DNA of 64,000 nucleotides, from positions 448,001 through 512,000 of the forward strand of contig JBFLYH010000001.1 in assembly GCA_040756875.1 (NCBI GenBank), read 5' to 3'. Of this stretch, positions 1 to 64,000 are shown in pieces. The number at the start of each line of letters is the position of its first letter. Position 1 is the stretch's first letter. Source of the stretch: a candidate division FCPU426 bacterium. Its GTDB lineage: Bacteria; Oederibacteriota; JAAXVQ01; JAUVAV01. The notes below the pieces were generated by a model. That model did no database searches. It saw nothing but the letters and a program-made list of their open reading frames with translations, and had not been told where the DNA came from. A program made the position numbers and the translations under genes.

Positions 1-2
1 CC

Positions 3-2213
3 ACTCCCGGCCAGGCGCAGTCCCTGACCACGGTTACGACCGGCAGCTGGTTCATGCGCGCCACACTGACCGCGGTCCAAACACTCAACGGGCAAGCCAT
101 TGTTTATTATCTCTCGGCCAACGGCGGAACGAATTGGGAAGGCCCGGTGACTTTGGGTTCGGCTTGGACGTTTGCGAATACCGGGGTTGACCTGCGCTGG
201 CGCGCGGTTTTGTCCACCTCGGACAGCGCGCTTTCCCCTTTCTTGGATTCCCTGGCCATTGATTATGTAGTGCCCACGCCCACGTCCACCGCTACGCCGA
301 CATTCACAGCCACGCCAACTTATACGGCAACGCCGACCATGACCCGGACTGTCACGCCCACGCCCACGTTTACCGCCACGCCGACTTCCACCGGCACGCC
401 GACCATGACCCGGACCATCACGCCCACAGCCACCCATACTCCCACGGATACCGCCAGCCCGACCATGACCTCGACTTCCACGCCGGAGCAGAGCCCGACC
501 TTCACGGTCACCCGGACTTTTACTTCCACCTCCACCCCGACGTTTACGGCCACGCCAACCTTCACAGCGACCCCGACGTTTACCACCACGCCGACTTTCA
601 CGGCGACCCCGACGTTTACGGCCACCCCGACGTTTACCGCCACGCCGACGGCGACGGCAACGCGGACCTCGACTTCGACTGCCACGGCGACGCGGACGCA
701 CTCGCCGACGTTCACGGCCACTCCGACGTTTACGGATACCCCAACGTTTACCGCCACGCCGACGGCGACGGCAACGCGGACTTCAACTTCGACCGCCACG
801 CCCACGCGGACGCATTCGCCGACGTTCACGGCCACGCCCACCTATACGGATACTCCGACGTTTACGGCCACGCCAACGTTCACGGATACATGGACAGCCA
901 CACCGACCTTCACCGCTACGCCAACTTTCACGGCGACTTCGACTGCCACGTTTACCCGGACGCATTCGCCGACGTTCACCGCCACCCCGACTTTCACGGC
1001 GACGCCGACGTTTACCGCCACGCGGACAGCAACTTCGACGCGGACATCGACCCCGACCGCCACGGCCACGCGGACGCATTCGCCGACGTTTACGGCCACG
1101 CCGACCTTCACGGCCACCGCGACCGCTACGGCCACGCGGACGCACTCGCCGACGTTTACAGCCACGCCGACCTTCACGGCCACTGCGACCGCTACGGCGA
1201 CGCAGACGCATTCGCCGACGTTTACGGCCACGCCGACGTTCACCGCCACCCCGACTTTCACAGTGACGCGGACCTTCACGTCGACTTTCACGGATACGCC
1301 GACGTTTACGGCCACGCCGACGTTCACCCCGACCTTCACCGCGACCCCGACGTTAACGGCTACGCCGACATTTACTGCATCCGCCACTTTCACCCTGACA
1401 TTTACAGCCACGCCGACCTTCACGGCCACGCCGACTTATACTGTGACCCGTACTTCCACGGCCACTGCCACGCATACGCCAACCTTTACAGTGACGCCGA
1501 CTTTCACCGCCTCAATAACAGTCACGCCCACTGGGACACATACGCCGACCTTTACGGCCACGCCGACCTTCACCGCCTCAATCACCGTTACGCCCACGGG
1601 GACAAACACCCCGACCTTCACGATCACTCCTACCCGCACTGCCAGTGCGACCTTTACCGCAACTGCCACTGCCACCCTGACGGCAACAGCCTCAGCTTCT
1701 CCGTCGGCGACTCCCAGCCGGACTGCAAGTCTGACACCTTCCCTTACGACCACGCAGACTCCTACCGCGACTTCCACTATCACCCTGACTTCCAGTCCGA
1801 CGCGGACCGTCACAGCCACGCAAACTCCGCTGGCTTCAGCGACAATAACCCCAACCCTTACCGCCACGCCGACCAATCCGCCGGTTTTGCCTTCCGCCAC
1901 TCCGACCGCGACCTCTACGCCGACCGCGACCTCCACCCCCATGATCGAAATACGGGTTTATCCCAACCCGTTCAAGCCCGACACGGCGGTAGGCGGTACG
2001 CTGAAATTTATCGGATTACAGGCAACGGATGTATTACGGATATATACCGTAACAGCGGAAAAAGTTTATGAGACCAGAGGGCATGCCGGCCGCTTTGAAT
2101 GGAATGGTAAAAACCGGGAAGGTTCGGCGGTTGCCAGCGGTGTTTATATATGGGTTCTGGAAAGGTCAAACGGCGAAAAATATATGGGAAAAATAATCAT
2201 TATTTCCAACTGA
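3..2213 (+). CDS. 5'-truncated secreted Thr/Pro-rich surface protein with C-terminal T9SS-type sorting/FlgD-Ig-like domain
   Basis: The frame is open from base 3 ([18 protein letters not shown]...), so the gene starts left of the window. The N-terminal part ([11 protein letters not shown]...LRWRAVL) resembles the post-propeller domain of the two downstream paralogs. A ~550-aa TPTFTA stalk follows, then the C-terminus [10 protein letters not shown]...[10 protein letters not shown]...SGVYIW...KIIII. Confidence 0.85.
270..1940 (+). repeat. Coding low-complexity tandem repeat, ~18-bp period (TPTFTA / [10 protein letters not shown])
   Basis: Many degenerate copies of acgccgacgtttacggcc in frame, with higher-order units such as [18 protein letters not shown]. 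Confidence 0.85.
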
Positions 2214-2328
2214 TTAAATCTTATTGCAATTTTTTTGGAACCTATTTGTCAATCATTCGCTCCAAAGTATCATGAATATCTTGTAAAGCTCGAGATCAAT
2301 AATGACGATGCTTTTTTCAGATTATGGA

Positions 2329-2357
2329 TTGACTGTTAATTTTTTTTGGCATAAAAT
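2329..2357 (+). promoter_or_regulatory. Putative sigma70 promoter
   Basis: TTGACT (2329-2334), 17-nt spacer, TAAAAT (2352-2357), in an AT-rich intergenic region upstream of the PorV-like gene. Confidence 0.55.
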
Positions 2358-2450
2358 TTTACATGAATAGGTGCTCTAAAACTTAACAAATATATTTTAC
2401 ATATTTTTACAAATGCTATTTTAAAAAAAATTTTAAGAGGGACAGGAACC

Positions 2451-4058
2451 ATGAAAAAAACAATTGTCCTGCTCGGGATTTTTTGTCTTTTTTCATTATC
2501 CGCTGAAGCCGCTGGCCCGGGAACGACCAATGCCAACTTTTTAAAGGCAGGCCAAGGTGCACGGCCGATCAGCATGGGTGAAACCTACATCGCTTTAGGC
2601 GACGGCTTGGACACCTTATATTGGAACCCTGCCGGCTTGGCGCAACTTGCTTCGCCCACCGCCTCCTTCATGCACAGTTTTTGGATTCAAGACATCGGAA
2701 CTGAGTACCTGGCCTATGGGTTGCCGCTCGGTCCGTTGGGTGCGGTGGGTGGTGGTTTGAGTTTCTTGCATGCCGGCTCGGTTACGGAGACTTTTGAAGA
2801 CCAGTATGGGAACTATGCAGGTGAAGGCGGACAAGTGTCGGCCATGAGTTTTGCGTTGATTGGCACATATGCCCAGAAGCTTTCCCGGCTCATGCCTGTG
2901 CAAGACCCGTTTTTCAGCAACATGCTGGTGGGAGCCAGCTTGCGGATCGTTACCGAAAGCATCGAGGAAGCCAGCATCTTCGGCGGAGCGCTTGACATCG
3001 GAGTGATCTGGCGACAGACCGAGGAGATCAAGCCCATGGAGATCACCTCGGCGGCCGGATTGACGCCGCGGGAAACAGGGAAGCCCCTGGTGCGCGACCG
3101 TGGCTGGCGGCTGGGTTTGGTCGGCCAGAACCTGGGCATGACCAGCGACCAGTTGATGCCGATCAATCTGAGGGCTGGCGCCGGCTATGTGTTGCCGGAC
3201 CTGTTTTCCCCCAATGGCCGCGGCACCATGGCCGTGGATGTCCTGGTGCCGATCGACAATGATGTGAAAATATCCGTGGGCGCGGAATACGCCCACTTGA
3301 GCCCCAACACGGAATTTGCCGCGCGGGTCGGTTACAAGATTGGTAATGAAATCAAGGATTTGGATTCCCTGGCGGGCCTTACCGCGGGCGTGGGCGTGGC
3401 GATCCAGGCCGGGTTCATCAAATATCAGGTGGACTACGCTTTCGTTCCATACGGCGAGTTGGGCTCGACCCACCGTGCCTCCCTGACCCTTGGATTTTTA
3501 CCCTCGGCCAATGTGGTGAAAACCCAACCGGTCAGCGTGGTTCCTTCCGGCGTGGATGAAATCGCGCCACCCTTGGCCGCTTCCGCAAAACCGGCGGAAC
3601 CGAAGCCGGTTGTCAAAGCCCAGACCCAACCCAAACCCCAACCCGCTGCGGAAACGGTACCGGTCGTCAAACCCGAAGTGGCGCAACCCGTGGAACCCAC
3701 GGCGCCAGCGCCGGCAGCCGAACCCGGCAAGTTGGCGCAAGCTTTACGAATGTTCCAGAAACGCATGGAAGCCAAACTGATCATCCCCGTGCAATTCGAT
3801 ACCAATAAATCCATTATTCCCGATGGCAGCAAAAAAAGCCTGGATATGCTGGGTAAAATATTGGAGCAAAATCCCCAGGGGCAGGTGGTCATCACTGGTT
3901 ACGCGGGAACGGACGCCAAACTTGCCGAAGCCAGGGCGCAAGCCGTGGCACGTTATCTGAAAATGACTTATTCCGTGGCTTCCGACCGCTTGGAAGTGCG
4001 CAAAGGCGATGCAGCCGCAAAGCCGAAGAATGTTGATATCAGCGTGGAAGCGAAGTAA
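2451..4058 (+). CDS. PorV/PorQ-like (UPF0164) outer-membrane beta-barrel fused via a Pro/Ala/Lys linker to an OmpA-like domain
   Basis: Signal peptide; GARPISMGETYIA...YWNPAGLA motif; barrel end VDYAFVPYGELGSTHRASL; PAEPKP linker; VQFDTNKS...ITGYAG...ARAQAVARYL. SD-like AGAGGGA/AGGA upstream. Confidence 0.8.
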   Translation: MKKTIVLLGIFCLFSLSAEAAGPGTTNANFLKAGQGARPISMGETYIALGDGLDTLYWNPAGLAQLASPTASFMHSFWIQDIGTEYLAYGLPLGPLGAVGGGLSFLHAGSVTETFEDQYGNYAGEGGQVSAMSFALIGTYAQKLSRLMPVQDPFFSNMLVGASLRIVTESIEEASIFGGALDIGVIWRQTEEIKPMEITSAAGLTPRETGKPLVRDRGWRLGLVGQNLGMTSDQLMPINLRAGAGYVLPDLFSPNGRGTMAVDVLVPIDNDVKISVGAEYAHLSPNTEFAARVGYKIGNEIKDLDSLAGLTAGVGVAIQAGFIKYQVDYAFVPYGELGSTHRASLTLGFLPSANVVKTQPVSVVPSGVDEIAPPLAASAKPAEPKPVVKAQTQPKPQPAAETVPVVKPEVAQPVEPTAPAPAAEPGKLAQALRMFQKRMEAKLIIPVQFDTNKSIIPDGSKKSLDMLGKILEQNPQGQVVITGYAGTDAKLAEARAQAVARYLKMTYSVASDRLEVRKGDAAAKPKNVDISVEAK

Positions 4059-4128
4059 AGCTGCTGGGCAAGGAACGGAATACCTGAACCCATTGTAATA
4101 GGCGAGTCGTGCGGTAGGGAGAGATCTC

Positions 4129-7100
4129 ATGCTGATATCCAAACGCACGTTTATCAGGATTTGCTGTTGCGCGGCCGCCGCATTGGCAATCGTCCAACCT
4201 GTCCTTGGCGATACATTCACCGAGAATTTCACCTCCACCACCTATCAGGATGTCCTGCAGACCTCCGCCGTATGGGATACATCGGCCGAGGAAGTCCGGC
4301 TACCTTCCACCTATACGTTTGCCCAGCCTTCCGGCGTGGTGGTTTGGGGCGGACAAGTCAATGCCATCCAACAGAACGGCAGTTATTGGCTGATCGGCGG
4401 CAACGGCGCCAAACTGAACCGGTTCAATGGATCTTCTTTCTCCAGCCTCAGCGATGGAATCCAAGGCTTTTCGGGAAACAACATCTATGCGGTGAATTAT
4501 GGCAGCGGCTATTGGCTGGTTGGCGGCGGAAGCCAGAAACTGAACAAGTACGACGGATCGGTGTTCACAGATTATTCCTCCAGCCTGGTCAATTGGTCCG
4601 GCGCGGATGTGCGGGCCGTGGCTTACGGCGCGGGGACGGAAAATTTCTGGTTGGTCGTAGGCAGCAACGGCAAGCTGAACCGCTACAACGGCACCTCCTT
4701 TGCCGACCTGTCGGGCAGCACAGGCTTCTGGGGCAGCACGACCACGGGTTATGCGGCGGGATTCAACGGCACCTACTGGCTCCTGGGCGGCAGCAACGGC
4801 TACCTGGTGAGGTACCAGAGCGGGACGTTCACGCCCCTCTCGGCCTGGGGCAGCGGCATTGTGTATTCAATCGCGTGGGACAGCGGGAGCTCGCAGTGGC
4901 TAATCGGCGGCTCGGGCGGCCGGCTGCTTTCCTACAACGGGACCAGCTTCACGAACCAATCATCCAAAGTCAGCACGTTCAACAACATCTACAGTATTGC
5001 GCACAACGGCAGCTACTGGCTGCTGGCGGGGAACGACACGACGGGCGCGAGCGAAGTTTATTCGATGTCCAGTGATTTCGCCACCTACTACGACCGATCG
5101 GCGAACCTGGTGAACATGGGCGCGGGTGTGCCGCTGTATGCGGTGGCCGGAGACAGCACGGAATGGCTGCTGGGTGGGGCTGAAGCCAAGCTGAACAACC
5201 ACACGGGAACGATCAGCTCCACGACGTTCGAGGACCGTGCCAGCCAGTTGGTGGAGTTTGGCATCGATGCCATCTACGCTGCGGGCTACAATAGCACGGA
5301 TGGTTATTGGCTTATGGCCGGTGCCAATAAAAATTTGAACCGTTACAGCGGTGGAGTTTTCACAGACGAAAGCAGCGTGCTCTCGGGCTGGGCGTCAAAT
5401 CAGGCGGTGACAGCGGTTGGGTATAATGCCACGGATAATTATTGGCTGATCGGCGGCGCTGACGGCAGGTTGAACCGCTACAACGGAACTTCCTGTACGG
5501 ATCTGACCAGCAGCCTGGGCTTTGGCACCGGCGTGGCGGTGAACGCCATCCGCTGGAACGGCAGCCTATGGCTGATCGGCGGTGACAACGCCCGGCTCAG
5601 CAGCTACAACGGATCGAGCTTTAATTCTTTGACCCTGAATAATTTCAATCCCTTGGGTTCGAATGAATCCGTGCGCGCCATTGAATACACCAACGGCTAT
5701 TGGCTGATCGGCGGCGCCAATGGCTGCATCAACCGTTACAACGGCACGAGCTTTACCGATTTGCGGGCGAATTTGCAGGCGACCTGGGGTGGATATTACA
5801 ACGTCAATTCCATTTCCCAGGACGGGACCTTGTTCTGGCTGGGGGGAGACAGCGGGCATGTGGCCAGCTATTATGCGGTCATCAATTTGTTTACGAATTA
5901 TTCCAGCACGGATCTGGGGACGATTTTCGGCAGCAACAACGTTCTGTCTGTTTACTGGAGCACGGGCTTCAATTGCCTGATGGTGGGAGGCCAGAATGCC
6001 AAACTGGCGTTCCTGTACTTACCCAGCACTGTGGACGATCATTCGGCGGATTTGATCAACTACGGAACCAACAGTATCAACAGCATCAAGTTCGGCGTGG
6101 ATACGTACTTTCTCGTTGGTACAGCCGCGGCAGTGAACACCTATGGCCCGATTTACGAACAGCCCAAGTGGGCCCAGTCGTTGACCGTGGCCGAGTCCAC
6201 GGAAAATTTCTATTCAGTCACGCTGACAGCCACTGACAGCATTCCGGCAGGCACGTCCATCCGCTACTGGCTGACAGTCAACGGCCAGCTGTCGGATCCC
6301 CATGAATACTGGATCCAAGCCACACCCGGCGTGGCCACCATTTTCACGGGGTTGTACGAGGGCATCCGGCTGAAATGGAAAGCGGAGCTGGTAACGAACA
6401 ACCTGACCATATCACCGCGCATTTACCAGATCAATTTGCAATACCAGATCCCGCCCACGCCCACGCCCACCGATACTTCCACGCCCACGCCCACGGTCAC
6501 ACCGACGCCATCGGTCACACCCAGCGCGACCGCCACGCAAACGCCGAGCTTCACGGTCACGCCGACTGCCACGCCCACGTTTACCAGGACGCCGACCGAC
6601 ACTTCGACGCCGACATTTACGATCTCCCCGACTTCCACGGCCACTCCGACGATAACGCCTACGCCGACTGATGTGATCTTCAGCCCTACGATAACGCCCA
6701 CGCCGACCCAAACCCTGACCTCGACATTTACGCCGACTTTCACCCAAACCTATACGATTTCGCCCACGTTTTCCGAAACGCCCACCATGACTTCCACGTT
6801 TTCAGTGACCGCGACGCTGACCATCTCTCCGACCATGACCGAAACGCCGGTGGTGAGTCCGACCTCCACTCCGACGCCGTCAGTGACCCAAACGTGGACC
6901 GCCAGCCCCACGGCCACGCCCAACCCGGAATTTACTTTCTACTACGGTTCGCTTATCATCCCCATGGACACAGCCTCCGGCCGCACCAACCAGGACCGCG
7001 GCATGTGGCGGGCATACGGCTTGGTGTACCGCCTGCTGCAAAACGGCATCCCGGTGCACTGGGCGATCAAGTCCTATAAAGATTATGAAGAAATCGACTT

Positions 7101-9558
7101 TACCTGCACCCAGACCCAGGATATCAGAACCCTGGCGAGTTACACCAATCCCAGTTACAACGGCGGGCCGTTCGTGATCGATGCCAGCAACTCGCCGCAG
7201 GCGGTGGCCATCATCACGTCTTGGAACTCGGGCCAGACCAACATCGTGAATGTGCACCAGTACACGGACAACACCCAGTCGTTCAACGCGCCCATTTTCC
7301 GCAAACTCAAGGCCGCGCCCAAGCTTGCCATTTATCACAACTCGGATCCGCGCGATACCTGGACCTCGGCGCGCAGTTATCTTTATGCGGCCGGAATCCG
7401 GGATTCGAACGGCAACAACTGGCCGTCCACCTCTCCGGACGTGCTGGACGAGAACGAAATCGCCGGACCGACGAGTTCCAGCCATACGGACGGCGCCCTG
7501 TTCCTGTCCGGCAGCGGGCTGCCGGCGTACGCCATGCTGATCAACATGCACTGGCAGGCTTATCCCATCGGCGTGCCGAATTCCGGAGATTTGGACGACA
7601 TCACCTACGGTGCGGACTATAGTATCAGCGGATATGAAGGCCAAGGCCCGTCCACGGGTCCCGGGCATACGGGCGCTGGCACTTACGGTGGAGGGTGGGA
7701 TTCCGGCGGGGAAGTGTATCAAAACGTGACCGCGCGCGCGAACGTGATCGAAGCCTCGGCGGAGATGGATTACTACTTGCGCAGCGGAACCGCGCATATT
7801 TATGCCCAGTGCATCGGCGTGGCGGCGCTGGAAAACAACATCGTCGCCACCACGCCCTATTGGAATGATTTCGTTTACGGCGGATATGGCCATTGGCTGA
7901 CGACCAACGGCGTGATCGACACCAGCACTCTGCCCGGCAGCACGGCCGCGGATTACCTGAACAACCTGCCGGACGCGCCGGCCGGCCAGGCGACCGGGAA
8001 CTGGACCTATTTGCCAAGTTCGTCGCAAGCGGCTTTCGGTCTGGCGCCGGGGAGCGCATTCTACGGCGGCGAATCCTCGCTGATCGTTATCGACAGCGTG
8101 AGTCCGGGCAACTATCCCTATCTGTTCATGAACGGCCACTACAAGGGCATCACCAGCGCGGGGAAAGCGTCGTACCTGATCGGGCACGAGTCGAGCTACT
8201 CGCTGCCCTATTCGACGAACTCGCGGGCGCCGATGATGAGGTATTTCTACAATACAATCTATGAATCGCCGGCCGCATCGGAAGCGGTTCCGGAGATGTA
8301 CTTGGAGAAGAGCGGCCCGTCCGAGGCTGAAATCGGGTCGAACATCACGTACACGATTACGTATCACAACGTATCGGGTGTGGCGTACAATGTGTCCTTG
8401 TCAGATCCCTATCCCGCCAATTCGACTTATGTGTCGAACACCGGTGGCGGCGTGCCGGGCGCCGGCCGGGTGACGTGGACATTGGGGACCTTGGCAGCCG
8501 GGGCGTCGGGAAGCGTGACCGTGACCTACAGTCTGCAAAATCCCGCTCCGGCGAGCGGGTGGGCGGACCAGGCGAATGTGATCTACTATTCGGGGCCGAC
8601 GCAGTTCACGCGTTATTCGAACGTGGTTTCGACCCTGGCCGTGATCTTTACCCCCACGCCGACAGTGACCTCGACCCAAACCATCACGCCCACGTCCACC
8701 ATCAGTCCCACGGCCACGAACTCGGCTTCGGCCACGCCCAGCCTTACACCGACGGATTCAGCCACAGACACGCCTACCATCACCGAAACCTGCACCGCAA
8801 CGCCGACCGAGACGCCCACGGCGACCATTTCGCCAACCGCGACCATTTCGCCGACCATCACGGCCACGCCGACCATCACGCCCACGGCGACGATTTCTCC
8901 CACTTCCACGCATACGCCGGTGCTGACCGCCACGCCTACGGATACGGTGACAGTCACCGGCACCATCACGCCGACTTATACGATTTCGCCTACAATGACC
9001 CATACGCCGACTGTCACCAGGACAGCCACTGTGACAGCCACCGGCACCGCCACCTTGACCATGACTTCTACGGCCACAATGACCTTGACCTCTACGGCAT
9101 CGCGGACTGCCACGGCTACGCTGACCGCGACCATTTCGCCGACCATGACCGAAACGCCGACCGTTGTGTTGACGCAGACGTTCACGGTTTCTCCGACGAT
9201 TCCGGTGCCCACAGTCACGCCGACCCAGCCGCCTTCCGCGGCCACCGCCACACCGACCCCGACCGCCACCTCCACTCTGGTGCCGCCGGGAGCGGAGATC
9301 AGGGTGTACCCGAATCCTTTCAATCCCGGCAAGGCCTTTGGCGGCACGTTGAAAATGGAGAATGTGCCGCGGGGCACGGTTGTCAGGATTTTCACGGTTA
9401 GCGGCGAATTGGTGCGGACATTCAACGGCACAGGCCAGAGGATATACTGGGATGGTAGGAATGAATCCGGCGAAGAAACCGTAGCCGGCGTTTATCTCTA
9501 TCTGGCGACCTATTCGGATGGAACCAAGGTCGCGGGTAAAATATTCCTGGTGCGATAG
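4129..9558 (+). CDS. Large secreted adhesin-like protein: 14-repeat beta-propeller region, Thr/Pro stalk, unknown globular domain, DUF11-like Ig domain, second stalk, T9SS-type CTD
   Basis: Signal peptide; repeats [35 protein letters not shown] (DUF11-like); C-terminal [10 protein letters not shown]...YWDGRNESG...AGVYLY...KIFLVR. Confidence 0.85.
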
Positions 9559-9668
9559 CAGAATGCCCTCGAGTTTCGGATAGTATAGACGAAACTTAAA
9601 ATATGGGGTATTCTGTATAAATGTGAATCTGTTTGGAAACACGCCCCTGCGGGGCAAAGGCTGGCCGT

Positions 9669-12600
9669 ATGAAACGATTTAACCGTATCATAGGGGTCGT
9701 CGGGTGGCTGGTCGCGGGTATCAGCCTGGCGTCAAGCCTGCAGGCCGATACTTTTACTGAAAATTTTACCTCCACCACGTTTAAAGACGAATCCCAGACC
9801 AGCGCATTGTGGGATACCACGGGCAGCGGCGAGTTGCGGTTGTATTCCACGGATACTTTCAGCCGTCCCTCGGGCGTCATCAACTGGGGCGGCCAGATCA
9901 ACACCATCAGGGAAAACAGCGGTTATTGGCTCCTGGGCGGAAACGGCGGCCGCCTGAATAGTTATAACGGCACTTCTTTTACCAACCTCAGCGATTCCCT
10001 GGAAGGATTTTCCGGAAACAACATTCTGACCATCGGCTATGGCAACGGCTATTGGCTGATCGGCGGCAGCGGCCAGAAACTCAACCAGTTTAATGGAACG
10101 GTTTTTACGGATTATTCCTCCAGCCTGGTCAATTGGTCCGGCGCGGATGTGCGGGCCGCGGCTTATGGCGCGGGAACGGACAATTTCTGGCTGGTCCTGG
10201 GCAGCAACGGCAAGCTGAACCGCTACAACGGCACCTCCTTCGCCGACCTGTCGGGCAGCGCCGGCTTCTGGGGCAGCACCACCACGGGCTATGCCGTGGC
10301 GTTCAACGGCACCTACTGGCTCCTGGGCGGCAGCAACGGTTACCTGGTGAGGTACCAGAGCGGGACGTTCACGCCCCTCTCGGCCTGGGGCAGCGGCATT
10401 GTGTATTCGATCGCGTGGGACAGCAGCAGCAGCCAGTGGCTGATCGGCGGTTCGGGCGGCCGGCTGCTGTCCTACAACGGGACCAGCTTCACCAATCAAT
10501 CCGGCAAGGTCAGCACGTTCAATAATATCTATAAAATTGCCCATAATGGGAGCTACTGGCTGCTGGTGGGGAATGACACGACAGGCGCGAGCGAAGTGTA
10601 TTCGATGTCGAATGATTTCGCCACCTACTACGACCGGTCGGCGAACCTGGTCAACATGGGCGCGAGTTTGCCGTTGTATGCAGTGGCCGGAAACAGCACG
10701 GAATGGCTGCTGGGCGGCGCCGAAGCCAAGCTGAACAACCATACCGGCAGCCTGAGCTCTACAACCTTTGAGGACCGCAGCGGAAACTTAGTGGGCTTTG
10801 GCATTGATGATATCTACGGCGCGGATTACAACTCCACGGACCGGTACTGGATCTTTGTCGGCGCCAACAAGGACATCAACCGTTACAACGGCGTGTCGTT
10901 CGAGGATATGAGCAATACCCTGGTCGGTTTTTCCACTTCGGATGCGGTCCGTTGCGTGGCCTACAATTCCACGGGCAATTACTGGCTGATCGGCGGCGCT
11001 AACGGCCGGCTGAACCGTTTCAACGGCACTTCCTGCACGGATTTGACCAGCAGCCTGGGTTTCGGGGCCGGCGTGGCGGTGAACGCCATCCGCTGGAACG
11101 GCAGCCTGTGGCTGATCGGCGGGGACAGCGCCCGGCTCAGCAGCTACAACGGAACGAGTTTCACCTCGCTGACCCTGAATAATTTCAGTCCCTCGGGCTC
11201 CGGAGAAGCCGTGCGGGCTATCGACAGCATGAGCGGCTACTGGCTGATTGGCGGCGCCAACGGCTGCATCAACCGCTACAATGGAACGAGTTTTTCCGAC
11301 CTGAGGGCCAATTTGCAGGCGACCTGGGGCGGGTATTACAACGTCAACTCCATCAGCAACGACGGAACTTATTTTTGGGTGGGTGGAAACAGCTCCCAGG
11401 TGGCGAATTACCTGGCTTTGGTGAACATTTTCCAGAGTTATTCGTCGCTGGCGGGCCAGGTTTTCGGCACCAAGCACATCCTGTCGGTCTATTGGAGTTC
11501 GACCCGGAACGCGCTTTTTTTGGGCGGCCAGGGAGCTACCTTTGCCCAGCTGACCTTGCCAGATACGATACAAGATTATTCCGGCGAACTGATCAGTTTC
11601 GGAGCTTCGGACATCAACAGTGTAGCCTTAGGGGCGGATGCATTCATGCTCAGCGGTGTGAACGCGCGCTTGAACCGCTACGGGCCTGAATATGAACAGC
11701 CCAAGTGGGGGCAATCCACGATTGTGGCCACCTCGCCGGAATTTTTCTATTCCGTCACCTTGACTGCTACGGACGACACGCCGCCGGGCACCAGCATCAA
11801 TTATTGGATGACAGCCAACGGCCAGCTGCCTGACCCGCATGCGTACTGGATCCAGGTCACGCCCGGTGTGGCGACGATTTTCTCCGGACTATACGAGGGC
11901 ACGCGATTGAAGTGGAAAGCCGAATTGACCACCACGAATATCAGCGATACGCCCCGGGTGTTCCAGTTGAATATCGAATATTACCTGCCGCCGACGCCCA
12001 CGCCGACCCATACGGTCACACCCACGGCCACCCAGACGCCGACGGATACGGCCACCTATACGGCCACGCCTACCACCACGCCGACCTTCACACCCACGCC
12101 GACTGACACTTTTACCAGCACGGACACCCCGACGATCACACCGACCCCGACCGTGACGCCTACGGACACGGATACGCCGACCTGGACGCCCACGCGCACC
12201 TATACGCCCACGGTTACTCCGACCGATACACCGACATTTACGGCTACACCGACAGATACGTATACGTCCACGGCTACGCCCACCGATACGCCGACCGATA
12301 CGGCCACATGGACCTACACGCCGACCGACACGCCGACCTTCACCGCCACTCCGACTGCCACGCCTACTGCGACCGCGACGTTTACCGCCACCCCGACCTC
12401 CACCATCAGCCCCACTTCGACCATGACCCCGACGGACACGGACACGCCCACCATCACGCCCACGCCCACGGAGATCATTTTCTCTGCGACCATCACGCCA
12501 ACGTCCACCATTTCGCCGACGATGACCGATACGCCCACCATGACCAGCACTTTCACCGCAACGCCCACGGACACGGACACCTATACCGCCACGCCGACGT

Positions 12601-15600
12601 TCACGACCACGCCCACGGATACGGATACGCCGACCCGGACTTCTACCGTCACGCCCACGGACACGGTCACCAGCACCATGACCCGCACGCCCACGCCTAC
12701 GATCACATTGACCGACACGCCCACGTTGACGATCACTCCGACGTATACTTCCACTTATACCGATACGCCGACCTTTACGGCTACGCCAACCGTTACTCCG
12801 ACCTTTACCATGACCGCGACGGATTCCGCGACTCCCACAATCACGCCGACCGCCACGGATACCTACACCATTACGTTCACTTCGACATCGACTTTCACGC
12901 CCAGTATTACGCCGACCATGACCATGACCCCGGTCTTGAGCCCGACTTCCACGCCCACGGTGACCGTGACCCATACGTGGACTGCCAGTCCTACGGCCAC
13001 CCCCAATCCGGCTTTCACTTTCTACTATGGCTCGCTGATCATTCCCATGGACACGGCCTCCGGCCGCACCAACCAGGACCGCGGCATGTGGCGGGCATAC
13101 GGTCTGGTCTACCGTCTGCTGTCGAACGGAATCCCAGTGCACTGGGCGATTAAATCCTATAAAACGTATGAGGAGACGGACTTTACCTGCACCCAAACAC
13201 GCGACATCCGGACCCTGGCCAATTACACCAACCCCAGCTATAACGGCGGGCCATTCGTGATCGAAGCCGGCAACTCCACGGAGGCCGTGGCCCTCATCAC
13301 GGCCTGGAACCTGGGGCAGACGAACATCGTGCAGGTGCACCAGTACACGGACAACACCCAGCCGTTCACCGCGCCCATTTTCCGCAAACTCAAGGCCGCC
13401 CCCAAGCTCGCGATCTATCACAATTCCGACCCGCGCGACACCTGGACTTCGGCGCGCAATTACTTGAATGCCGCTGGAATCCGCGATACCAACGGCAATA
13501 ATTGGCCGGATACGTCGCCAGATGTGCTGGATGAAGCGGAAATGGCCGGACCCACGACCAGCAATCATCATGACGGCGCCCTGTTCCTGTCCGCGGACGG
13601 ATTGCCCAAGTACAGTCTGCTCATCAACATGCACTGGAGCGCCTACCCAGTCGGCCGCTATGGCGGAGGCGGGGGGATCGATTACTATGAAGGGCTGAAT
13701 AACGCCCAAGCCACGGCCAATGCGGCTGACAGCGTGGCGGAGCTGGCAACCTACCTGACTTATGGAAGCGCGCACGTTTACGCCCAGTGCATTTCCGTGG
13801 CAGCCTTCGAGAACGATATCATTTCGACCACGCCGACGGCGCAATCCGATTGGATTTACGGGGGCTACGGGCGCTGGCTGACCACGAACGGCGTCAATGA
13901 CACCAGCACGATCCCGACGGATTTCCACAATAACCTGCCGGACGCGCCGGCCGGGCAGGCAACCGGGGCCTGGACTTATCTGCCTTCCTCGTCGCAGGCG
14001 GCGTTCGGCCTGGCAGCCGGGAGCACCTTCTACGGCGGCGAATCATCTTTGCTCGTCATTGACCGCAACAGCACCACCTATCCATACCTGTTCATGAACG
14101 GCCATTATCAGGGGATCACGAGCGCGGGCAAGGCATCGTACCTGATCGGGCACGAATCCAGCTATTCACTGCCGTATTCGACGAATAACCGCGCGCCGAT
14201 GATGCGGTATTTCTACAACACCATCTATGAATCCCCGGCGGCTTCAGAAGCGGTACCGGAAATGTATTTGGAAAAAACCGGCCCGTCCGAGGCGGAAATT
14301 GGATCGAGCATTACGTATACAATCACCTATCACAACGTATCCGGCGTGGCTTACAACGTCTCACTGATGGATCCCTACCCGGCCTCGGCGACTTATGTGT
14401 CGAACACAGGCGGTGGCGTGCCGGGCGGCGGCCGTGTAACGTGGACACTGGGGAACCTGGCAGCCGGAACGACTGGCAGCGTAACCGTGACCTACAGCCT
14501 GCAGGATCCGGCGCCGCAGACCGGCTGGACCGATCAGGCCAATGTTGTGTATTTCTCCGGGCCGACGCAGTTCACGCGCTACTCCAACGTCGTGACCACC
14601 CTGGCTGTGGTCTTTACGCCCACACCGACCGTCACGTCCACAGCCACCCACACCGCGACCAGCACAGCCACACCGACCATGACGGACACGCCCACGGCCA
14701 CGGTGACCAGCACGGACACCGAGACCCCCACGGATACACCGACCATCACTCCCACGGACACGGATACACCGACGATAACCGAAACGCCGACTGAGACGGC
14801 CACACCGACTGAAACCTCGACCGACACCGCCACGCCGACTGAAACAGCCACGCTTACCGTCACGCCGACATTTACGACCACTTCAACCGAAACGCCGACG
14901 GATACACCGACCGACACGGCCACAGCCACGGAAACGCCCACGATCACTCCCACGGCGACTTCGACGTTCACCTATACCGCCACCGCCACTCCGACGCCGA
15001 CCGATACCTTCACTGCCACGGCCACGGAAACGCCGACGTACACGTCCACTGCGACTTCCACGCCCACGTTCACGGCAACCGATACGCCTACCGCCACCGC
15101 GACGGTTACTTCGACCTACACCGTGACGCTGACATCGACCATATCGCCCACACCCACGGATACGCCGGAATTGACCGCCACGCCGACGGATACTGAGACC
15201 CAGACCAGCACCGTCACGCCGACGGCCACGGTGACGCCGACAGCGACGGACACGCCCACCGAAACCGCCACGCTGACTTCCACGCCCACTGATACGGAAA
15301 CCGCCACGGCTACAGTGACAGTCACATCCAGTTCGACCTCGACCTGGACGCCGACTGACACGCCGACTGACACGCCTACCCAGACCAGCACCGCGACGCC
15401 CACGGATACAGCCACCGAGACGGAGACGCCGACCTTGACTGTCACTCCCACGGAAACGGTTACGCCCACGCCTTCGGAAACCTTGACGCCGACCGCCACC
15501 CTGACCATCACCTTGACCGCGACTCCGACTGTTACGGCCACCGAGACTTGGACGGTGACCGAAACCTGGACTTCGACTCAGACCTACACACCGGCGGAAA

Positions 15601-16091
15601 CGTTTACCCCCACGCTGACGCCGACCCAGGTTGATTCGCCAACCTCAACATCCACACCCACCATTACGGAAACCAGCACGGCCTCTGCCACCTGGACCGT
15701 CAGTCCGACCATCACCTTGACCGCTACCTGGCAGGCATCAGCCACGCCTACGTCCGTGATTGGTCCCTGGACCCCGACCAGCACGCCCACGCCTACACTT
15801 ACACCCACTGCTTTCGCCGGGCCGGAAGAACCTCTGATTTATCCCAATCCGTTCAATCCAGGGGCAGCCTTTGGCAATGCCCTGAAATTTGATCACTGCC
15901 CGCAGGGAACCAAGATCCGTATATTCACTGTTACCGGCGAATTGGTCAGGAAATTCGAAAGCACAGGCAACAGGGTTCTCTGGGACGGCAAAAATACTCA
16001 ATCCGAGGATGTAGTTAAAGGCATATATATTTACATTATTGATCTGCCGCAGGGAGACAGAAGAGTAGGAAAAATATTCCTGGTTCGCTAA
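9669..16091 (+). CDS. Tandem paralog of 4129..9558 with longer Thr/Pro stalks and T9SS-type CTD
   Basis: Same domain order and long identical peptide stretches. ATG 9669 (MKRFNRII..., signal peptide) is preferred over TTG 9633. C-terminus LIYPNPFNP...LWDGKN...KGIYIY...KIFLVR. Confidence 0.85.
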
Positions 16092-16239
16092 TAATTTCCA
16101 CGAAAATTTCAACCCGGAATAATCGTCTGACAGCCTATTTTTATGGATAAAACGGCTTGTAAATGCTGATATTTTAATGATTGCCGGTTAAGTGCAATGA
16201 ATACACACCGAAAATAAATGAATGAATCCTAGTTTGCGA

Positions 16240-16267
16240 TTGACATATAAGGCTAATCCTTTATAAT
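16240..16267 (+). promoter_or_regulatory. Consensus sigma70 promoter
   Basis: Exact TTGACA (16240-16245), 16-nt spacer, exact TATAAT (16262-16267), upstream of the 16.3-23.4 kb genes. Confidence 0.7.
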
Positions 16268-16327
16268 GATAGATTGTTAATTCCACATTGAAGCAGAATG
16301 TCAAATAATTTGAAAGGAATGAGACCT

Positions 16328-19300
16328 ATGCCGCTGAAAAACGGTCTTCAACGCCTTCATTTCATATTTACCCCGCTTTTATTAATACCACTGCTGCTGG
16401 CTTCTTCAGCTCAGGCGACCACACAATTCTTGGTCGTGGCGCCTGGCCAAACCTATAACGGCAGCACCCCGCGTTCAGGTTCGCCCAATACCCAGGTGGC
16501 AGGGGAGACATTCTCGATCTCCGTGTATTGCTACGACAATGTCGACAACCTGCCCCGTAACAGCGGCTTGAACCCCACGGATTTATCCTCGAATGCTGTG
16601 CTTGAAACCTTCAACCCGGATCCAGCCACCTTGAACCAGTCTTATGGCGGCGTGTCGAACGCATTGTATACGCCGATTACCGTCAATATCACACCTGCTG
16701 CCACGGGAAATGTGAATGTGACAGCCAATGCCAGCGGCGGCATTTTAGCTGACACGATTTCGATTCCCGTCCAGCGCGTGACCAATTTCGTCTTTACGGC
16801 TCTGGGTCCTTATACCGCCGGCTCAAACGGCACGCTCACCATCGAAGCCCGGGATGCCAGCAACAATCTGTGCACGGCCTATAACGGCACTGTGCACCTG
16901 TATGCCTATGACGCAGGTGTGAATGGAACCACCCGGGATTTGGGCACAGTCAGCTTTTCCAGCGGTGTTTATACCACCAGCACCCTGCTGCTGTACCACG
17001 CCTCGCCGGGCTATGCGCGTATCCGGATCGAAAAAACCAATTCACCGACCGCCCAGTATTCGCCCTCGTTCACCATCAATCCCAATTCCTTTACCCGTTT
17101 GCTGATCATCGGACCGGGCCAGACCATCCGCTGCGGGGAAAACGGCGGCAACGGACGGGCCAGCACTTCCACCACCACCACCGGCCAGACTGCAGGCACG
17201 GGTTTTTCAGTCAATGTGTATGCTTGCGATGATTATTGGAACACCCGCACCGCCGCTTCGACGGTATCGCTGTCCTGCGCCGAGGATCCCATCTTTTCCT
17301 ACGGCGGATCGCAGTCCTTTGGCGGCGGCAGCACGCTGACCTTCGGCGGCGTGACCATGTACACCGTGGGCGACGGTACGCTGACCATGACAGCCAGCGA
17401 CGGCAGTGCCACCAACAGCACGGACAATGTACCCTTGAGTTCTGCTGACTTGGACCACTTCGGCGTGAACAACCTGTCTGGCACCAAAACCGCGGGCACG
17501 GCTTTCACCCTCCAAATAACGGGTTACGACGACTGGGGCAATACAGTCACCACGGTCAGCGGCAACACAACTTTTGAATTGCTGCAGGTGGCCACGCCCA
17601 TTTCCAACACTGCCGGCGCCTGGGTGACCGCGCCGACCGTAGCCAGTGGCAGCTTCACGAGCGGCCGCTACAACGGCACCATGACCATATACCGGGCAGG
17701 CATCAACTACGATGTCCGCATCAGCAATGATTCAGCCGGATTCAGCGGGCCTTTGACCACAACCTATGATTTCACGGTCAACCCGGCTGCTACCTTGCGT
17801 TATTTGTTCATTATGCCCGGCGAAACCTATTGCCCGGGCGAAGACTACGGTCTGGGCTACGGGCACGACGGTACGCCAACGGATGTGACTGCCGGAGTAT
17901 TCCGGTCTGTCAGCGTGTATGTTACTGACTTGTTCGGCAACCGGGCGACGACCTATAACGGCAGTTTCAGCGTATCGCTGCTGCGCACGGACGCCGGCGC
18001 TTCTTTAACTCCGGTTGCGATTTCCGGTGGCTTGGGCTGGGTGAACATGACCCTGACCCGCGCTTATTCAGGCGCCACTCAGCAGCAGTTGATCCCCTCG
18101 GGCGGCACGCCTCTGGCTTTATCGTCTTCCTTATTCAACGTAATATCAAACACCCTGGACCATTTTACTGTCGGCAACATCGGCTCCTCGGTTACGGCCG
18201 GGAACCCCTTCAATGTCAATATTTCAGCCCGGGATGCGTATGAAAACGTGGTGACTTCGTTCTCGGGTCCGGTCTATGTATCCTGCCCGAACCTGGACTA
18301 CCGCAGCCCGGATGACAGTGTGATCGACATTTCCGCATATGGCACGGTGTCAGGCGTGACCTGGACAGTAAGCAGCGGATTCGCCAGCGGCGTGTGGTCG
18401 CATAACATCCAGATTTTCCGCGCCGGGAGTTCGGCAGCCCTGTATGTGGCTGACCAACCCAATGGCACTGGCCATAAAGGCTGGAGCAGCACTTTTCAAG
18501 TTGTGGCGAACGTACATTCCAAGGTGTTCATGATTGTTCCTGGTTTGGAATATAGACCCGGAACCGGCGGCGGGGATGGCATCATGACCGGCGGCTATGC
18601 CGGCACGCCGGATGCCCAGCAGGCTGGCACCGCGTTTTCCGTGACTGTTTACGCCACGGACGATTGGTGGAACCAAGTCAGCTCGTTCGGGCCGTTTACC
18701 ATGTACAGCAGCCCCAACACCTCGAATATCTACGGGACCAACTGGAATTTTAATAATGGGAACACGCGGGTGGCGGTCGTGCTGAATGACGCGGACACAT
18801 ATACACTGACTGCTGATTATGGCATTGACGGCATTGACGATTATACGACGCCCTATACCATCACTTCCATTACCATCAACCGCTTTGTCATCACTTATCC
18901 TTGGACCGGAGGCCCCAGTTTGCCGAATGTCCGGGCCGGCGTACCGATATTCATCTCAATCACAGCTTATGCTGATGCCGGGTCCACCATTGCCACCACG
19001 TTTAACGGCCAGGCCAATCTGGTCACGACCGCAGACTGGGAAGAACCTTTCCGCGTCATTAGCCCCCAGCGCATCACATTTGCGAGCGGTGTCTGGTGGG
19101 GTTATATCACCTTGTATCGCGCTTTCGACAATATCACCATCTCCTGTAAGTTGGGTAGCGTCCCCTCGAATATTCCCAATAACCCGTCAATCTGCCATGC
19201 GGCTGCCAACCGTATGCTGATCCTGGCCACGGGCATGAACGCCAAAGCTGGCATTGCACCAGACACCTATCCCACAGGCGGATTCCCCGGATATACTGGA

Positions 19301-22117
19301 AATCCGGCGACTCAGGAAGCAGGCGTGGGATTCGACTTTAAAATCTTTTTATGCGATGACTATTACAATGTCATTACACGTACCGCGGATGGCGGCGGTG
19401 ATCAGATCCAGGTGACATCCTCGGATCCGTATCCTGCTTCCATGGGGATCATCGGCAATGATTACTCCTCATTGCCAAGAAACGTTAATCTTGGGCCAGT
19501 GGGAGTCAATTCACCGCAGGATCCCGGTTATCCGTACGGCGGATACCGAACGACTAATTTCCGACTCTATACAGTCGGCACCAATGCCTATCAGACCGTC
19601 ACGGTAACGGATCTTACAAATGGCAGCGTGACGCCGTTTACACTGGGCGGCGGCGGCATCCCACCGGTCAATGTCCGGCATAACTCGTGGCTGAGCAGGT
19701 TCCAAGTGGATATCACTTCGGCGGATAAAACCGCGGGCGTGGCGTTCCCCTCCACGGTGACTGCGCAGGACATGTACGGCAACACCATGGACAACCGGAA
19801 CAGCGCTACGGCTTTCCCGTCGACGAACAATGTTACCTTGTCCACCGGTTCTGGCACGAATACGCTGTATCCGGTCACGGTTCAACTGCCATACAACGGA
19901 GTAGGGTATCCCTCCCTGACCTTATATAAAGAGTATGTATTGAATAACGTCACTGCCACCTACACCTACCTGACCATCACGGCGTCAGGCACATCGACAA
20001 ATATGGATGTGGATGCGAATACTTTTGCCCGCCTGATTCCGCAGGTGCCCAGTATGGATGTGCAGACCGGCGGCGGCCGCTATACCGCACCGAATCCCAG
20101 CGCCGGGTTTATCGGCTATCAAGGATCACCCAACGTTCAGACCGCCGGCACCCTGATCAACAACTTCCGGGTTTATGCCTGTGACGCCTACGGCAATATC
20201 GCGGAAGGCCCGACGGATTTGGTGTACATCAAATCCACCGACCGTTTCGGCCCCAGCCCGCGGCCAGTGGCCATCAATGGCATCAGCGGGTATGCTGATT
20301 TTTCAGCAGCCAATGGATTCGCTTTCCACACGGCTGCCGAATCCAGCCAGGGTGATACGCCGTTCACCATAACAGCGTATGATATCTTGGAAACCATCCG
20401 GGGCGTAACGCGCACAGCCGGAGCTTCGGACACGTTGTCAACCTCCAATGTGGTGGATTTGCTGGGCGTGACCTTTAACGCGGTCAAGAATTTCGATTTC
20501 CGCCAAAGCGGGGATGCCATCGAATGGCTGACCAGCAGGCAGCCTGCTGCCGGCCAGCTCTATCAGCTGCGTTGGGTGTACCGCAATCCCTCGGGCATCA
20601 CGGATGGCACTACGCCTGGAATTTATGTCAACCCGAGTTCAGCCTATGGTCTGGTGACCGTTGTGCCTGGACAGGCATTGGTTGAAGGCAGCGGCAACTC
20701 GAATATGTCGAGTGGAATCGGCGGCGTAACAACCGGCGGTTGGTACAGCGGCGTCACGCCGACCGAACCGCCCTATGGCACGGTATCCAACGCTTTCTCG
20801 GCTGATCCGGAAATTTCCGGCGCGGCTTTCGGGGTGACAGTGGCTGCTACCGACCAGTTCGGCAACATGGTCAGCAATTCAGATCCCATCGAAGTCCGGA
20901 CCACGAATGAAACCGATCCCTTGGGTGTGCCTGATGTTTCCGATCCTATCGTGGCCGCCCTTACTTTGGGGAAGGTCTGGGTGGAATCTACGCTTTATAC
21001 CCTGGGCCAGTTGACAATCTTCCCGTGGGATACCAATGCCGGAAGCAGTTACATGAACCATCTCCAGGAATCCCGATCGGATATCCAGGTCGTTTCCTTC
21101 GGGGAAACGCACTTTAAAGTCTGGGTCAATGGTGTGGAGCAACCCGGCCCGGTCAGCGTACAGGCCGCGCCTTCGACCTTTACAGTTAAAGTGGAAGTTC
21201 GCGACGACACGTCGCAGAAAGTCGTCCGCACGGCCAATGTGAACTTTATCCTGGAGGTGTTCACCAATCCGGCCACCAGCACGCCCGGCTCCGGCACGTT
21301 GAACGTGACGTTCGGCCAGACCATCGGCGGGGAAATGGTGATTTCCAACCAGACGTACACCGCGGCGGAGACGATCTACATCCGGGCGAGGAACTCAGTG
21401 CTGACTTCGGACCGTCCTACCATGGGGTATTCTCCGGAAGTTCGCGTGGGCGCTTCGGGCGTGAGCCAGATTATAATGAGTTCGGACGCCCGTTATGTGC
21501 GCACGGCCAACAATGTGCCTGAATACCAAATCCTGGCCAATCAAACCGCGCAAATCACCGGCCGGGCGGTGGATATCAACGGGAATCCGGTGGCTGGCAT
21601 CGGGCTGTTCTTCTCGCTGGTTACGGGTTCTGAGGCGGCCACCTTGGACGGCGGCCTGCCCCAGCCGATTTACAAGACCACCAATGGTAACGGCGAAGCC
21701 CTGGTTTCGTTTGAGGCCGGCGCGAGGAACCAGAGTGTGACCGTGGAAGCGGCTGAAAACACTGCGGCCGCGGGCGTCACTGGGGATCTGATCATGGGGA
21801 TCACCGTGACCCAAGAAGGCGGCGTATATCCCAACCCCTTCAACCCGCTGGATCCCTCGCAATGGGCCAATATCGACTACTTGCTGCAGCAGAACGCTCG
21901 GGTCAAGATCAATATCTACACCTTGATGGGCGATTTGGTCTGGAGCCGAGAATATCCGGCCGGTTCTTCGGAAGGTTCGGCCGGAGTCCGCACTATCCGC
22001 TGGAACGGCCGCAATGACCAGGGCGTCACCGTAGCCAACGGCGGCTACATCTGCGTGATCAAAGTCAATGATCAGGAGAAATACCGCTTCAAGATTGGTG
22101 TATTCAAACGCAAGTAA
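16328..22117 (+). CDS. Very large secreted multi-Ig-like-repeat protein with C-terminal FlgD-Ig/T9SS-type domain
   Basis: Signal peptide (ATG 16328 follows AAAGGA; the ORF is open from 16298); recurring motif ..PG.....G.P..Q.AG..F.V.V.A.D...N; C-terminus VYPNPFNP...IYTLMGDLV...WNGRNDQG..VANGGYI...KIGVFK. Confidence 0.8.
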   Translation: MPLKNGLQRLHFIFTPLLLIPLLLASSAQATTQFLVVAPGQTYNGSTPRSGSPNTQVAGETFSISVYCYDNVDNLPRNSGLNPTDLSSNAVLETFNPDPATLNQSYGGVSNALYTPITVNITPAATGNVNVTANASGGILADTISIPVQRVTNFVFTALGPYTAGSNGTLTIEARDASNNLCTAYNGTVHLYAYDAGVNGTTRDLGTVSFSSGVYTTSTLLLYHASPGYARIRIEKTNSPTAQYSPSFTINPNSFTRLLIIGPGQTIRCGENGGNGRASTSTTTTGQTAGTGFSVNVYACDDYWNTRTAASTVSLSCAEDPIFSYGGSQSFGGGSTLTFGGVTMYTVGDGTLTMTASDGSATNSTDNVPLSSADLDHFGVNNLSGTKTAGTAFTLQITGYDDWGNTVTTVSGNTTFELLQVATPISNTAGAWVTAPTVASGSFTSGRYNGTMTIYRAGINYDVRISNDSAGFSGPLTTTYDFTVNPAATLRYLFIMPGETYCPGEDYGLGYGHDGTPTDVTAGVFRSVSVYVTDLFGNRATTYNGSFSVSLLRTDAGASLTPVAISGGLGWVNMTLTRAYSGATQQQLIPSGGTPLALSSSLFNVISNTLDHFTVGNIGSSVTAGNPFNVNISARDAYENVVTSFSGPVYVSCPNLDYRSPDDSVIDISAYGTVSGVTWTVSSGFASGVWSHNIQIFRAGSSAALYVADQPNGTGHKGWSSTFQVVANVHSKVFMIVPGLEYRPGTGGGDGIMTGGYAGTPDAQQAGTAFSVTVYATDDWWNQVSSFGPFTMYSSPNTSNIYGTNWNFNNGNTRVAVVLNDADTYTLTADYGIDGIDDYTTPYTITSITINRFVITYPWTGGPSLPNVRAGVPIFISITAYADAGSTIATTFNGQANLVTTADWEEPFRVISPQRITFASGVWWGYITLYRAFDNITISCKLGSVPSNIPNNPSICHAAANRMLILATGMNAKAGIAPDTYPTGGFPGYTGNPATQEAGVGFDFKIFLCDDYYNVITRTADGGGDQIQVTSSDPYPASMGIIGNDYSSLPRNVNLGPVGVNSPQDPGYPYGGYRTTNFRLYTVGTNAYQTVTVTDLTNGSVTPFTLGGGGIPPVNVRHNSWLSRFQVDITSADKTAGVAFPSTVTAQDMYGNTMDNRNSATAFPSTNNVTLSTGSGTNTLYPVTVQLPYNGVGYPSLTLYKEYVLNNVTATYTYLTITASGTSTNMDVDANTFARLIPQVPSMDVQTGGGRYTAPNPSAGFIGYQGSPNVQTAGTLINNFRVYACDAYGNIAEGPTDLVYIKSTDRFGPSPRPVAINGISGYADFSAANGFAFHTAAESSQGDTPFTITAYDILETIRGVTRTAGASDTLSTSNVVDLLGVTFNAVKNFDFRQSGDAIEWLTSRQPAAGQLYQLRWVYRNPSGITDGTTPGIYVNPSSAYGLVTVVPGQALVEGSGNSNMSSGIGGVTTGGWYSGVTPTEPPYGTVSNAFSADPEISGAAFGVTVAATDQFGNMVSNSDPIEVRTTNETDPLGVPDVSDPIVAALTLGKVWVESTLYTLGQLTIFPWDTNAGSSYMNHLQESRSDIQVVSFGETHFKVWVNGVEQPGPVSVQAAPSTFTVKVEVRDDTSQKVVRTANVNFILEVFTNPATSTPGSGTLNVTFGQTIGGEMVISNQTYTAAETIYIRARNSVLTSDRPTMGYSPEVRVGASGVSQIIMSSDARYVRTANNVPEYQILANQTAQITGRAVDINGNPVAGIGLFFSLVTGSEAATLDGGLPQPIYKTTNGNGEALVSFEAGARNQSVTVEAAENTAAAGVTGDLIMGITVTQEGGVYPNPFNPLDPSQWANIDYLLQQNARVKINIYTLMGDLVWSREYPAGSSEGSAGVRTIRWNGRNDQGVTVANGGYICVIKVNDQEKYRFKIGVFKRK

Positions 22118-22153
22118 GCGAAACCCTATATCGAGAAAGCAGGTGACTCGAGC

Positions 22154-23404
22154 ATGACTAAATTGATCAGCCGGATAATGATGGGCTTGGCGCTGTGCGG
22201 ATTTTTGGCCGGGTGGGTTCAAGCCGGCACCGGAGACCACGGATTGCCGGGAGAATATCTCACCTACGATATTGGCGCCAGGGCGGCAGGCATGGGCGGT
22301 GCCATGACCGGGCTGGCCGACGACGTCAGCGCCATTTTTTACAACCCAGCCGGGCTGGCTACTCAGAATCCCATCCAGTTCGGACTTCAACACGTCATTC
22401 TCTTCGAGGATACGATGTTTGATTTCCTCGGGTTCTCGATGCCCATCGTGGAGATCGGGACCGTCGGCCTCGGCGTGGTCATGCTGAATTCCGGCGGGTT
22501 TGACACCCGTGACGACCGTTATCGCCCCAATCCCACGGGTTTTACGAATTCCATGAGTCAAATGGGCGTCTGCCTGAGCTATGCCCGGGATTTAATGCCT
22601 AGTCTGACTGTGGGCGGCAACATTAAAATTGCCTATGAAGATATGTTTGGCCATACTGGCACAGGTGTGGGTTTGGATTTGGGCGGGCTTTACAGCGTTA
22701 TACCTGAATTGCAAGTAGGTTTGTACCTCAACAACATCCTGACTCCGACAGTTTTGGGCGATACTTATCCCGGCAGCGTCACTTTGGGTTTGGGCAGTCA
22801 TTTATTCAATGACGATCTCCTTCTGGATGCGGATATCAGCAAAACCTTAGCCAATCAGGGAATAAAATGGGAAGTGGGCGGCCAGCTGGACGTCTATGAG
22901 GATATGGTGTTCGTCCGGAGCGGATTGGACGATGAAATGAAGGTTCACCTGGGAGCAGGCGGAAAATATATGAATATCACCCTGGATTATGCGATGAGCC
23001 TCGAAGCACTGGGGCTGGCGCACAAGATTTCACTGGGTTATTCCATGGGTGGTTTCGAAATGACACTCAAGGCTTCGCCGAAGATATTCTCACCGGTTGG
23101 CATCAAGAAGGTCACGACCTTCGCCATCCGGGCGGTGTCCAAGTATCCGATCCGTGAATGGGAAATGAACATCAAGGATCAAAACGGCGACATCGTCCGG
23201 TCGTATTCCGGCGAAGACAATCCGCCGAACCAAATCGTTTGGAACGGCAAAGATGACCGCGGCCTGCCCGCGCCGGACGGCAATTTCAGCGCGCAATTGG
23301 TGATTACCGATTCGAATGGAAAGGTGATCAAGTCGAATTTTGAATCGGTGAGAATTCAGAGCGCGGTGCCGCTGGGCGGTGAAGGCGGTTTGGAACTAGA
23401 GTAG
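22154..23404 (+). CDS. PorV/PorQ-like outer-membrane barrel with C-terminal FlgD-Ig-like domain
   Basis: Signal peptide; GARAAGMGGA...IFYNPAGLA; barrel end LDYAMSLEALGLAHKISLGY; then IFSP...WEMNIKDQNGDIVRSYSG...IVWNGKDDRG...PDGNF. Confidence 0.8.
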   Translation: MTKLISRIMMGLALCGFLAGWVQAGTGDHGLPGEYLTYDIGARAAGMGGAMTGLADDVSAIFYNPAGLATQNPIQFGLQHVILFEDTMFDFLGFSMPIVEIGTVGLGVVMLNSGGFDTRDDRYRPNPTGFTNSMSQMGVCLSYARDLMPSLTVGGNIKIAYEDMFGHTGTGVGLDLGGLYSVIPELQVGLYLNNILTPTVLGDTYPGSVTLGLGSHLFNDDLLLDADISKTLANQGIKWEVGGQLDVYEDMVFVRSGLDDEMKVHLGAGGKYMNITLDYAMSLEALGLAHKISLGYSMGGFEMTLKASPKIFSPVGIKKVTTFAIRAVSKYPIREWEMNIKDQNGDIVRSYSGEDNPPNQIVWNGKDDRGLPAPDGNFSAQLVITDSNGKVIKSNFESVRIQSAVPLGGEGGLELE

Positions 23405-23603
23405 GCCGCCGGCTCCTTCGGATATTTGCCCTGCAGCAGCGAAACGTATGGAATTTGACCGCAGGCTGCTGGTTTGGCCGGCCGGGGTTGAAGTCCGTAT
23501 GGGGTCTCTCCCACCGACTTGGCCGAAAAATCAAGCTGAATGATAGAATCGGCAGTTGGCTGGCCGGGGGCTTCATCATTCTACTTTAAAAGGGGAACGC
23601 CTT

Positions 23604-26600
23604 ATGCACAGTCGGATGCGTGTGGGCATCATGGCCGCAGGACTTGTCTGCTTCGTTCTGATTCTGACCGCGGGAGTAAGAGCGGAGGATCCTGAAAAAG
23701 TAAAACTGGCCAAGGAAGCCTGGGATCAAGCCTTTGATTCGACCGCGCTGGATATCGAAGACACCAATCTTTCCCAGACGTGGGCGAATTACGCCAAGCA
23801 GTTTGCCGACCAGCCCAGCGCGCCCCGTGCGGCTTATATGGTGGCTGAAGTTCAATTTCAGCAGCGCTTTTACGACAAGGCAGCTTCGGCGTACCAGGAA
23901 TTTCTTAAGAAATACCCACGGGAAACCTTTTCTGATTCGGCCGCGTATCGCTATGCGGAATGCGCATACAATCTGAAGGATTACAAGGAAGCGCTGGTGC
24001 GATGGGATCAGTTGTTGGATAAATATCCCGCTACTTTTCTGCGCGCCGAAGCTTTGTACGGTCAAATCCTCTGCCACATCGTACGCCGTAAATGGCGCGA
24101 TGCGTCGGAAACCATCGAACGCCTGACCAGTCGCTATCCTTATTACCGAAAAGTGCAGAAAATCAAACTGCCGTTGGGATTGGTTTATTTCCAGAACCAT
24201 CAATATGCCCAGGCTATGCAGTATTTCATGAGCCTGGAAGGCGATATGGCGACTTACTACATCGGGCGTTGCCAGGAAAACCTCGGACAGTTTCTGCCGG
24301 CGGCAGCCAATTATAAAAAGATCATCGAGCAATTTCCAAATTCGATTTATCTTCTGGATGCCGCCTACAGCAAGGCGGACGCCTATTACAAAGGACAGAA
24401 TTACACGGTGGCGGTCAGGGAGTTTCAGGATTTTTTAAAAAAATATCCTGATTCGAAGTTCCGCCCCTATGCGCTCTATAAAATGGCGGTCAGTCAGATG
24501 CGCCAGGAAAATTACGCTGATGCGCTTAAGAATTTGGAAAGCTTGCTGGCCCAGGCCGAACGGTCGCAGCTGGCGGCTAATGCGCTCTATCTGAAAGGGG
24601 AGTGCCTGTCGAAACTCTCCAAGCCCGAACAGGCGGTTGCCACCTATAATCAGGTTTTCACAGAATATCCCAACACCTATGTTTCGGGAAGCGCCAAGTT
24701 TAAGGCCGGTTGGGTGATGCTGCGGAGCGGGGAATCCGCGCAAGCCATGCGGACGTTCAAGGAATTTTTAACCACCTACCCAATCCACGAGAACGTGCAA
24801 TTAGCCACCTATTTGCTCGGGAACAGTTATTTCAAGCAGGAACTGTATGCGCAGGCCATCCCGATCTATCAAGATATTTTAATGAAATACAAGTATTCGG
24901 ACGTCTCTGACGCGGCCTTGGCGGCGCTGCAGATGGCTTATTATATTCCGAAGCAATATGAGCAGTTGATCTCCACCACGCATTACATCCTCAAAGTCCT
25001 GTCCGCCAATTTCCCGCCGTCCAAGAGCACGTGGCGCTCGCTGTCGTATTTTTATTTGGGCGAAGCTTATTACCATATGGATATGTTTCCCCAGGCTGCG
25101 GGACAATATAAAAAGATCGTCGAAAATTTTTCCGATTCCCCGATTTTAAATTGGGCCAAGCTTGGACTGGCCTACAGCTTGTTTGAAACCGGCGAATTCA
25201 AGGATTCCCGGCGGGCCGCCCAGGATCTGGCGTCGGCTTCCGATGTCCCGGAAAAACTGCGGAACTATGCTTCGCTGATGGTGGCGCACAACCTCTTCAA
25301 TGAAAAGAAATATGAGGATGCGATCGTAAAGTATGAAACCTTTGCCAAGACCAATCCGACGATGCCTGAAGCCGGGGATGCGTATTTCTATGCGGGGCAG
25401 GCGTATTACCAATTGGAATATTATGCCAATGCCATCGAAGCTTGGCAGCGGGTCGTGAAAAATTTTCCGAAAAGTGAAAAAGCGCCGGAAGCAGCCTACC
25501 GCATGGCGGATACCTTTTTCAAAGCGCAGCGCTATGACGAAGCCGTCAGGGGCTTCGAATTGCTTTCCCAGTGGCCGGAAGAAAGCAACCCGTACCGCAA
25601 GGAAATGCAGTTGCGCATCGCCCAGTGCTACTACAACGCGAAGATGGACGATAAAGCCGTGCAAGCGTATACCAAATTCATCAATGAATATCCGGATGAT
25701 CCCAAAGTCAAGGACGCCATGGAGGGAATTCAGCTCAGTTATTACCGCAAAGGCGCCACGGCGGACGCGGTCCCGCAACTTATGGAATTCGTATCCAAGT
25801 TCCCGAACAGCCGCTTGGCGGTGGACGCGTTGTATCGCGTAGGGGAGATTTATTACCAGGAAAAGAAGATGGATCAGACCATTGCGGCCTTCCAACAGCT
25901 GATTGCTGATTATCCGGAAAGCTCTTTATTGCCCAATGCCCAATATTATATCGCCATATGCAATGAAGAACTCGGCAACCGCGATCAGGCCATCCGGAGT
26001 TACGTGGCTTTTATCCGCAATTTCCCCTCGCACGAATTGGTGGTGGATGTCCGCTTCCGTCTGGGTTCGGCATATTTCGCCAAAGAGGATTTTGAGACGG
26101 CTATACAGATTTTCCAGACCATTTTGGATTTGCATCCCAAATCCGATTATGCAGCCAATGCCTTGTATAATATTGCCTTATGCTACAAACGCCTGAAGAA
26201 ATGGCAGTCTGCGATTGAACGGTATACCGAATTTTATCAACGGTTTCCTCAGGACCCCAAAGCCAAAGATTGTTTGATGCAGATTGCTACGACCTACCGC
26301 GAAGAGAAACGCTATCCCTCCGCCATTAAAATATATGAAGAGATGATAGCGAAGCCCGAATTTGCGCAAGAAAAGCCGGAAATTATGTACACGATCGCGG
26401 ATGCTTATATGGAAATGGAAAATAAAGAAGAAGCCGCCAAGGCTTTTGACCGCATGCGCGCCTTGAAACCCAAAGACGATGTTTACCGCTTGACGGCATT
26501 GGCAAAACTGGGTAGTCTGTATGAAGAATTAAACCAATGGGGTAAAGCATACGTCGTTTACGAAGATCTTTCCACTTCCGGCGGCAAGCCCGAATGGACA

Positions 26601-26735
26601 CAAGCCGCAAAAAGCCGCATGTCGATCATCAAATTGGAACATCAAGCGGAAGTGGATGCTGAATTAGGAAGCGCCAAGAGTCCGGCGGCGCAGGGCTCGG
26701 AGAAAAAACCGGAGCCCAAGAAAAAGGCGAAGTAA
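23604..26735 (+). CDS. Large periplasmic tetratricopeptide-repeat protein (CpoB/BamD-like YP.S repeats)
   Basis: Signal peptide; AGGGGA SD before ATG 23604; many TPR pairs of the form A.Y..G..Y.......A...F..II..YP.S. Confidence 0.85.
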   Translation: MHSRMRVGIMAAGLVCFVLILTAGVRAEDPEKVKLAKEAWDQAFDSTALDIEDTNLSQTWANYAKQFADQPSAPRAAYMVAEVQFQQRFYDKAASAYQEFLKKYPRETFSDSAAYRYAECAYNLKDYKEALVRWDQLLDKYPATFLRAEALYGQILCHIVRRKWRDASETIERLTSRYPYYRKVQKIKLPLGLVYFQNHQYAQAMQYFMSLEGDMATYYIGRCQENLGQFLPAAANYKKIIEQFPNSIYLLDAAYSKADAYYKGQNYTVAVREFQDFLKKYPDSKFRPYALYKMAVSQMRQENYADALKNLESLLAQAERSQLAANALYLKGECLSKLSKPEQAVATYNQVFTEYPNTYVSGSAKFKAGWVMLRSGESAQAMRTFKEFLTTYPIHENVQLATYLLGNSYFKQELYAQAIPIYQDILMKYKYSDVSDAALAALQMAYYIPKQYEQLISTTHYILKVLSANFPPSKSTWRSLSYFYLGEAYYHMDMFPQAAGQYKKIVENFSDSPILNWAKLGLAYSLFETGEFKDSRRAAQDLASASDVPEKLRNYASLMVAHNLFNEKKYEDAIVKYETFAKTNPTMPEAGDAYFYAGQAYYQLEYYANAIEAWQRVVKNFPKSEKAPEAAYRMADTFFKAQRYDEAVRGFELLSQWPEESNPYRKEMQLRIAQCYYNAKMDDKAVQAYTKFINEYPDDPKVKDAMEGIQLSYYRKGATADAVPQLMEFVSKFPNSRLAVDALYRVGEIYYQEKKMDQTIAAFQQLIADYPESSLLPNAQYYIAICNEELGNRDQAIRSYVAFIRNFPSHELVVDVRFRLGSAYFAKEDFETAIQIFQTILDLHPKSDYAANALYNIALCYKRLKKWQSAIERYTEFYQRFPQDPKAKDCLMQIATTYREEKRYPSAIKIYEEMIAKPEFAQEKPEIMYTIADAYMEMENKEEAAKAFDRMRALKPKDDVYRLTALAKLGSLYEELNQWGKAYVVYEDLSTSGGKPEWTQAAKSRMSIIKLEHQAEVDAELGSAKSPAAQGSEKKPEPKKKAK

Positions 26736-26777
26736 TATCCCGCCTATCCAAGGCCGGGAGGAAAAAGGGAGGGAAAT

Positions 26778-27428
26778 ATGGAGCTCGGAAATCTGGATTT
26801 TGTTGAAATCTTTCGCAGCAGCTTTACTTTAATGATCTTATTGGTGTGCTCGATTTTGGCTGTGGCCTTTATGATCGAACGCTTCCTTTTTTACCGCCGG
26901 GCCAAAGTGGATTCGACGCGCTTTTTGTCGCGGATAAAGATGTCGATGGAGAACGAAAACTATCAGGAGGCCATAGCGGCCTGTGAACGCGACCGCAGCC
27001 CTGTGGCCGCAGTCTTGCGCGTAGGCCTCTTGAATCGCGAGCTTCCCTATGAACAGCTGGACGAATTGATGGCCGCCACTCGCGAAGAAGAACGCGTGAA
27101 GTTGGAACGCTATTTGGGCGTTTTAGGAACATTGGGCAATTCGTCGCCCTTCATCGGACTGTTTGGAACGGTCGTGGGGATCATCAAAGCGTTTCATGAC
27201 TTGGCAGCGTCCGGTTCGGGCGGTCCCACGGTGGTGGCCGCCGGTATTGCCGAAGCACTGGTTGCCACTGCGGCCGGATTGGCAGTCGCCATTCCCTGCG
27301 TCATGGTGTTCAATTATTTCATGCGTAAAGTCAAGAACATGTCCGTGGAGATGGAAGCGGTCTCCAAACGTTTTCTCGTTATATTAACCGGAAAAGAAGC
27401 CGAGAGCACGTCCTCGCGCAGGCGATAG
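26778..27428 (+). CDS. MotA/TolQ/ExbB proton-channel family protein
   Basis: LGTLGNSSPFIGLFGTVVGII...GIAEALVATAAGLAVAIP motif; three TM segments. Confidence 0.92.
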   Translation: MELGNLDFVEIFRSSFTLMILLVCSILAVAFMIERFLFYRRAKVDSTRFLSRIKMSMENENYQEAIAACERDRSPVAAVLRVGLLNRELPYEQLDELMAATREEERVKLERYLGVLGTLGNSSPFIGLFGTVVGIIKAFHDLAASGSGGPTVVAAGIAEALVATAAGLAVAIPCVMVFNYFMRKVKNMSVEMEAVSKRFLVILTGKEAESTSSRRR

Positions 27429-27468
27429 CCGGAGCAGCGGAACCATTACGGCAACGGGGGTTTGAACC

Positions 27469-27915
27469 ATGGGAATGGCAGCAGGCGCAGAAGATGCCAT
27501 CACCGACATCAATGTAACACCATTGGTTGACGTATGTCTGGTTTTGGTGATTATTTTCATGGTTACCGCCCCCTTGGCCATGCAGGCGGGCATCATCGTG
27601 GCAAGCAGCAAAGTGGATGCGGCTGAAGGCCAGGTATCGCAAAACGAATCCGTGGCCGTACGCTTGACGGCGGATAAAATGTATTTAAACGACCGCCTGG
27701 TCACTTTGGAAACCCTGCCGCCGCTGATAACCGCCAAGCTGAAAGTTAATAAGAAGAAAGTGGTGACAATTACCGCCGACGAAGATGTCAAACACGGCAT
27801 TATTGTGGCGGTGTTGGACATTTCCAAGCAAAGCGGTGCGGAAGGATTGTCCATCATGCGCAAGCCGGTGATGGGGCAGTTAGATAGTAAAAAGAAAAAA
27901 AGTAGGAAACGTTAG
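27469..27915 (+). CDS. ExbD/TolR family protein (copy 1)
   Basis: INVTPLVDVCLVLVIIFMVTAP TM segment with the conserved Asp; ITADEDVKHG periplasmic motif. Confidence 0.92.
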   Translation: MGMAAGAEDAITDINVTPLVDVCLVLVIIFMVTAPLAMQAGIIVASSKVDAAEGQVSQNESVAVRLTADKMYLNDRLVTLETLPPLITAKLKVNKKKVVTITADEDVKHGIIVAVLDISKQSGAEGLSIMRKPVMGQLDSKKKKSRKR

Positions 27916-27927
27916 GAGGGATTGGCA

Positions 27928-28335
27928 ATGGGTGGCGGCGCTGGTGCATCTGACGAACCCATCACAGCGATCAATGTCACGCCGTTGGTGGATGTTTGTC
28001 TTGTCTTGGTGATTATTTTTATGGTTACGGCTCCTCTGTTTAGCCAGCCGGTCATGAAAGTGGAATTGCCTAAAGCGGTTACGGATGAAGGCGAATCCAC
28101 CGAAAACATCACCATTACCATAGATCCGGACGAACGGATAGCCGTGAATTCGAAGGAAGTCACCTTCGACGAACTGAAGCCGGAATTGAAGATGAAACTT
28201 CAGGAAAGTGCCGAAAAATACGTCATTATTCGCGCGGACAATCTGACCAATCACGGCATTGTATTGAAAGCCCTGGATTTGGCGAAGGAACTGGGCGCGA
28301 AAAAAATGGTATTCGCGACCGAACATAAAAAATAA
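27928..28335 (+). CDS. ExbD/TolR family protein (copy 2)
   Basis: INVTPLVDVCLVLVIIFMVTAP, VELPKA and IRAD motifs; AGGAGG SD. Confidence 0.92.
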   Translation: MGGGAGASDEPITAINVTPLVDVCLVLVIIFMVTAPLFSQPVMKVELPKAVTDEGESTENITITIDPDERIAVNSKEVTFDELKPELKMKLQESAEKYVIIRADNLTNHGIVLKALDLAKELGAKKMVFATEHKK

Positions 28336-28359
28336 CGTTTGCCGACAGAGGCACCGGGT

Positions 28360-29397
28360 ATGAGCAGAATCAGAGTCATTATAGATGAAGAGGAACGGTT
28401 TGCCGCGGATTATGACATTCCCGGTTTGACCAAGGGCAGTTTTGCATCGCTGCTTATGCATGCTTCAATATTTTTCCTGGTTTTTATGGTGTCACATCAA
28501 CAGAAAAAAGCTGAAGTTTTGCTTACCGAAATCACGCTTGTGGATCAAATTATACCGATTCCCGAGGAAGAGGCGCCTCCGCCCATGCCGGTGGCCCCGC
28601 CGGAACAAAAAAATGTCTGGGATTTTCTGAAGCAAGCTATTCCGTTGAAAGCCAAACCCGAGGAACTGGCTTCCCAGCTGCCAATCGACCTGCCCAAGAA
28701 AGAGGCTGCGCCGGCCATGGCACAAATGCCGGATGCGCTGAAATTGGGCAGTAAAAAAGATCTCGATAAGCCTGCGATCGGCGATAAACCGCTGGATTTG
28801 GTGGGGCGTAAAGCCGTCGAAGCTCCTGCGGGCATGAATGTCAATCCTCTGCAAATGAACCAGCGCCGCGATTCGCTTGCCAGCGCGGCGAATTTACCAA
28901 CAGGCGTCAGTTTGGGAAAAAAGAGCAGCTTTTTGCCCGGGCAGCAGATGCCCGTTGTGGATACGCAGCAATTCGCGCGCCGTGCCAATTTGCAGGCCCG
29001 GGGCGGGTCGCTGGCGGACATGCCCGCTTTGCAAAAGCCGGCGGAAAAGAAGAAAATGGAGTTTGACACTTCGCAGTTGAATATTTCCAGGGATCAGAAC
29101 ACCTTCAAGATTTTCGGCCCTTTGAAGGACCGGCAGATTCTGGAAAAATATCTGCCTCGTTATCCCCGCTGGGCCGAGGAGCAGGGCCTGGAAGGGTCGG
29201 TTAGCCTGCACTTTTTCGTATTTCCCAACGGCATGGTTAAAAATAACATTTTTGTCGAACAGAGTTCTGGTTATTCCGAAATGGACGGTTTGGCCATGAA
29301 AGCCCTGCAGGCGTTCAAATTCGCTCCACTGCCCGCTAGCGAGCGGCAGGAAGAACAAGAAGGTGTTATCGTATTCTATTTCAGGTTGTCGAGGTGA
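28360..29397 (+). CDS. TonB family energy transducer
   Basis: TM anchor SLLMH (SxxxH), Pro-rich linker, C-terminal PRYPRWAEEQGLEGSV.L.F.V...G.V....V..SSG...D..A. Start is ATG 28360 or TTG 28339. Confidence 0.88.
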   Translation: MSRIRVIIDEEERFAADYDIPGLTKGSFASLLMHASIFFLVFMVSHQQKKAEVLLTEITLVDQIIPIPEEEAPPPMPVAPPEQKNVWDFLKQAIPLKAKPEELASQLPIDLPKKEAAPAMAQMPDALKLGSKKDLDKPAIGDKPLDLVGRKAVEAPAGMNVNPLQMNQRRDSLASAANLPTGVSLGKKSSFLPGQQMPVVDTQQFARRANLQARGGSLADMPALQKPAEKKKMEFDTSQLNISRDQNTFKIFGPLKDRQILEKYLPRYPRWAEEQGLEGSVSLHFFVFPNGMVKNNIFVEQSSGYSEMDGLAMKALQAFKFAPLPASERQEEQEGVIVFYFRLSR

Positions 29398-29404
29398 ACT
29401 GATT

Positions 29405-30343
29405 ATGATCAGGCGCGTCACCCTCAGTATCATCGCTTTTTTTTGCCTGGCCGTGTATCCCGCTTTTCAGCTTTTAGCCGCGGAGGATCAGAAATCGGAT
29501 CAATTGGCCGGCGCCCCGGAAAAGAAAACTGAAGAGAAAACCGACAGCAGCCAGGAAGTGGTCATTAAAGGCGTTCAGCGCCTGAAAGTAAAAGTCGTAA
29601 AGCCCGAACCGGATATTTCCTTTGACGTGGACGAGATTGCGGTACCCTATGTAGTGACTGAAGACAGCGTGCTGGATATTTCACCCACCTCCATGACGGA
29701 CCCGCAAATTTCGGTGCCGTCAACCTTGAACAGCGCACAGGCGGCTTCGCCTTTTATACAGCTGTTCAAACGGCCGCCGATTTTAACACTCAACCCCCGA
29801 TACAACAGTCAAGTCAACATCAGCAAATGGTCGCTGCGGATAACCGACGGATTCGGCAATGTGTTCAAGAATTTTACGGGCGAAGGCTCCCTCCCCAAAC
29901 AGATCATTTGGGACGGGACGGACAAAAATAAGCAAATGCTTGATATTGGCACTTCGTATTCCTATATTTTTTCCATTGTCGACGTCGCCTCCAACCCCAC
30001 GAGCCAGATGGGCAAACCGGTGATTTTGGAATCCCTTTTGTACGAGGAAAACGGCGAATTGATCGCGCAGGTTACAAGCGAGGTTATGTTTGAAAAAGGC
30101 GAGCGCAAGACCACGATCAGCCAGAAAGGCCAGCTGTATTTGCGGGAAGTGGCGGATCTGATTACTTCGCGGCAAAATTTCCCAGTGCAATTGGAAGCGT
30201 ACGCCAAGGATCTTGACGATGCCAGTGCCAAGGGGGAAATCATCCAGGATTACCTGGTTGAGCGTTTGACGATACCCAAGGAAAATATTAAACTGACTCC
30301 GCGCAAATCGCGGATCGCGAAAATACTTTTTAAGATTAAGTAA
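29405..30343 (+). CDS. Exported protein with FlgD-Ig-like module and degenerate OmpA-like C-terminal domain
   Basis: Signal peptide after GAGGTG SD; KWSLRITDGFG...PKQIIWDGTD; VMFEKG...LREVADLI...LEAYA...IIQDYL. Confidence 0.6.
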   Translation: MIRRVTLSIIAFFCLAVYPAFQLLAAEDQKSDQLAGAPEKKTEEKTDSSQEVVIKGVQRLKVKVVKPEPDISFDVDEIAVPYVVTEDSVLDISPTSMTDPQISVPSTLNSAQAASPFIQLFKRPPILTLNPRYNSQVNISKWSLRITDGFGNVFKNFTGEGSLPKQIIWDGTDKNKQMLDIGTSYSYIFSIVDVASNPTSQMGKPVILESLLYEENGELIAQVTSEVMFEKGERKTTISQKGQLYLREVADLITSRQNFPVQLEAYAKDLDDASAKGEIIQDYLVERLTIPKENIKLTPRKSRIAKILFKIK

Positions 30344-30349
30344 AAATCT

Positions 30350-30480
30350 GAATAGGCCTTCGGGGCGGGGTGAAAATCCCCACCGGCGGTGACAGCCCGC
30401 GAGTCCCGGGCAATGCCCGGGATTGATCCGGTGTAATTCCGGAGCCGACCGTTATAGTCGGGAAGGGAGAAGGCATGGGA
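30350..30480 (+). ncRNA. FMN riboswitch (RFN element)
   Basis: CGGGGCGGGGTGAAAATCCCCACCGGCGGT...AGCCCGCGAG...GATCCGGTGTAATTCCGGAGCCGAC.GT.ATAGTC.GGA.GGGAGAAG matches the RFN consensus; directly upstream of the rib operon. Confidence 0.95.
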
Positions 30481-30502
30481 TGTCGTTATTGGACATCGTT
30501 TT

Positions 30503-30535
30503 AAACCCCGAAGCCTATGGTTTCGGGGTTTTTTT
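30503..30535 (+). terminator. Riboswitch-controlled intrinsic terminator
   Basis: AAACCCCGAAGCC-TAT-GGTTTCGGGGTTT stem-loop followed by a U tract that abuts the ribD ATG. Confidence 0.85.
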
Positions 30536-31681
30536 ATGGCCTTAAACCAAGACGAAAAGTTTATATACATGGCCATTGATTTAGCCCGCCGGGGATGGGG
30601 CCGGACATGGCCAAATCCCATGGTTGGAGCGGTAGTGGTTAAGGACGGCTATATCCTCGGCCAGGGGTGGCATCGCCGGTGGGGAGGCCCCCACGCTGAA
30701 GTGTATGCCTTGCGGCAGGCTGGCAGACGTGCAAAAGATGCAACATTGTATTTGAATCTGGAACCTTGCTCGCATTTCGGCAAAACACCTCCGTGCGCGT
30801 TGGCCGTGATTCAAGCGCGGATCAAGCGGGTCGTTTGCTCCATGCAGGATCCCAACCCGAAGGTTTCGGGGAAAGGATTTCGGCTTCTCCGGCAGGCAGG
30901 GATTAGAGTGGATGTGGGTCTGATGAAAAGGGAAGCCGCCCGCTTGAATGAAGTCTTTTGCAAACGCATAACCACAGGTTACCCTTTTGTAGTGAATAAA
31001 GCGGCGATTTCAGCCGACGGAAAAATTGCCTGCGCCAATGGCGAATCACGCTGGATAACAGGTTTGACATCCAGGAGATACGCCCATACCTTGCGGGCGC
31101 TGGCCGATGCGATCGTTGTAGGCATGGGGACGGTATGGGAGGATGATCCGCGGCTGACTCGGAGGTTGTCTCCGGCCATTCCCGGGCGCAAGCTGATGCG
31201 GATTATACTGGCGGGAAGGCGGCCAGTTCCTGCGGATGCCGCCGTGCTTAAGAAAAAAAGCAGCTGCCGCACGGTGGTTATATCAGCAAAGCGCATTCAT
31301 TCCGACAAATTGCCGAAGCATGTCGAGGTTTGGCACCTGCCAGGCCGGAACGGCCAGGCGGATTTGAAAGGTATGTTGCGGCGTCTGGGAGAAGAAGGCG
31401 CTAGTTATGTGCTGGTGGAGGGAGGAGCCGAAGTCCATGCCGGATTTTTGGGCTGCCAGCACCCGGGCGACGAGGTTTTATCGGATCAGGTGCAGTTTAT
31501 TTATTCGCCAAAAATCATCGGGGGAAGAACTAGCTTGGGTCCTGTGGGCGGCGCAGGCGTGGAAAATCCCGCTCAGGCGATTGCCTTGGAAAAAGGTGAG
31601 TGGCGACCCCTTGGGCAGGATCGACTCTTTCTTGCCTATCCGCGCAAACGGCAGGCGCAAAAGCCAGGTGGAGGGGACTGA
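30536..31681 (+). CDS. ribD: Bifunctional riboflavin deaminase/reductase
   Basis: PNPMVGAV, HAEV, LEPCSHFGKTPPC Zn motif, SADGKIA, VEGG. Confidence 0.96.
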   Translation: MALNQDEKFIYMAIDLARRGWGRTWPNPMVGAVVVKDGYILGQGWHRRWGGPHAEVYALRQAGRRAKDATLYLNLEPCSHFGKTPPCALAVIQARIKRVVCSMQDPNPKVSGKGFRLLRQAGIRVDVGLMKREAARLNEVFCKRITTGYPFVVNKAAISADGKIACANGESRWITGLTSRRYAHTLRALADAIVVGMGTVWEDDPRLTRRLSPAIPGRKLMRIILAGRRPVPADAAVLKKKSSCRTVVISAKRIHSDKLPKHVEVWHLPGRNGQADLKGMLRRLGEEGASYVLVEGGAEVHAGFLGCQHPGDEVLSDQVQFIYSPKIIGGRTSLGPVGGAGVENPAQAIALEKGEWRPLGQDRLFLAYPRKRQAQKPGGGD

Positions 31682-32358
31682 TGTTTACCGGATTGATTCA
31701 TTGCCTGGGAAGGGTGACTTCTGTTGTGCCGGGGGCCGAGGTGCTCCGTGTGGCTATCGCCACCCGAAATTTAAAACCCGAAACGATAGGCGTCGGGGAT
31801 TCCGTGGCCGTCAACGGGATCTGCTTAACATTAGTGGGGCGCAGCAGCCATGCCTTTGTGGCCGAGGCCAGCCAGGAAACCAGGCGCAGAACCACTTTGG
31901 GAATGTGGAAGGCGGGAGATGAGGTCAATTTGGAGCCGGCCTTGTCTGTGAACGGAAAGCTGGACGGGCATTGGGTCGCGGGCCATATCGATGAGATAGC
32001 CGTTATGCGCTCGTTGGTATCCCAAGGAGATGGATGCATCATGGAATTCACTACCCAACCGCGCCTGATGAAGTTTATTGCGGAAAAGGGGTCGGTGGCG
32101 CTTGACGGCGTCAGCTTGACGGTTTCAAGTTTAAAGAAACAAGACACATTTGCTGTAGCGGTCATTCCGCATACGCTCCGGAACACCACACTAGGAAAAT
32201 GGAAAGTGGGAAAAAAGGTGAATCTCGAGGTGGATTTACTGGCCCGATATGCCGAGCGTTTGCTGGCGGTAGGCCGTTTGGACGGCGGGTTGACGCGGGA
32301 AAAATTGGCGGCAGCCGGATTTGACGAAACCGGAGAAGTGGAGCAGACATCGTGGTGA
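31681..32358 (+). CDS. ribE: Riboflavin synthase (alpha subunit)
   Basis: MFTGLI N-terminus (ATG overlaps the ribD TGA), [28 protein letters not shown]. Confidence 0.95.
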
Positions 32359-33551
32359 AGATCAACCAAGCGTTGGAGGATATACGCAAAGGCAAAATGG
32401 TCGTGGTCGTTGACGACGAGGATCGGGAGAACGAAGGTGATCTCCTGATGGTCGCCGAGAAGGCGACCCCTCAGACCGTTAATTTCATGGCGAGGTTCGG
32501 GCGAGGCTTGATTTGCGTGCCTATGACCGGGGAGCATCTGGATCGATTGAGCCTGGGCGACATGGTCAGCGCCAATACGGACCGCTTAAGGACGGCGTTT
32601 ACGGTGTCAGTGGACGCGAAGACCGGAGTAACCACCGGCATATCAGCCCATGACAGGGCTCATACCATAAGAATGCTGATCAACCCGGCCACGCAACCGG
32701 CGGATTTGGTGAAACCCGGGCATATTTTCCCCTTACGCGCCCGCGAGGGGGGCGTCTTGAGCAGGGCAGGACATACCGAAGCGGCTGTCGATTTGGCCCG
32801 TTTGGCAGGCATGATTCCTGCCGGGGTTATTTGCGAGATCATGAACGATGATGGCACCATGGCCCGCTTGCCGCAATTGAGGCGATTCGCCCGGCGACAT
32901 GGATTGAAAATCATAAGCATTGCCGATTTGATAAAATTCCGTAGGCGCCATGAAAAGCTGGTGGCACGGGCGGCTCAAACAAATCTGCAAACCAAGTGGG
33001 GAACCTTTAAGTTGATCGCTTACGAGTCATTGGGAGAGCCGGGACCTCATTTGGCTCTGGTCAAAGGAGACATCGAAAAGCAGGGCAAACGTCTGCCTTT
33101 GGTGAGGGTGCATTCGGAATGCCTGACCGGAGACATCTTGGGTTCCATGCGCTGCGATTGCGGTGATCAATTGCATAAAGCCATGCAAATGATCGATAAA
33201 TCCGGTTTAGGTGTATTGCTGTATATGCGCCAGGAAGGACGAGGGATAGGCCTGATTAACAAGCTGAAAGCGTATCATTTACAGGACCACGGCTTGGATA
33301 CGGTTGAAGCCAACGAGAAATTGGGATTTCCGGCGGATTTGAGGGATTATGGGACCGGAGCTCAAATTTTAGCTGATCTGGGTCTGAAGCGCATTGCCTT
33401 AATTACGAATAATCCCAGGAAAATAATTGGTTTATCAGGTTATGGACTCGTGATAACCAAGCGAATTCCTCTTCAAGTTAAATATTCAGAAACGAACATT
33501 AACTATATTAAAACCAAGAAAAATAAGCTTGGGCATTATTTGAAAGTATAA
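32352..33551 (+). CDS. ribBA: 3,4-DHBP synthase / GTP cyclohydrolase II
   Basis: [27 protein letters not shown]...[13 protein letters not shown]. Confidence 0.96.
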
Positions 33552-33596
33552 CGCCTCAGATTAAGGCGGAAAACTGCAAAAGTGAGGTATGCTAGC

Positions 33597-34070
33597 ATGA
33601 AAACGTATGAAGGCAAGTTGGTTGTAAAAGGCAAGAAATTCATGATCATTGCCAGCCGCTTTAATGAATTTATCACTAAAAAGCTCTTGGATGGAGCCTT
33701 AGATGCCTTGATAAGGCATGGGGCGGTCGAAAATGACATCGAAATTGCATGGGTGCCAGGGGCGTTTGAACTGCCCTATTTGGCAAAGAAAGCCTCCGAA
33801 ACGAAGCGCTATGAAGCCATCATTTGTCTCGGGGCTATCATCCGGGGGGACACGCCCCATTTCAATTACGTGGCCGCCGAAGCCGCCAAAGGAGTGGCGC
33901 AAGCCGCCATGGCTTCCAACGTGCCGATTATTTTCGGCGTTCTGACAACCGATACCGTGGAACAGGCGGTTGAACGTGCGGGCACTAAAGCCGGGAATAA
34001 AGGCTTTGATGCGGCGGTCAGTGCGATCGAAATGGTCAATCTCTACGGCGAGATCGAGAAGGGAGCCTAG
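33597..34070 (+). CDS. ribH: 6,7-dimethyl-8-ribityllumazine synthase
   Basis: [35 protein letters not shown] before ATG 33597. Confidence 0.96.
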
Positions 34071-34523
34071 ATGGGGCGGAGACGCCAGGCACGGGAAATC
34101 GCCTTTAAAGTCATTTTCCAGGTTGATTTGGGCAAATTGGATCCCGAGGAAGTGATCCGGCATTCGCTGCTGCCGGCTCAGGCTTCGCCGGAAGTGACCT
34201 CTTATGCGGAACGCTTGATCCGCGGGGTGGTAGCGGAGCAAGCCCATCTGGACCGTCTGTTGGCCCAACGCGCCGAACGCTGGGAATTGGACCGGCTGTT
34301 GAGCGTTGACCGGAACTTGCTGCGGATGGCCGCTTACGAGTTGCTCCATTGCCCGGAAGTTCCGAAGAGCGTGGTCATCAACGAAGCTATCGAACTGGCC
34401 AAGAAATACAGCGGCGCGGACTCCGGGGGGTTTATCAACGCTTTATTGGACAAAGTGCTGCCCACCCCGGCCGAGTCCGACCATCCGCCTGCCAAGCGGC
34501 GTAAGACGGGAGAATCCGCTTGA
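34071..34523 (+). CDS. nusB: Transcription antitermination factor NusB
   Basis: RRQAREIA, DRNLLRMA, VVINEAIELAKKY...FINALLD; canonical position after ribH. Confidence 0.95.
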   Translation: MGRRRQAREIAFKVIFQVDLGKLDPEEVIRHSLLPAQASPEVTSYAERLIRGVVAEQAHLDRLLAQRAERWELDRLLSVDRNLLRMAAYELLHCPEVPKSVVINEAIELAKKYSGADSGGFINALLDKVLPTPAESDHPPAKRRKTGESA

Positions 34524-34548
34524 CTTTGCCGGCAAGGGCAGTTATGAT
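34520..34548 (+). promoter_or_regulatory. Putative sigma70 promoter of the infC operon
   Basis: TTGACT (34520-34525), 17-nt spacer, TATGAT (34543-34548). Confidence 0.7.
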
Positions 34549-34575
34549 GACCGCACATTTGGAGCATTGCTCCCT

Positions 34576-34703
34576 CACAAGTAGAAGCATCCGCTTCTCG
34601 CCCGGCGGCGCCTTCGGGTTGCCTGGCCAGGCTGGTTGAAATGAAATGGACCATGTTGATATACAAGCGGATGAATACGTTTTCATCCGCTTGTATTTTT
34701 TTT
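34576..34703 (+). ncRNA. Ribosomal protein L20 leader-type attenuator
   Basis: AAGTAGAAGCATCCGCTTCTCGCC resembles the Bacillus infC L20-leader core. It is followed by a 15-bp terminator stem with a U tract and lies upstream of infC-rpmI-rplT. Confidence 0.75.
34661..34703 (+). terminator. Attenuator terminator of the infC leader
   Basis: ATACAAGCGGATGAA / TTCATCCGCTTGTAT perfect 15-bp stem, 6-nt loop, T7 tail. Confidence 0.85.
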
Positions 34704-34751
34704 GCCCGATTGCAAGGCCGGGGCGGCAACCATCACACTTGAGGAGGTGGG

Positions 34752-35330
34752 ATTATCACAGAACCACGCATTAACGAGGAGATCAGGGCCCGCGAAGTGC
34801 GCGTCGTAACCAGCGGTGGGGAACAATTGGGCGTGATGCCCCTGGTTGAAGCGCTGCGCCTGTCGGAGGAACAAGGGCAGGATTTGGTTGAAGTTTCGCC
34901 TGACGCCAAACCGCCGGTTTGCAAAATATTCGATTACGGCAAATTCCGCTTCGAACAGAGCAAACGGGAAAAAATGGCCAAGAAGCGACAACACACCATC
35001 CACATCAAAGAGATCAAATTCAGGCCGAAAATTGACACTCATGACTACCAGACCAAGCGCGGACATGTGGAGCGGTTTCTGGATGAAGGCCACAAGGTCA
35101 AAGTCACGATTATGTACCGCGGGCGGGAAATGGACCATGTGGAGTTGGGACGGAAGATTCTGGACAAGCTGATCGTCGACTTGGGCGATAAAGTGATGGT
35201 GGAATCCATGCCGCGCCTGGAAGGGCGCAATATGGTGATGATGGTCGCCCCGACGCTCAAACGTCCCGAAACACCGGTCAAGCCGGAAAAGAAAAAAAGC
35301 GAATCAGCGGATAACGAGAAAGTACTCTGA
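34752..35330 (+). CDS. infC: Translation initiation factor IF-3 (non-canonical ATT/ATC start)
   Basis: GGAGGTG SD, then in-frame ATT ATC ACA GAA CCA CGC ATT AAC GAG (RINEEIR motif); DLVEVSP...PPVCKI.DYGKF; KEIKFRP.I..HD. Confidence 0.93.
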   Translation: MITEPRINEEIRAREVRVVTSGGEQLGVMPLVEALRLSEEQGQDLVEVSPDAKPPVCKIFDYGKFRFEQSKREKMAKKRQHTIHIKEIKFRPKIDTHDYQTKRGHVERFLDEGHKVKVTIMYRGREMDHVELGRKILDKLIVDLGDKVMVESMPRLEGRNMVMMVAPTLKRPETPVKPEKKKSESADNEKVL

Positions 35331-35377
35331 CGCCGGAAGCACGTGACCGGCGATCGTTGGAAAAGGGAGACACCGAG

Positions 35378-35572
35378 ATGCCGAAATTGAAAACCAAGAA
35401 AAAAGCGGCGAAACGCCTGCGCGTGACTAAAACCGGCAAAGTGCTGGCCAAAGCTCCGGGCCGCAGGCATTTATTGGGGGACAAGTCGCCTAAAAAGATA
35501 CGCCAGATGCGCCAGAATATAGAGATCCGAGGACGCCAGGCGCGTGTGATCAAGACCCTGCTGCCATACTGA
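35378..35572 (+). CDS. rpmI: 50S ribosomal protein L35
   Basis: MPKLKTKKKAAKR...TGKV...H.L...LLPY. Confidence 0.95.
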   Translation: MPKLKTKKKAAKRLRVTKTGKVLAKAPGRRHLLGDKSPKKIRQMRQNIEIRGRQARVIKTLLPY

Positions 35573-35710
35573 GGTCGGCGGGCAGTATCGAGAGCTTGGG
35601 CAACTTCACATCAAATCCTCACGCAGGGTTTGCAGTAATAACCTTGGCGCGGGAATAGGACTGTCAGTAGCAGACCGACCTGGATCAGGTCATGAGGAGG
35701 TTTATTACAA

Positions 35711-36070
35711 ATGGCTAGAGTTAAAGGGGGCGTAACCACGCGCGCCCGCAAAAAGAAAGTCTTCAAGCAGACCAAAGGCTATTGGGGAGCGAAAAAAAAC
35801 CAGTTTCAGCAGGCCAAGGAACAGGTCCGGCGCAGCCTCCGGTATGGCACCCGCGACCGCCGGGCGCGTAAGCGTGAATATCGGGCGTTGTGGATCGCCC
35901 GCATCAACGCCGCCGCCCGCGGAAATGGCATGACCTATTCGCAGTTCATCCGCGGCTTGAAAAACGCGGCCATCACCATCGACCGGAAAGTGCTGGCCGA
36001 GCTTGCTGCGACCGACGCCAAGGCGTTTGCGGAAATCGCCGCGCTGGCCAAGCAGTCGCTGGCCGCTTAA
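35711..36070 (+). CDS. rplT: 50S ribosomal protein L20
   Basis: MARVKGG...KGYWG...LWIARINAAAR...YSQFI.GL...IDRKVLA. Confidence 0.97.
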   Translation: MARVKGGVTTRARKKKVFKQTKGYWGAKKNQFQQAKEQVRRSLRYGTRDRRARKREYRALWIARINAAARGNGMTYSQFIRGLKNAAITIDRKVLAELAATDAKAFAEIAALAKQSLAA

Positions 36071-36081
36071 GGAGCAAACCC

Positions 36082-36915
36082 CTGTCAGCTCTCACCCCTC
36101 TCTCCAAGCGGCGTATGGGAAAAATCCGCGCCTTGCAGTCCAAGAAAGAACGCCAAACCACCGGAATGACGCTGGTGGAAGGGGAGCGTTTGGTGGGCGA
36201 TACGCTGCGGGAAGGTGTGAATCTGGAATCAGTCGTGGCCACAGCGGAGGTTTGGGCGCGGCGCGTTGATTTGGTGCACGCCTGCGCCACAGCCGGCATC
36301 CAGACCCTGGTTGCCACGCCGAAGCAGTTTGATTTCCTCGCCACCACCGATCATCCTTCGGGCATGTTGGCTGTGGCCGCCTGCCCGGTCTGGCGCGAGG
36401 AGCAAATCTGGGCTAAAGCCCAGGGCGAGACTTTTTTCGGAACCTTGCTGGTCGCATTGCAGGATCCGGGAAATTTCGGAACTTTGGTAAGGACGCTGGC
36501 TGCCGCCGGAGGGTCCGGCATGTGGGTCAGTGAGGGAAATACGGAGAGTGCTTCCCCCAAAGCGGTGCGGGCTTCGGCAGGCGCGGTTTTTCATCTCCCG
36601 GTGGTTTCCGAAGCTGACCCGTTGCGCGTGATCAAGCGTTGTCGCGAGCGCGGAGTGCAGTGTTTGGCGGCTGCGCCCCGCCAAGGCAGGCCCCATACGT
36701 CCCTGGATTTGACCAAACCCAGCTTGCTGGTGCTGGGGGGGGAGGGCGGAGGGCTTCCGACGGAGGTTATCGGAGCCTGCGACCAACGAGTGCAGATTCC
36801 CATGCCCGGAGAAGTTGAATCGCTGAATGTGGCGACAGCAGGCGCGATTTTGATGTTTGAAGGGGTGCGCCAGCGGCGTTTAGCGCAGGGGGCGGACCGG
36901 AGGAACAAGTCGTGA
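36082..36915 (+). CDS. TrmH/SpoU family RNA methyltransferase
   Basis: LVEGERLV, LQDPGNFGTLVR, GGEGGGL, IPMPGEVESLNVA. Start is uncertain: CTG 36082 after AAGGAG, or ATG 36115. Confidence 0.9.
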   Translation: MSALTPLSKRRMGKIRALQSKKERQTTGMTLVEGERLVGDTLREGVNLESVVATAEVWARRVDLVHACATAGIQTLVATPKQFDFLATTDHPSGMLAVAACPVWREEQIWAKAQGETFFGTLLVALQDPGNFGTLVRTLAAAGGSGMWVSEGNTESASPKAVRASAGAVFHLPVVSEADPLRVIKRCRERGVQCLAAAPRQGRPHTSLDLTKPSLLVLGGEGGGLPTEVIGACDQRVQIPMPGEVESLNVATAGAILMFEGVRQRRLAQGADRRNKS

Positions 36916-37925
36916 AAGGGCAATTGAACGAAGTATTGCAGGCGCAGCGCGAAGCGATCGCCCAGGCCGGCGACTTGAAACAGTTGGACGATCTCCGTGT
37001 GCGCATTCTGGGACGAAAAGGCGAATTAACCGAGCTTTTGCACGGATTGAAGGATTTGCCGTCCGAACAAAGGCGCGAAATCGGACAACTGGCCAATCAG
37101 GTGAAAGAAGAGCTGACGAACCTGATCGAGGAAAAAGCCAGGGCACTCAAGCAGGCCAGTTGGGCGGCGGATGAAACCATGCGTCTTGATCCCTCGCTGC
37201 CCGGCCGGCCGAGGGAACTCGGCAAGGCCCATATCCTTTACCGCGTTGCGGACGCTGTCGAGGAAATTTTCACTGGCATGGGTTTTTCGGTGGCCGAAGG
37301 GCCGGAGGTGGAGACCGATTACTACAATTTCCAGGCCATGAATTTCCCGGAGGACCATCCGTCACGCGATATGCATGATACGCTGTTTCTTTCGGAGCAA
37401 GTCCTGCTTAGAACCCATACCTCTCCGGTCCAGACGCGTTACATGGAAAAGCATAAGCCGCCGATTCGCGTGATAATTCCAGGGAAAACATATCGACATG
37501 ATGACGATGCCACTCATTCGCCTATGTTTCATCAGATGGAAGGTTTGATGGTGGATCATGATGTTTCTTTTTCTGATTTGAAGACGGTGCTAACGCTGTT
37601 CGTTCAGAAAATGTTCGGTCAGAATGCACGATTGCGGTTTCGACCCGGATTTTTCCCTTTCACCGAGCCGTCGGCCGAGATCGACATGAGCTGCCATAAA
37701 TGCCAGGGAAAAGGTTGTTCCTTGTGCAAAGGCACGGGATGGTTGGAAATTCTCGGCGCTGGAATGGTGCATCCGAATGTATTGCGCATGGGCGGGATCG
37801 ATCCCGAACAGTACACGGGGTTTGCTTTCGGCATGGGCATAGAACGCATTACCATGCTCAAACACGGGATCGACAATATCCGCTACTTGTTCGAGAATGA
37901 TCTGCGGTTTCTTAATCAGTTTTGA
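36912..37925 (+). CDS. pheS: Phenylalanyl-tRNA synthetase alpha subunit
   Basis: HPSRDMHDT, LRTHTSP, THSPMFHQ, FPFTEPS, GFAFGMGIER. Confidence 0.97.
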   Translation: MKGQLNEVLQAQREAIAQAGDLKQLDDLRVRILGRKGELTELLHGLKDLPSEQRREIGQLANQVKEELTNLIEEKARALKQASWAADETMRLDPSLPGRPRELGKAHILYRVADAVEEIFTGMGFSVAEGPEVETDYYNFQAMNFPEDHPSRDMHDTLFLSEQVLLRTHTSPVQTRYMEKHKPPIRVIIPGKTYRHDDDATHSPMFHQMEGLMVDHDVSFSDLKTVLTLFVQKMFGQNARLRFRPGFFPFTEPSAEIDMSCHKCQGKGCSLCKGTGWLEILGAGMVHPNVLRMGGIDPEQYTGFAFGMGIERITMLKHGIDNIRYLFENDLRFLNQF

Positions 37926-37926
37926 G

Positions 37927-38403
37927 TCATTGCGGTTTGAGCGATTTTTCCAGCCGGGGGATGAAGGGCCGTCCGATCTTTAAAAGGGGCGGAGCCAAAC
38001 GGGAATTTTCCACGACTTTTGAACCCAGCGGCCTGGCGTAATTATCGAGCATGGTTACCCCGACCAGGAGCAAGCCTGACATAACCACTAGCGCCAACAG
38101 GGCTCCCAGGACCCGGTCCAACCAGGCCATCTGAATATGATCGATTGACCTGGCGAGCAGACTGAAAAAAACGGCCAGGATGATCGCTACAGCGCTGAAA
38201 ACCGTCAGCCAGGCCAGGGTTCCCCCCAATAGGGGGGAGAAATGACGGTACAAATCGGCCAACTGACCCTGAAAATGATTGGCAGTCCAGATGCCCGCAG
38301 CCAGGGAAACGGCGAGTCCTAAAAGGTTCAACGCCCGGAATTTCCATCCGAGCAGTGTGGCAAGCAGCAGCAGGATCAGGATCAGCAAATCCAAAACATT
38401 CAT
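37927..38403 (-). CDS. CvpA (colicin V production) family membrane protein
   Basis: MNVLDLLILI...G; four TM segments; LDRVLGALL; S.LAP motif. Confidence 0.8.
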   Translation of the reverse strand: MNVLDLLILILLLLATLLGWKFRALNLLGLAVSLAAGIWTANHFQGQLADLYRHFSPLLGGTLAWLTVFSAVAIILAVFFSLLARSIDHIQMAWLDRVLGALLALVVMSGLLLVGVTMLDNYARPLGSKVVENSRLAPPLLKIGRPFIPRLEKSLKPQ

Positions 38404-38560
38404 ATTCGCGCTTCCTTGGGGAGTTCGGGTCATCGTATCATTGATGGGGAAACCCTGTCAAGACGCGCGAGATTTCGACCTTGCCTGGGGTGGCAACCCG
38501 TAGGATAATGACTCGAAACGAGCCCGTGCTTTGAACGGGTCCGGGGGACTGGAAACTACG

Positions 38561-39691
38561 ATGGACAAAGAAGAAAAGAAAATCATTGTTAAAGTTGCCT
38601 ATAATTACGTGCAACAAGGGAAGCTGGATCGGGCCTTGGAGGAGTATAAAAAGCTCGTGGCCATCGATCCCATGGATTTCCTTGTCCACAGCATGATGGC
38701 GGAAATTTACGTTAAAAAAGGCGACAAAGACCAAGCGGTTGGGGAATTCCTCAAAGCCGGCAGTTTGTTGCGAGCCACGAACAATTTCGAAAAAGCGGTT
38801 CACGCTTACAACCATATTCTCAAACTCGATCCATCCCATGCAGAAGCCAGTTCCAAAATCGATGAAATCGTGCGGACGCGGTTGGTGGAAATCGACGATT
38901 TGTTGCGGCGCGGTCTGAATTCCAATGCCAATGAAATGTGCGAGCGGCTGCTGCAACGGCTGCCTCAGCATCCGGTTTTGGAGGCCAAACTCAAGGAAAT
39001 CGAACAGGCGGGAAGCGCCAAAGCCAAGAGCCCGGCCTCGCCCGTCGAGGAGCAGCGTACGAACGCCGAGATGCTCTCCAATCTGATGCTAATGGCCAAA
39101 CAGTACGAAGCGCAGGAATCATGGGAAGAAGCCGTGGAGGCCTACATCACGGTCCTGCGTTTGCAGCCGAAAAACGAGGAAGCGCAGGAAAAATTGCGCG
39201 AGATCTACCGCCATCTCTCCCGCAAGGAAAAGTCTCAGGTCGTATGGGACCGGATCAGCGCCGAACGCCAAAAATCCGTCGAACAGGCCAAGTTGATCGC
39301 GAAAACCCAGGAAAAGCCCCAAACCGAGTCCGCGGTATCGCGGTTGATGAACCGGATTGCCCAGGAAAGCGCGCCGCAGCCCAAAGCCCAGCCAACCCAG
39401 GATTTGGACCGTTTGCGCCAACAAGCCGAGGAAAAACTCCGCCTGGCCGTCCAGGACCGGCGCGAACGGGAGCGCCAGAAAATACAGCCTTCAGAGGAGC
39501 CCGTTTCGCGTCGCGCCGAGGCCGAAGGCGAATCCAACGTCCAGTTGCTGCTCACCCAGGCCCAGATGTACGTGCAGCAAAACCTGCTCGCAGATGCCAT
39601 GCGGCTGGCGCAGAACATCCTGGAGCAGGATCCACAAAATAAGGATGTGCGCGGCATCCTGTTGCAGATCTTTCAAAAAAAGAACATCTAG
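38561..39691 (+). CDS. Cytoplasmic tetratricopeptide-repeat protein
   Basis: TPR units (AYNYVQQGKLDRALEEYKK, AVHAYNHILKLDP, ILEQDPQN) separated by charged coiled segments; no signal peptide. Confidence 0.75.
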   Translation: MDKEEKKIIVKVAYNYVQQGKLDRALEEYKKLVAIDPMDFLVHSMMAEIYVKKGDKDQAVGEFLKAGSLLRATNNFEKAVHAYNHILKLDPSHAEASSKIDEIVRTRLVEIDDLLRRGLNSNANEMCERLLQRLPQHPVLEAKLKEIEQAGSAKAKSPASPVEEQRTNAEMLSNLMLMAKQYEAQESWEEAVEAYITVLRLQPKNEEAQEKLREIYRHLSRKEKSQVVWDRISAERQKSVEQAKLIAKTQEKPQTESAVSRLMNRIAQESAPQPKAQPTQDLDRLRQQAEEKLRLAVQDRRERERQKIQPSEEPVSRRAEAEGESNVQLLLTQAQMYVQQNLLADAMRLAQNILEQDPQNKDVRGILLQIFQKKNI

Positions 39692-39806
39692 CAGGGTGCT
39701 GAAAATCCTATCTATTCCTTTGGCGCCCTGCTACCCCTTGAAAAAACTCTGGTTTTTCAAGGGGTGTTCAACGCTGCGCGAGCGACTATAGTCATCAGCC
39801 TGCTAG
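39688..39806 (-). repeat. ~120-bp structured repeat / MITE-like element, copy A
   Basis: Imperfect terminal inverted repeat CTAGCAGGGTGCTGA...TCATCAGCCTGCTAG; internal 13-bp hairpin ACCCCTTGAAAAA/TTTTTCAAGGGGT; the reverse complement aligns end-to-end with 43839..43958. Confidence 0.75.
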
Positions 39807-39860
39807 TTCACCCGTTTTTTCCCGAGCTGGAACCCAAACAACGTCGTGGGGCGGTGGGCC

Positions 39861-41957
39861 GTGGAATTCAAGTTGAAATCGGAATATCAGCCCAGCGGCG
39901 ATCAGCCCCAAGCCATTGAGGCGTTGGTGCGGCATTTGGGGGAAGGCGCTCCGGCGGCGACGCTTCTGGGCGTGACCGGCTCGGGCAAGACCTTCACCGT
40001 CGCCAATGTCATCGCGCGCTTGCAGCGCCCCACCCTGGTCATTTCCCACAATAAAACCCTGGCTGCCCAACTGTACGGCGAATTCCAGGAGTTTTTTCCC
40101 GAAAACGCGGTCCGTTATTTCGTGTCCTATTACGATTACTACCAACCCGAGGCCTATTTGCCGGGAAGCGACACTTATATCGAAAAGGACGCATCGATCA
40201 ATGAGGAATTGGACCGGCTGAGGCTGGAGGCCACCCACGCCTTGCTGGAGCGGCGGGACACCATCGTGGTGGCCTCCGTATCCTGCATTTACGGCATCGG
40301 CTCTCCGGAGGTGTACCGCAACCTGTTCCTCGAACTGACGCCCGGCCAGACCGTCGCCCGCGAGGAGTTTCTGCACCGGTTGGTGGAAATGCTCTATACG
40401 CGGGGCGATATGGATTTTTTCCAAGGGCGTTTCCGTGTCAAAGGGGATGTGGTGGAAGTGTTTCCGCCGTACGGCGAACAGGCCGTGCGGATTGATTTTT
40501 TCGGCTCGGCGATCGAAAAGCTCAGTTTGATCGATCCCCTGACCGGTGAAGTGAAGCAGCCACTGGCGCGGGTGAAGATCTATCCGGCCCGTCATTATGT
40601 CATGCCCTACGACCAGATCGAACGCGCGACCGGCTCGATCCAGCAGGAACTGGGCGAATGGCTGCCACAACTGGAGCGCGCCGGCAAACCGCTGGAGGCC
40701 GAGCGCCTCAAACGCCGCACCGTGTTCGACCTGGAAATGATCCGCGAACTGGGATATTGCCAGGGCATCGAGAACTACTCCCGGCACATGGACGGCCGGA
40801 TGCCCGGCCAACCGCCGTATACGCTGCTGGATTACCTGCCCGCGGACAGCCTGGTGGTGATCGACGAGTCGCACGCCACGGTGCCGCAGCTGCGGGGCAT
40901 GCACAACGGCGACCGCTCGCGCAAACAGACTCTGGTGGATTTCGGTTTCCGGCTTCCCTCGGCTTTCGACAACCGCCCCCTGGTATTCGGGGAATTCGAG
41001 GAGCGCGTCCGCCAGCTGCTTTTTGTTTCAGCTACGCCCGCTTCCTACGAGCTGGCGCGCAGCCAGGGCCGGGTGGTGGAACAGGTCATTCGACCCACCG
41101 GCCTCATGGATCCGATGATCAACGTTCATCCGCTGGCCGACCAGGTGGATCATTTGCTGGGGGAGATCCGCAAACGGGTGGAGAGGAAGGAACGGGTTTT
41201 GGTGACGACCCTGACCAAGCGCATGGCCGAGGACCTGACGACCTACCTGACCCAGATGGAAGTCAAAGCCCGCTACCTGCATTCGGACATCGACACTCTG
41301 GACCGCGTGAAAATCATCCAGGCCCTGCGGGCCGGCGAGTTCGACTGCCTGGTCGGGATCAACCTGCTGCGGGAAGGGCTGGACCTGCCGGAAGTGTCCC
41401 TGGTCGCGATTCTCGACGCGGACAAGGAAGGATTCCTCCGCTCCGCGACCTCCCTGGTGCAGACCATCGGGCGCGCGGCCCGGCACGTCAATGGCGAGGT
41501 GATCTTGTACGCGGACCAGATGACACAATCCCTCCAGCGTGCCTTGTCCGAAACCAACCGCCGCCGGGACCTCCAGATGGCGTACAACACGGCCCACCAG
41601 ATCACTCCGGAAGGCATCCGTAAGAACCTGCGGAACATCCTGGCCTCGGTGTATGAAATGGATTATTTCACCATTCCGGCCGTGGCCGAAGGCCGGGAGG
41701 AATACCTGACGCCGGAACAGGTGCCGCGGCGCGTGCTGGCGCTGGAAGCGGAAATGAAAAAGGCGGCCGCCGCCCTGGATTTCGAACGCGCGGCGGAGTT
41801 GCGCGACCAGATCGCCGAGCTGCGCCACTTGCATCCCGGCCGCGCAGTGCTGCCGATCGGACGTCCGGACGCCGGACCGGGCCGCAGCCGCCGCGCTCCG
41901 CGCCGCGTGCCACGCCGCGTGGAGAAGCGCGTCGCCCGGCGTCTGGGCCGGGGCTGA
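39861..41957 (+). CDS. uvrB: Excinuclease ABC subunit B
   Basis: [51 protein letters not shown]-terminal UVR domain; GTG start. Confidence 0.97.
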
Positions 41958-41963
41958 CCTTTC

Positions 41964-43775
41964 ATGGGCGGGTTTGATTTCCGGCAATTGGATCCGCCGG
42001 ATCGTCCCGGCGTCTACCTGATGCGGGACATCCAGCGGCGGCTCCTGTACGTCGGCAAGGCGATATCCCTTCGCAAGCGTCTGGCCACTTATTTTCGTTC
42101 CCCGGAAAAAGCCGATCCCAAGACCCAGGCTTTGGTCGCCAAGATCGCCCATGTGGAAATCATGATGACTGACACCGAACTCGACGCCCTGCTGCTGGAA
42201 AACACCCTCATCAAGAAACATCGGCCGCGGTACAACGTTTTTCTCAAGGACGACAAGAGCTATCCGTACTTGAAAATGACGGTGCAGGATGCGCTGCCGC
42301 GCCTGCTGGCGACGCGGCGTCCGTTCGTGGACGAGGCCCGGTATTTCGGCCCGTTTCCGACCGGGTCCTTGGCCGCCACGGCCCGTTCGATTTCCCGCCA
42401 TTTTCGCCTGTGCCAGCGAAAACCCGGGCCCCTGCCGCGGCGCACCTGCCTGTATGACCAAATGGGGCAATGCGATGGCGCCTGCGTGGGGAGAATTTCA
42501 GCCGCGGAGTATGCCGCCAAGGTCAAGGCGGCCATCGGGTTTCTGGAAGGCGGGCCGGACGAGGTGACGCCCGAACTGGAGGCGCGGATGCGGGCTGCGG
42601 CCGAAGCGCGCGATTTCGAAGCGGCGGCGGGGTTGCGCGACCAGATCGCGGTTATCCGGCTGCTGCGGCACCAGCCGGTGGTCGCAACCCAGGACCGGAC
42701 CGACCGGGATGTGGTCGGGCTGGCCCGCTCCGGCGGTTCGGCCACCGTGGAGATTTTTCAGGTGCGCGGGGGAAACCTGGAGGGCCGGCGCCACTTCTAC
42801 CTGCAGGCCGCGGGCGCCCACGCCACGGCCGAGATTCTGGCCCAAGTGCTGGCGCAGTATTATTCCCAGCCCGTGACCATTCCGCCGGCCGTGGTGGTGC
42901 CCGAGAAACCCGAAGGCGCCGAGGTGACCGCGCGCTGGCTGAGTGGGTTGCGCGGGGGCCGGACCCGCCTGATCTACGGCCGCACCCCTGAAATCAAGCG
43001 CCTGCTCAAACTGGCGGAAACCAACGCCTGGCTGCATTTGAAGCACAGCTCGGCGGATGCCAACGCGGACGCTTCCGAGGAAAACCAGAAGCGTCTGGCC
43101 GATTTGGCGGCGCGCCTGGACCTGCCCGCGCCGCCCCGTCGCGTGGAAGCTTACGACATTTCCAATATCTCGGGGCAGGATGCCGTGGGGTCGCGCGTGG
43201 TGTTCAGCCAAGGCGAACCCGACAAAGCCGCCTACAGGCGCTATCGCATCCGCTCGGTCCGGGGGCCGAATGATTTCGCCATGCTGCAGGAGGTGCTGTT
43301 CCGCCGGCTGAAACGGTTGGCCGGGGAGGCGGACGCGGCGCCGGACCTGATCGTGGTGGACGGCGGCGCCGGCCAGCTGTCCGCGGCCCGCGAAGTGCTG
43401 CGCGAACTGAACTTGAGCCATCTGGCTGCCATCGGCCTGGCCAAGGAGAACGAGGAAATTTATCAATCCGGCCGCAAGGAGCCATTGCGCCTGCCGCGCT
43501 CCAGTCCGGCGCTGAAACTGTTGACCCGGTTGCGCGACGAAGCACACCGGTTTGCGATTGCGTACCACCGCCGGTTGCGCGGTAAACGCATGCAGTGGTC
43601 GCTGCTCAACCAAATACCCGGCCTGGGGCCTGAACGGCGGCGCCGGCTGCTGCGCTCCTTCGGCAGCGTGGAAGCCCTGTTGCAGGTCAGCGACGGGGAA
43701 GTGGCCCAAGCCGCCGGCGTCAGTCTGGAATTGGCCCGGAGCCTGCAGGATGCTCTGCGCCGGGCCCGGCGGTAA
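41964..43775 (+). CDS. uvrC: Excinuclease ABC subunit C
   Basis: GIY-YIG (PGVYLM...LYVGKA), Cys cluster, YDISN, VDGG.GQ, RDEAHRFA, HhH. Confidence 0.96.
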   Translation: MGGFDFRQLDPPDRPGVYLMRDIQRRLLYVGKAISLRKRLATYFRSPEKADPKTQALVAKIAHVEIMMTDTELDALLLENTLIKKHRPRYNVFLKDDKSYPYLKMTVQDALPRLLATRRPFVDEARYFGPFPTGSLAATARSISRHFRLCQRKPGPLPRRTCLYDQMGQCDGACVGRISAAEYAAKVKAAIGFLEGGPDEVTPELEARMRAAAEARDFEAAAGLRDQIAVIRLLRHQPVVATQDRTDRDVVGLARSGGSATVEIFQVRGGNLEGRRHFYLQAAGAHATAEILAQVLAQYYSQPVTIPPAVVVPEKPEGAEVTARWLSGLRGGRTRLIYGRTPEIKRLLKLAETNAWLHLKHSSADANADASEENQKRLADLAARLDLPAPPRRVEAYDISNISGQDAVGSRVVFSQGEPDKAAYRRYRIRSVRGPNDFAMLQEVLFRRLKRLAGEADAAPDLIVVDGGAGQLSAAREVLRELNLSHLAAIGLAKENEEIYQSGRKEPLRLPRSSPALKLLTRLRDEAHRFAIAYHRRLRGKRMQWSLLNQIPGLGPERRRRLLRSFGSVEALLQVSDGEVAQAAGVSLELARSLQDALRRARR

Positions 43776-43801
43776 TTTCCGGCGGGCAAGGCCGGGTGCC
43801 G

Positions 43802-43830
43802 TTGACAGTGCCGTATAATATCGTTAAAAT
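43802..43830 (+). promoter_or_regulatory. Near-consensus sigma70 promoter
   Basis: TTGACA (43802-43807), 17-nt spacer, TAAAAT (43825-43830). Confidence 0.75.
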
Positions 43831-43838
43831 ATACTGTT

Positions 43839-43958
43839 TTAACAGGCCGACGACTATAGTCGCTTGCGTTGCATAGAATACCCCATGAAAAATCAGAAAT
43901 TTTCATGGGGTAACAAGGTGCTAGCGGAACATATATTAATTTTTCAGCACCTTGTTAA
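43839..43958 (+). repeat. ~120-bp structured repeat / MITE-like element, copy B
   Basis: TTAACAGG...CCTTGTTAA ends; palindrome CGACTATAGTCG; hairpin TACCCCATGAAAA/TTTTCATGGGGTA; hairpin TAACAAGGTGCT/AGCACCTTGTTA. Confidence 0.75.
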
Positions 43959-43978
43959 ATACCGAAAGGAAATCCGCC

Positions 43979-45127
43979 GTGGCGAACCGCAGACGTTCCA
44001 CCTCAGCTTGGATCTTCATGGCCCGGGGAGCGCTGGCCGCTATCTGCCTGGCAGGGTGGTTGACCGTTGCCGGGGCCGAATCCGCTCCCGCGGGCACCAC
44101 ACCGCAGGCCTCCGCCCAGCCGGCCTTGTCCTCCTCGCCGGCTCCCAAGACCGCAGCCCGCAAGCAGGTGCCCCGCAAGTCTGCGGAGAAGAAAAACCCG
44201 TCGCCGGACCAGTTGCAAAAGCGCAGCTGGGATTTCCAGCACGTGAAGGCGGCGCAGATATCCAAGAATTGGAAATCCCACTCCGGCGAATGGGTGGTGG
44301 GTCCGGAACCCGAGCATCCGGGCAACCAGGTGCTGCGCCAAAAAACCGTAAAGCGCAACTACCAGATGCTGCTAAGCCAAAAAACCTACGCCAATTTCGA
44401 GTTTTCGGCCCGCCTGCGCACGGACAGCTATGAACAAAAGACCTCGAACTGGCAGATGGGCCTGATTTTCAGGATGGCTGACAACCGGCATTATTATAAA
44501 TTCCGGATCACCGCGGCCAACGTGGCCCTGCTGCGCTGCATGCCGCAGCCGGCGACGGTGATCCCGGACGCAGCCGGTGTGACGCCGGTGGTTTCTGCCA
44601 CCGGCCGCAGCGGGAAGCAGGACGAACAGATCGTGCTGATTCTTCCTTTTACCGGCAAAACGGACACCTGGTATACCCTGAGCGCCGCAGGTTACGGCGA
44701 GCGGCTGGTGCTGAAATTGGATGGCCGCGAACTGCGCATGCTGCAGGATTCGGGCATCGGCTGCGGCCGGATCGGCGTTTTTACCTACAAAACCAGAGCC
44801 ATGGCGGACGATTTTCGCTTGTTCTATTACCCGGCGCCGAGCCTCGATTCGGGCATCCAGGTTATCCGCAAGAATTTCTCGCCCCGCCAGGACCGGGAAG
44901 TGATGATTTACTTCGTCAATCCCTCGGCCGGGGAGCTGCAGGTGCAGGTGTTGGACGCCAAAGGCAAAACGTTCCAGCTTTTGACCCGGGGACCGCACAG
45001 CCCGGGGCTGAATTCAGTCACTTGGGACGCCCAAGGATTGCTGGGTGAATTTGCCAAACCCGGTTTATATACCATCCAGTTGACGGTTGGCGACAAGAAA
45101 TACCGCGATACCGTGCGGGTGAAATAA
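43979..45127 (+). CDS. Exported protein with DUF1080/concanavalin-like beta-sandwich and C-terminal FlgD-Ig-like domain
   Basis: GTG 43979 after AAGGA (alternative ATG 44018); signal peptide; YANFEFSAR...GLIFR..D...YY...W.TL...GRIG....DDF; C-terminus FSP...VTWDAQ...PGLYTIQL. Confidence 0.65.
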   Translation: MANRRRSTSAWIFMARGALAAICLAGWLTVAGAESAPAGTTPQASAQPALSSSPAPKTAARKQVPRKSAEKKNPSPDQLQKRSWDFQHVKAAQISKNWKSHSGEWVVGPEPEHPGNQVLRQKTVKRNYQMLLSQKTYANFEFSARLRTDSYEQKTSNWQMGLIFRMADNRHYYKFRITAANVALLRCMPQPATVIPDAAGVTPVVSATGRSGKQDEQIVLILPFTGKTDTWYTLSAAGYGERLVLKLDGRELRMLQDSGIGCGRIGVFTYKTRAMADDFRLFYYPAPSLDSGIQVIRKNFSPRQDREVMIYFVNPSAGELQVQVLDAKGKTFQLLTRGPHSPGLNSVTWDAQGLLGEFAKPGLYTIQLTVGDKKYRDTVRVK

Positions 45128-45160
45128 ACCCTTGCCGCGGATAGAAAAGGAGCGTTGCTT

Positions 45161-47092
45161 ATGAGGAAATTCCGCCCCCTGCTGCTGTCGGTGCTCGCCG
45201 CCGGCCTGGCCTTGTTTTGCGCCGCGACGAATGCCGTTTCCGAACCGCGCCCGGAGGAGCGCCGGGCCGTGGAACCGGACAGCATCATTTCCACGTATCA
45301 AAAAGCCGTGGCCGCCGATCCCCGGGACGTGATTGCCGCCTTTAACTTGGGGCTGGCGTATTACCAGGCCGAACACTGGACCGAAGCCCGCGACGCCCTG
45401 GAGAAATGCCTGCGCACGAACACCGGGGACCAGGGCGCGCACGACCAGGTGGACGGATCGGCGAACCAGCTGCTGGGAATCATCTATTACTCGCATTTGC
45501 ACGACGACCGCCGGGCGGTTGAAGCCCTGCGCCGCAGTCTGAAGTGGCTGCCTAATGATCCGGACGTTTACTTTGCCCTGGGTTTGGCCAATTTGCGGCT
45601 CAAGGACAACCACGCCGCCCTGCAGTATTTCCAGGAAGCCCTGGCCAAAGGCCGGGAACGGGATCCGGAAGTGCACTACCAAATCGGGCGGGTTTATCTC
45701 GAACAGGGGAACGACAAAGAAGCGCTGGCGAGCCTGAACAAAGCTTTGGAGCTGAAGCCGGATTTTCAGCCCGCGCTGGAAACCCTGGGCCTGGTCTATC
45801 ACCGCCGGCAGGATGAGACGAACGCCATCCAGGTGCTGGAGCGGCTGACCAAACTGGATCCCGCGAATTTCAACGCCTATTACCTGCTGGGGCTCAATTA
45901 CTACCGCAAGAAAATGTATTCGGAGATGGTGGCCGCCTACAAACGGGCCGTGACCATCCAGCCCGACCTGGCCGATGCCTATTACAATCTGGGAATGGCC
46001 TACTATTACCAAACGCGCTATGATCTCGCCATCGAGTCCTTGAAGAAGGCCGTGACCCTCAACCCCAAGGACGCGGAGGCCTTCAATCTGCTGGGGCAGG
46101 CTAAATCCGCGGCAGTCGACTGGTGCATGCAGCAGAGCAGCTTGCACATCGCCCAGGAGGAATTTCCCCAGGCCATCGAGGAATTGCGGAAGGTCCTGGC
46201 CATCGATCCGAACCAGCACAAAGCCAAGGTGCTGCTCGAGGATCTGGAGCGCAAAGTAGCCGAGGAAGTCGGCGCCCATCTCAGACTGGCTGGCAAGTTC
46301 TCCCAAGAAGGCCGCCTGGAGGACGCCTACAACGAATACGAGCAGGCGGTCAAATTCGATCCCACCTCCGAGGCGGCGCAAACCGGCCTGAAGAAAACCA
46401 GGGCCCGCCTGTCCAACCTGCTGGCCCAACTCCTCCAGAAGGGCCGCGCCGAGGAGAAACGGGGGAATTACCTGGAAGCCAGGAAGTATTACCGGTCGAT
46501 TCTGGAGAACAGACAGAAAGACCCCGAGGCCACCAAGGCCCTGAAAAGTCTCGAGGATACTGTGCAGTTGCGTCTGAAGCGCTGGTGGACCGAAGCCAAA
46601 ACCCACACCGAAGCCGGACGCTTGCGCGAGGCCGCGGCGGTATACCGCCAGCTCGGCAGCCTGGCCGAATCTTTCGGCGATGACGAGTGGCAGGAAAAGG
46701 CCTTTGCCGGCCTCAACCAGGTCAATGAGCGCCAAGCCCAGCTGGTGCAGAATTACCTTGCCGAGGGCAAGCAAGCCTATGAACAGAAGCAATTTTTAGC
46801 CGCGCAAAAAGCGTTCAACCAAGTACTGGCTTTGGATCCCCGCCAGCGCACGGCCAACGAATACGTGGAAAAAATGACGGGCTCAGTATCCCTGGAAAAA
46901 GTCAAATCGGACAAAATCAAGGAAATGTATTACAAAGGCGTGGATCATTACATCAAAGGCGAGATCAATGAGGCCATCAAAGCCTGGCAGGAAGTGCTGG
47001 CCCTGGACCCGGACAACGCGGACGCGAAAATCAATATCAGCCGGGCCCAGGTAAAACTCCAGGCGATTAAAAAGCTGACAGAAGGACGGTAG
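45161..47092 (+). CDS. Exported tetratricopeptide-repeat protein
   Basis: Signal peptide; many canonical TPRs (AYYNLGMAYY...A...LKKA..LNP); C-terminal YYKGVDHY...AIKAWQEVL.LDP.N. Confidence 0.85.
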   Translation: MRKFRPLLLSVLAAGLALFCAATNAVSEPRPEERRAVEPDSIISTYQKAVAADPRDVIAAFNLGLAYYQAEHWTEARDALEKCLRTNTGDQGAHDQVDGSANQLLGIIYYSHLHDDRRAVEALRRSLKWLPNDPDVYFALGLANLRLKDNHAALQYFQEALAKGRERDPEVHYQIGRVYLEQGNDKEALASLNKALELKPDFQPALETLGLVYHRRQDETNAIQVLERLTKLDPANFNAYYLLGLNYYRKKMYSEMVAAYKRAVTIQPDLADAYYNLGMAYYYQTRYDLAIESLKKAVTLNPKDAEAFNLLGQAKSAAVDWCMQQSSLHIAQEEFPQAIEELRKVLAIDPNQHKAKVLLEDLERKVAEEVGAHLRLAGKFSQEGRLEDAYNEYEQAVKFDPTSEAAQTGLKKTRARLSNLLAQLLQKGRAEEKRGNYLEARKYYRSILENRQKDPEATKALKSLEDTVQLRLKRWWTEAKTHTEAGRLREAAAVYRQLGSLAESFGDDEWQEKAFAGLNQVNERQAQLVQNYLAEGKQAYEQKQFLAAQKAFNQVLALDPRQRTANEYVEKMTGSVSLEKVKSDKIKEMYYKGVDHYIKGEINEAIKAWQEVLALDPDNADAKINISRAQVKLQAIKKLTEGR

Positions 47093-47093
47093 C

Positions 47094-49796
47094 ATGGAAA
47101 AAATCGAAACCCAGAAACAGACGGGCCCGGCCGCGGAGGCGGCTTTGCCCGCGCCCGAGGCGGAATTGTCCAGCCGGTATCAGCCCCAATTGATCGAGGA
47201 CGCCTGGTACCAGCGGTGGGAACGCGAAGGGCTGTTTACGGCCAATCCGGCTTCCGAGCAGCCGCCGTTTTCGATCGTCATTCCTCCGCCCAACGTGACC
47301 GGCTCGCTGCATATCGGGCATGCCCTCAACAACACGCTACAGGACATCCTCAGCCGTCAGCAGCGCATGCAGGGCAAGGACGTCCTGTGGGTGCCCGGAT
47401 GCGACCACGCCGGCATTGCCACGCAGAACGTGGTGGAGCGGGAATTGGCCAAGCAGAAGACCTCCCGCCATGATCTGGGCCGGGAAAAATTCATCGCCCG
47501 CGTCTGGGAATGGAAACAGCAATACGGCGGGACCATCATGCGCCAGCTCCGGCGTCTGGGGTCCTCGCTGGATTGGACGCGCGAGCGTTTCACCCTGGAT
47601 GACGGCCTGTCCGCCGCGGTCCGCGAGGTCTTCGTCCGCCTCTATGCCGAGGGCCTGATTTACCGGGGAGACTACATCATCAATTGGTGTCCGCGCTGCC
47701 AGACAGCCCTGTCTGACATCGAAACCGAGCACCAGGACACCTCGGGCCACTTCTGGCACATCTGCTATCCTTTCGCGGACGGCACGGGGAGCTTGGTCGT
47801 GGCCACGACCCGGCCCGAGACCTTGCTCGGAGACACGGCCGTGGCCGTCAATCCTCAAGATGAGCGCTACCGCCAGATGATCGGGAAAAAAATCATGCTG
47901 CCGTTGCAGCGCGTGGAAATCCCTGTGATTGCGGATGATTATGTGGACAAGGACTTCGGAAGCGGCGTGGTAAAAATCACCCCTGCCCATGATCTGAATG
48001 ATTTCCTGGTCATGCAACGGCATCCAGACGAAGTCGGGATTCGCAACGTGATGAATCCGGACGGCACCATGAATAAAAATGCCGGCCATAAATACGCGGG
48101 CCTGGATCGTTTTGAATGCCGCAAAGCCGTGCTGGCGGACCTGGAAGCAGAGGGGCTGCTGGTGAAGACCGAGGACCACCAGCACGCGGTCGGGCATTGC
48201 TACCGCTGCCACACCGTGGTCGAGCCCTACCTTTCGCGCCAGTGGTTCGTGAAGATGAAGCCCCTGGCCGAGCCGGCCATGGCCGCCGTGCGCGACGGCC
48301 GCATCCGCTTCACGCCCGAGTCCTGGACCAAGGTCTACCTGGACTGGATGGAAAACATCCGCGACTGGTGCATCTCCCGCCAGATCTGGTGGGGACACCG
48401 CATCCCGGCCTGGTATTGCCAGAATAAGGAGTGCCAGGAAGTGGTCGTGGTTAAGGAGGCACCGCCTGCCTGCCCCAAGTGCGGCGGCCGCGTGGAGCAG
48501 GATCCGGACGTGCTCGATACCTGGTTTTCCAGCGCTTTGTGGCCGTTTTCCACGCTCGGCTGGCCGGAAAGCACCCCTGAACTCCAACGCTACTATCCCA
48601 CCAGCGTGCTGGTCACTTCCTGGGACATCATCTTTTTCTGGGTGGCGCGCATGGCCATGATGGGCCTGAAATTCATGGGCGACGTGCCGTTCCGGGACGT
48701 GTGCATCAACTCCCTGGTCGGCGACGCGGAAGGCAAGAAAATGAGCAAGTCCAAGGGCAACACCGTCGACCCCCTGGACTTGATGGAGCACACCGGCGCG
48801 GACGGTCTGCGGTTCACCATGGCGCTTATCGAGACCCAAAGCCGTTACGTGGCCTTTACGCCGGACCGCCTGGAATCGTGCCGCAATTTCATGAACAAGA
48901 TCTGGAACGCCGCGCGGTTCGTCCTGATGAACCTGGACGCGGAAGTGTCCGTGGCGCCGCAGGGCCAACCGGATTTCGCGGATCAATGGATTTTGTCCCG
49001 TCTGGATGGCACGGTCGAACGCGTGCAAAACGCACTCGCGGTCTACCGTTTTTCTGAAGCGGCCCAGGCGTTGTATGATTTCGTCTGGCACGAGTTCTGC
49101 GATTGGTACCTGGAAGTGATCAAAGCCCGGTTGGCGGGCGACCCGGACATCCGGCGCTCGGCCCAATCCCATCTGCTGGCGGTATGGGACGAAACCCTCA
49201 GGCTGCTGCATCCCTTTCTGCCGTTCATCACCGAAGAAATTTGGTCGCACTTGCCCGGCAAACGGGATTTTCTCATGCGCGCAGCCTGGCCCGTACCCCA
49301 GGCCGGGAGGCGCAAACCGGAAGTGGAACAGGAGATGGGCCTGGTGATGGAGGTCATCTACGCCGTGCGCAACATTCGCGGCGAAATGAATGTCCCGCCC
49401 GCGGCCAGGGTGAAGCTGCTCATCCGGCCGACCGGAACGCAAGCCGGTTCCTTGGCGTCCCATGTGGGCGTGATCAAAGAGCTGGCCAAGGTTTCGGAAT
49501 TGGTCATCGATGCGTCTGCGGTCAAACCGCCCATGTCCGCGACGGCCGTGGCTGGCGGTCTGGAGCTGTTCATCCCCCTGGAAGGCCTCATCGACCTGGC
49601 CAAGGAGAGGGAACGGCTGGCTAAGGAAATCCGAACCTTGGAAGAATTGCTTACCAGGCAGGAGGCCAAACTGTCCAACGAGCAATTCATTTCCCGCGCA
49701 CCGGCCGAAGTGGTGGCCGCCGAACAAGCCAAGCGGGAAGATTACCGTCAACGACGCGAGCGGCTGCAACACAATTTGCAACAGCTTTCGGCCTGA
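47094..49796 (+). CDS. valS: Valyl-tRNA synthetase
   Basis: PPPNVTG.LHIGH, DHAGIATQ, WCISRQIWWGH, KMSKS; C-terminal coiled coil. Confidence 0.98.
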   Translation: MEKIETQKQTGPAAEAALPAPEAELSSRYQPQLIEDAWYQRWEREGLFTANPASEQPPFSIVIPPPNVTGSLHIGHALNNTLQDILSRQQRMQGKDVLWVPGCDHAGIATQNVVERELAKQKTSRHDLGREKFIARVWEWKQQYGGTIMRQLRRLGSSLDWTRERFTLDDGLSAAVREVFVRLYAEGLIYRGDYIINWCPRCQTALSDIETEHQDTSGHFWHICYPFADGTGSLVVATTRPETLLGDTAVAVNPQDERYRQMIGKKIMLPLQRVEIPVIADDYVDKDFGSGVVKITPAHDLNDFLVMQRHPDEVGIRNVMNPDGTMNKNAGHKYAGLDRFECRKAVLADLEAEGLLVKTEDHQHAVGHCYRCHTVVEPYLSRQWFVKMKPLAEPAMAAVRDGRIRFTPESWTKVYLDWMENIRDWCISRQIWWGHRIPAWYCQNKECQEVVVVKEAPPACPKCGGRVEQDPDVLDTWFSSALWPFSTLGWPESTPELQRYYPTSVLVTSWDIIFFWVARMAMMGLKFMGDVPFRDVCINSLVGDAEGKKMSKSKGNTVDPLDLMEHTGADGLRFTMALIETQSRYVAFTPDRLESCRNFMNKIWNAARFVLMNLDAEVSVAPQGQPDFADQWILSRLDGTVERVQNALAVYRFSEAAQALYDFVWHEFCDWYLEVIKARLAGDPDIRRSAQSHLLAVWDETLRLLHPFLPFITEEIWSHLPGKRDFLMRAAWPVPQAGRRKPEVEQEMGLVMEVIYAVRNIRGEMNVPPAARVKLLIRPTGTQAGSLASHVGVIKELAKVSELVIDASAVKPPMSATAVAGGLELFIPLEGLIDLAKERERLAKEIRTLEELLTRQEAKLSNEQFISRAPAEVVAAEQAKREDYRQRRERLQHNLQQLSA

Positions 49797-49809
49797 AACG
49801 GGGATCACC

Positions 49810-50682
49810 ATGACGCCCAAACCACCCGCTGTTTCCGAAATCCGACGCGTGGTCCGGCAGGCCTTGCAGGAGGATGTCGGTCCGGGGGATTGTACCACGC
49901 GGGCGATCGTCCGTCCGGGCGACCGGCTGCAGGCCGTGGTTTACGCCCAGGCGCGCGGCGTGCTGGCCGGCGTGCCCATGGTCCGCGAGGTGTACCGGCA
50001 GCTGGACCGACGGGTTCGCGTCCAGGCTTTCAAGACCGACGGGTCGTCGGTCAAACCCGGCGACCGGCTCCTGCGGTTGCAGGGTCCTGCGGGCCCGATT
50101 TTGACCGGCGAGCGGACGGCGCTGAACTTCCTGGGCTGCCTCTCGGGCATCGCCACCCAGACCGCGACCTATGTCCGGGCTCTAAAGGGCACGGGCACGC
50201 AGGTGTGGGATACGCGCAAGACCGTTCCCGGCCTGCGGCAGTTTGCCAAATACGCGGTTCGGGCCGGCGGCGGCAACAACCATCGCCACGGGTTATACGA
50301 CGCCGTGCTGATCAAGGACAACCATGTGGCGCTGGCGCAAGGCATCAGGGAGGCGATCCGCCGCACCCGGAGGACACTGGGCAAGCGGGTGCCCATCGTG
50401 GTGGAAGCCGAAAATCTGGAGCAGGTCGGGGAAGCCCTGGCCGGCCGGGCCGACGTGATCCTGATCGACAATATGTCCGGCCACACGCTCGCCCGGGCCA
50501 TGCGTATGATCCGGGGGCGGGCCAAGACTGAAGTGTCCGGCGGACTGACGCTGCGCTCGGCAGTGGCCGCGGCCAAACTGGGAGCGGACCGGGTCAGTGT
50601 CGGCGCCCTGACCCATTCGGCGGCCTGGTTGCCGCTGCACCTGGAAGTGGAAACCACGCCGGCCTCCCGGGGCAGGGGCTAG
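49810..50682 (+). CDS. nadC: Nicotinate-nucleotide pyrophosphorylase (QPRTase)
   Basis: ALQED...D.TT, ERTALN, DTRKT.PG.R, NHR.GL.D..LIKDNH, SVGALTH. Confidence 0.95.
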   Translation: MTPKPPAVSEIRRVVRQALQEDVGPGDCTTRAIVRPGDRLQAVVYAQARGVLAGVPMVREVYRQLDRRVRVQAFKTDGSSVKPGDRLLRLQGPAGPILTGERTALNFLGCLSGIATQTATYVRALKGTGTQVWDTRKTVPGLRQFAKYAVRAGGGNNHRHGLYDAVLIKDNHVALAQGIREAIRRTRRTLGKRVPIVVEAENLEQVGEALAGRADVILIDNMSGHTLARAMRMIRGRAKTEVSGGLTLRSAVAAAKLGADRVSVGALTHSAAWLPLHLEVETTPASRGRG

Positions 50683-50688
50683 TTGGCG

Positions 50689-51690
50689 ATGGCCCAAGCC
50701 GCCCAGGTGTTGGAGTTGCTGCGCGCCCGGCCCGGTACGTATTTGTCCGGGGAGGAATTGTCGACGAAACTCGACGTTTCCCGGACTATGATCTGGAAAC
50801 ACATCCGGCAGCTGGAAGCGGCCGGATACGTCATCGAAGCGGTTCCGCATGTGGGTTACCGGCTGGTCACGGCCCCGGATCGCTTGTTGCCGGCGGAAAT
50901 TCTCGCGGGGCTCGCTACGAAACGGCTGGGCCGCAGCGTCATCAGTTTTCAGGAAACCACTTCCACCAACGACCGCGCGCTGGAACTGGCGGCCAGAAAC
51001 CAGCCGGAAGGGGTGGTGGTGACGGCCGAGCATCAAACCCGGGGCCGGGGGCGCCGCGAACGGGTCTGGCATTCCCGGCCCGGCCAGAATATACTGTTTA
51101 CGGTACTTTTCCGGCCGCCCTGGATCGCCGAGCAAGCGCCTCTGGTGACCCTGCTCATGGCCGTGGCCGTGGTGGAAGGCATTCACCGCACCACCGGCCT
51201 ATGGGCCCGGATCAAATGGCCGAACGACTTGCTGGTCGACGGCGCCAAGGTGGCGGGCATTCTTACCGAATCCCAGGCCCAGGCGGACCGGATCGCTTTC
51301 GCGGTCTGCGGCGTGGGCGTGAATGTGAACGAAGCGCCGCGCCAGCAGGTACGCTATCCGGCCGCGTCCTTGGCAGGCTTGCTGGGTCGGCCGCAACCGC
51401 GGGTGCCCCTTTTGCAGGAGATTCTGCTGGCCGCGGACGGCCTGTATGCCAAAGCGCTGAAAGAGGGGCCGCGCCCGATCATCGACGCCTGGCAGCGCCA
51501 TGCCCTGGCCATGGGTATGCACATCCAGGTCGATTTGCCGGACGGTTCGCAGATGACCGGAATGGGAATGGGCGTGGATGAAAGCGGTGCGTTGCTGGTC
51601 CGCCTGGAGAACGGTTTGACCCGCCGCCTGACCAGCGGAGAGGTGCGCGCCCTCCGGCCGTCGCGCGCGGAAACGCCTGAAACGGAGTAA
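50689..51690 (+). CDS. birA: Bifunctional biotin-protein ligase / repressor
   Basis: N-terminal HTH (SGEELS..L.VSRT.IWKHI), STN, QT.GRGR, KWPND, KVAGIL. Confidence 0.95.
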   Translation: MAQAAQVLELLRARPGTYLSGEELSTKLDVSRTMIWKHIRQLEAAGYVIEAVPHVGYRLVTAPDRLLPAEILAGLATKRLGRSVISFQETTSTNDRALELAARNQPEGVVVTAEHQTRGRGRRERVWHSRPGQNILFTVLFRPPWIAEQAPLVTLLMAVAVVEGIHRTTGLWARIKWPNDLLVDGAKVAGILTESQAQADRIAFAVCGVGVNVNEAPRQQVRYPAASLAGLLGRPQPRVPLLQEILLAADGLYAKALKEGPRPIIDAWQRHALAMGMHIQVDLPDGSQMTGMGMGVDESGALLVRLENGLTRRLTSGEVRALRPSRAETPETE

Positions 51691-51695
51691 AATAG

Positions 51696-52475
51696 ATGCT
51701 GATCGTAATGGATGTGGGAAACACGCACATGTGTTTCGGCGTGTACCAGGGCTCGGACTTGCTCCGCGAGTTTCGCGTGTCCACCAACCGCAAGGCCACG
51801 GCGGATGAACTGGGCGTGCTGCTGAGGGGCTTGCTGCACGGAGTCCACGGTGCTCCGGTTTGGGAGGGAGTGGTCATCGCCAGCGTTGTTCCGGAGATGG
51901 ACTTGCCGTTGACTGAAGCGGTCCAGCGTCAGCTCCGCGTGCCGGTTTTATCCGTGACGCCGGACATGCCGCTGCCGATCCGCAACGCGTACCGCCCGCC
52001 GGAAGCCGTGGGCGCCGATCGCCTCATGAACGCCGTGGCGGCGGTGAACGAGTTCGGGGCGCCGGTTCTTATAGTGGATTTCGGCACGGCCACGACCATC
52101 GACGCCGTGGCCCGAGGCCGGGTCTACCAAGGCGGCGCCATCATGCCCGGGCTGCTGTTGTCCGCGGATGCGCTGTCGCGGGGAACGGCGCTGCTGCCGC
52201 GTGTGGAATTGCGGCCGCCCTCCCAAGCCCTCGGCCGCAACACCGAAGAAAGCCTGCAGTCCGGCATTCTGCTGGGCGCGGCCGGGGCTGTCTCCAAGAT
52301 CGTGGCGGATATTCGGCGCCGCTGGGGCCAACGGGTTCCGGTGGTGGCGACCGGCGGGTTGGCTTCGCTGGTCCGGCCCTTTTGCCCGGTTTTGCGCCAC
52401 CACCGCCCCCATCTGACGCTGGAAGGCCTGCGCCTGACCTGGCTGCATCATTCCCGCCGGAGCGGCCGCCGATGA
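51696..52475 (+). CDS. coaX: Type III pantothenate kinase
   Basis: DVGNT, GADR, VDFGTATT, GG.I.PG, ATGG. Confidence 0.95.
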   Translation: MLIVMDVGNTHMCFGVYQGSDLLREFRVSTNRKATADELGVLLRGLLHGVHGAPVWEGVVIASVVPEMDLPLTEAVQRQLRVPVLSVTPDMPLPIRNAYRPPEAVGADRLMNAVAAVNEFGAPVLIVDFGTATTIDAVARGRVYQGGAIMPGLLLSADALSRGTALLPRVELRPPSQALGRNTEESLQSGILLGAAGAVSKIVADIRRRWGQRVPVVATGGLASLVRPFCPVLRHHRPHLTLEGLRLTWLHHSRRSGRR

Positions 52476-53056
52476 GCAACTGGAAGATCTGGCGCTGGAT
52501 TGTCGGGTTTTTCCTGATGGCCACCGCCTGGGGAGTGGTGGGAGTGCGCAGCACGCATTCCCCCGAACCCTCGGAAATCATCATCACCCATGGTCCGCGG
52601 GGGGAGCCGCCTTTCATTCGCAGCAATGGCCGCGAGATCTCCTACGGACTTCCGCTGTTGACCGGGGCGTGGCGGTCTTCGCAAACCGATCGGGGAACAG
52701 CGGTGATCATCTGCTTTTGGGCTCCGTGGTGCGACCCGTGCCGGGATGTCATGGCCTGGCTGGTCCAGTACCAATCCACCCTAACCCGCCTGCCGGTAGC
52801 CCTGCTGACCGTGGCCGTGGAAACGGACATGCAATCCTTGTTGGCTTCGGACCTCCAGCTGCCTACAGCTTTGTCACCCGAACCCGCGGGAATCACGCGG
52901 CTGCCGCAGCTCTGGCTGGTCTCGCCGGAAGGCCGGTTGCTGTGGCAGGGCGAGGGGTACGCTAGCCGCCTGGTTTTGGAGACGGAAGTCGACCGCTGGA
53001 TCAAGCCGGATGCGGCCAAAGCCGGGGACGTTTCGCGCGCGGAAGTGCGGCCATGA
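52472..53056 (+). CDS. Membrane-anchored TlpA/ResA-like thioredoxin-fold protein
   Basis: N-terminal TM segment; FWAPWCDPC (CxxC); LP..WLVSPEG. Confidence 0.75.
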   Translation: MSNWKIWRWIVGFFLMATAWGVVGVRSTHSPEPSEIIITHGPRGEPPFIRSNGREISYGLPLLTGAWRSSQTDRGTAVIICFWAPWCDPCRDVMAWLVQYQSTLTRLPVALLTVAVETDMQSLLASDLQLPTALSPEPAGITRLPQLWLVSPEGRLLWQGEGYASRLVLETEVDRWIKPDAAKAGDVSRAEVRP

Positions 53057-54210
53057 TCGCCTGTGCGGTGGGGAAGGGCAAAAGCCGCGATGCCGGACTG
53101 GCGGCGCGGCAAGCGGCCGAAATCTGCATGAGACAACTGGACGGTGATCCGGAATTGCTGCTGGTGTTCGCCAGCCGGACGTTCGAATCCTCCCACTTGC
53201 TTTCCGAACTCCGCTCGCTTTTTCCCCACTGCCCCCTCGCCGGCTGCAGCACGGCCGGCGAAATCTACTCAGATGGCCCGGATGAAGAATCCCTGGCCGT
53301 GATCGCTCTCGGCCAGGTCAAAGCGACGACGGCGCTGGGAGGGTTCATCGGTTCCGACGGGTATGCCGCCGGCAGGGAACTGGGCCAGCAGTTGCAGGGC
53401 GCGGAGGCGCAACTGGTCCCGCTTTTAAGCGACGGCTTGGTGGGCGACGGCGCCGCGGTCATCCGGGGCGTCCGTGAATCCCTTCTGCCGCAAGTCCCGA
53501 TTTTCGGAGGGGCGGCGGGCGACGACTCCCGCTTCCAGCGCACTGAAATCTTCATGGGCGCCGAACGGCATTCCGGGCGCGCGGCTGCAGTGGGATTGTC
53601 GGGGGATTTCGTCTTCGGCCTGGGCGTGCGCCACGGCTGGGAACCGGTGGGATTGCCGGTCCGTGTGACTAAATCGCACGGCAACCGACTGCTGGAAATG
53701 AATGGGGTTCCCGCTATCCGCCTATATCAGGAGTACTTCGGGGAATATACCGAGCGGATGCGCACCCAACCCTTGGCGCGGCTGGCAATTTGTTATCCTC
53801 TGGGATTGCCGGTGCAGTCCTCCAGCGAGTATTTGCTCCGGGCCCCCTTGTCCGTGGAGCAGGATGGATCCATTCGCCTGACCGCGGAAATTCCGGAAGG
53901 CGCCCATGTCCGCCTAATGATCGGCAGCGTGGACAGCGCCCTCAAAGCCGCCCGCATCGCCACCTTGGAAGCCTTGTCGCAAATGAAGGGACGTCCGCCC
54001 CGGATTGCCGTGGTTTTCAGCGGCATGGCGCGGCGGAGTTTATTCGGCCCCAAAAGCCGCGAGGAAATCCAATTGATCCAGAATATCCTGGGGCCGTCGG
54101 TTCCCGTGGCGGGATTTTACGGCTATGGCGAATTCGCACCATTAGAAGGTACTGACGCTTGTGCGGCCTGTTTCCACAATGAAACCATGGCCATCCTGTT
54201 ATTGGGCTGA
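53053..54210 (+). CDS. FIST N/C-domain sensory protein (NosP-like)
   Basis: GCSTAGEI, GGAAGDD, HGWEPVG, GFYGYGE, FHNET. Confidence 0.9.
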   Translation: MIACAVGKGKSRDAGLAARQAAEICMRQLDGDPELLLVFASRTFESSHLLSELRSLFPHCPLAGCSTAGEIYSDGPDEESLAVIALGQVKATTALGGFIGSDGYAAGRELGQQLQGAEAQLVPLLSDGLVGDGAAVIRGVRESLLPQVPIFGGAAGDDSRFQRTEIFMGAERHSGRAAAVGLSGDFVFGLGVRHGWEPVGLPVRVTKSHGNRLLEMNGVPAIRLYQEYFGEYTERMRTQPLARLAICYPLGLPVQSSSEYLLRAPLSVEQDGSIRLTAEIPEGAHVRLMIGSVDSALKAARIATLEALSQMKGRPPRIAVVFSGMARRSLFGPKSREEIQLIQNILGPSVPVAGFYGYGEFAPLEGTDACAACFHNETMAILLLG

Positions 54211-54218
54211 GGACCATT

Positions 54219-56027
54219 ATGGCGACCAATCCCTTTTTAGTCCCCCAGGGCGATCCTGAACAGGCGTATGCGGAGCTGGATTACATCACTAAAATGCTGC
54301 TCAAGCGGGACGTGCAGCTGACGGACCTCAATGTTGAGCTGGAACGGAAAAACCGGGATTTGGAACTGGCCCGTCAGGAACTTTTGCACCTTGGGCTGTA
54401 CATGACCAATCTCCTGTCCAATTCGCCCGATGCCATCTGGGCGTTGGACAATGAAAAACGGATCAACACCTTCAACAAAGTCGCGGAGGAAATCACCGGC
54501 TATCGCATGGAGGAAGTGCTGGGACGCCCCGTGGATTTCCTGTTCGCCGCACCCGAGAGTTACCTGGACTTGCTGGCAAATATGCCGCTTCAGGGCGGAT
54601 TGCGCAATGTCCGTTCCCGGCTGCGCCGCAAAGACGGGGAGATCGTGGAAATTTTGATGTCTGTTTCCTTGCTGCTCCAGCAGAACCAACCCGGGCAGCC
54701 GCAGGGCAGCATGACGATTTTCAAGGACGTCACCCGCGAAATACGCCTGGAAGAAGCCTTGCGGGATGCCAACGAACGCCTGGAGGAGAAAGTCCGCCAG
54801 CGCACCACCGAGTTGGAAGAGCTTTCCCAGACCCTGCTGATGCTCAACCATGTGTCCAGCGTTGCCAGCCAATCCCTGGAATTGGAGACCTTGTTGCATA
54901 ATATTTTACGGTCGGTTCTGGAACTGACGGGCTACAACATGGGCATCATTTCGCCCTTGCTGACCACGGACATCCTGAATGTGCGCGCCCAGCTGAAGAT
55001 GCCGGAGAAACTGCTGGCCAAGCTGAAAGAGGTCCCAAAGGGCGAAGGCATCATCGGCCGCGCAGCCAGCAGCGGATTCCTGCAATCCGCCGGGCCGGAT
55101 CTTCCGGAAATGGAAGAGGCCGGCATCCGCCTGGTGGTGGCCGTGCCGCTGCGCGCCAAAGGGACCATCCAGGGCGTGATGACCCTCTTTTCCCTCGCCG
55201 AACGCGAGGTCACGGATCAGGAATGGGACATTTTCATGGCGATCGGCGTCCAGGCCGGCTGGGCGATCGAAAATGCATGGCTTTACGAGCGGGTGAAGGC
55301 CGACGTGGAAAAGCTTAAGGAAGTGGACCGCATCAAGACCGAATTCATCGCCACCATCTCCCATGAATTGCGGACGCCGCTCACCTCCATCATCGGGTTC
55401 CTGAGTTACGCCAACCTGGCCATGGAAAAGCATGAACAGAAGAAGCTGCAGCGCTACATCACCATCGCCCTGGAAAACGGCCAGAAACTCGCCCAGATGA
55501 TCGAAGACTTGCTGGCCATGCAAAAAATGGACGCCGGTTCCTTCTCGCTGCACTACGAACCTGTGCAGTTGAAAGAATTACTGGAGGAAATCGGGGAAGA
55601 CCTGGGCCCCCAATTGAACAGCAAGGAACAGAAACTTCTGCTGAAAGTGGACGCGGAACTGCCGGTGTTGGAAGCGGACCGGGAGCAATTGGAACGGGTC
55701 CTGACCAACCTGGTCATCAATGCCATAAAATTCACGGACGGTCCCGGCATGATCACGCTCCAGGCCGTCTATACGCCTGAAAAGGACGAGTTCCGCATCA
55801 GCGTCGCGGATACCGGCATCGGCATGAGCGCGGAGGTCCAATCTAAAATCTTCGATCGTTTTTACCAGGCCGAAAGCACGCTGACCCGCCGTAAAGGCGG
55901 CGCCGGCCTGGGTCTGACGATCGCCAAACGCATCGTAGACATGCACCTGGGACGCATGGAAGTGGAAAGCCAGATTAAACAGGGAAGCTGTTTCACCATC
56001 ATTCTGCCGGCGAGGAAAATAAAATGA
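54219..56027 (+). CDS. Cytoplasmic PAS-GAF sensor histidine kinase
   Basis: PAS (NKVAEEITGY..EEVLG), GAF (VPLRAKG...AIENA), HisKA (SHELRTPL), HATPase (NAIKF, D.GIG, G.GLGL); no TM segment or receiver domain. Confidence 0.92.
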   Translation: MATNPFLVPQGDPEQAYAELDYITKMLLKRDVQLTDLNVELERKNRDLELARQELLHLGLYMTNLLSNSPDAIWALDNEKRINTFNKVAEEITGYRMEEVLGRPVDFLFAAPESYLDLLANMPLQGGLRNVRSRLRRKDGEIVEILMSVSLLLQQNQPGQPQGSMTIFKDVTREIRLEEALRDANERLEEKVRQRTTELEELSQTLLMLNHVSSVASQSLELETLLHNILRSVLELTGYNMGIISPLLTTDILNVRAQLKMPEKLLAKLKEVPKGEGIIGRAASSGFLQSAGPDLPEMEEAGIRLVVAVPLRAKGTIQGVMTLFSLAEREVTDQEWDIFMAIGVQAGWAIENAWLYERVKADVEKLKEVDRIKTEFIATISHELRTPLTSIIGFLSYANLAMEKHEQKKLQRYITIALENGQKLAQMIEDLLAMQKMDAGSFSLHYEPVQLKELLEEIGEDLGPQLNSKEQKLLLKVDAELPVLEADREQLERVLTNLVINAIKFTDGPGMITLQAVYTPEKDEFRISVADTGIGMSAEVQSKIFDRFYQAESTLTRRKGGAGLGLTIAKRIVDMHLGRMEVESQIKQGSCFTIILPARKIK

Positions 56028-56749
56028 CCGACTCACTTTCCCTGACCAGCGCTTTTTTGGCGGGCTTGATTTCGTTCCTTTCGCCCTGTGTTCTGCCTTT
56101 GGTTCCGGCCTATTTGTCCTTCCTGGCCGGCGTCAGTCTGGAGGAGATCCGGCAGTCAGCGGACCATGCCTTGCGCCGCCGGGCAGTGGTCTCTGCACTT
56201 GTCTTTGTCCTCGGCTTTTCCACGGTCTTTGTCTTGCTGGGGGCCACGGCTACGCTTCTCGGGCGCTGGCTCACCGAACAGGCTTACTGGCTGGGCAAAG
56301 TCGCAGGTGCGGTCCTTATCCTGCTGGGGCTGCACCTGGTGGGAATCCTCAAACTGCCGTTCCTGATGTACGAAAAGCGCTTTCAAGTCCGCACCGGCGC
56401 CTTGCCGATTCTCGGCGTTTTTTTCATCGGCGCGGCGTTTGCCTTCGGCTGGTCGCCCTGCGTGGGCCCCTTGCTGGCGGGCATTTTAGCCCTGGCCGGA
56501 TCCCGGGAGACGGTCGGCCAAGGCATGCTGCTGCTGGGCGTTTATTCGGCCGGGCTCGGCCTCCCGTTCGTGCTGGCGGCCCTGGCCGTGGAATCCTTCC
56601 TGCGCTTCTTGCGGCGCTTCCGGGACGTTTTGCGCTGGGTGGAAGCGGCGGCGGGGGTGCTGTTGATCCTCATCGGAGTGGTAATGATGACCGGCGGGAT
56701 GATGCGGGTGGCTTCCTGGTTCGGCGTCTTCGGACGATTCGGACTATAA
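56024..56749 (+). CDS. ccdA: CcdA / DsbD-beta thiol-disulfide transporter
   Basis: SFLSPCVLPLVP and GWSPCVGP motifs; six TM segments. Confidence 0.93.
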   Translation: MTDSLSLTSAFLAGLISFLSPCVLPLVPAYLSFLAGVSLEEIRQSADHALRRRAVVSALVFVLGFSTVFVLLGATATLLGRWLTEQAYWLGKVAGAVLILLGLHLVGILKLPFLMYEKRFQVRTGALPILGVFFIGAAFAFGWSPCVGPLLAGILALAGSRETVGQGMLLLGVYSAGLGLPFVLAALAVESFLRFLRRFRDVLRWVEAAAGVLLILIGVVMMTGGMMRVASWFGVFGRFGL

Positions 56750-56770
56750 AGCAGTGCCGCGGAAAGGGCC

Positions 56771-58468
56771 ATGAACCGTATGCAGCATGAAATCAACGGC
56801 CGTACCTTGAACAATCTGATCCTGTTCGTTCGCAAACACCGCCCCCAGGAATTGCCGCGTCTTTTGGAAGGGTACAATGCCGATGAAATCGGCGATCAAC
56901 ACGAGTGGGTTCCTGTCGAGGTCCGCAACCAATTGTTCGCGCGGGCCGAGACCATATTCGGAAAGACGGACATACTGGAAGAAGTGGGCCGCGAAGCCTT
57001 TACTCTCCACTCCTTAGGCATTGTTGAATGGCTGGTCCGCATGGAACCCGACTTGTCGCAGTTAGTGCATCTGAGCGCGAAGTATGCCTCGCTTTTTTCC
57101 AGCCTGACGGATATTCGAATACGCCATCTGCGGGGCAAGGAATTGCTGATCGAACGCAGCGAACCCGGCCTGGTGCGCGGCTCATGCTTCTATTTGCGGG
57201 GACTGATGCTGGGGTTGTTGGAATTATTCGAACGCCGGGGCTGCACGATTTCGGAATCGCAGTGCTGCGTCCCGCTGTGGGAGAAAGGCGTGATCAATGG
57301 CAGCCGGTTTCATCTCCGGGAGGGAAGAGTCTGGCGCGAAGAGGTGAAATCCGGCCGCCAGGAAGACTTGGGGCCGGTGCCGGAGACAGGTACGTTCGCC
57401 TATGAAGGAACGACGTACGGCGCCCCTTCGTGTTTGTGCCGTTTCCACTGGAAACGGGGTCCGGGATGGTGGCGTCGCTGGACGCGCTCCTTCCGGCAGC
57501 AGCGGCGCTGGTTGGAAATCATGCAGCACAACCTGCTGCATGAATATGAATTGGTGGAAAACCGGAACCGGAAATTGCGCCAGAACCAGCATATACTGCA
57601 AAACCTGGTTCAGCAGAAATCAGATCTTACACGTACGCTGGAGCGGAAAGTCACGGACCGGACCCTTGAGTTGGAGGATTTAGTGAAGCAATTGCAGGAG
57701 TTGGACGACATGAAGTCCTATTTCCTCACGCTGACCTCCCACGAACTGCGGACGCCGCTGACCATCATCAAGTGCGCTTTGAATCTGATTTTGACCGAGG
57801 GCAACCGTCTTTCGCCTGAGCGTTTCCTTCGCTATCTGCAAATGGCCAGAACCAATGCCGATCATCTCCAATTGCTGATTGCCAACCTGCTGGATCTCTC
57901 CCGCCTGGAATCCGGGCAGATGAAGCTTGAAATAGAGCCGGTGGATTTGATCCGGTTGATGCGGGAAAGCGCCGAACAATTCCGCGATTTGGCCGAGCGG
58001 CGCGATTTGCGTCTGACGACCGCCTTTCCACCCGCTCTTCAGGACATTGAGGCCGACCCGGCCCGCCTCAAACAAATCATCGATAATCTGCTGTCCAACG
58101 CCATCAAATTCACCCCGCCCAAAGGTGAAATCCGGATAGCATTGGAATGCTCGGAAGACCAGGTGCTGGTCGAAATCGTGGACACGGGCATCGGTATCGA
58201 ACCCTGGGAATCTGAACGGATATTCCATAAATTTCAGCAAAGCGAGCGCTCGCTGACCCGGGAAGCCTCGGGAATCGGTTTGGGGCTGGCGATTGTCAAG
58301 GAACTGGTGGAACTCCATGAAGGACAGGTATGGGTGGAGAGCGAAAAAGGCGAGGGATCCAGGTTTTTCGTGCAATTGCCCTTGTCCGGCCCTAAAAACC
58401 CCAAGCATTTCGTGCGACGTTCAGCCATGGCCGGTGGGAATTCCCCCATGGTTTTAGAAAGCCATTGA
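56771..58468 (+). CDS. Histidine kinase with unusual Cys-containing N-terminal sensor domain
   Basis: TSHELRTPL, NLLSNAIKF, DTGIG, GIGLGL; the N-terminus is reminiscent of the H-NOX/V4R fold. Confidence 0.88.
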   Translation: MNRMQHEINGRTLNNLILFVRKHRPQELPRLLEGYNADEIGDQHEWVPVEVRNQLFARAETIFGKTDILEEVGREAFTLHSLGIVEWLVRMEPDLSQLVHLSAKYASLFSSLTDIRIRHLRGKELLIERSEPGLVRGSCFYLRGLMLGLLELFERRGCTISESQCCVPLWEKGVINGSRFHLREGRVWREEVKSGRQEDLGPVPETGTFAYEGTTYGAPSCLCRFHWKRGPGWWRRWTRSFRQQRRWLEIMQHNLLHEYELVENRNRKLRQNQHILQNLVQQKSDLTRTLERKVTDRTLELEDLVKQLQELDDMKSYFLTLTSHELRTPLTIIKCALNLILTEGNRLSPERFLRYLQMARTNADHLQLLIANLLDLSRLESGQMKLEIEPVDLIRLMRESAEQFRDLAERRDLRLTTAFPPALQDIEADPARLKQIIDNLLSNAIKFTPPKGEIRIALECSEDQVLVEIVDTGIGIEPWESERIFHKFQQSERSLTREASGIGLGLAIVKELVELHEGQVWVESEKGEGSRFFVQLPLSGPKNPKHFVRRSAMAGGNSPMVLESH

Positions 58469-58471
58469 ACG

Positions 58472-59284
58472 ATGGCCAGGCTGTTCAAATTCGAGCGGGA
58501 AGCAGGGATCGGTTTTTGGACCCTGCCGGAATGGCGTCGCCGCGGCATCCAGGTTTGTTGTTCCTGCCGGCAGGGAGGAATCAGCCTTCCGCCTTTTGAC
58601 ACGCTCAATCTCGGTTTGAGTACTGCGGACCGGCGTGAGCATGTCCTTGCCAACCGGCGGGCTTTTTTTCAAGCCGCCCGTTTAGGTCCGCTGCTTCCGG
58701 TCATCGCCCGCCAAAGCCATGAAACCGACATCCGGCAAGTAGGGCGCCGGGACGCGGGCAGGGGATGGCAATCACTCCGAACGGCTTTCAAGCGCACGGA
58801 TGGAATGATTACATCGGTTCCCGGTTTGCCGCTGGCGGTTACCGTAGCGGATTGCCTTCCTGTGCTGCTGGCGGACAACCGGGGCCGGGTCGTGGCTGCG
58901 GTTCACGCTGGTTGGCGCGGATTGGTTAGGGGAGTGATCCAGGCGGCAGTAGCCGCTTTTTGGGATCTCTATCGGATTCCGCCTGAAACCATACTGGCTG
59001 CAATCGGCCCGAGCATCGGACCAGAGGCGTTTGCAGTAAAAGGGGAAGCGTTGAAGTTGCTGAAAGCCGTGGCTCCTCACGCGGTGAAGCCTTGGAAAGG
59101 TTCAGGAACCCGGTTCGACCTGTGGGAAGCTGCGGAAAGGGTATTATGCCAGTGTGGGATTGCCCGCGAAAGGATTTGCCTGCTGGGTCAAAGCACGGCC
59201 TTGGAAAGAGAGTTGTATTTTTCCCATCGGCGTGATGGTGAAACCGGTCGAATGCTGGGAATCATCCAAATCATTCCTGCCTGA
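58472..59284 (+). CDS. pgeF: Peptidoglycan editing factor / YfiH-family nucleoside phosphorylase
   Basis: LNLG, Q.H, DG..T, ADC.PVL, HAGWRG, GPSI, FSHRRD..TGR. Confidence 0.92.
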   Translation: MARLFKFEREAGIGFWTLPEWRRRGIQVCCSCRQGGISLPPFDTLNLGLSTADRREHVLANRRAFFQAARLGPLLPVIARQSHETDIRQVGRRDAGRGWQSLRTAFKRTDGMITSVPGLPLAVTVADCLPVLLADNRGRVVAAVHAGWRGLVRGVIQAAVAAFWDLYRIPPETILAAIGPSIGPEAFAVKGEALKLLKAVAPHAVKPWKGSGTRFDLWEAAERVLCQCGIARERICLLGQSTALERELYFSHRRDGETGRMLGIIQIIPA

Positions 59285-59404
59285 TTAAAAATAAAATTAT
59301 ACCTAAAAGAGTAAAAAGCCAAAAATAAATGCTTGTTTTTAAATGATAATATTAATTGGAAATATTATGGAAGATATAAATAATGCCTCGGATTCTATTT
59401 TTTA

Positions 59405-59432
59405 TTGTATCAAAGCTAGTTGCCAGTATAAT
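59405..59432 (+). promoter_or_regulatory. Putative sigma70 promoter
   Basis: TTGTAT, 16-nt spacer, TATAAT, in an AT-rich spacer upstream of yggS. Confidence 0.45.
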
Positions 59433-59442
59433 GTGCTCAATT

Positions 59443-60153
59443 ATGCGGAATCGCGGCTTAATTATTCAAGAAAACGTGACCTCAATAGTGAAACGCCTGG
59501 ATGCCGCAGCCAAACGCACTGGCCGTTCCAGCAGGGAAATAACGCTGGTGGCAGTCACTAAAAATGTTACGGTGGAAGACATTCGCAGCGCTTTGAATGC
59601 GGGAATCACTGCGCTGGGTGAAAACCGGGTGCAGGAAGCCAAACCTAAATTTGCCCAAATCGGACCAACGGTTGCCTGGCATTTCCTCGGTCATTTGCAA
59701 ACCAATAAAGCCCGCATTGCGGCGGCGATTTTCGACGTGATTCAATCCGTCGATTCCTTGCGCGTGGCCAAGGCCCTCAACCAGGAAGCCGAACGTTTTG
59801 ACCGCCAAGTGGATGTGCTGGTTGAAGTCAATATCAGCGGCGAAGAGAGCAAATTCGGACTCGCTCCGCAGCAGCTTGAGGCACTGCTGCCTGAATTGCA
59901 GGAACAAAAAAGCCTGCGCTTGCGGGGGCTGATGTCGTTGGCGCCGATGGTTGCGGAGCCTGAACGGACGCGGCCTTTTTTCCGCGAACTGGCCCGTTGG
60001 TTTCGGCATTTTCAGGGCCGGATGGGATCTGCCTGGGATACGCTTTCCATGGGCATGACGAATGATTTTGAAGTTGCCATCGAGGAAGGGGCGACCTTGG
60101 TCAGGATCGGAACCGGCATTTTCCATACCCCCGAACTACGGAGGGCCGCATGA
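59443..60153 (+). CDS. yggS: PLP homeostasis protein YggS/PipY
   Basis: LVAVTK, GENRVQE, WHFLGHLQTNK, GLM, LSMGM..D...AI.EG.T.VRIG; start uncertain. Confidence 0.93.
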   Translation: MRNRGLIIQENVTSIVKRLDAAAKRTGRSSREITLVAVTKNVTVEDIRSALNAGITALGENRVQEAKPKFAQIGPTVAWHFLGHLQTNKARIAAAIFDVIQSVDSLRVAKALNQEAERFDRQVDVLVEVNISGEESKFGLAPQQLEALLPELQEQKSLRLRGLMSLAPMVAEPERTRPFFRELARWFRHFQGRMGSAWDTLSMGMTNDFEVAIEEGATLVRIGTGIFHTPELRRAA

Positions 60154-60971
60154 TCCCCCAGACGATCGGTTTTGTAGGTGCGGGCAACATGGCGGAAGCT
60201 CTGATTCGCGGGTTGCTGTCCACGCGCAGTTGCCGGGTGGAACAACTAGCGGCATCGGATGTGAATGAAATCCGCCTTGCCTACATGACGAAGAATTACA
60301 AAGTGACCGGTTGCGCGCACAACCGCGAATTGGCCGGGGCCTGCGATATCCTGGTTCTGGCCGTCAAACCGCAACAGATCAGGGAGGTATTGGCCGACCT
60401 TTCGTCGTCCCTGCGGCCGGAACGGCACATTCTGGTTTCCATTGCCGCGGGCATCACCACGACCTATATCGAGAAGGCGGCGGCCGCGCCGGTCAAGGTC
60501 GTCCGCGCCATGCCGAATACCCCGGCCCGTCTTTTGGCTGGTGCCACGGCGTTCTGCCTGGGTCAATATGCCGGGGAAGCGGAGAGCCTGCTCGCCCATA
60601 TGCTGTTCGACGCCGTGGGATTGACCTTCCGGGTGGAGGAGGATCTGTTGAACACCGTCACCGCCGTATCCGGGTCAGGGCCGGCTTATGTATTCAAGTT
60701 TTGCGAGATGCTGATCAGGGCGGGCGTGGACATGGGTCTGCCTTCCGCGGACGCGGAGCAACTTGCGATTCAAACTATATGGGGCGCGGCAAAGATGCTG
60801 AAGGAAACCCAAGAGCCGCCGGCTGCATTGCGCGCCGCCGTGACCTCTCCCGGCGGCACCACCCAAGCCGCCTTGGAACATCTCGCCGCATCGGATTTCG
60901 AGACGGTGTTTCTGCAGGCCCTGGCCGCGGCCCGCAATCGCGCCGAAGCCCTGAGCCTGCAGCGGGATTGA
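60150..60971 (+). CDS. proC: Pyrroline-5-carboxylate reductase
   Basis: GAGNMA, LAVKPQ, RAMPNTP, SGSGPAY, VTSPGGTT. Confidence 0.96.
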   Translation: MIPQTIGFVGAGNMAEALIRGLLSTRSCRVEQLAASDVNEIRLAYMTKNYKVTGCAHNRELAGACDILVLAVKPQQIREVLADLSSSLRPERHILVSIAAGITTTYIEKAAAAPVKVVRAMPNTPARLLAGATAFCLGQYAGEAESLLAHMLFDAVGLTFRVEEDLLNTVTAVSGSGPAYVFKFCEMLIRAGVDMGLPSADAEQLAIQTIWGAAKMLKETQEPPAALRAAVTSPGGTTQAALEHLAASDFETVFLQALAAARNRAEALSLQRD

Positions 60972-60981
60972 GGAAACCGGC

Positions 60982-61290
60982 ATGGCCGAGGGACTGCTAA
61001 CGACCGGTTGGTTGCTGAATCTTCTGGCTTCCCTGTGGGTGGGTTTGATCCTGCTGGATCTGCTGCTCGCCTGGGTGTTCAAGGAGGACCGGCGCAATGG
61101 CTGGCTGGGCAATGCCTTGGCCTGGTTGGCGGGACTGCCGGTCAATGGGCTGAGGCGGATTATGCCGACGGTGTATCGCGGCACTGATTTTGCCCCGTGG
61201 ATCACAATCCTGGTGCTGGTTTTGTTCGCGACGTTTCTGTTCCGGGCCATGGTTTATTGGGGGATGCTGCACCAGCCGCCTTTGGGATAA
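60982..61290 (+). CDS. YggT family membrane protein
   Basis: Two TM segments, LRRIMP....DFAP motif; position after proC. Confidence 0.75.
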   Translation: MAEGLLTTGWLLNLLASLWVGLILLDLLLAWVFKEDRRNGWLGNALAWLAGLPVNGLRRIMPTVYRGTDFAPWITILVLVLFATFLFRAMVYWGMLHQPPLG

Positions 61291-61313
61291 CCGCAATCGG
61301 AAGTTGGAGATCA

Positions 61314-61652
61314 ATGAGCAGCATGGAACTGGAGATGACGGAAAGCCCTCAAGGAGTGCGTTTCGCGATCAAAGTGCGGGCCGGCGCCGGCCGGACTGAA
61401 GTGACGGGGATCTGGAACGGCGCGTTGAAATTGAACGTTTCCAGGCCTCCGTCCCAAGGCGAAGCCAACCGCGAATGCCTCCGGTTTCTTGCTGAATGCT
61501 TGGGACTGCCGAAGACCGCGGTGGAAATCAAAAGCGGGGAGCACGCCTCACGAAAAATCGTTTTTGCCCGGGGCATAACCAGTGCCAGGGCGCACGCTGC
61601 ATTCATGGCGCAGTCAGTGATCCTGCCAAGGAGGAAACCAAAGCATGCCTGA
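61314..61652 (+). CDS. DUF167/YggU family protein
   Basis: V...A....V.G.....LK..V..PP..G.AN...LA..L......V.I.SG..SR.K. Confidence 0.85.
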   Translation: MSSMELEMTESPQGVRFAIKVRAGAGRTEVTGIWNGALKLNVSRPPSQGEANRECLRFLAECLGLPKTAVEIKSGEHASRKIVFARGITSARAHAAFMAQSVILPRRKPKHA

Positions 61653-62466
61653 ATTGTATGATCAGATCCAGGAATCCGTCGCGGCGATCCGCCAGCGGAC
61701 GTCCTTGGTCCCGGAAGTGGCCATTATTCTCGGGACCGGTCTGGGCGCCCTGGCGCACGACCTCCAGGAAACCGTTACGATCCCTTACGCCCAGATTCCG
61801 AATTTTCCCCTTTCCACCGTGGAGACCCACGCCGGACAGCTGTTGCTCGGAACCCTGATGGGAAAACGCGTCGTGGCCATGCAGGGCCGGTTTCACCGCT
61901 ATGAAGGATATGACCAGAAGCAGATTACTTTTCCGGTACGCGTCATGCACGCCTTGGGCGCCAAAATTTTAATGGTGTTTTCGGCCTGCGGCGGGATCAA
62001 CCGCCACTTTCATCCCGGCGACTTGGCGCTGCTCAGCGACCACATCAATTTAATGGGCGAAACGCCGCTCATGGGCCCGAACGACGAGCGTCTGGGCCCC
62101 CGGTATCCTGATTTGTACAACGCCTATGACGCGGAGCTGCAGACCCTGGCCATGCAGGCCGCCCGCGAACTGAAAATCGGGCTGCATCGCGCCGTCTATG
62201 CCGCCCTGCCCGGCTCCAATCTCGAAACCGTGGCCGAATATCGCTGGCTGCAGATCATCGGCGCCGACTGCGTGGGCATGTCCACTGTGCCCGAAGTCAT
62301 CGTGGCCCGTCATGCAGGCCTAAAGGTCCTGGGCATCGCGGTGGTGACCGACCGCTGTGTGCCGGATCAAGTGGGGCCGGCGAACATCGAGGAAATTGTA
62401 CGCGCCGCCATGGGAGCGGAACCTAAATTGACCCAATTGGTCAAAACCATCATCGCAAAGCTCTAA
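61645..62466 (+). CDS. Purine nucleoside phosphorylase (trimeric PNP/MTAP family)
   Basis: IILGTGLG, QGRFH.YEG, DHIN, LET.AE, VGMSTVPE. Confidence 0.93.
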   Translation: MPELYDQIQESVAAIRQRTSLVPEVAIILGTGLGALAHDLQETVTIPYAQIPNFPLSTVETHAGQLLLGTLMGKRVVAMQGRFHRYEGYDQKQITFPVRVMHALGAKILMVFSACGGINRHFHPGDLALLSDHINLMGETPLMGPNDERLGPRYPDLYNAYDAELQTLAMQAARELKIGLHRAVYAALPGSNLETVAEYRWLQIIGADCVGMSTVPEVIVARHAGLKVLGIAVVTDRCVPDQVGPANIEEIVRAAMGAEPKLTQLVKTIIAKL

Positions 62467-62476
62467 CGGAGGGCCA

Positions 62477-63523
62477 ATGCTAAAAGCGGTTGAATGGAAA
62501 CAACATCGTTTGTTCATCGTAGACCAATCCAAGTTGCCCGCCCGCGTGACTAAGACCCCTTGCCGGTCGGCGCAACAAGTGGTGGAGGCCATCCGGAGCC
62601 GCCGCCTGTGCGGTGCCTCGGCGCTGGGTGTGGCGGCTGGATTCGCAGTTTATCTGGGGGTTATCCAGAAACCGATGGCGAAAACCCACGACAAATTGCT
62701 GCAGCAAATCAACAAGCTCTGCGAACTGCTGGCCAAAAGTCAGCCGACGTCCATGAACTTGCTGTGGGCGTTGGAACGGATGAAACGCTGTGCCCAAAAC
62801 AACCGCGACCACAAGCTGAACACCCTGCGGGATATCCTGCTGCGGGAGGCGTTGAACATCCAACGCGAGGAAGACAAAGTCACGAAAGCCATCTCGGGAT
62901 ACGGCCCGGAGATGATCCGCGACGGCGATACGATACTGACCTGCGGCAATACTGGCGCGCTGTCTTCCGGCGGTTCGGGCACCGCCTTGGGCATGATCAA
63001 GGAGGCGTCCGCCGCCCGGCGGGATTTGCACGTGCTGTTATGCGAGAGCCGGCCCGGCTTGTACGGGGCGCGCCAGGCGGCCATGGAACTCAAACAGGCG
63101 AAAATCCCGTTCCAATTGATCACGGACAACATGGCCGCTTACTTGATGAAGAAAGGCATGATCGACGTGCTGTTGGTGGGCGCGGAACGGATCACCATGA
63201 ACGGAGACGTGGCCGCGGAAATTGGCACTTATAGCCTGGCCTTGTCGGCCTATTATCACAACCTTTCGTGCTATGTGGCGGCGCCGGTGTCCGCCTTCGA
63301 CCGAAATTTACTGACCGGAGACCTGGTGCCCATTGAAGAGCGGCATCCCGAAGAACTCTTCTGGTGCAACGGCAAATCGGGCGCCAAATCAACGATTAAA
63401 GCTTTCTATCCGGCATTTGACGTGACACCCCATAAATACATCAGTGCTCTCATCACCGAACTGGGAGTGGTCCGGGCGCCTTATGACCAGAATTTGAGAA
63501 ACCTCTTGGCGACCATGGGCTGA
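62477..63523 (+). CDS. MtnA (methylthioribose-1-phosphate isomerase)/eIF2B-family homolog with degenerate active site
   Basis: The overall MtnA pattern is present (DQ.KLP, PT..NL.WA, E.RP..GAR, ITDNMA, IGTY, PIEER, PAFDVTP), but key catalytic residues are substituted. Confidence 0.85.
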   Translation: MLKAVEWKQHRLFIVDQSKLPARVTKTPCRSAQQVVEAIRSRRLCGASALGVAAGFAVYLGVIQKPMAKTHDKLLQQINKLCELLAKSQPTSMNLLWALERMKRCAQNNRDHKLNTLRDILLREALNIQREEDKVTKAISGYGPEMIRDGDTILTCGNTGALSSGGSGTALGMIKEASAARRDLHVLLCESRPGLYGARQAAMELKQAKIPFQLITDNMAAYLMKKGMIDVLLVGAERITMNGDVAAEIGTYSLALSAYYHNLSCYVAAPVSAFDRNLLTGDLVPIEERHPEELFWCNGKSGAKSTIKAFYPAFDVTPHKYISALITELGVVRAPYDQNLRNLLATMG

Positions 63524-63528
63524 AGCGG

Positions 63529-63981
63529 ATGACGGACAACCCCCCGGCCGAAAAAGCTCCACCGGTGGAGTGGAGGGACAACCAGATGTGTTTTGCCTGC
63601 GGGTCCAAAAACCCCGTGGGATTGCATTTGCGTTTTGAACCGGTCGGTGCCGACGGCTTGCAAACCGAGTACACGCCCGGCCGGCAGTACCAGGGATTCC
63701 AGGATATCGTTCACGGCGGCTTTTTAAGCCTGTTGCTGGACGAGGTCATGGTCAATCTGCCCTGGCAGCGCTGGCATGAAGTGGTGGTGACGGCGGAGCT
63801 GAAGGTCCGCTTACTCCGGCCTGCGCGCGTGGACCGTCCACTCGTTGTCCGGGCGTTCCCCGACGGCGAAAGCCATAGCCGGTTGGTTTTCTTGAAAGGG
63901 GAAATCAGGGACCGGGACGGCGTCCTGCTCGCCACTGGGCGCGCCAAATGCGTCCGGGTGCCCGGCGCACCTGCGAACTGA
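63529..63981 (+). CDS. PaaI/hotdog-fold thioesterase
   Basis: CFACG..NP.GL.L.F, QG....VHGG...LLDE. Confidence 0.88.
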   Translation: MTDNPPAEKAPPVEWRDNQMCFACGSKNPVGLHLRFEPVGADGLQTEYTPGRQYQGFQDIVHGGFLSLLLDEVMVNLPWQRWHEVVVTAELKVRLLRPARVDRPLVVRAFPDGESHSRLVFLKGEIRDRDGVLLATGRAKCVRVPGAPAN

Positions 63982-64000
63982 AGAGAGAGTGAAAACTTTT

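Follow-up and report, generated by a model that had tools for sequence, protein, structure and literature searches.

According to excerpts of the published account, carrier release in the Bacteroidota type IX secretion system (T9SS) requires energy (PMC10994853), and excerpts of another report place T9SS genes only within the FCB group, stating that they are absent outside it (PMC11285876). Gene clusters that join a gene for a TPR protein, one tolQ-like and two tolR-like genes and a vWA transducer are described in a third source, as is the S-x3-H motif (PMC12204202). The DNA analyzed here is from an uncultured groundwater bacterium, and "the window" denotes the whole 64-kb stretch. A first-pass annotation had described a 30-kb block in this window that encodes four giant proteins with a C-terminal domain (CTD), two PorV-like barrels, and TPR, ExbB, two ExbD, TonB and FlgD/OmpA-like proteins. 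We found every one of these genes, all co-oriented on the + strand, and they are listed below with a promoter-like and a terminator-like element.

3 to 2213, + strand: 3' part of cargo0 (5' part cut), a CTD protein whose full-length gene encodes 1422 aa; accessory, paired with the next barrel
2451 to 4058, + strand: barrel of the PorV/PorQ family with a fused peptidoglycan-binding (OmpA) domain (NF033709, 131.9 bits; OmpA, 34.9 bits)
4129 to 9558, + strand: cargo1, a 1809-aa Thr/Ser-rich CTD protein, kept only within the order
9633 to 16091, + strand: cargo2, a 2152-aa Thr-rich CTD protein, paralogue of cargo1
16240 to 16267, + strand: candidate sigma-70-like promoter (TTGACA, 16-nt spacer, TATAAT) by consensus match only (12/12), 30 bp 5' of cargo3
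16298 to 22117, + strand: cargo3, a 1939-aa exported protein with tandem Ig-like (Big_1-like) repeats and a T9SS-type C-terminal domain at its end
22154 to 23404, + strand: PorVFlgD, a 14-strand barrel of the PorV/PorQ family that ends in an Ig (FlgD_ig) domain (NF033709, 101 bits; FlgD_ig, 35.6 bits)
23556 to 26735, + strand: TPR protein, 1059 aa, with an N-terminal signal or anchor (TPR_6, 315 bits); probable start ATG near 23604
26778 to 27428, + strand: ExbB/TolQ-type proton channel subunit (PF01618, 113.5 bits)
27469 to 27915, + strand: ExbD1/TolR-type subunit, transmembrane Asp kept (PF02472, 78.8 bits)
27922 to 28335, + strand: ExbD2/TolR-type subunit, distinct from ExbD1, transmembrane Asp kept (PF02472, 104.7 bits)
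28339 to 29397, + strand: TonB-like force transducer with a transmembrane helix, Pro-rich linker and TonB_C (PF03544 (TonB_C), 46.0 bits)
29363 to 30343, + strand: p326, with a signal peptide, disordered N-terminal region, Ig (FlgD-like) domain and OmpA/MotB-like domain; probable start ATG 29405
30503 to 30531, + strand: putative intrinsic-terminator-like hairpin separating p326 from ribD (13-bp stem with 7 GC pairs, and a T run)

Eight genes, in the order cargo3-PorV+Ig-TPR-ExbB-ExbD-ExbD-TonB-p326 (16240-30531), make up a core unit that is smaller than the 30-kb block. Gaps of 4-43 bp separate 6/7 of the operon gene pairs, with ~150 bp ahead of the TPR gene, and the hairpin at 30503 is the strongest + strand terminator site within 15900-30800. 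The best explanation for the genes at 16298-30343, judged from the sequence, would be a single operon. Conservation of cargo0, cargo1, cargo2 and the PorV+OmpA barrel is confined to the organism's own order; the core is cargo3-to-p326 (16.2-30.5 kb) and not the whole 30 kb.

The eight genes have stayed together through inheritance. From a sample of 37 loci in 36 genomes, 4 loci cut by contig ends were left out, and the unit is syntenic in 31 of the 33 evaluable loci (12/12 in the own order, 19/21 in other families) across 13/23 families of a candidate phylum, in which relatives' records carry the labels Firestonebacteria/Goldiibacteriota; because the genomes are related and not independent, these counts and the co-occurrence counts given below overstate the support. 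ORF picking was crude, and short ExbB/ExbD genes were missed in some loci. The linkage holds at ~30-50% protein identity (~30% for syntenic cargo3 orthologues, 30-36% for TPR orthologues in distant families), with changed flanks (the neighbor is ribD in the own order and PFK/RNase J-like/ABC genes in other families) and after rearrangement, since loci of families f4/f11 and a metagenome locus (L080) have altered gene order and kept adjacency. Among metagenome sequences, there are four orthologue-grade PorVFlgD genes whose contigs extend downstream, and behind all four comes the TPR gene and then, where the contig suffices, motor genes; for the other PorV-like genes, the count with ExbB/ExbD/TonB/p326 up to six genes away is 0/72. 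Set against this figure, the 31/33 conserved loci argue that the linkage is not due to chance. The proposal in the first-pass annotation that a Ton/Tol-type motor is linked to a PorV-type barrel and CTD cargo is thus borne out as a conserved unit, with TPR-exbB-exbD-exbD-tonB staying beside PorV-like and CTD genes in relatives.

The operon occurs in 43/99 genomes. At thresholds of our choosing (1e-30 and 1e-100), PorVFlgD and p326 are both present in 39 of these 99 genomes and both missing from 56; p326 occurs by itself in 4 and PorVFlgD by itself in 0. As exceptions, a 98%-complete genome (G023) has TPR-ExbB-TonB-p326 and no PorVFlgD orthologue at E<=1e-60, and another genome (G016) has operon parts split over two contigs.

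By family, the parts are ExbB, ExbD (in two distinct copies), TonB, PorV/PorQ and T9SS-CTD proteins. Both window barrels exceed the cut-off of the NCBIfam PorV/PorQ family model NF033709 (131.9 and 101 versus 90 bits) and fall below that of the PorV equivalog NF033710 (42.4 versus 250). The predicted model of PorVFlgD (pLDDT 82.9) has the 14 strands of a FadL-like barrel plus the Ig domain, which is probably periplasmic. It most resembles PorV of the F. johnsoniae translocon, and its closest PDB matches are PorV chains 8gl6_F and 6h3i_F. Every complete cargo (cargo1, cargo2 and cargo3) has a signal peptide, and a YPNPF... domain stands at the C-terminal end in 4/4 cargos. CHU_C scores are weak overall: cargo2 passes the cut-off of 27 bits (30.0), whereas cargo0 (22.3), cargo1 (21.1) and cargo3 (17.0) do not. 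Cargo2 also matches TIGR04183 at C1:463837-464058 (22.3 bits), and the tail of cargo3 matches FlgD_ig (21.5 bits). The cargo3 repeat consensus was built across 18 orthologues, and its atlas leads point to Big_1/invasin clusters with scores <0.9.

In the predicted model of p326, 90 disordered N-terminal residues precede an FlgD-like Ig domain plus an OmpA/MotB-like fold. A Pfam search of p326 gave no match, OmpA included, and what we take to be the conserved Arg of the OmpA motif is missing from the p326 alignment, which makes peptidoglycan binding uncertain. No lipobox was found in this protein. An EVV[VI]KG-type TonB-box-like motif occurs in 32/34 p326 orthologues versus 17/5625 background ORFs, and also lies N-terminally in the TonB-dependent-receptor-like barrel of a second, paralogous TPR-barrel-ExbB-ExbD-TonB cluster in the same genome; by this resemblance, it is a candidate TonB box. 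The p326 profile matches 13 genome ORFs, namely p326, 11 PorV-like ORFs, where it falls in the C-terminal extensions, and one giant protein; four of the PorV-like matches extend over the Ig part as well as the OmpA-like part. Domain fusion ties p326-like modules to PorV barrels.

Profiles for all three Ton-system components tested (ExbB, ExbD and the TonB C-terminal domain; Pfam) found matches. The ExbB is one of 4 MotA/ExbB paralogues in the genome, and the TPR protein has 22 further TPR-type matches besides TPR_6. The operon TonB retains the S-x3-H motor-binding helix, with S37-x3-H41...S52 in its transmembrane segment and H41 nearly invariant among 31 orthologues. A Plug/TBDT profile search gave zero matches in C1:448001-512000, the entire window, in agreement with the earlier statement that it holds no TonB-dependent receptor.

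From these sequences and structure models, we favor, at a probability of roughly 55%, the reading that the operon is a PMF-driven trans-envelope module dedicated to just one giant protein of the cell surface, cargo3. It is best read as a Ton-like force transducer that acts on a single PorV-type carrier and on the giant cargo of Ig repeats that belongs to it. Cargo3 would pass the outer membrane via a shared SprA-type pathway and be received by PorVFlgD as its own PorV-type carrier, as in the other cargo-to-PorV pairs of the genome. An ExbB/ExbD1/ExbD2 stator would energize the TonB-like protein, whose C-terminal domain may grip the TonB-box-like strand at the p326 N-terminus. The Ig+OmpA-like body of p326 would in turn dock onto the periplasmic Ig "handle" of PorVFlgD, a proposal linked to the other PorV barrels of the genome that have such a body covalently fused, and the large TPR protein would serve as a scaffold. 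Pulling could then release, position or tension the carrier-cargo complex, a step served by GldLM energy in Bacteroidota.

The same motor genes could instead belong to a Tol-Pal-like envelope system, in which TPR (CpoB-like), TolQ-like, two TolR-like, TolA-like and OmpA-like proteins tether or remodel the outer membrane and peptidoglycan, PorVFlgD and p326 replace TolB/Pal, and cargo3 is merely a co-transcribed abundant surface protein. The NCBIfam equivalog scores for ExbB and both ExbD proteins are higher with TolQ/TolR than with ExbB/ExbD models (TolQ TIGR02796, 140.7, versus ExbB, 93.7; TolR, 69.5 and 88.4 for ExbD1 and ExbD2), and canonical TolB was not found in the genome, where the best hit (136.4 bits versus 343) has PD40 repeats only and is not near the operon. 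Because of these two results, such a role suits the motor half equally well. The OmpA/MotB-like fold of p326 fits too, as does the TPR gene adjoining the motor, comparable to cpoB in Tol-Pal loci, and PorE (TPR + propeller + Ig + OmpA) is proposed as a Tol-Pal-like tether (both in excerpts of PMC12204202). However, all equivalog scores are under their cut-offs (TolQ, 221; TolR, 127.3; ExbB, 206), p326 lacks the lipobox, and presence in 43/99 genomes and 13/23 families is odd for a core envelope function. Moreover, one specific cargo and one specific barrel are inherited along with the operon, and the genome has the paralogous TPR-barrel-ExbB-ExbD-TonB cluster, positional equivalents of which occur in operon-less families. 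We consider this alternative unlikely as an account of the whole operon.

SprA, which had been reported missing, is indeed not found inside the 64-kb window, but the genome encodes it as a 2111-aa ORF at C1:863.6-870.0 kb (TIGR04189, 224.2 bits versus a cut-off of 200), and 92/99 genomes of the phylum have it. The PorU sortase model NF033707 finds at best a 1188-aa ORF (84.3 bits versus 420). In searches that had no positive control, TIGR03513 and TIGR03517 (GldL/GldM) and TIGR03525 and TIGR03523 (GldK/GldN) gave no match in this genome, and GldM_1st (PF12081) was found in 0/99 phylum genomes, which agrees with the absence of PorKLMN noted earlier. The 3.2-Mb genome has 68 TIGR04183 matches, ~99 CTD ORFs and 44 PorV-like ORFs, 28 of which lie directly downstream of a CTD gene. 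Because so many proteins need some energy source, this operon and its paralogue might power all PorV-cargo release from SprA in a GldLM-less type-9-like pathway. In family f3 (L071, L073), a PorV-like gene lies directly upstream of the paralogous-cluster TPR gene, and one locus (L067 of G018) reads CTD x3, PorV, ExbB-like, ExbD. Nevertheless, SprA is present in 51/54 genomes of ten families without the operon, the 72 other metagenome PorV-like genes have no motor neighbors, the SprA neighborhood of this genome holds no motor gene, and a divergent GldLM could have escaped the Gld searches. This broader role is thus quite improbable, and the idea of a general T9SS analogue is not supported, on the same 51/54 count. 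Since only 43/99 genomes carry the operon, it is not a general energizer; and given SprA in the operon-less families, it would serve one cargo/carrier pair and not the ~99 CTD proteins. In the favored reading, the module is an accessory paralogue of the second TPR-barrel-ExbB-ExbD-TonB cluster and not a general secretion motor.

An ordinary TonB uptake system that sits beside cargo genes by descent, with no functional coupling, is very improbable: the genome has 7 Plug-domain receptors and PorV-like genes frequent enough for chance adjacency, but the operon has no TBDT, a distinct ExbB-ExbD-ExbD-(TonB)-TBDT cluster lies at C1:225-229 kb, the linkage outlasts rearrangements, new flanking genes and divergence to ~30% identity, PorVFlgD comes and goes with p326, and p326-like modules are fused to PorV barrels.

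The first-pass observation is confirmed and its interpretation as a whole is partly supported. A conserved motor, carrier barrel and giant surface protein hint at an undescribed way to power surface protein display.

Like the Bacteroidota T9SS, this system includes cargo tagged with a CTD, a homologue of SprA, a carrier barrel of the PorV fold, a 5:2-superfamily PMF motor in an operon with an outer-membrane barrel, and an OmpA-like/TPR accessory in the periplasm that can be compared with PorE and SprE; the energy-requiring carrier-release step, described there in excerpts of PMC10994853, is proposed here. It differs in having an ExbB/ExbD/TonB motor and not GldL/GldM, a carrier with a presumably periplasmic Ig domain, a tendency toward one PorV paralogue per cargo (28/44), a host lineage outside the FCB group and, in own-genome searches that had no positive control, no detected GldK/N ring. 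The Ton system shares the ExbB, ExbD and TonB_C families, the S-x3-H helix, the Pro-rich linker and a TonB-box-like strand on the presumed target. Unlike that system, the operon has no Plug/22-strand receptor; what it presumably acts on is a soluble protein of the Ig+OmpA-like kind together with a PorV barrel of 14 strands, and its link is to a giant secreted protein and not to uptake. With Tol-Pal, the operon has in common the TolQ/TolR-like motor, the TolA/TonB-like transducer, the OmpA-like partner and an adjoining TPR gene; the differences are that TolB and a Pal lipoprotein are missing here, that there are two genes of the TolR-like type, that the TPR protein has 1059 aa, and that distribution in the phylum is patchy. 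In the TPR-tolQ-like-two tolR-like-vWA clusters, the transducer carries vWA where ours has TonB_C, and only our locus includes the PorV barrel, CTD cargo and p326. Finally, the Agl-Glt gliding machinery of Myxococcus (excerpts of PMC3169522 and PMC11761067) resembles our system in architecture only: both combine one TolQ-like with two TolR-like subunits and have TPR proteins, TonB-like proteins in the periplasm, barrels in the outer membrane and an adhesin at the surface. Cytoplasmic AglZ/MglA-type parts were not seen, our barrel is of the PorV type, and our adhesin bears a T9SS CTD.

Twelve genes in one orientation span the first 30 kb of the window, which belongs to a genome (G000) of 3.22 Mb in 7 contigs with a completeness of 100%; a DNA run from a groundwater metagenome may be its source. 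Profile searches confirmed the genes and domains that the first-pass annotation had listed for this block, as well as its observation that SprA, PorKLMN, and Plug-type receptors are not encoded within the window. The features of the block are as follows.

Window start (+): cargo0, a large exported protein with its 5' end cut by the window start (full length 1422 aa)
2451-4058 (+): PorV+OmpA barrel, PorV/PorQ family (NF033709, 131.9 bits, cut-off 90) with a fused OmpA domain
First 30 kb (+): cargo1, a large exported protein of 1809 aa
First 30 kb (+): cargo2, a large exported protein of 2152 aa
16240-30531 (+): core unit of eight genes, beginning with cargo3, a large exported protein of 1939 aa
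16240-16267 (+): perfect TTGACA-16-TATAAT, 30 bp 5' of cargo3 (consensus match only)
22154-23404 (+): PorVFlgD, PorV/PorQ family (NF033709, 101 bits, cut-off 90) with a fused FlgD-type Ig domain
Downstream of PorVFlgD (+): in order, a TPR protein of 1059 aa, ExbB, two different ExbD proteins, and TonB with a TonB_C domain
29363-30343 (+): p326, the last core-unit gene (326 aa)
30503-30531 (+): strongest terminator-like hairpin of this strand between 15900 and 30800, 3' of p326 (consensus match only)

All four cargo proteins terminate in a YPNPF... domain that matches type IX C-terminal domain (CTD) models weakly (CHU_C at 17-30 bits; also FlgD_ig and TIGR04183), and p326 has no Pfam match at all. 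Intergenic gaps in the core unit are 4-43 bp, with the exception of ~150 bp ahead of the TPR gene, and ribD, ribBA, and further housekeeping genes lie 3' of the block. At G000:C1:442118-445110, 3 kb 5' of the window, a CTD gene (575 aa) is followed by a PorV+FlgD_ig gene (422 aa) that is the nearest PorVFlgD paralogue (417 bits on profile A3), and thus the cargo/PorV gene array begins before the window. A gene pair between uvrC and valS (window 43952-47092) encodes a 391-aa protein, probably a further one of the CTD type, and then a 645-aa TPR protein; the former matches FlgD_ig at its C-terminus (31.7 bits).

Conservation of cargo0, cargo1, cargo2, and the PorV+OmpA barrel is limited to the taxonomic order of this genome, and we therefore rejected the entire 30-kb block as a single system. 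The gene order of the core unit (cargo3, PorVFlgD, TPR, ExbB, ExbD, ExbD, TonB, p326) recurs across the neighborhoods fetched around window-type ExbB or p326 orthologues (37 loci in 36 other genomes). Contig ends interrupt 4 of the 37 loci, and 31 of the remaining 33 carry PorVFlgD within the cluster (two of the 31 are truncated at contig ends and were detected by BLAST only). Linkage of the motor cluster to PorV/CTD genes in relatives, the check that the first-pass annotation had proposed, is thus conserved. The two loci lacking a clustered PorVFlgD, in G023 and on contig 46 of G016, both belong to family f4. The lowest orthologue identities are ~30% for cargo3, TonB, and p326, 33-36% for the TPR protein, 40-45% for PorVFlgD, and ~50% for ExbB, and the flanking genes vary (ribD in this genome's taxonomic order; PFK, an RNase J-like gene, or an ABC ATPase elsewhere). 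The order is cargo, PorVFlgD, ExbD, ExbD, TonB, p326 in families f4 and f11, and TonB, p326, cargo, PorVFlgD, TPR, ExbB in metagenome locus L080; the genes are reshuffled yet kept together. Simple ORF picking sometimes favored opposite-strand ORFs over short ExbB and ExbD genes, and gaps in the locus table are not absences; the ExbB of G001, for example, is present. At L041 (G078:C9:129000-148800), the orthologues of cargo3, PorVFlgD, TPR, and ExbB are shortened or split (1671, 284, 642, and 151 aa), which may reflect frameshifts, decay, or assembly errors.

Metagenome contigs were also searched from the PorV side with the PorVFlgD alignment, yielding 80 loci. Five PorVFlgD genes among them are orthologue grade (identity of at least 35%); the TPR gene follows in all four that have downstream sequence, and in two the full motor set comes next. 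At L079, a C-terminal fragment of PorVFlgD likewise precedes a TPR gene. Chance adjacency of motor and PorV genes was rejected because none of the 72 other PorV-like metagenome genes, 56 of which have at least one downstream gene, has ExbB, ExbD, TonB, or p326 within six genes.

In the predicted structure of PorVFlgD (pLDDT 82.9), a short helical segment at the N-terminus leads into 14 strands, and an Ig domain forms the C-terminus. Its closest PDB matches are PorV chains from the translocon of F. johnsoniae (8gl6_F, E 2.8e-9; 6h3i_F), then FadL. Because the modeled barrel has 14 strands, the Ig domain should be periplasmic. In the p326 model (pLDDT 78), the signal peptide is followed by ~90 disordered residues, and the folded remainder consists of a FlgD-like Ig domain and an OmpA/MotB-like domain. 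Its most conserved short motif, of the type EVV[VI]KG, lies inside the disordered part and is found in 32 of 34 p326 orthologues versus 17 of 5625 ORFs in this genome. We read this motif as the putative TonB box of the lineage, since it also occurs at the N-terminus of a barrel resembling TonB-dependent receptors (cluster 2, below). The p326 profile matches only 13 ORFs in the genome: p326 itself, the C-terminal extensions of 11 PorV-like ORFs (in 4 of which both the Ig and OmpA-like parts are covered), and one 7689-aa giant. Such fusions argue that the body of p326 acts while attached to PorV barrels. The giant ORF (G000:C1:1007254-1030323, minus strand) combines numerous Ig-like repeats, recognized by the p326 Ig profile, with PorU/CTD-like segments, and a partial PorV-like ORF (C1:1006273-1007241) lies just downstream.

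The membrane Asp, which is essential in ExbD, is retained in both ExbD proteins. The TonB helix retains S37-x3-H41...S52, with H41 nearly invariant, corresponding to the S-x3-H motif of the TonB-type helix described in PMC12204202. The repeats of cargo3 (PGQT..PG...TAG..F.V.V.A.D.YGN) are typical of bacterial Ig-like domains; there is a single match among PDB sequences (E 0.005), and Atlas matches are below 0.9, so the repeat family name serves as a lead only. Joint complex prediction for the TonB C-domain, PorVFlgD, and p326 with our own alignments scored 0.25/0.20 against a mark of 0.32 and was counted neither for nor against an interaction.

The genome encodes four MotA/ExbB paralogues, as follows.

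C1:225-229 kb: classical ExbB-ExbD-ExbD-(TonB)-TBDT cluster
G000:C1:649493-656287 (L004:4493-11287), outside the window: cluster 2, with a TPR protein of 1020 aa, a 584-aa barrel, ExbB, ExbD, and a TonB-like protein of 232 aa
Elsewhere in the genome: flagellar MotAB
Core unit: the window's own cluster, the fourth paralogue

The cluster-2 barrel has no Pfam Plug match, and its Atlas model aligns with TonB-dependent receptor clusters (TM 0.72-0.80). It carries EVVVKG at its N-terminus (DVVITG in other families). As a single query it has orthologues in 15 of 99 genomes, all of this genome's taxonomic order. Among the fetched loci, families f9, f6, and f3 show positional equivalents of cluster 2, and those of f3 (L071, L073) have a PorV-like gene ahead of the TPR gene. 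At L067 (G018:C1:2695500-2715499), three CTD genes and then a PorV-like gene stand immediately before an ExbB-like gene, which is divergent (27% identity); an ExbD-like gene and an ORF of 882 aa come next. This is a PorV-motor adjacency of a different kind from the core unit.

This genome carries type IX-like equipment. There are 68 matches to TIGR04183, and a profile built from these finds 99 ORFs that terminate in a CTD; 44 ORFs belong to the PorV family, and a PorU-like peptidase matches weakly (84 bits, cut-off 420). The first-pass annotation had proposed a system without PorKLMN and SprA. This description fits the window, but SprA is encoded elsewhere in the genome (2111 aa, 224.2 bits against a curated cut-off of 200) and is found in 92 of the 99 genomes of the phylum. 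GldL, GldM, GldK, and GldN models gave no match in the genome, and GldM_1st gave none in the 99 phylum genomes, findings that are weaker than proven absence because the models had no positive control.

A CTD gene immediately precedes 28 of the 44 PorV-like ORFs, and most of these pairs overlap by 4 bp (for example, C1:631353-634179, C1:734336-737583, and C3:226577-231222), and 27 of the 44 have a C-terminal extension of at least 90 aa (Ig, OmpA-like). Likewise, 46 of 65 metagenome PorV-like genes with an upstream neighbor come after a CTD gene. This genome-wide gene grammar of one cargo, one PorV suggests cargo-specific PorV carriers.

The introduction of PMC11285876 describes T9SS genes as confined to the FCB group. 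Goldiibacteriota are classed by NCBI within "Bacteria candidate phyla," and Firestonebacteria adjoin Goldbacteria and Elusimicrobia (PMC7031533), a placement that puts the lineage outside the FCB group and thereby extends the SprA/PorV/CTD machinery beyond it. The Firestonebacteria label itself is uncertain, because FlgE, MotA, MotB, FliL, and FliM genes are present at G000:C2:960600-966200 (locus L005), whereas a figure legend in PMC7031533 gives Firestonebacteria as lacking flagellar genes.

From the observed composition, co-inheritance, and fold families of the core unit, we infer the following mechanism. Cargo3 would be exported by the shared SprA pathway using its own PorV-type carrier. 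The ExbB/ExbD1/ExbD2 stator would drive TonB, which would grip the putative TonB box of p326, while p326 would dock onto the Ig handle that PorVFlgD presents to the periplasm, scaffolded by the TPR protein. The pull of TonB might then release, position, or tension the carrier-cargo complex; in Bacteroidota, the release step needs GldLM energy (abstract of PMC10994853). The same force chain could equally move an adhesin, and release and movement are not distinguished by these data.

How the core unit is distributed bears on two other explanations. With thresholds set after the scores were seen, 43 of the 99 genomes have a p326 orthologue (E<=1e-30); a PorVFlgD-grade match (E<=1e-100) is present in 39 genomes, never without p326. 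The reverse, p326 without PorVFlgD, holds for four genomes (G023, completeness 98%; G039, G082, and G086, 61-88%), and 56 have neither. The core unit is carried by 13 of 23 families, and SprA is present in 51 of the 54 genomes of the other ten. These genomes are kin and not independent, so the counts are descriptive. Patchy distribution, co-inheritance specifically with one cargo, and the existence of a paralogous cluster speak against a Tol-Pal-like envelope tether, which nevertheless fits the motor half: the motor subunits match TolQ/TolR best, no canonical TolB was found in the genome, and the core unit includes a TPR gene and a partner that resembles OmpA. A general replacement for GldLM is contradicted for the core unit by the SprA-positive families that lack it, but may hold for the wider motor family, since family f3 and G018 have PorV-like genes beside other TPR/ExbB clusters. 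Given these families and its tie to one cargo/carrier pair, the core unit is best read as an accessory module bound to that pair and not as the general secretion motor of the phylum.

A broader reading, to which we assign a probability of roughly one in four, is that Ton-family motors in this non-FCB phylum took over the energy-requiring step of type 9-like secretion. TonB would pull, via the TonB-box-bearing Ig/OmpA adaptor, on periplasmic PorV handles and so draw carrier-cargo complexes out of the translocon. This reading draws on the presence of SprA, ~100 CTD proteins, and ~40 cargo-specific PorV carriers where GldKLMN were not found. If true, it would mean that type IX-like export or surface display has a second power train of independent evolutionary origin. 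Even for Bacteroidota, it is not settled how the energy of the motor is passed to the type IX translocon and carrier. TonB with its TonB box is a much better understood force transducer, here in one operon with a PorV-type carrier that bears an extra periplasmic domain, and the arrangement thus offers a simple, testable hypothesis for force coupling.

We found no account of this operon in the main texts of literature on T9SS with PorV/ExbB/TonB and on T9SS beyond Bacteroidetes, Firestonebacteria, Elusimicrobia, Ignavibacteria, and candidate phyla included, although supplements may hold gene tables. All of its parts come from known families, and what appears new is that a Ton-type motor and an Ig/OmpA adaptor with a putative TonB box are combined with a CTD giant and a PorV-type carrier that has a periplasmic domain. 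The core unit differs from the canonical T9SS in the motor and ring features (GldLM, GldKN), which searches of its genome did not find, from canonical Ton uptake systems in having no Plug receptor, and from Tol-Pal in having no TolB or Pal. It shares its gene grammar with the TPR-TolQ-2xTolR-vWA clusters described in PMC12204202 and joins the trans-envelope systems with 5:2 motors and unknown function, a group that is still growing. In its working, the core unit would most resemble a cross between Ton force transduction and T9SS carrier handling.
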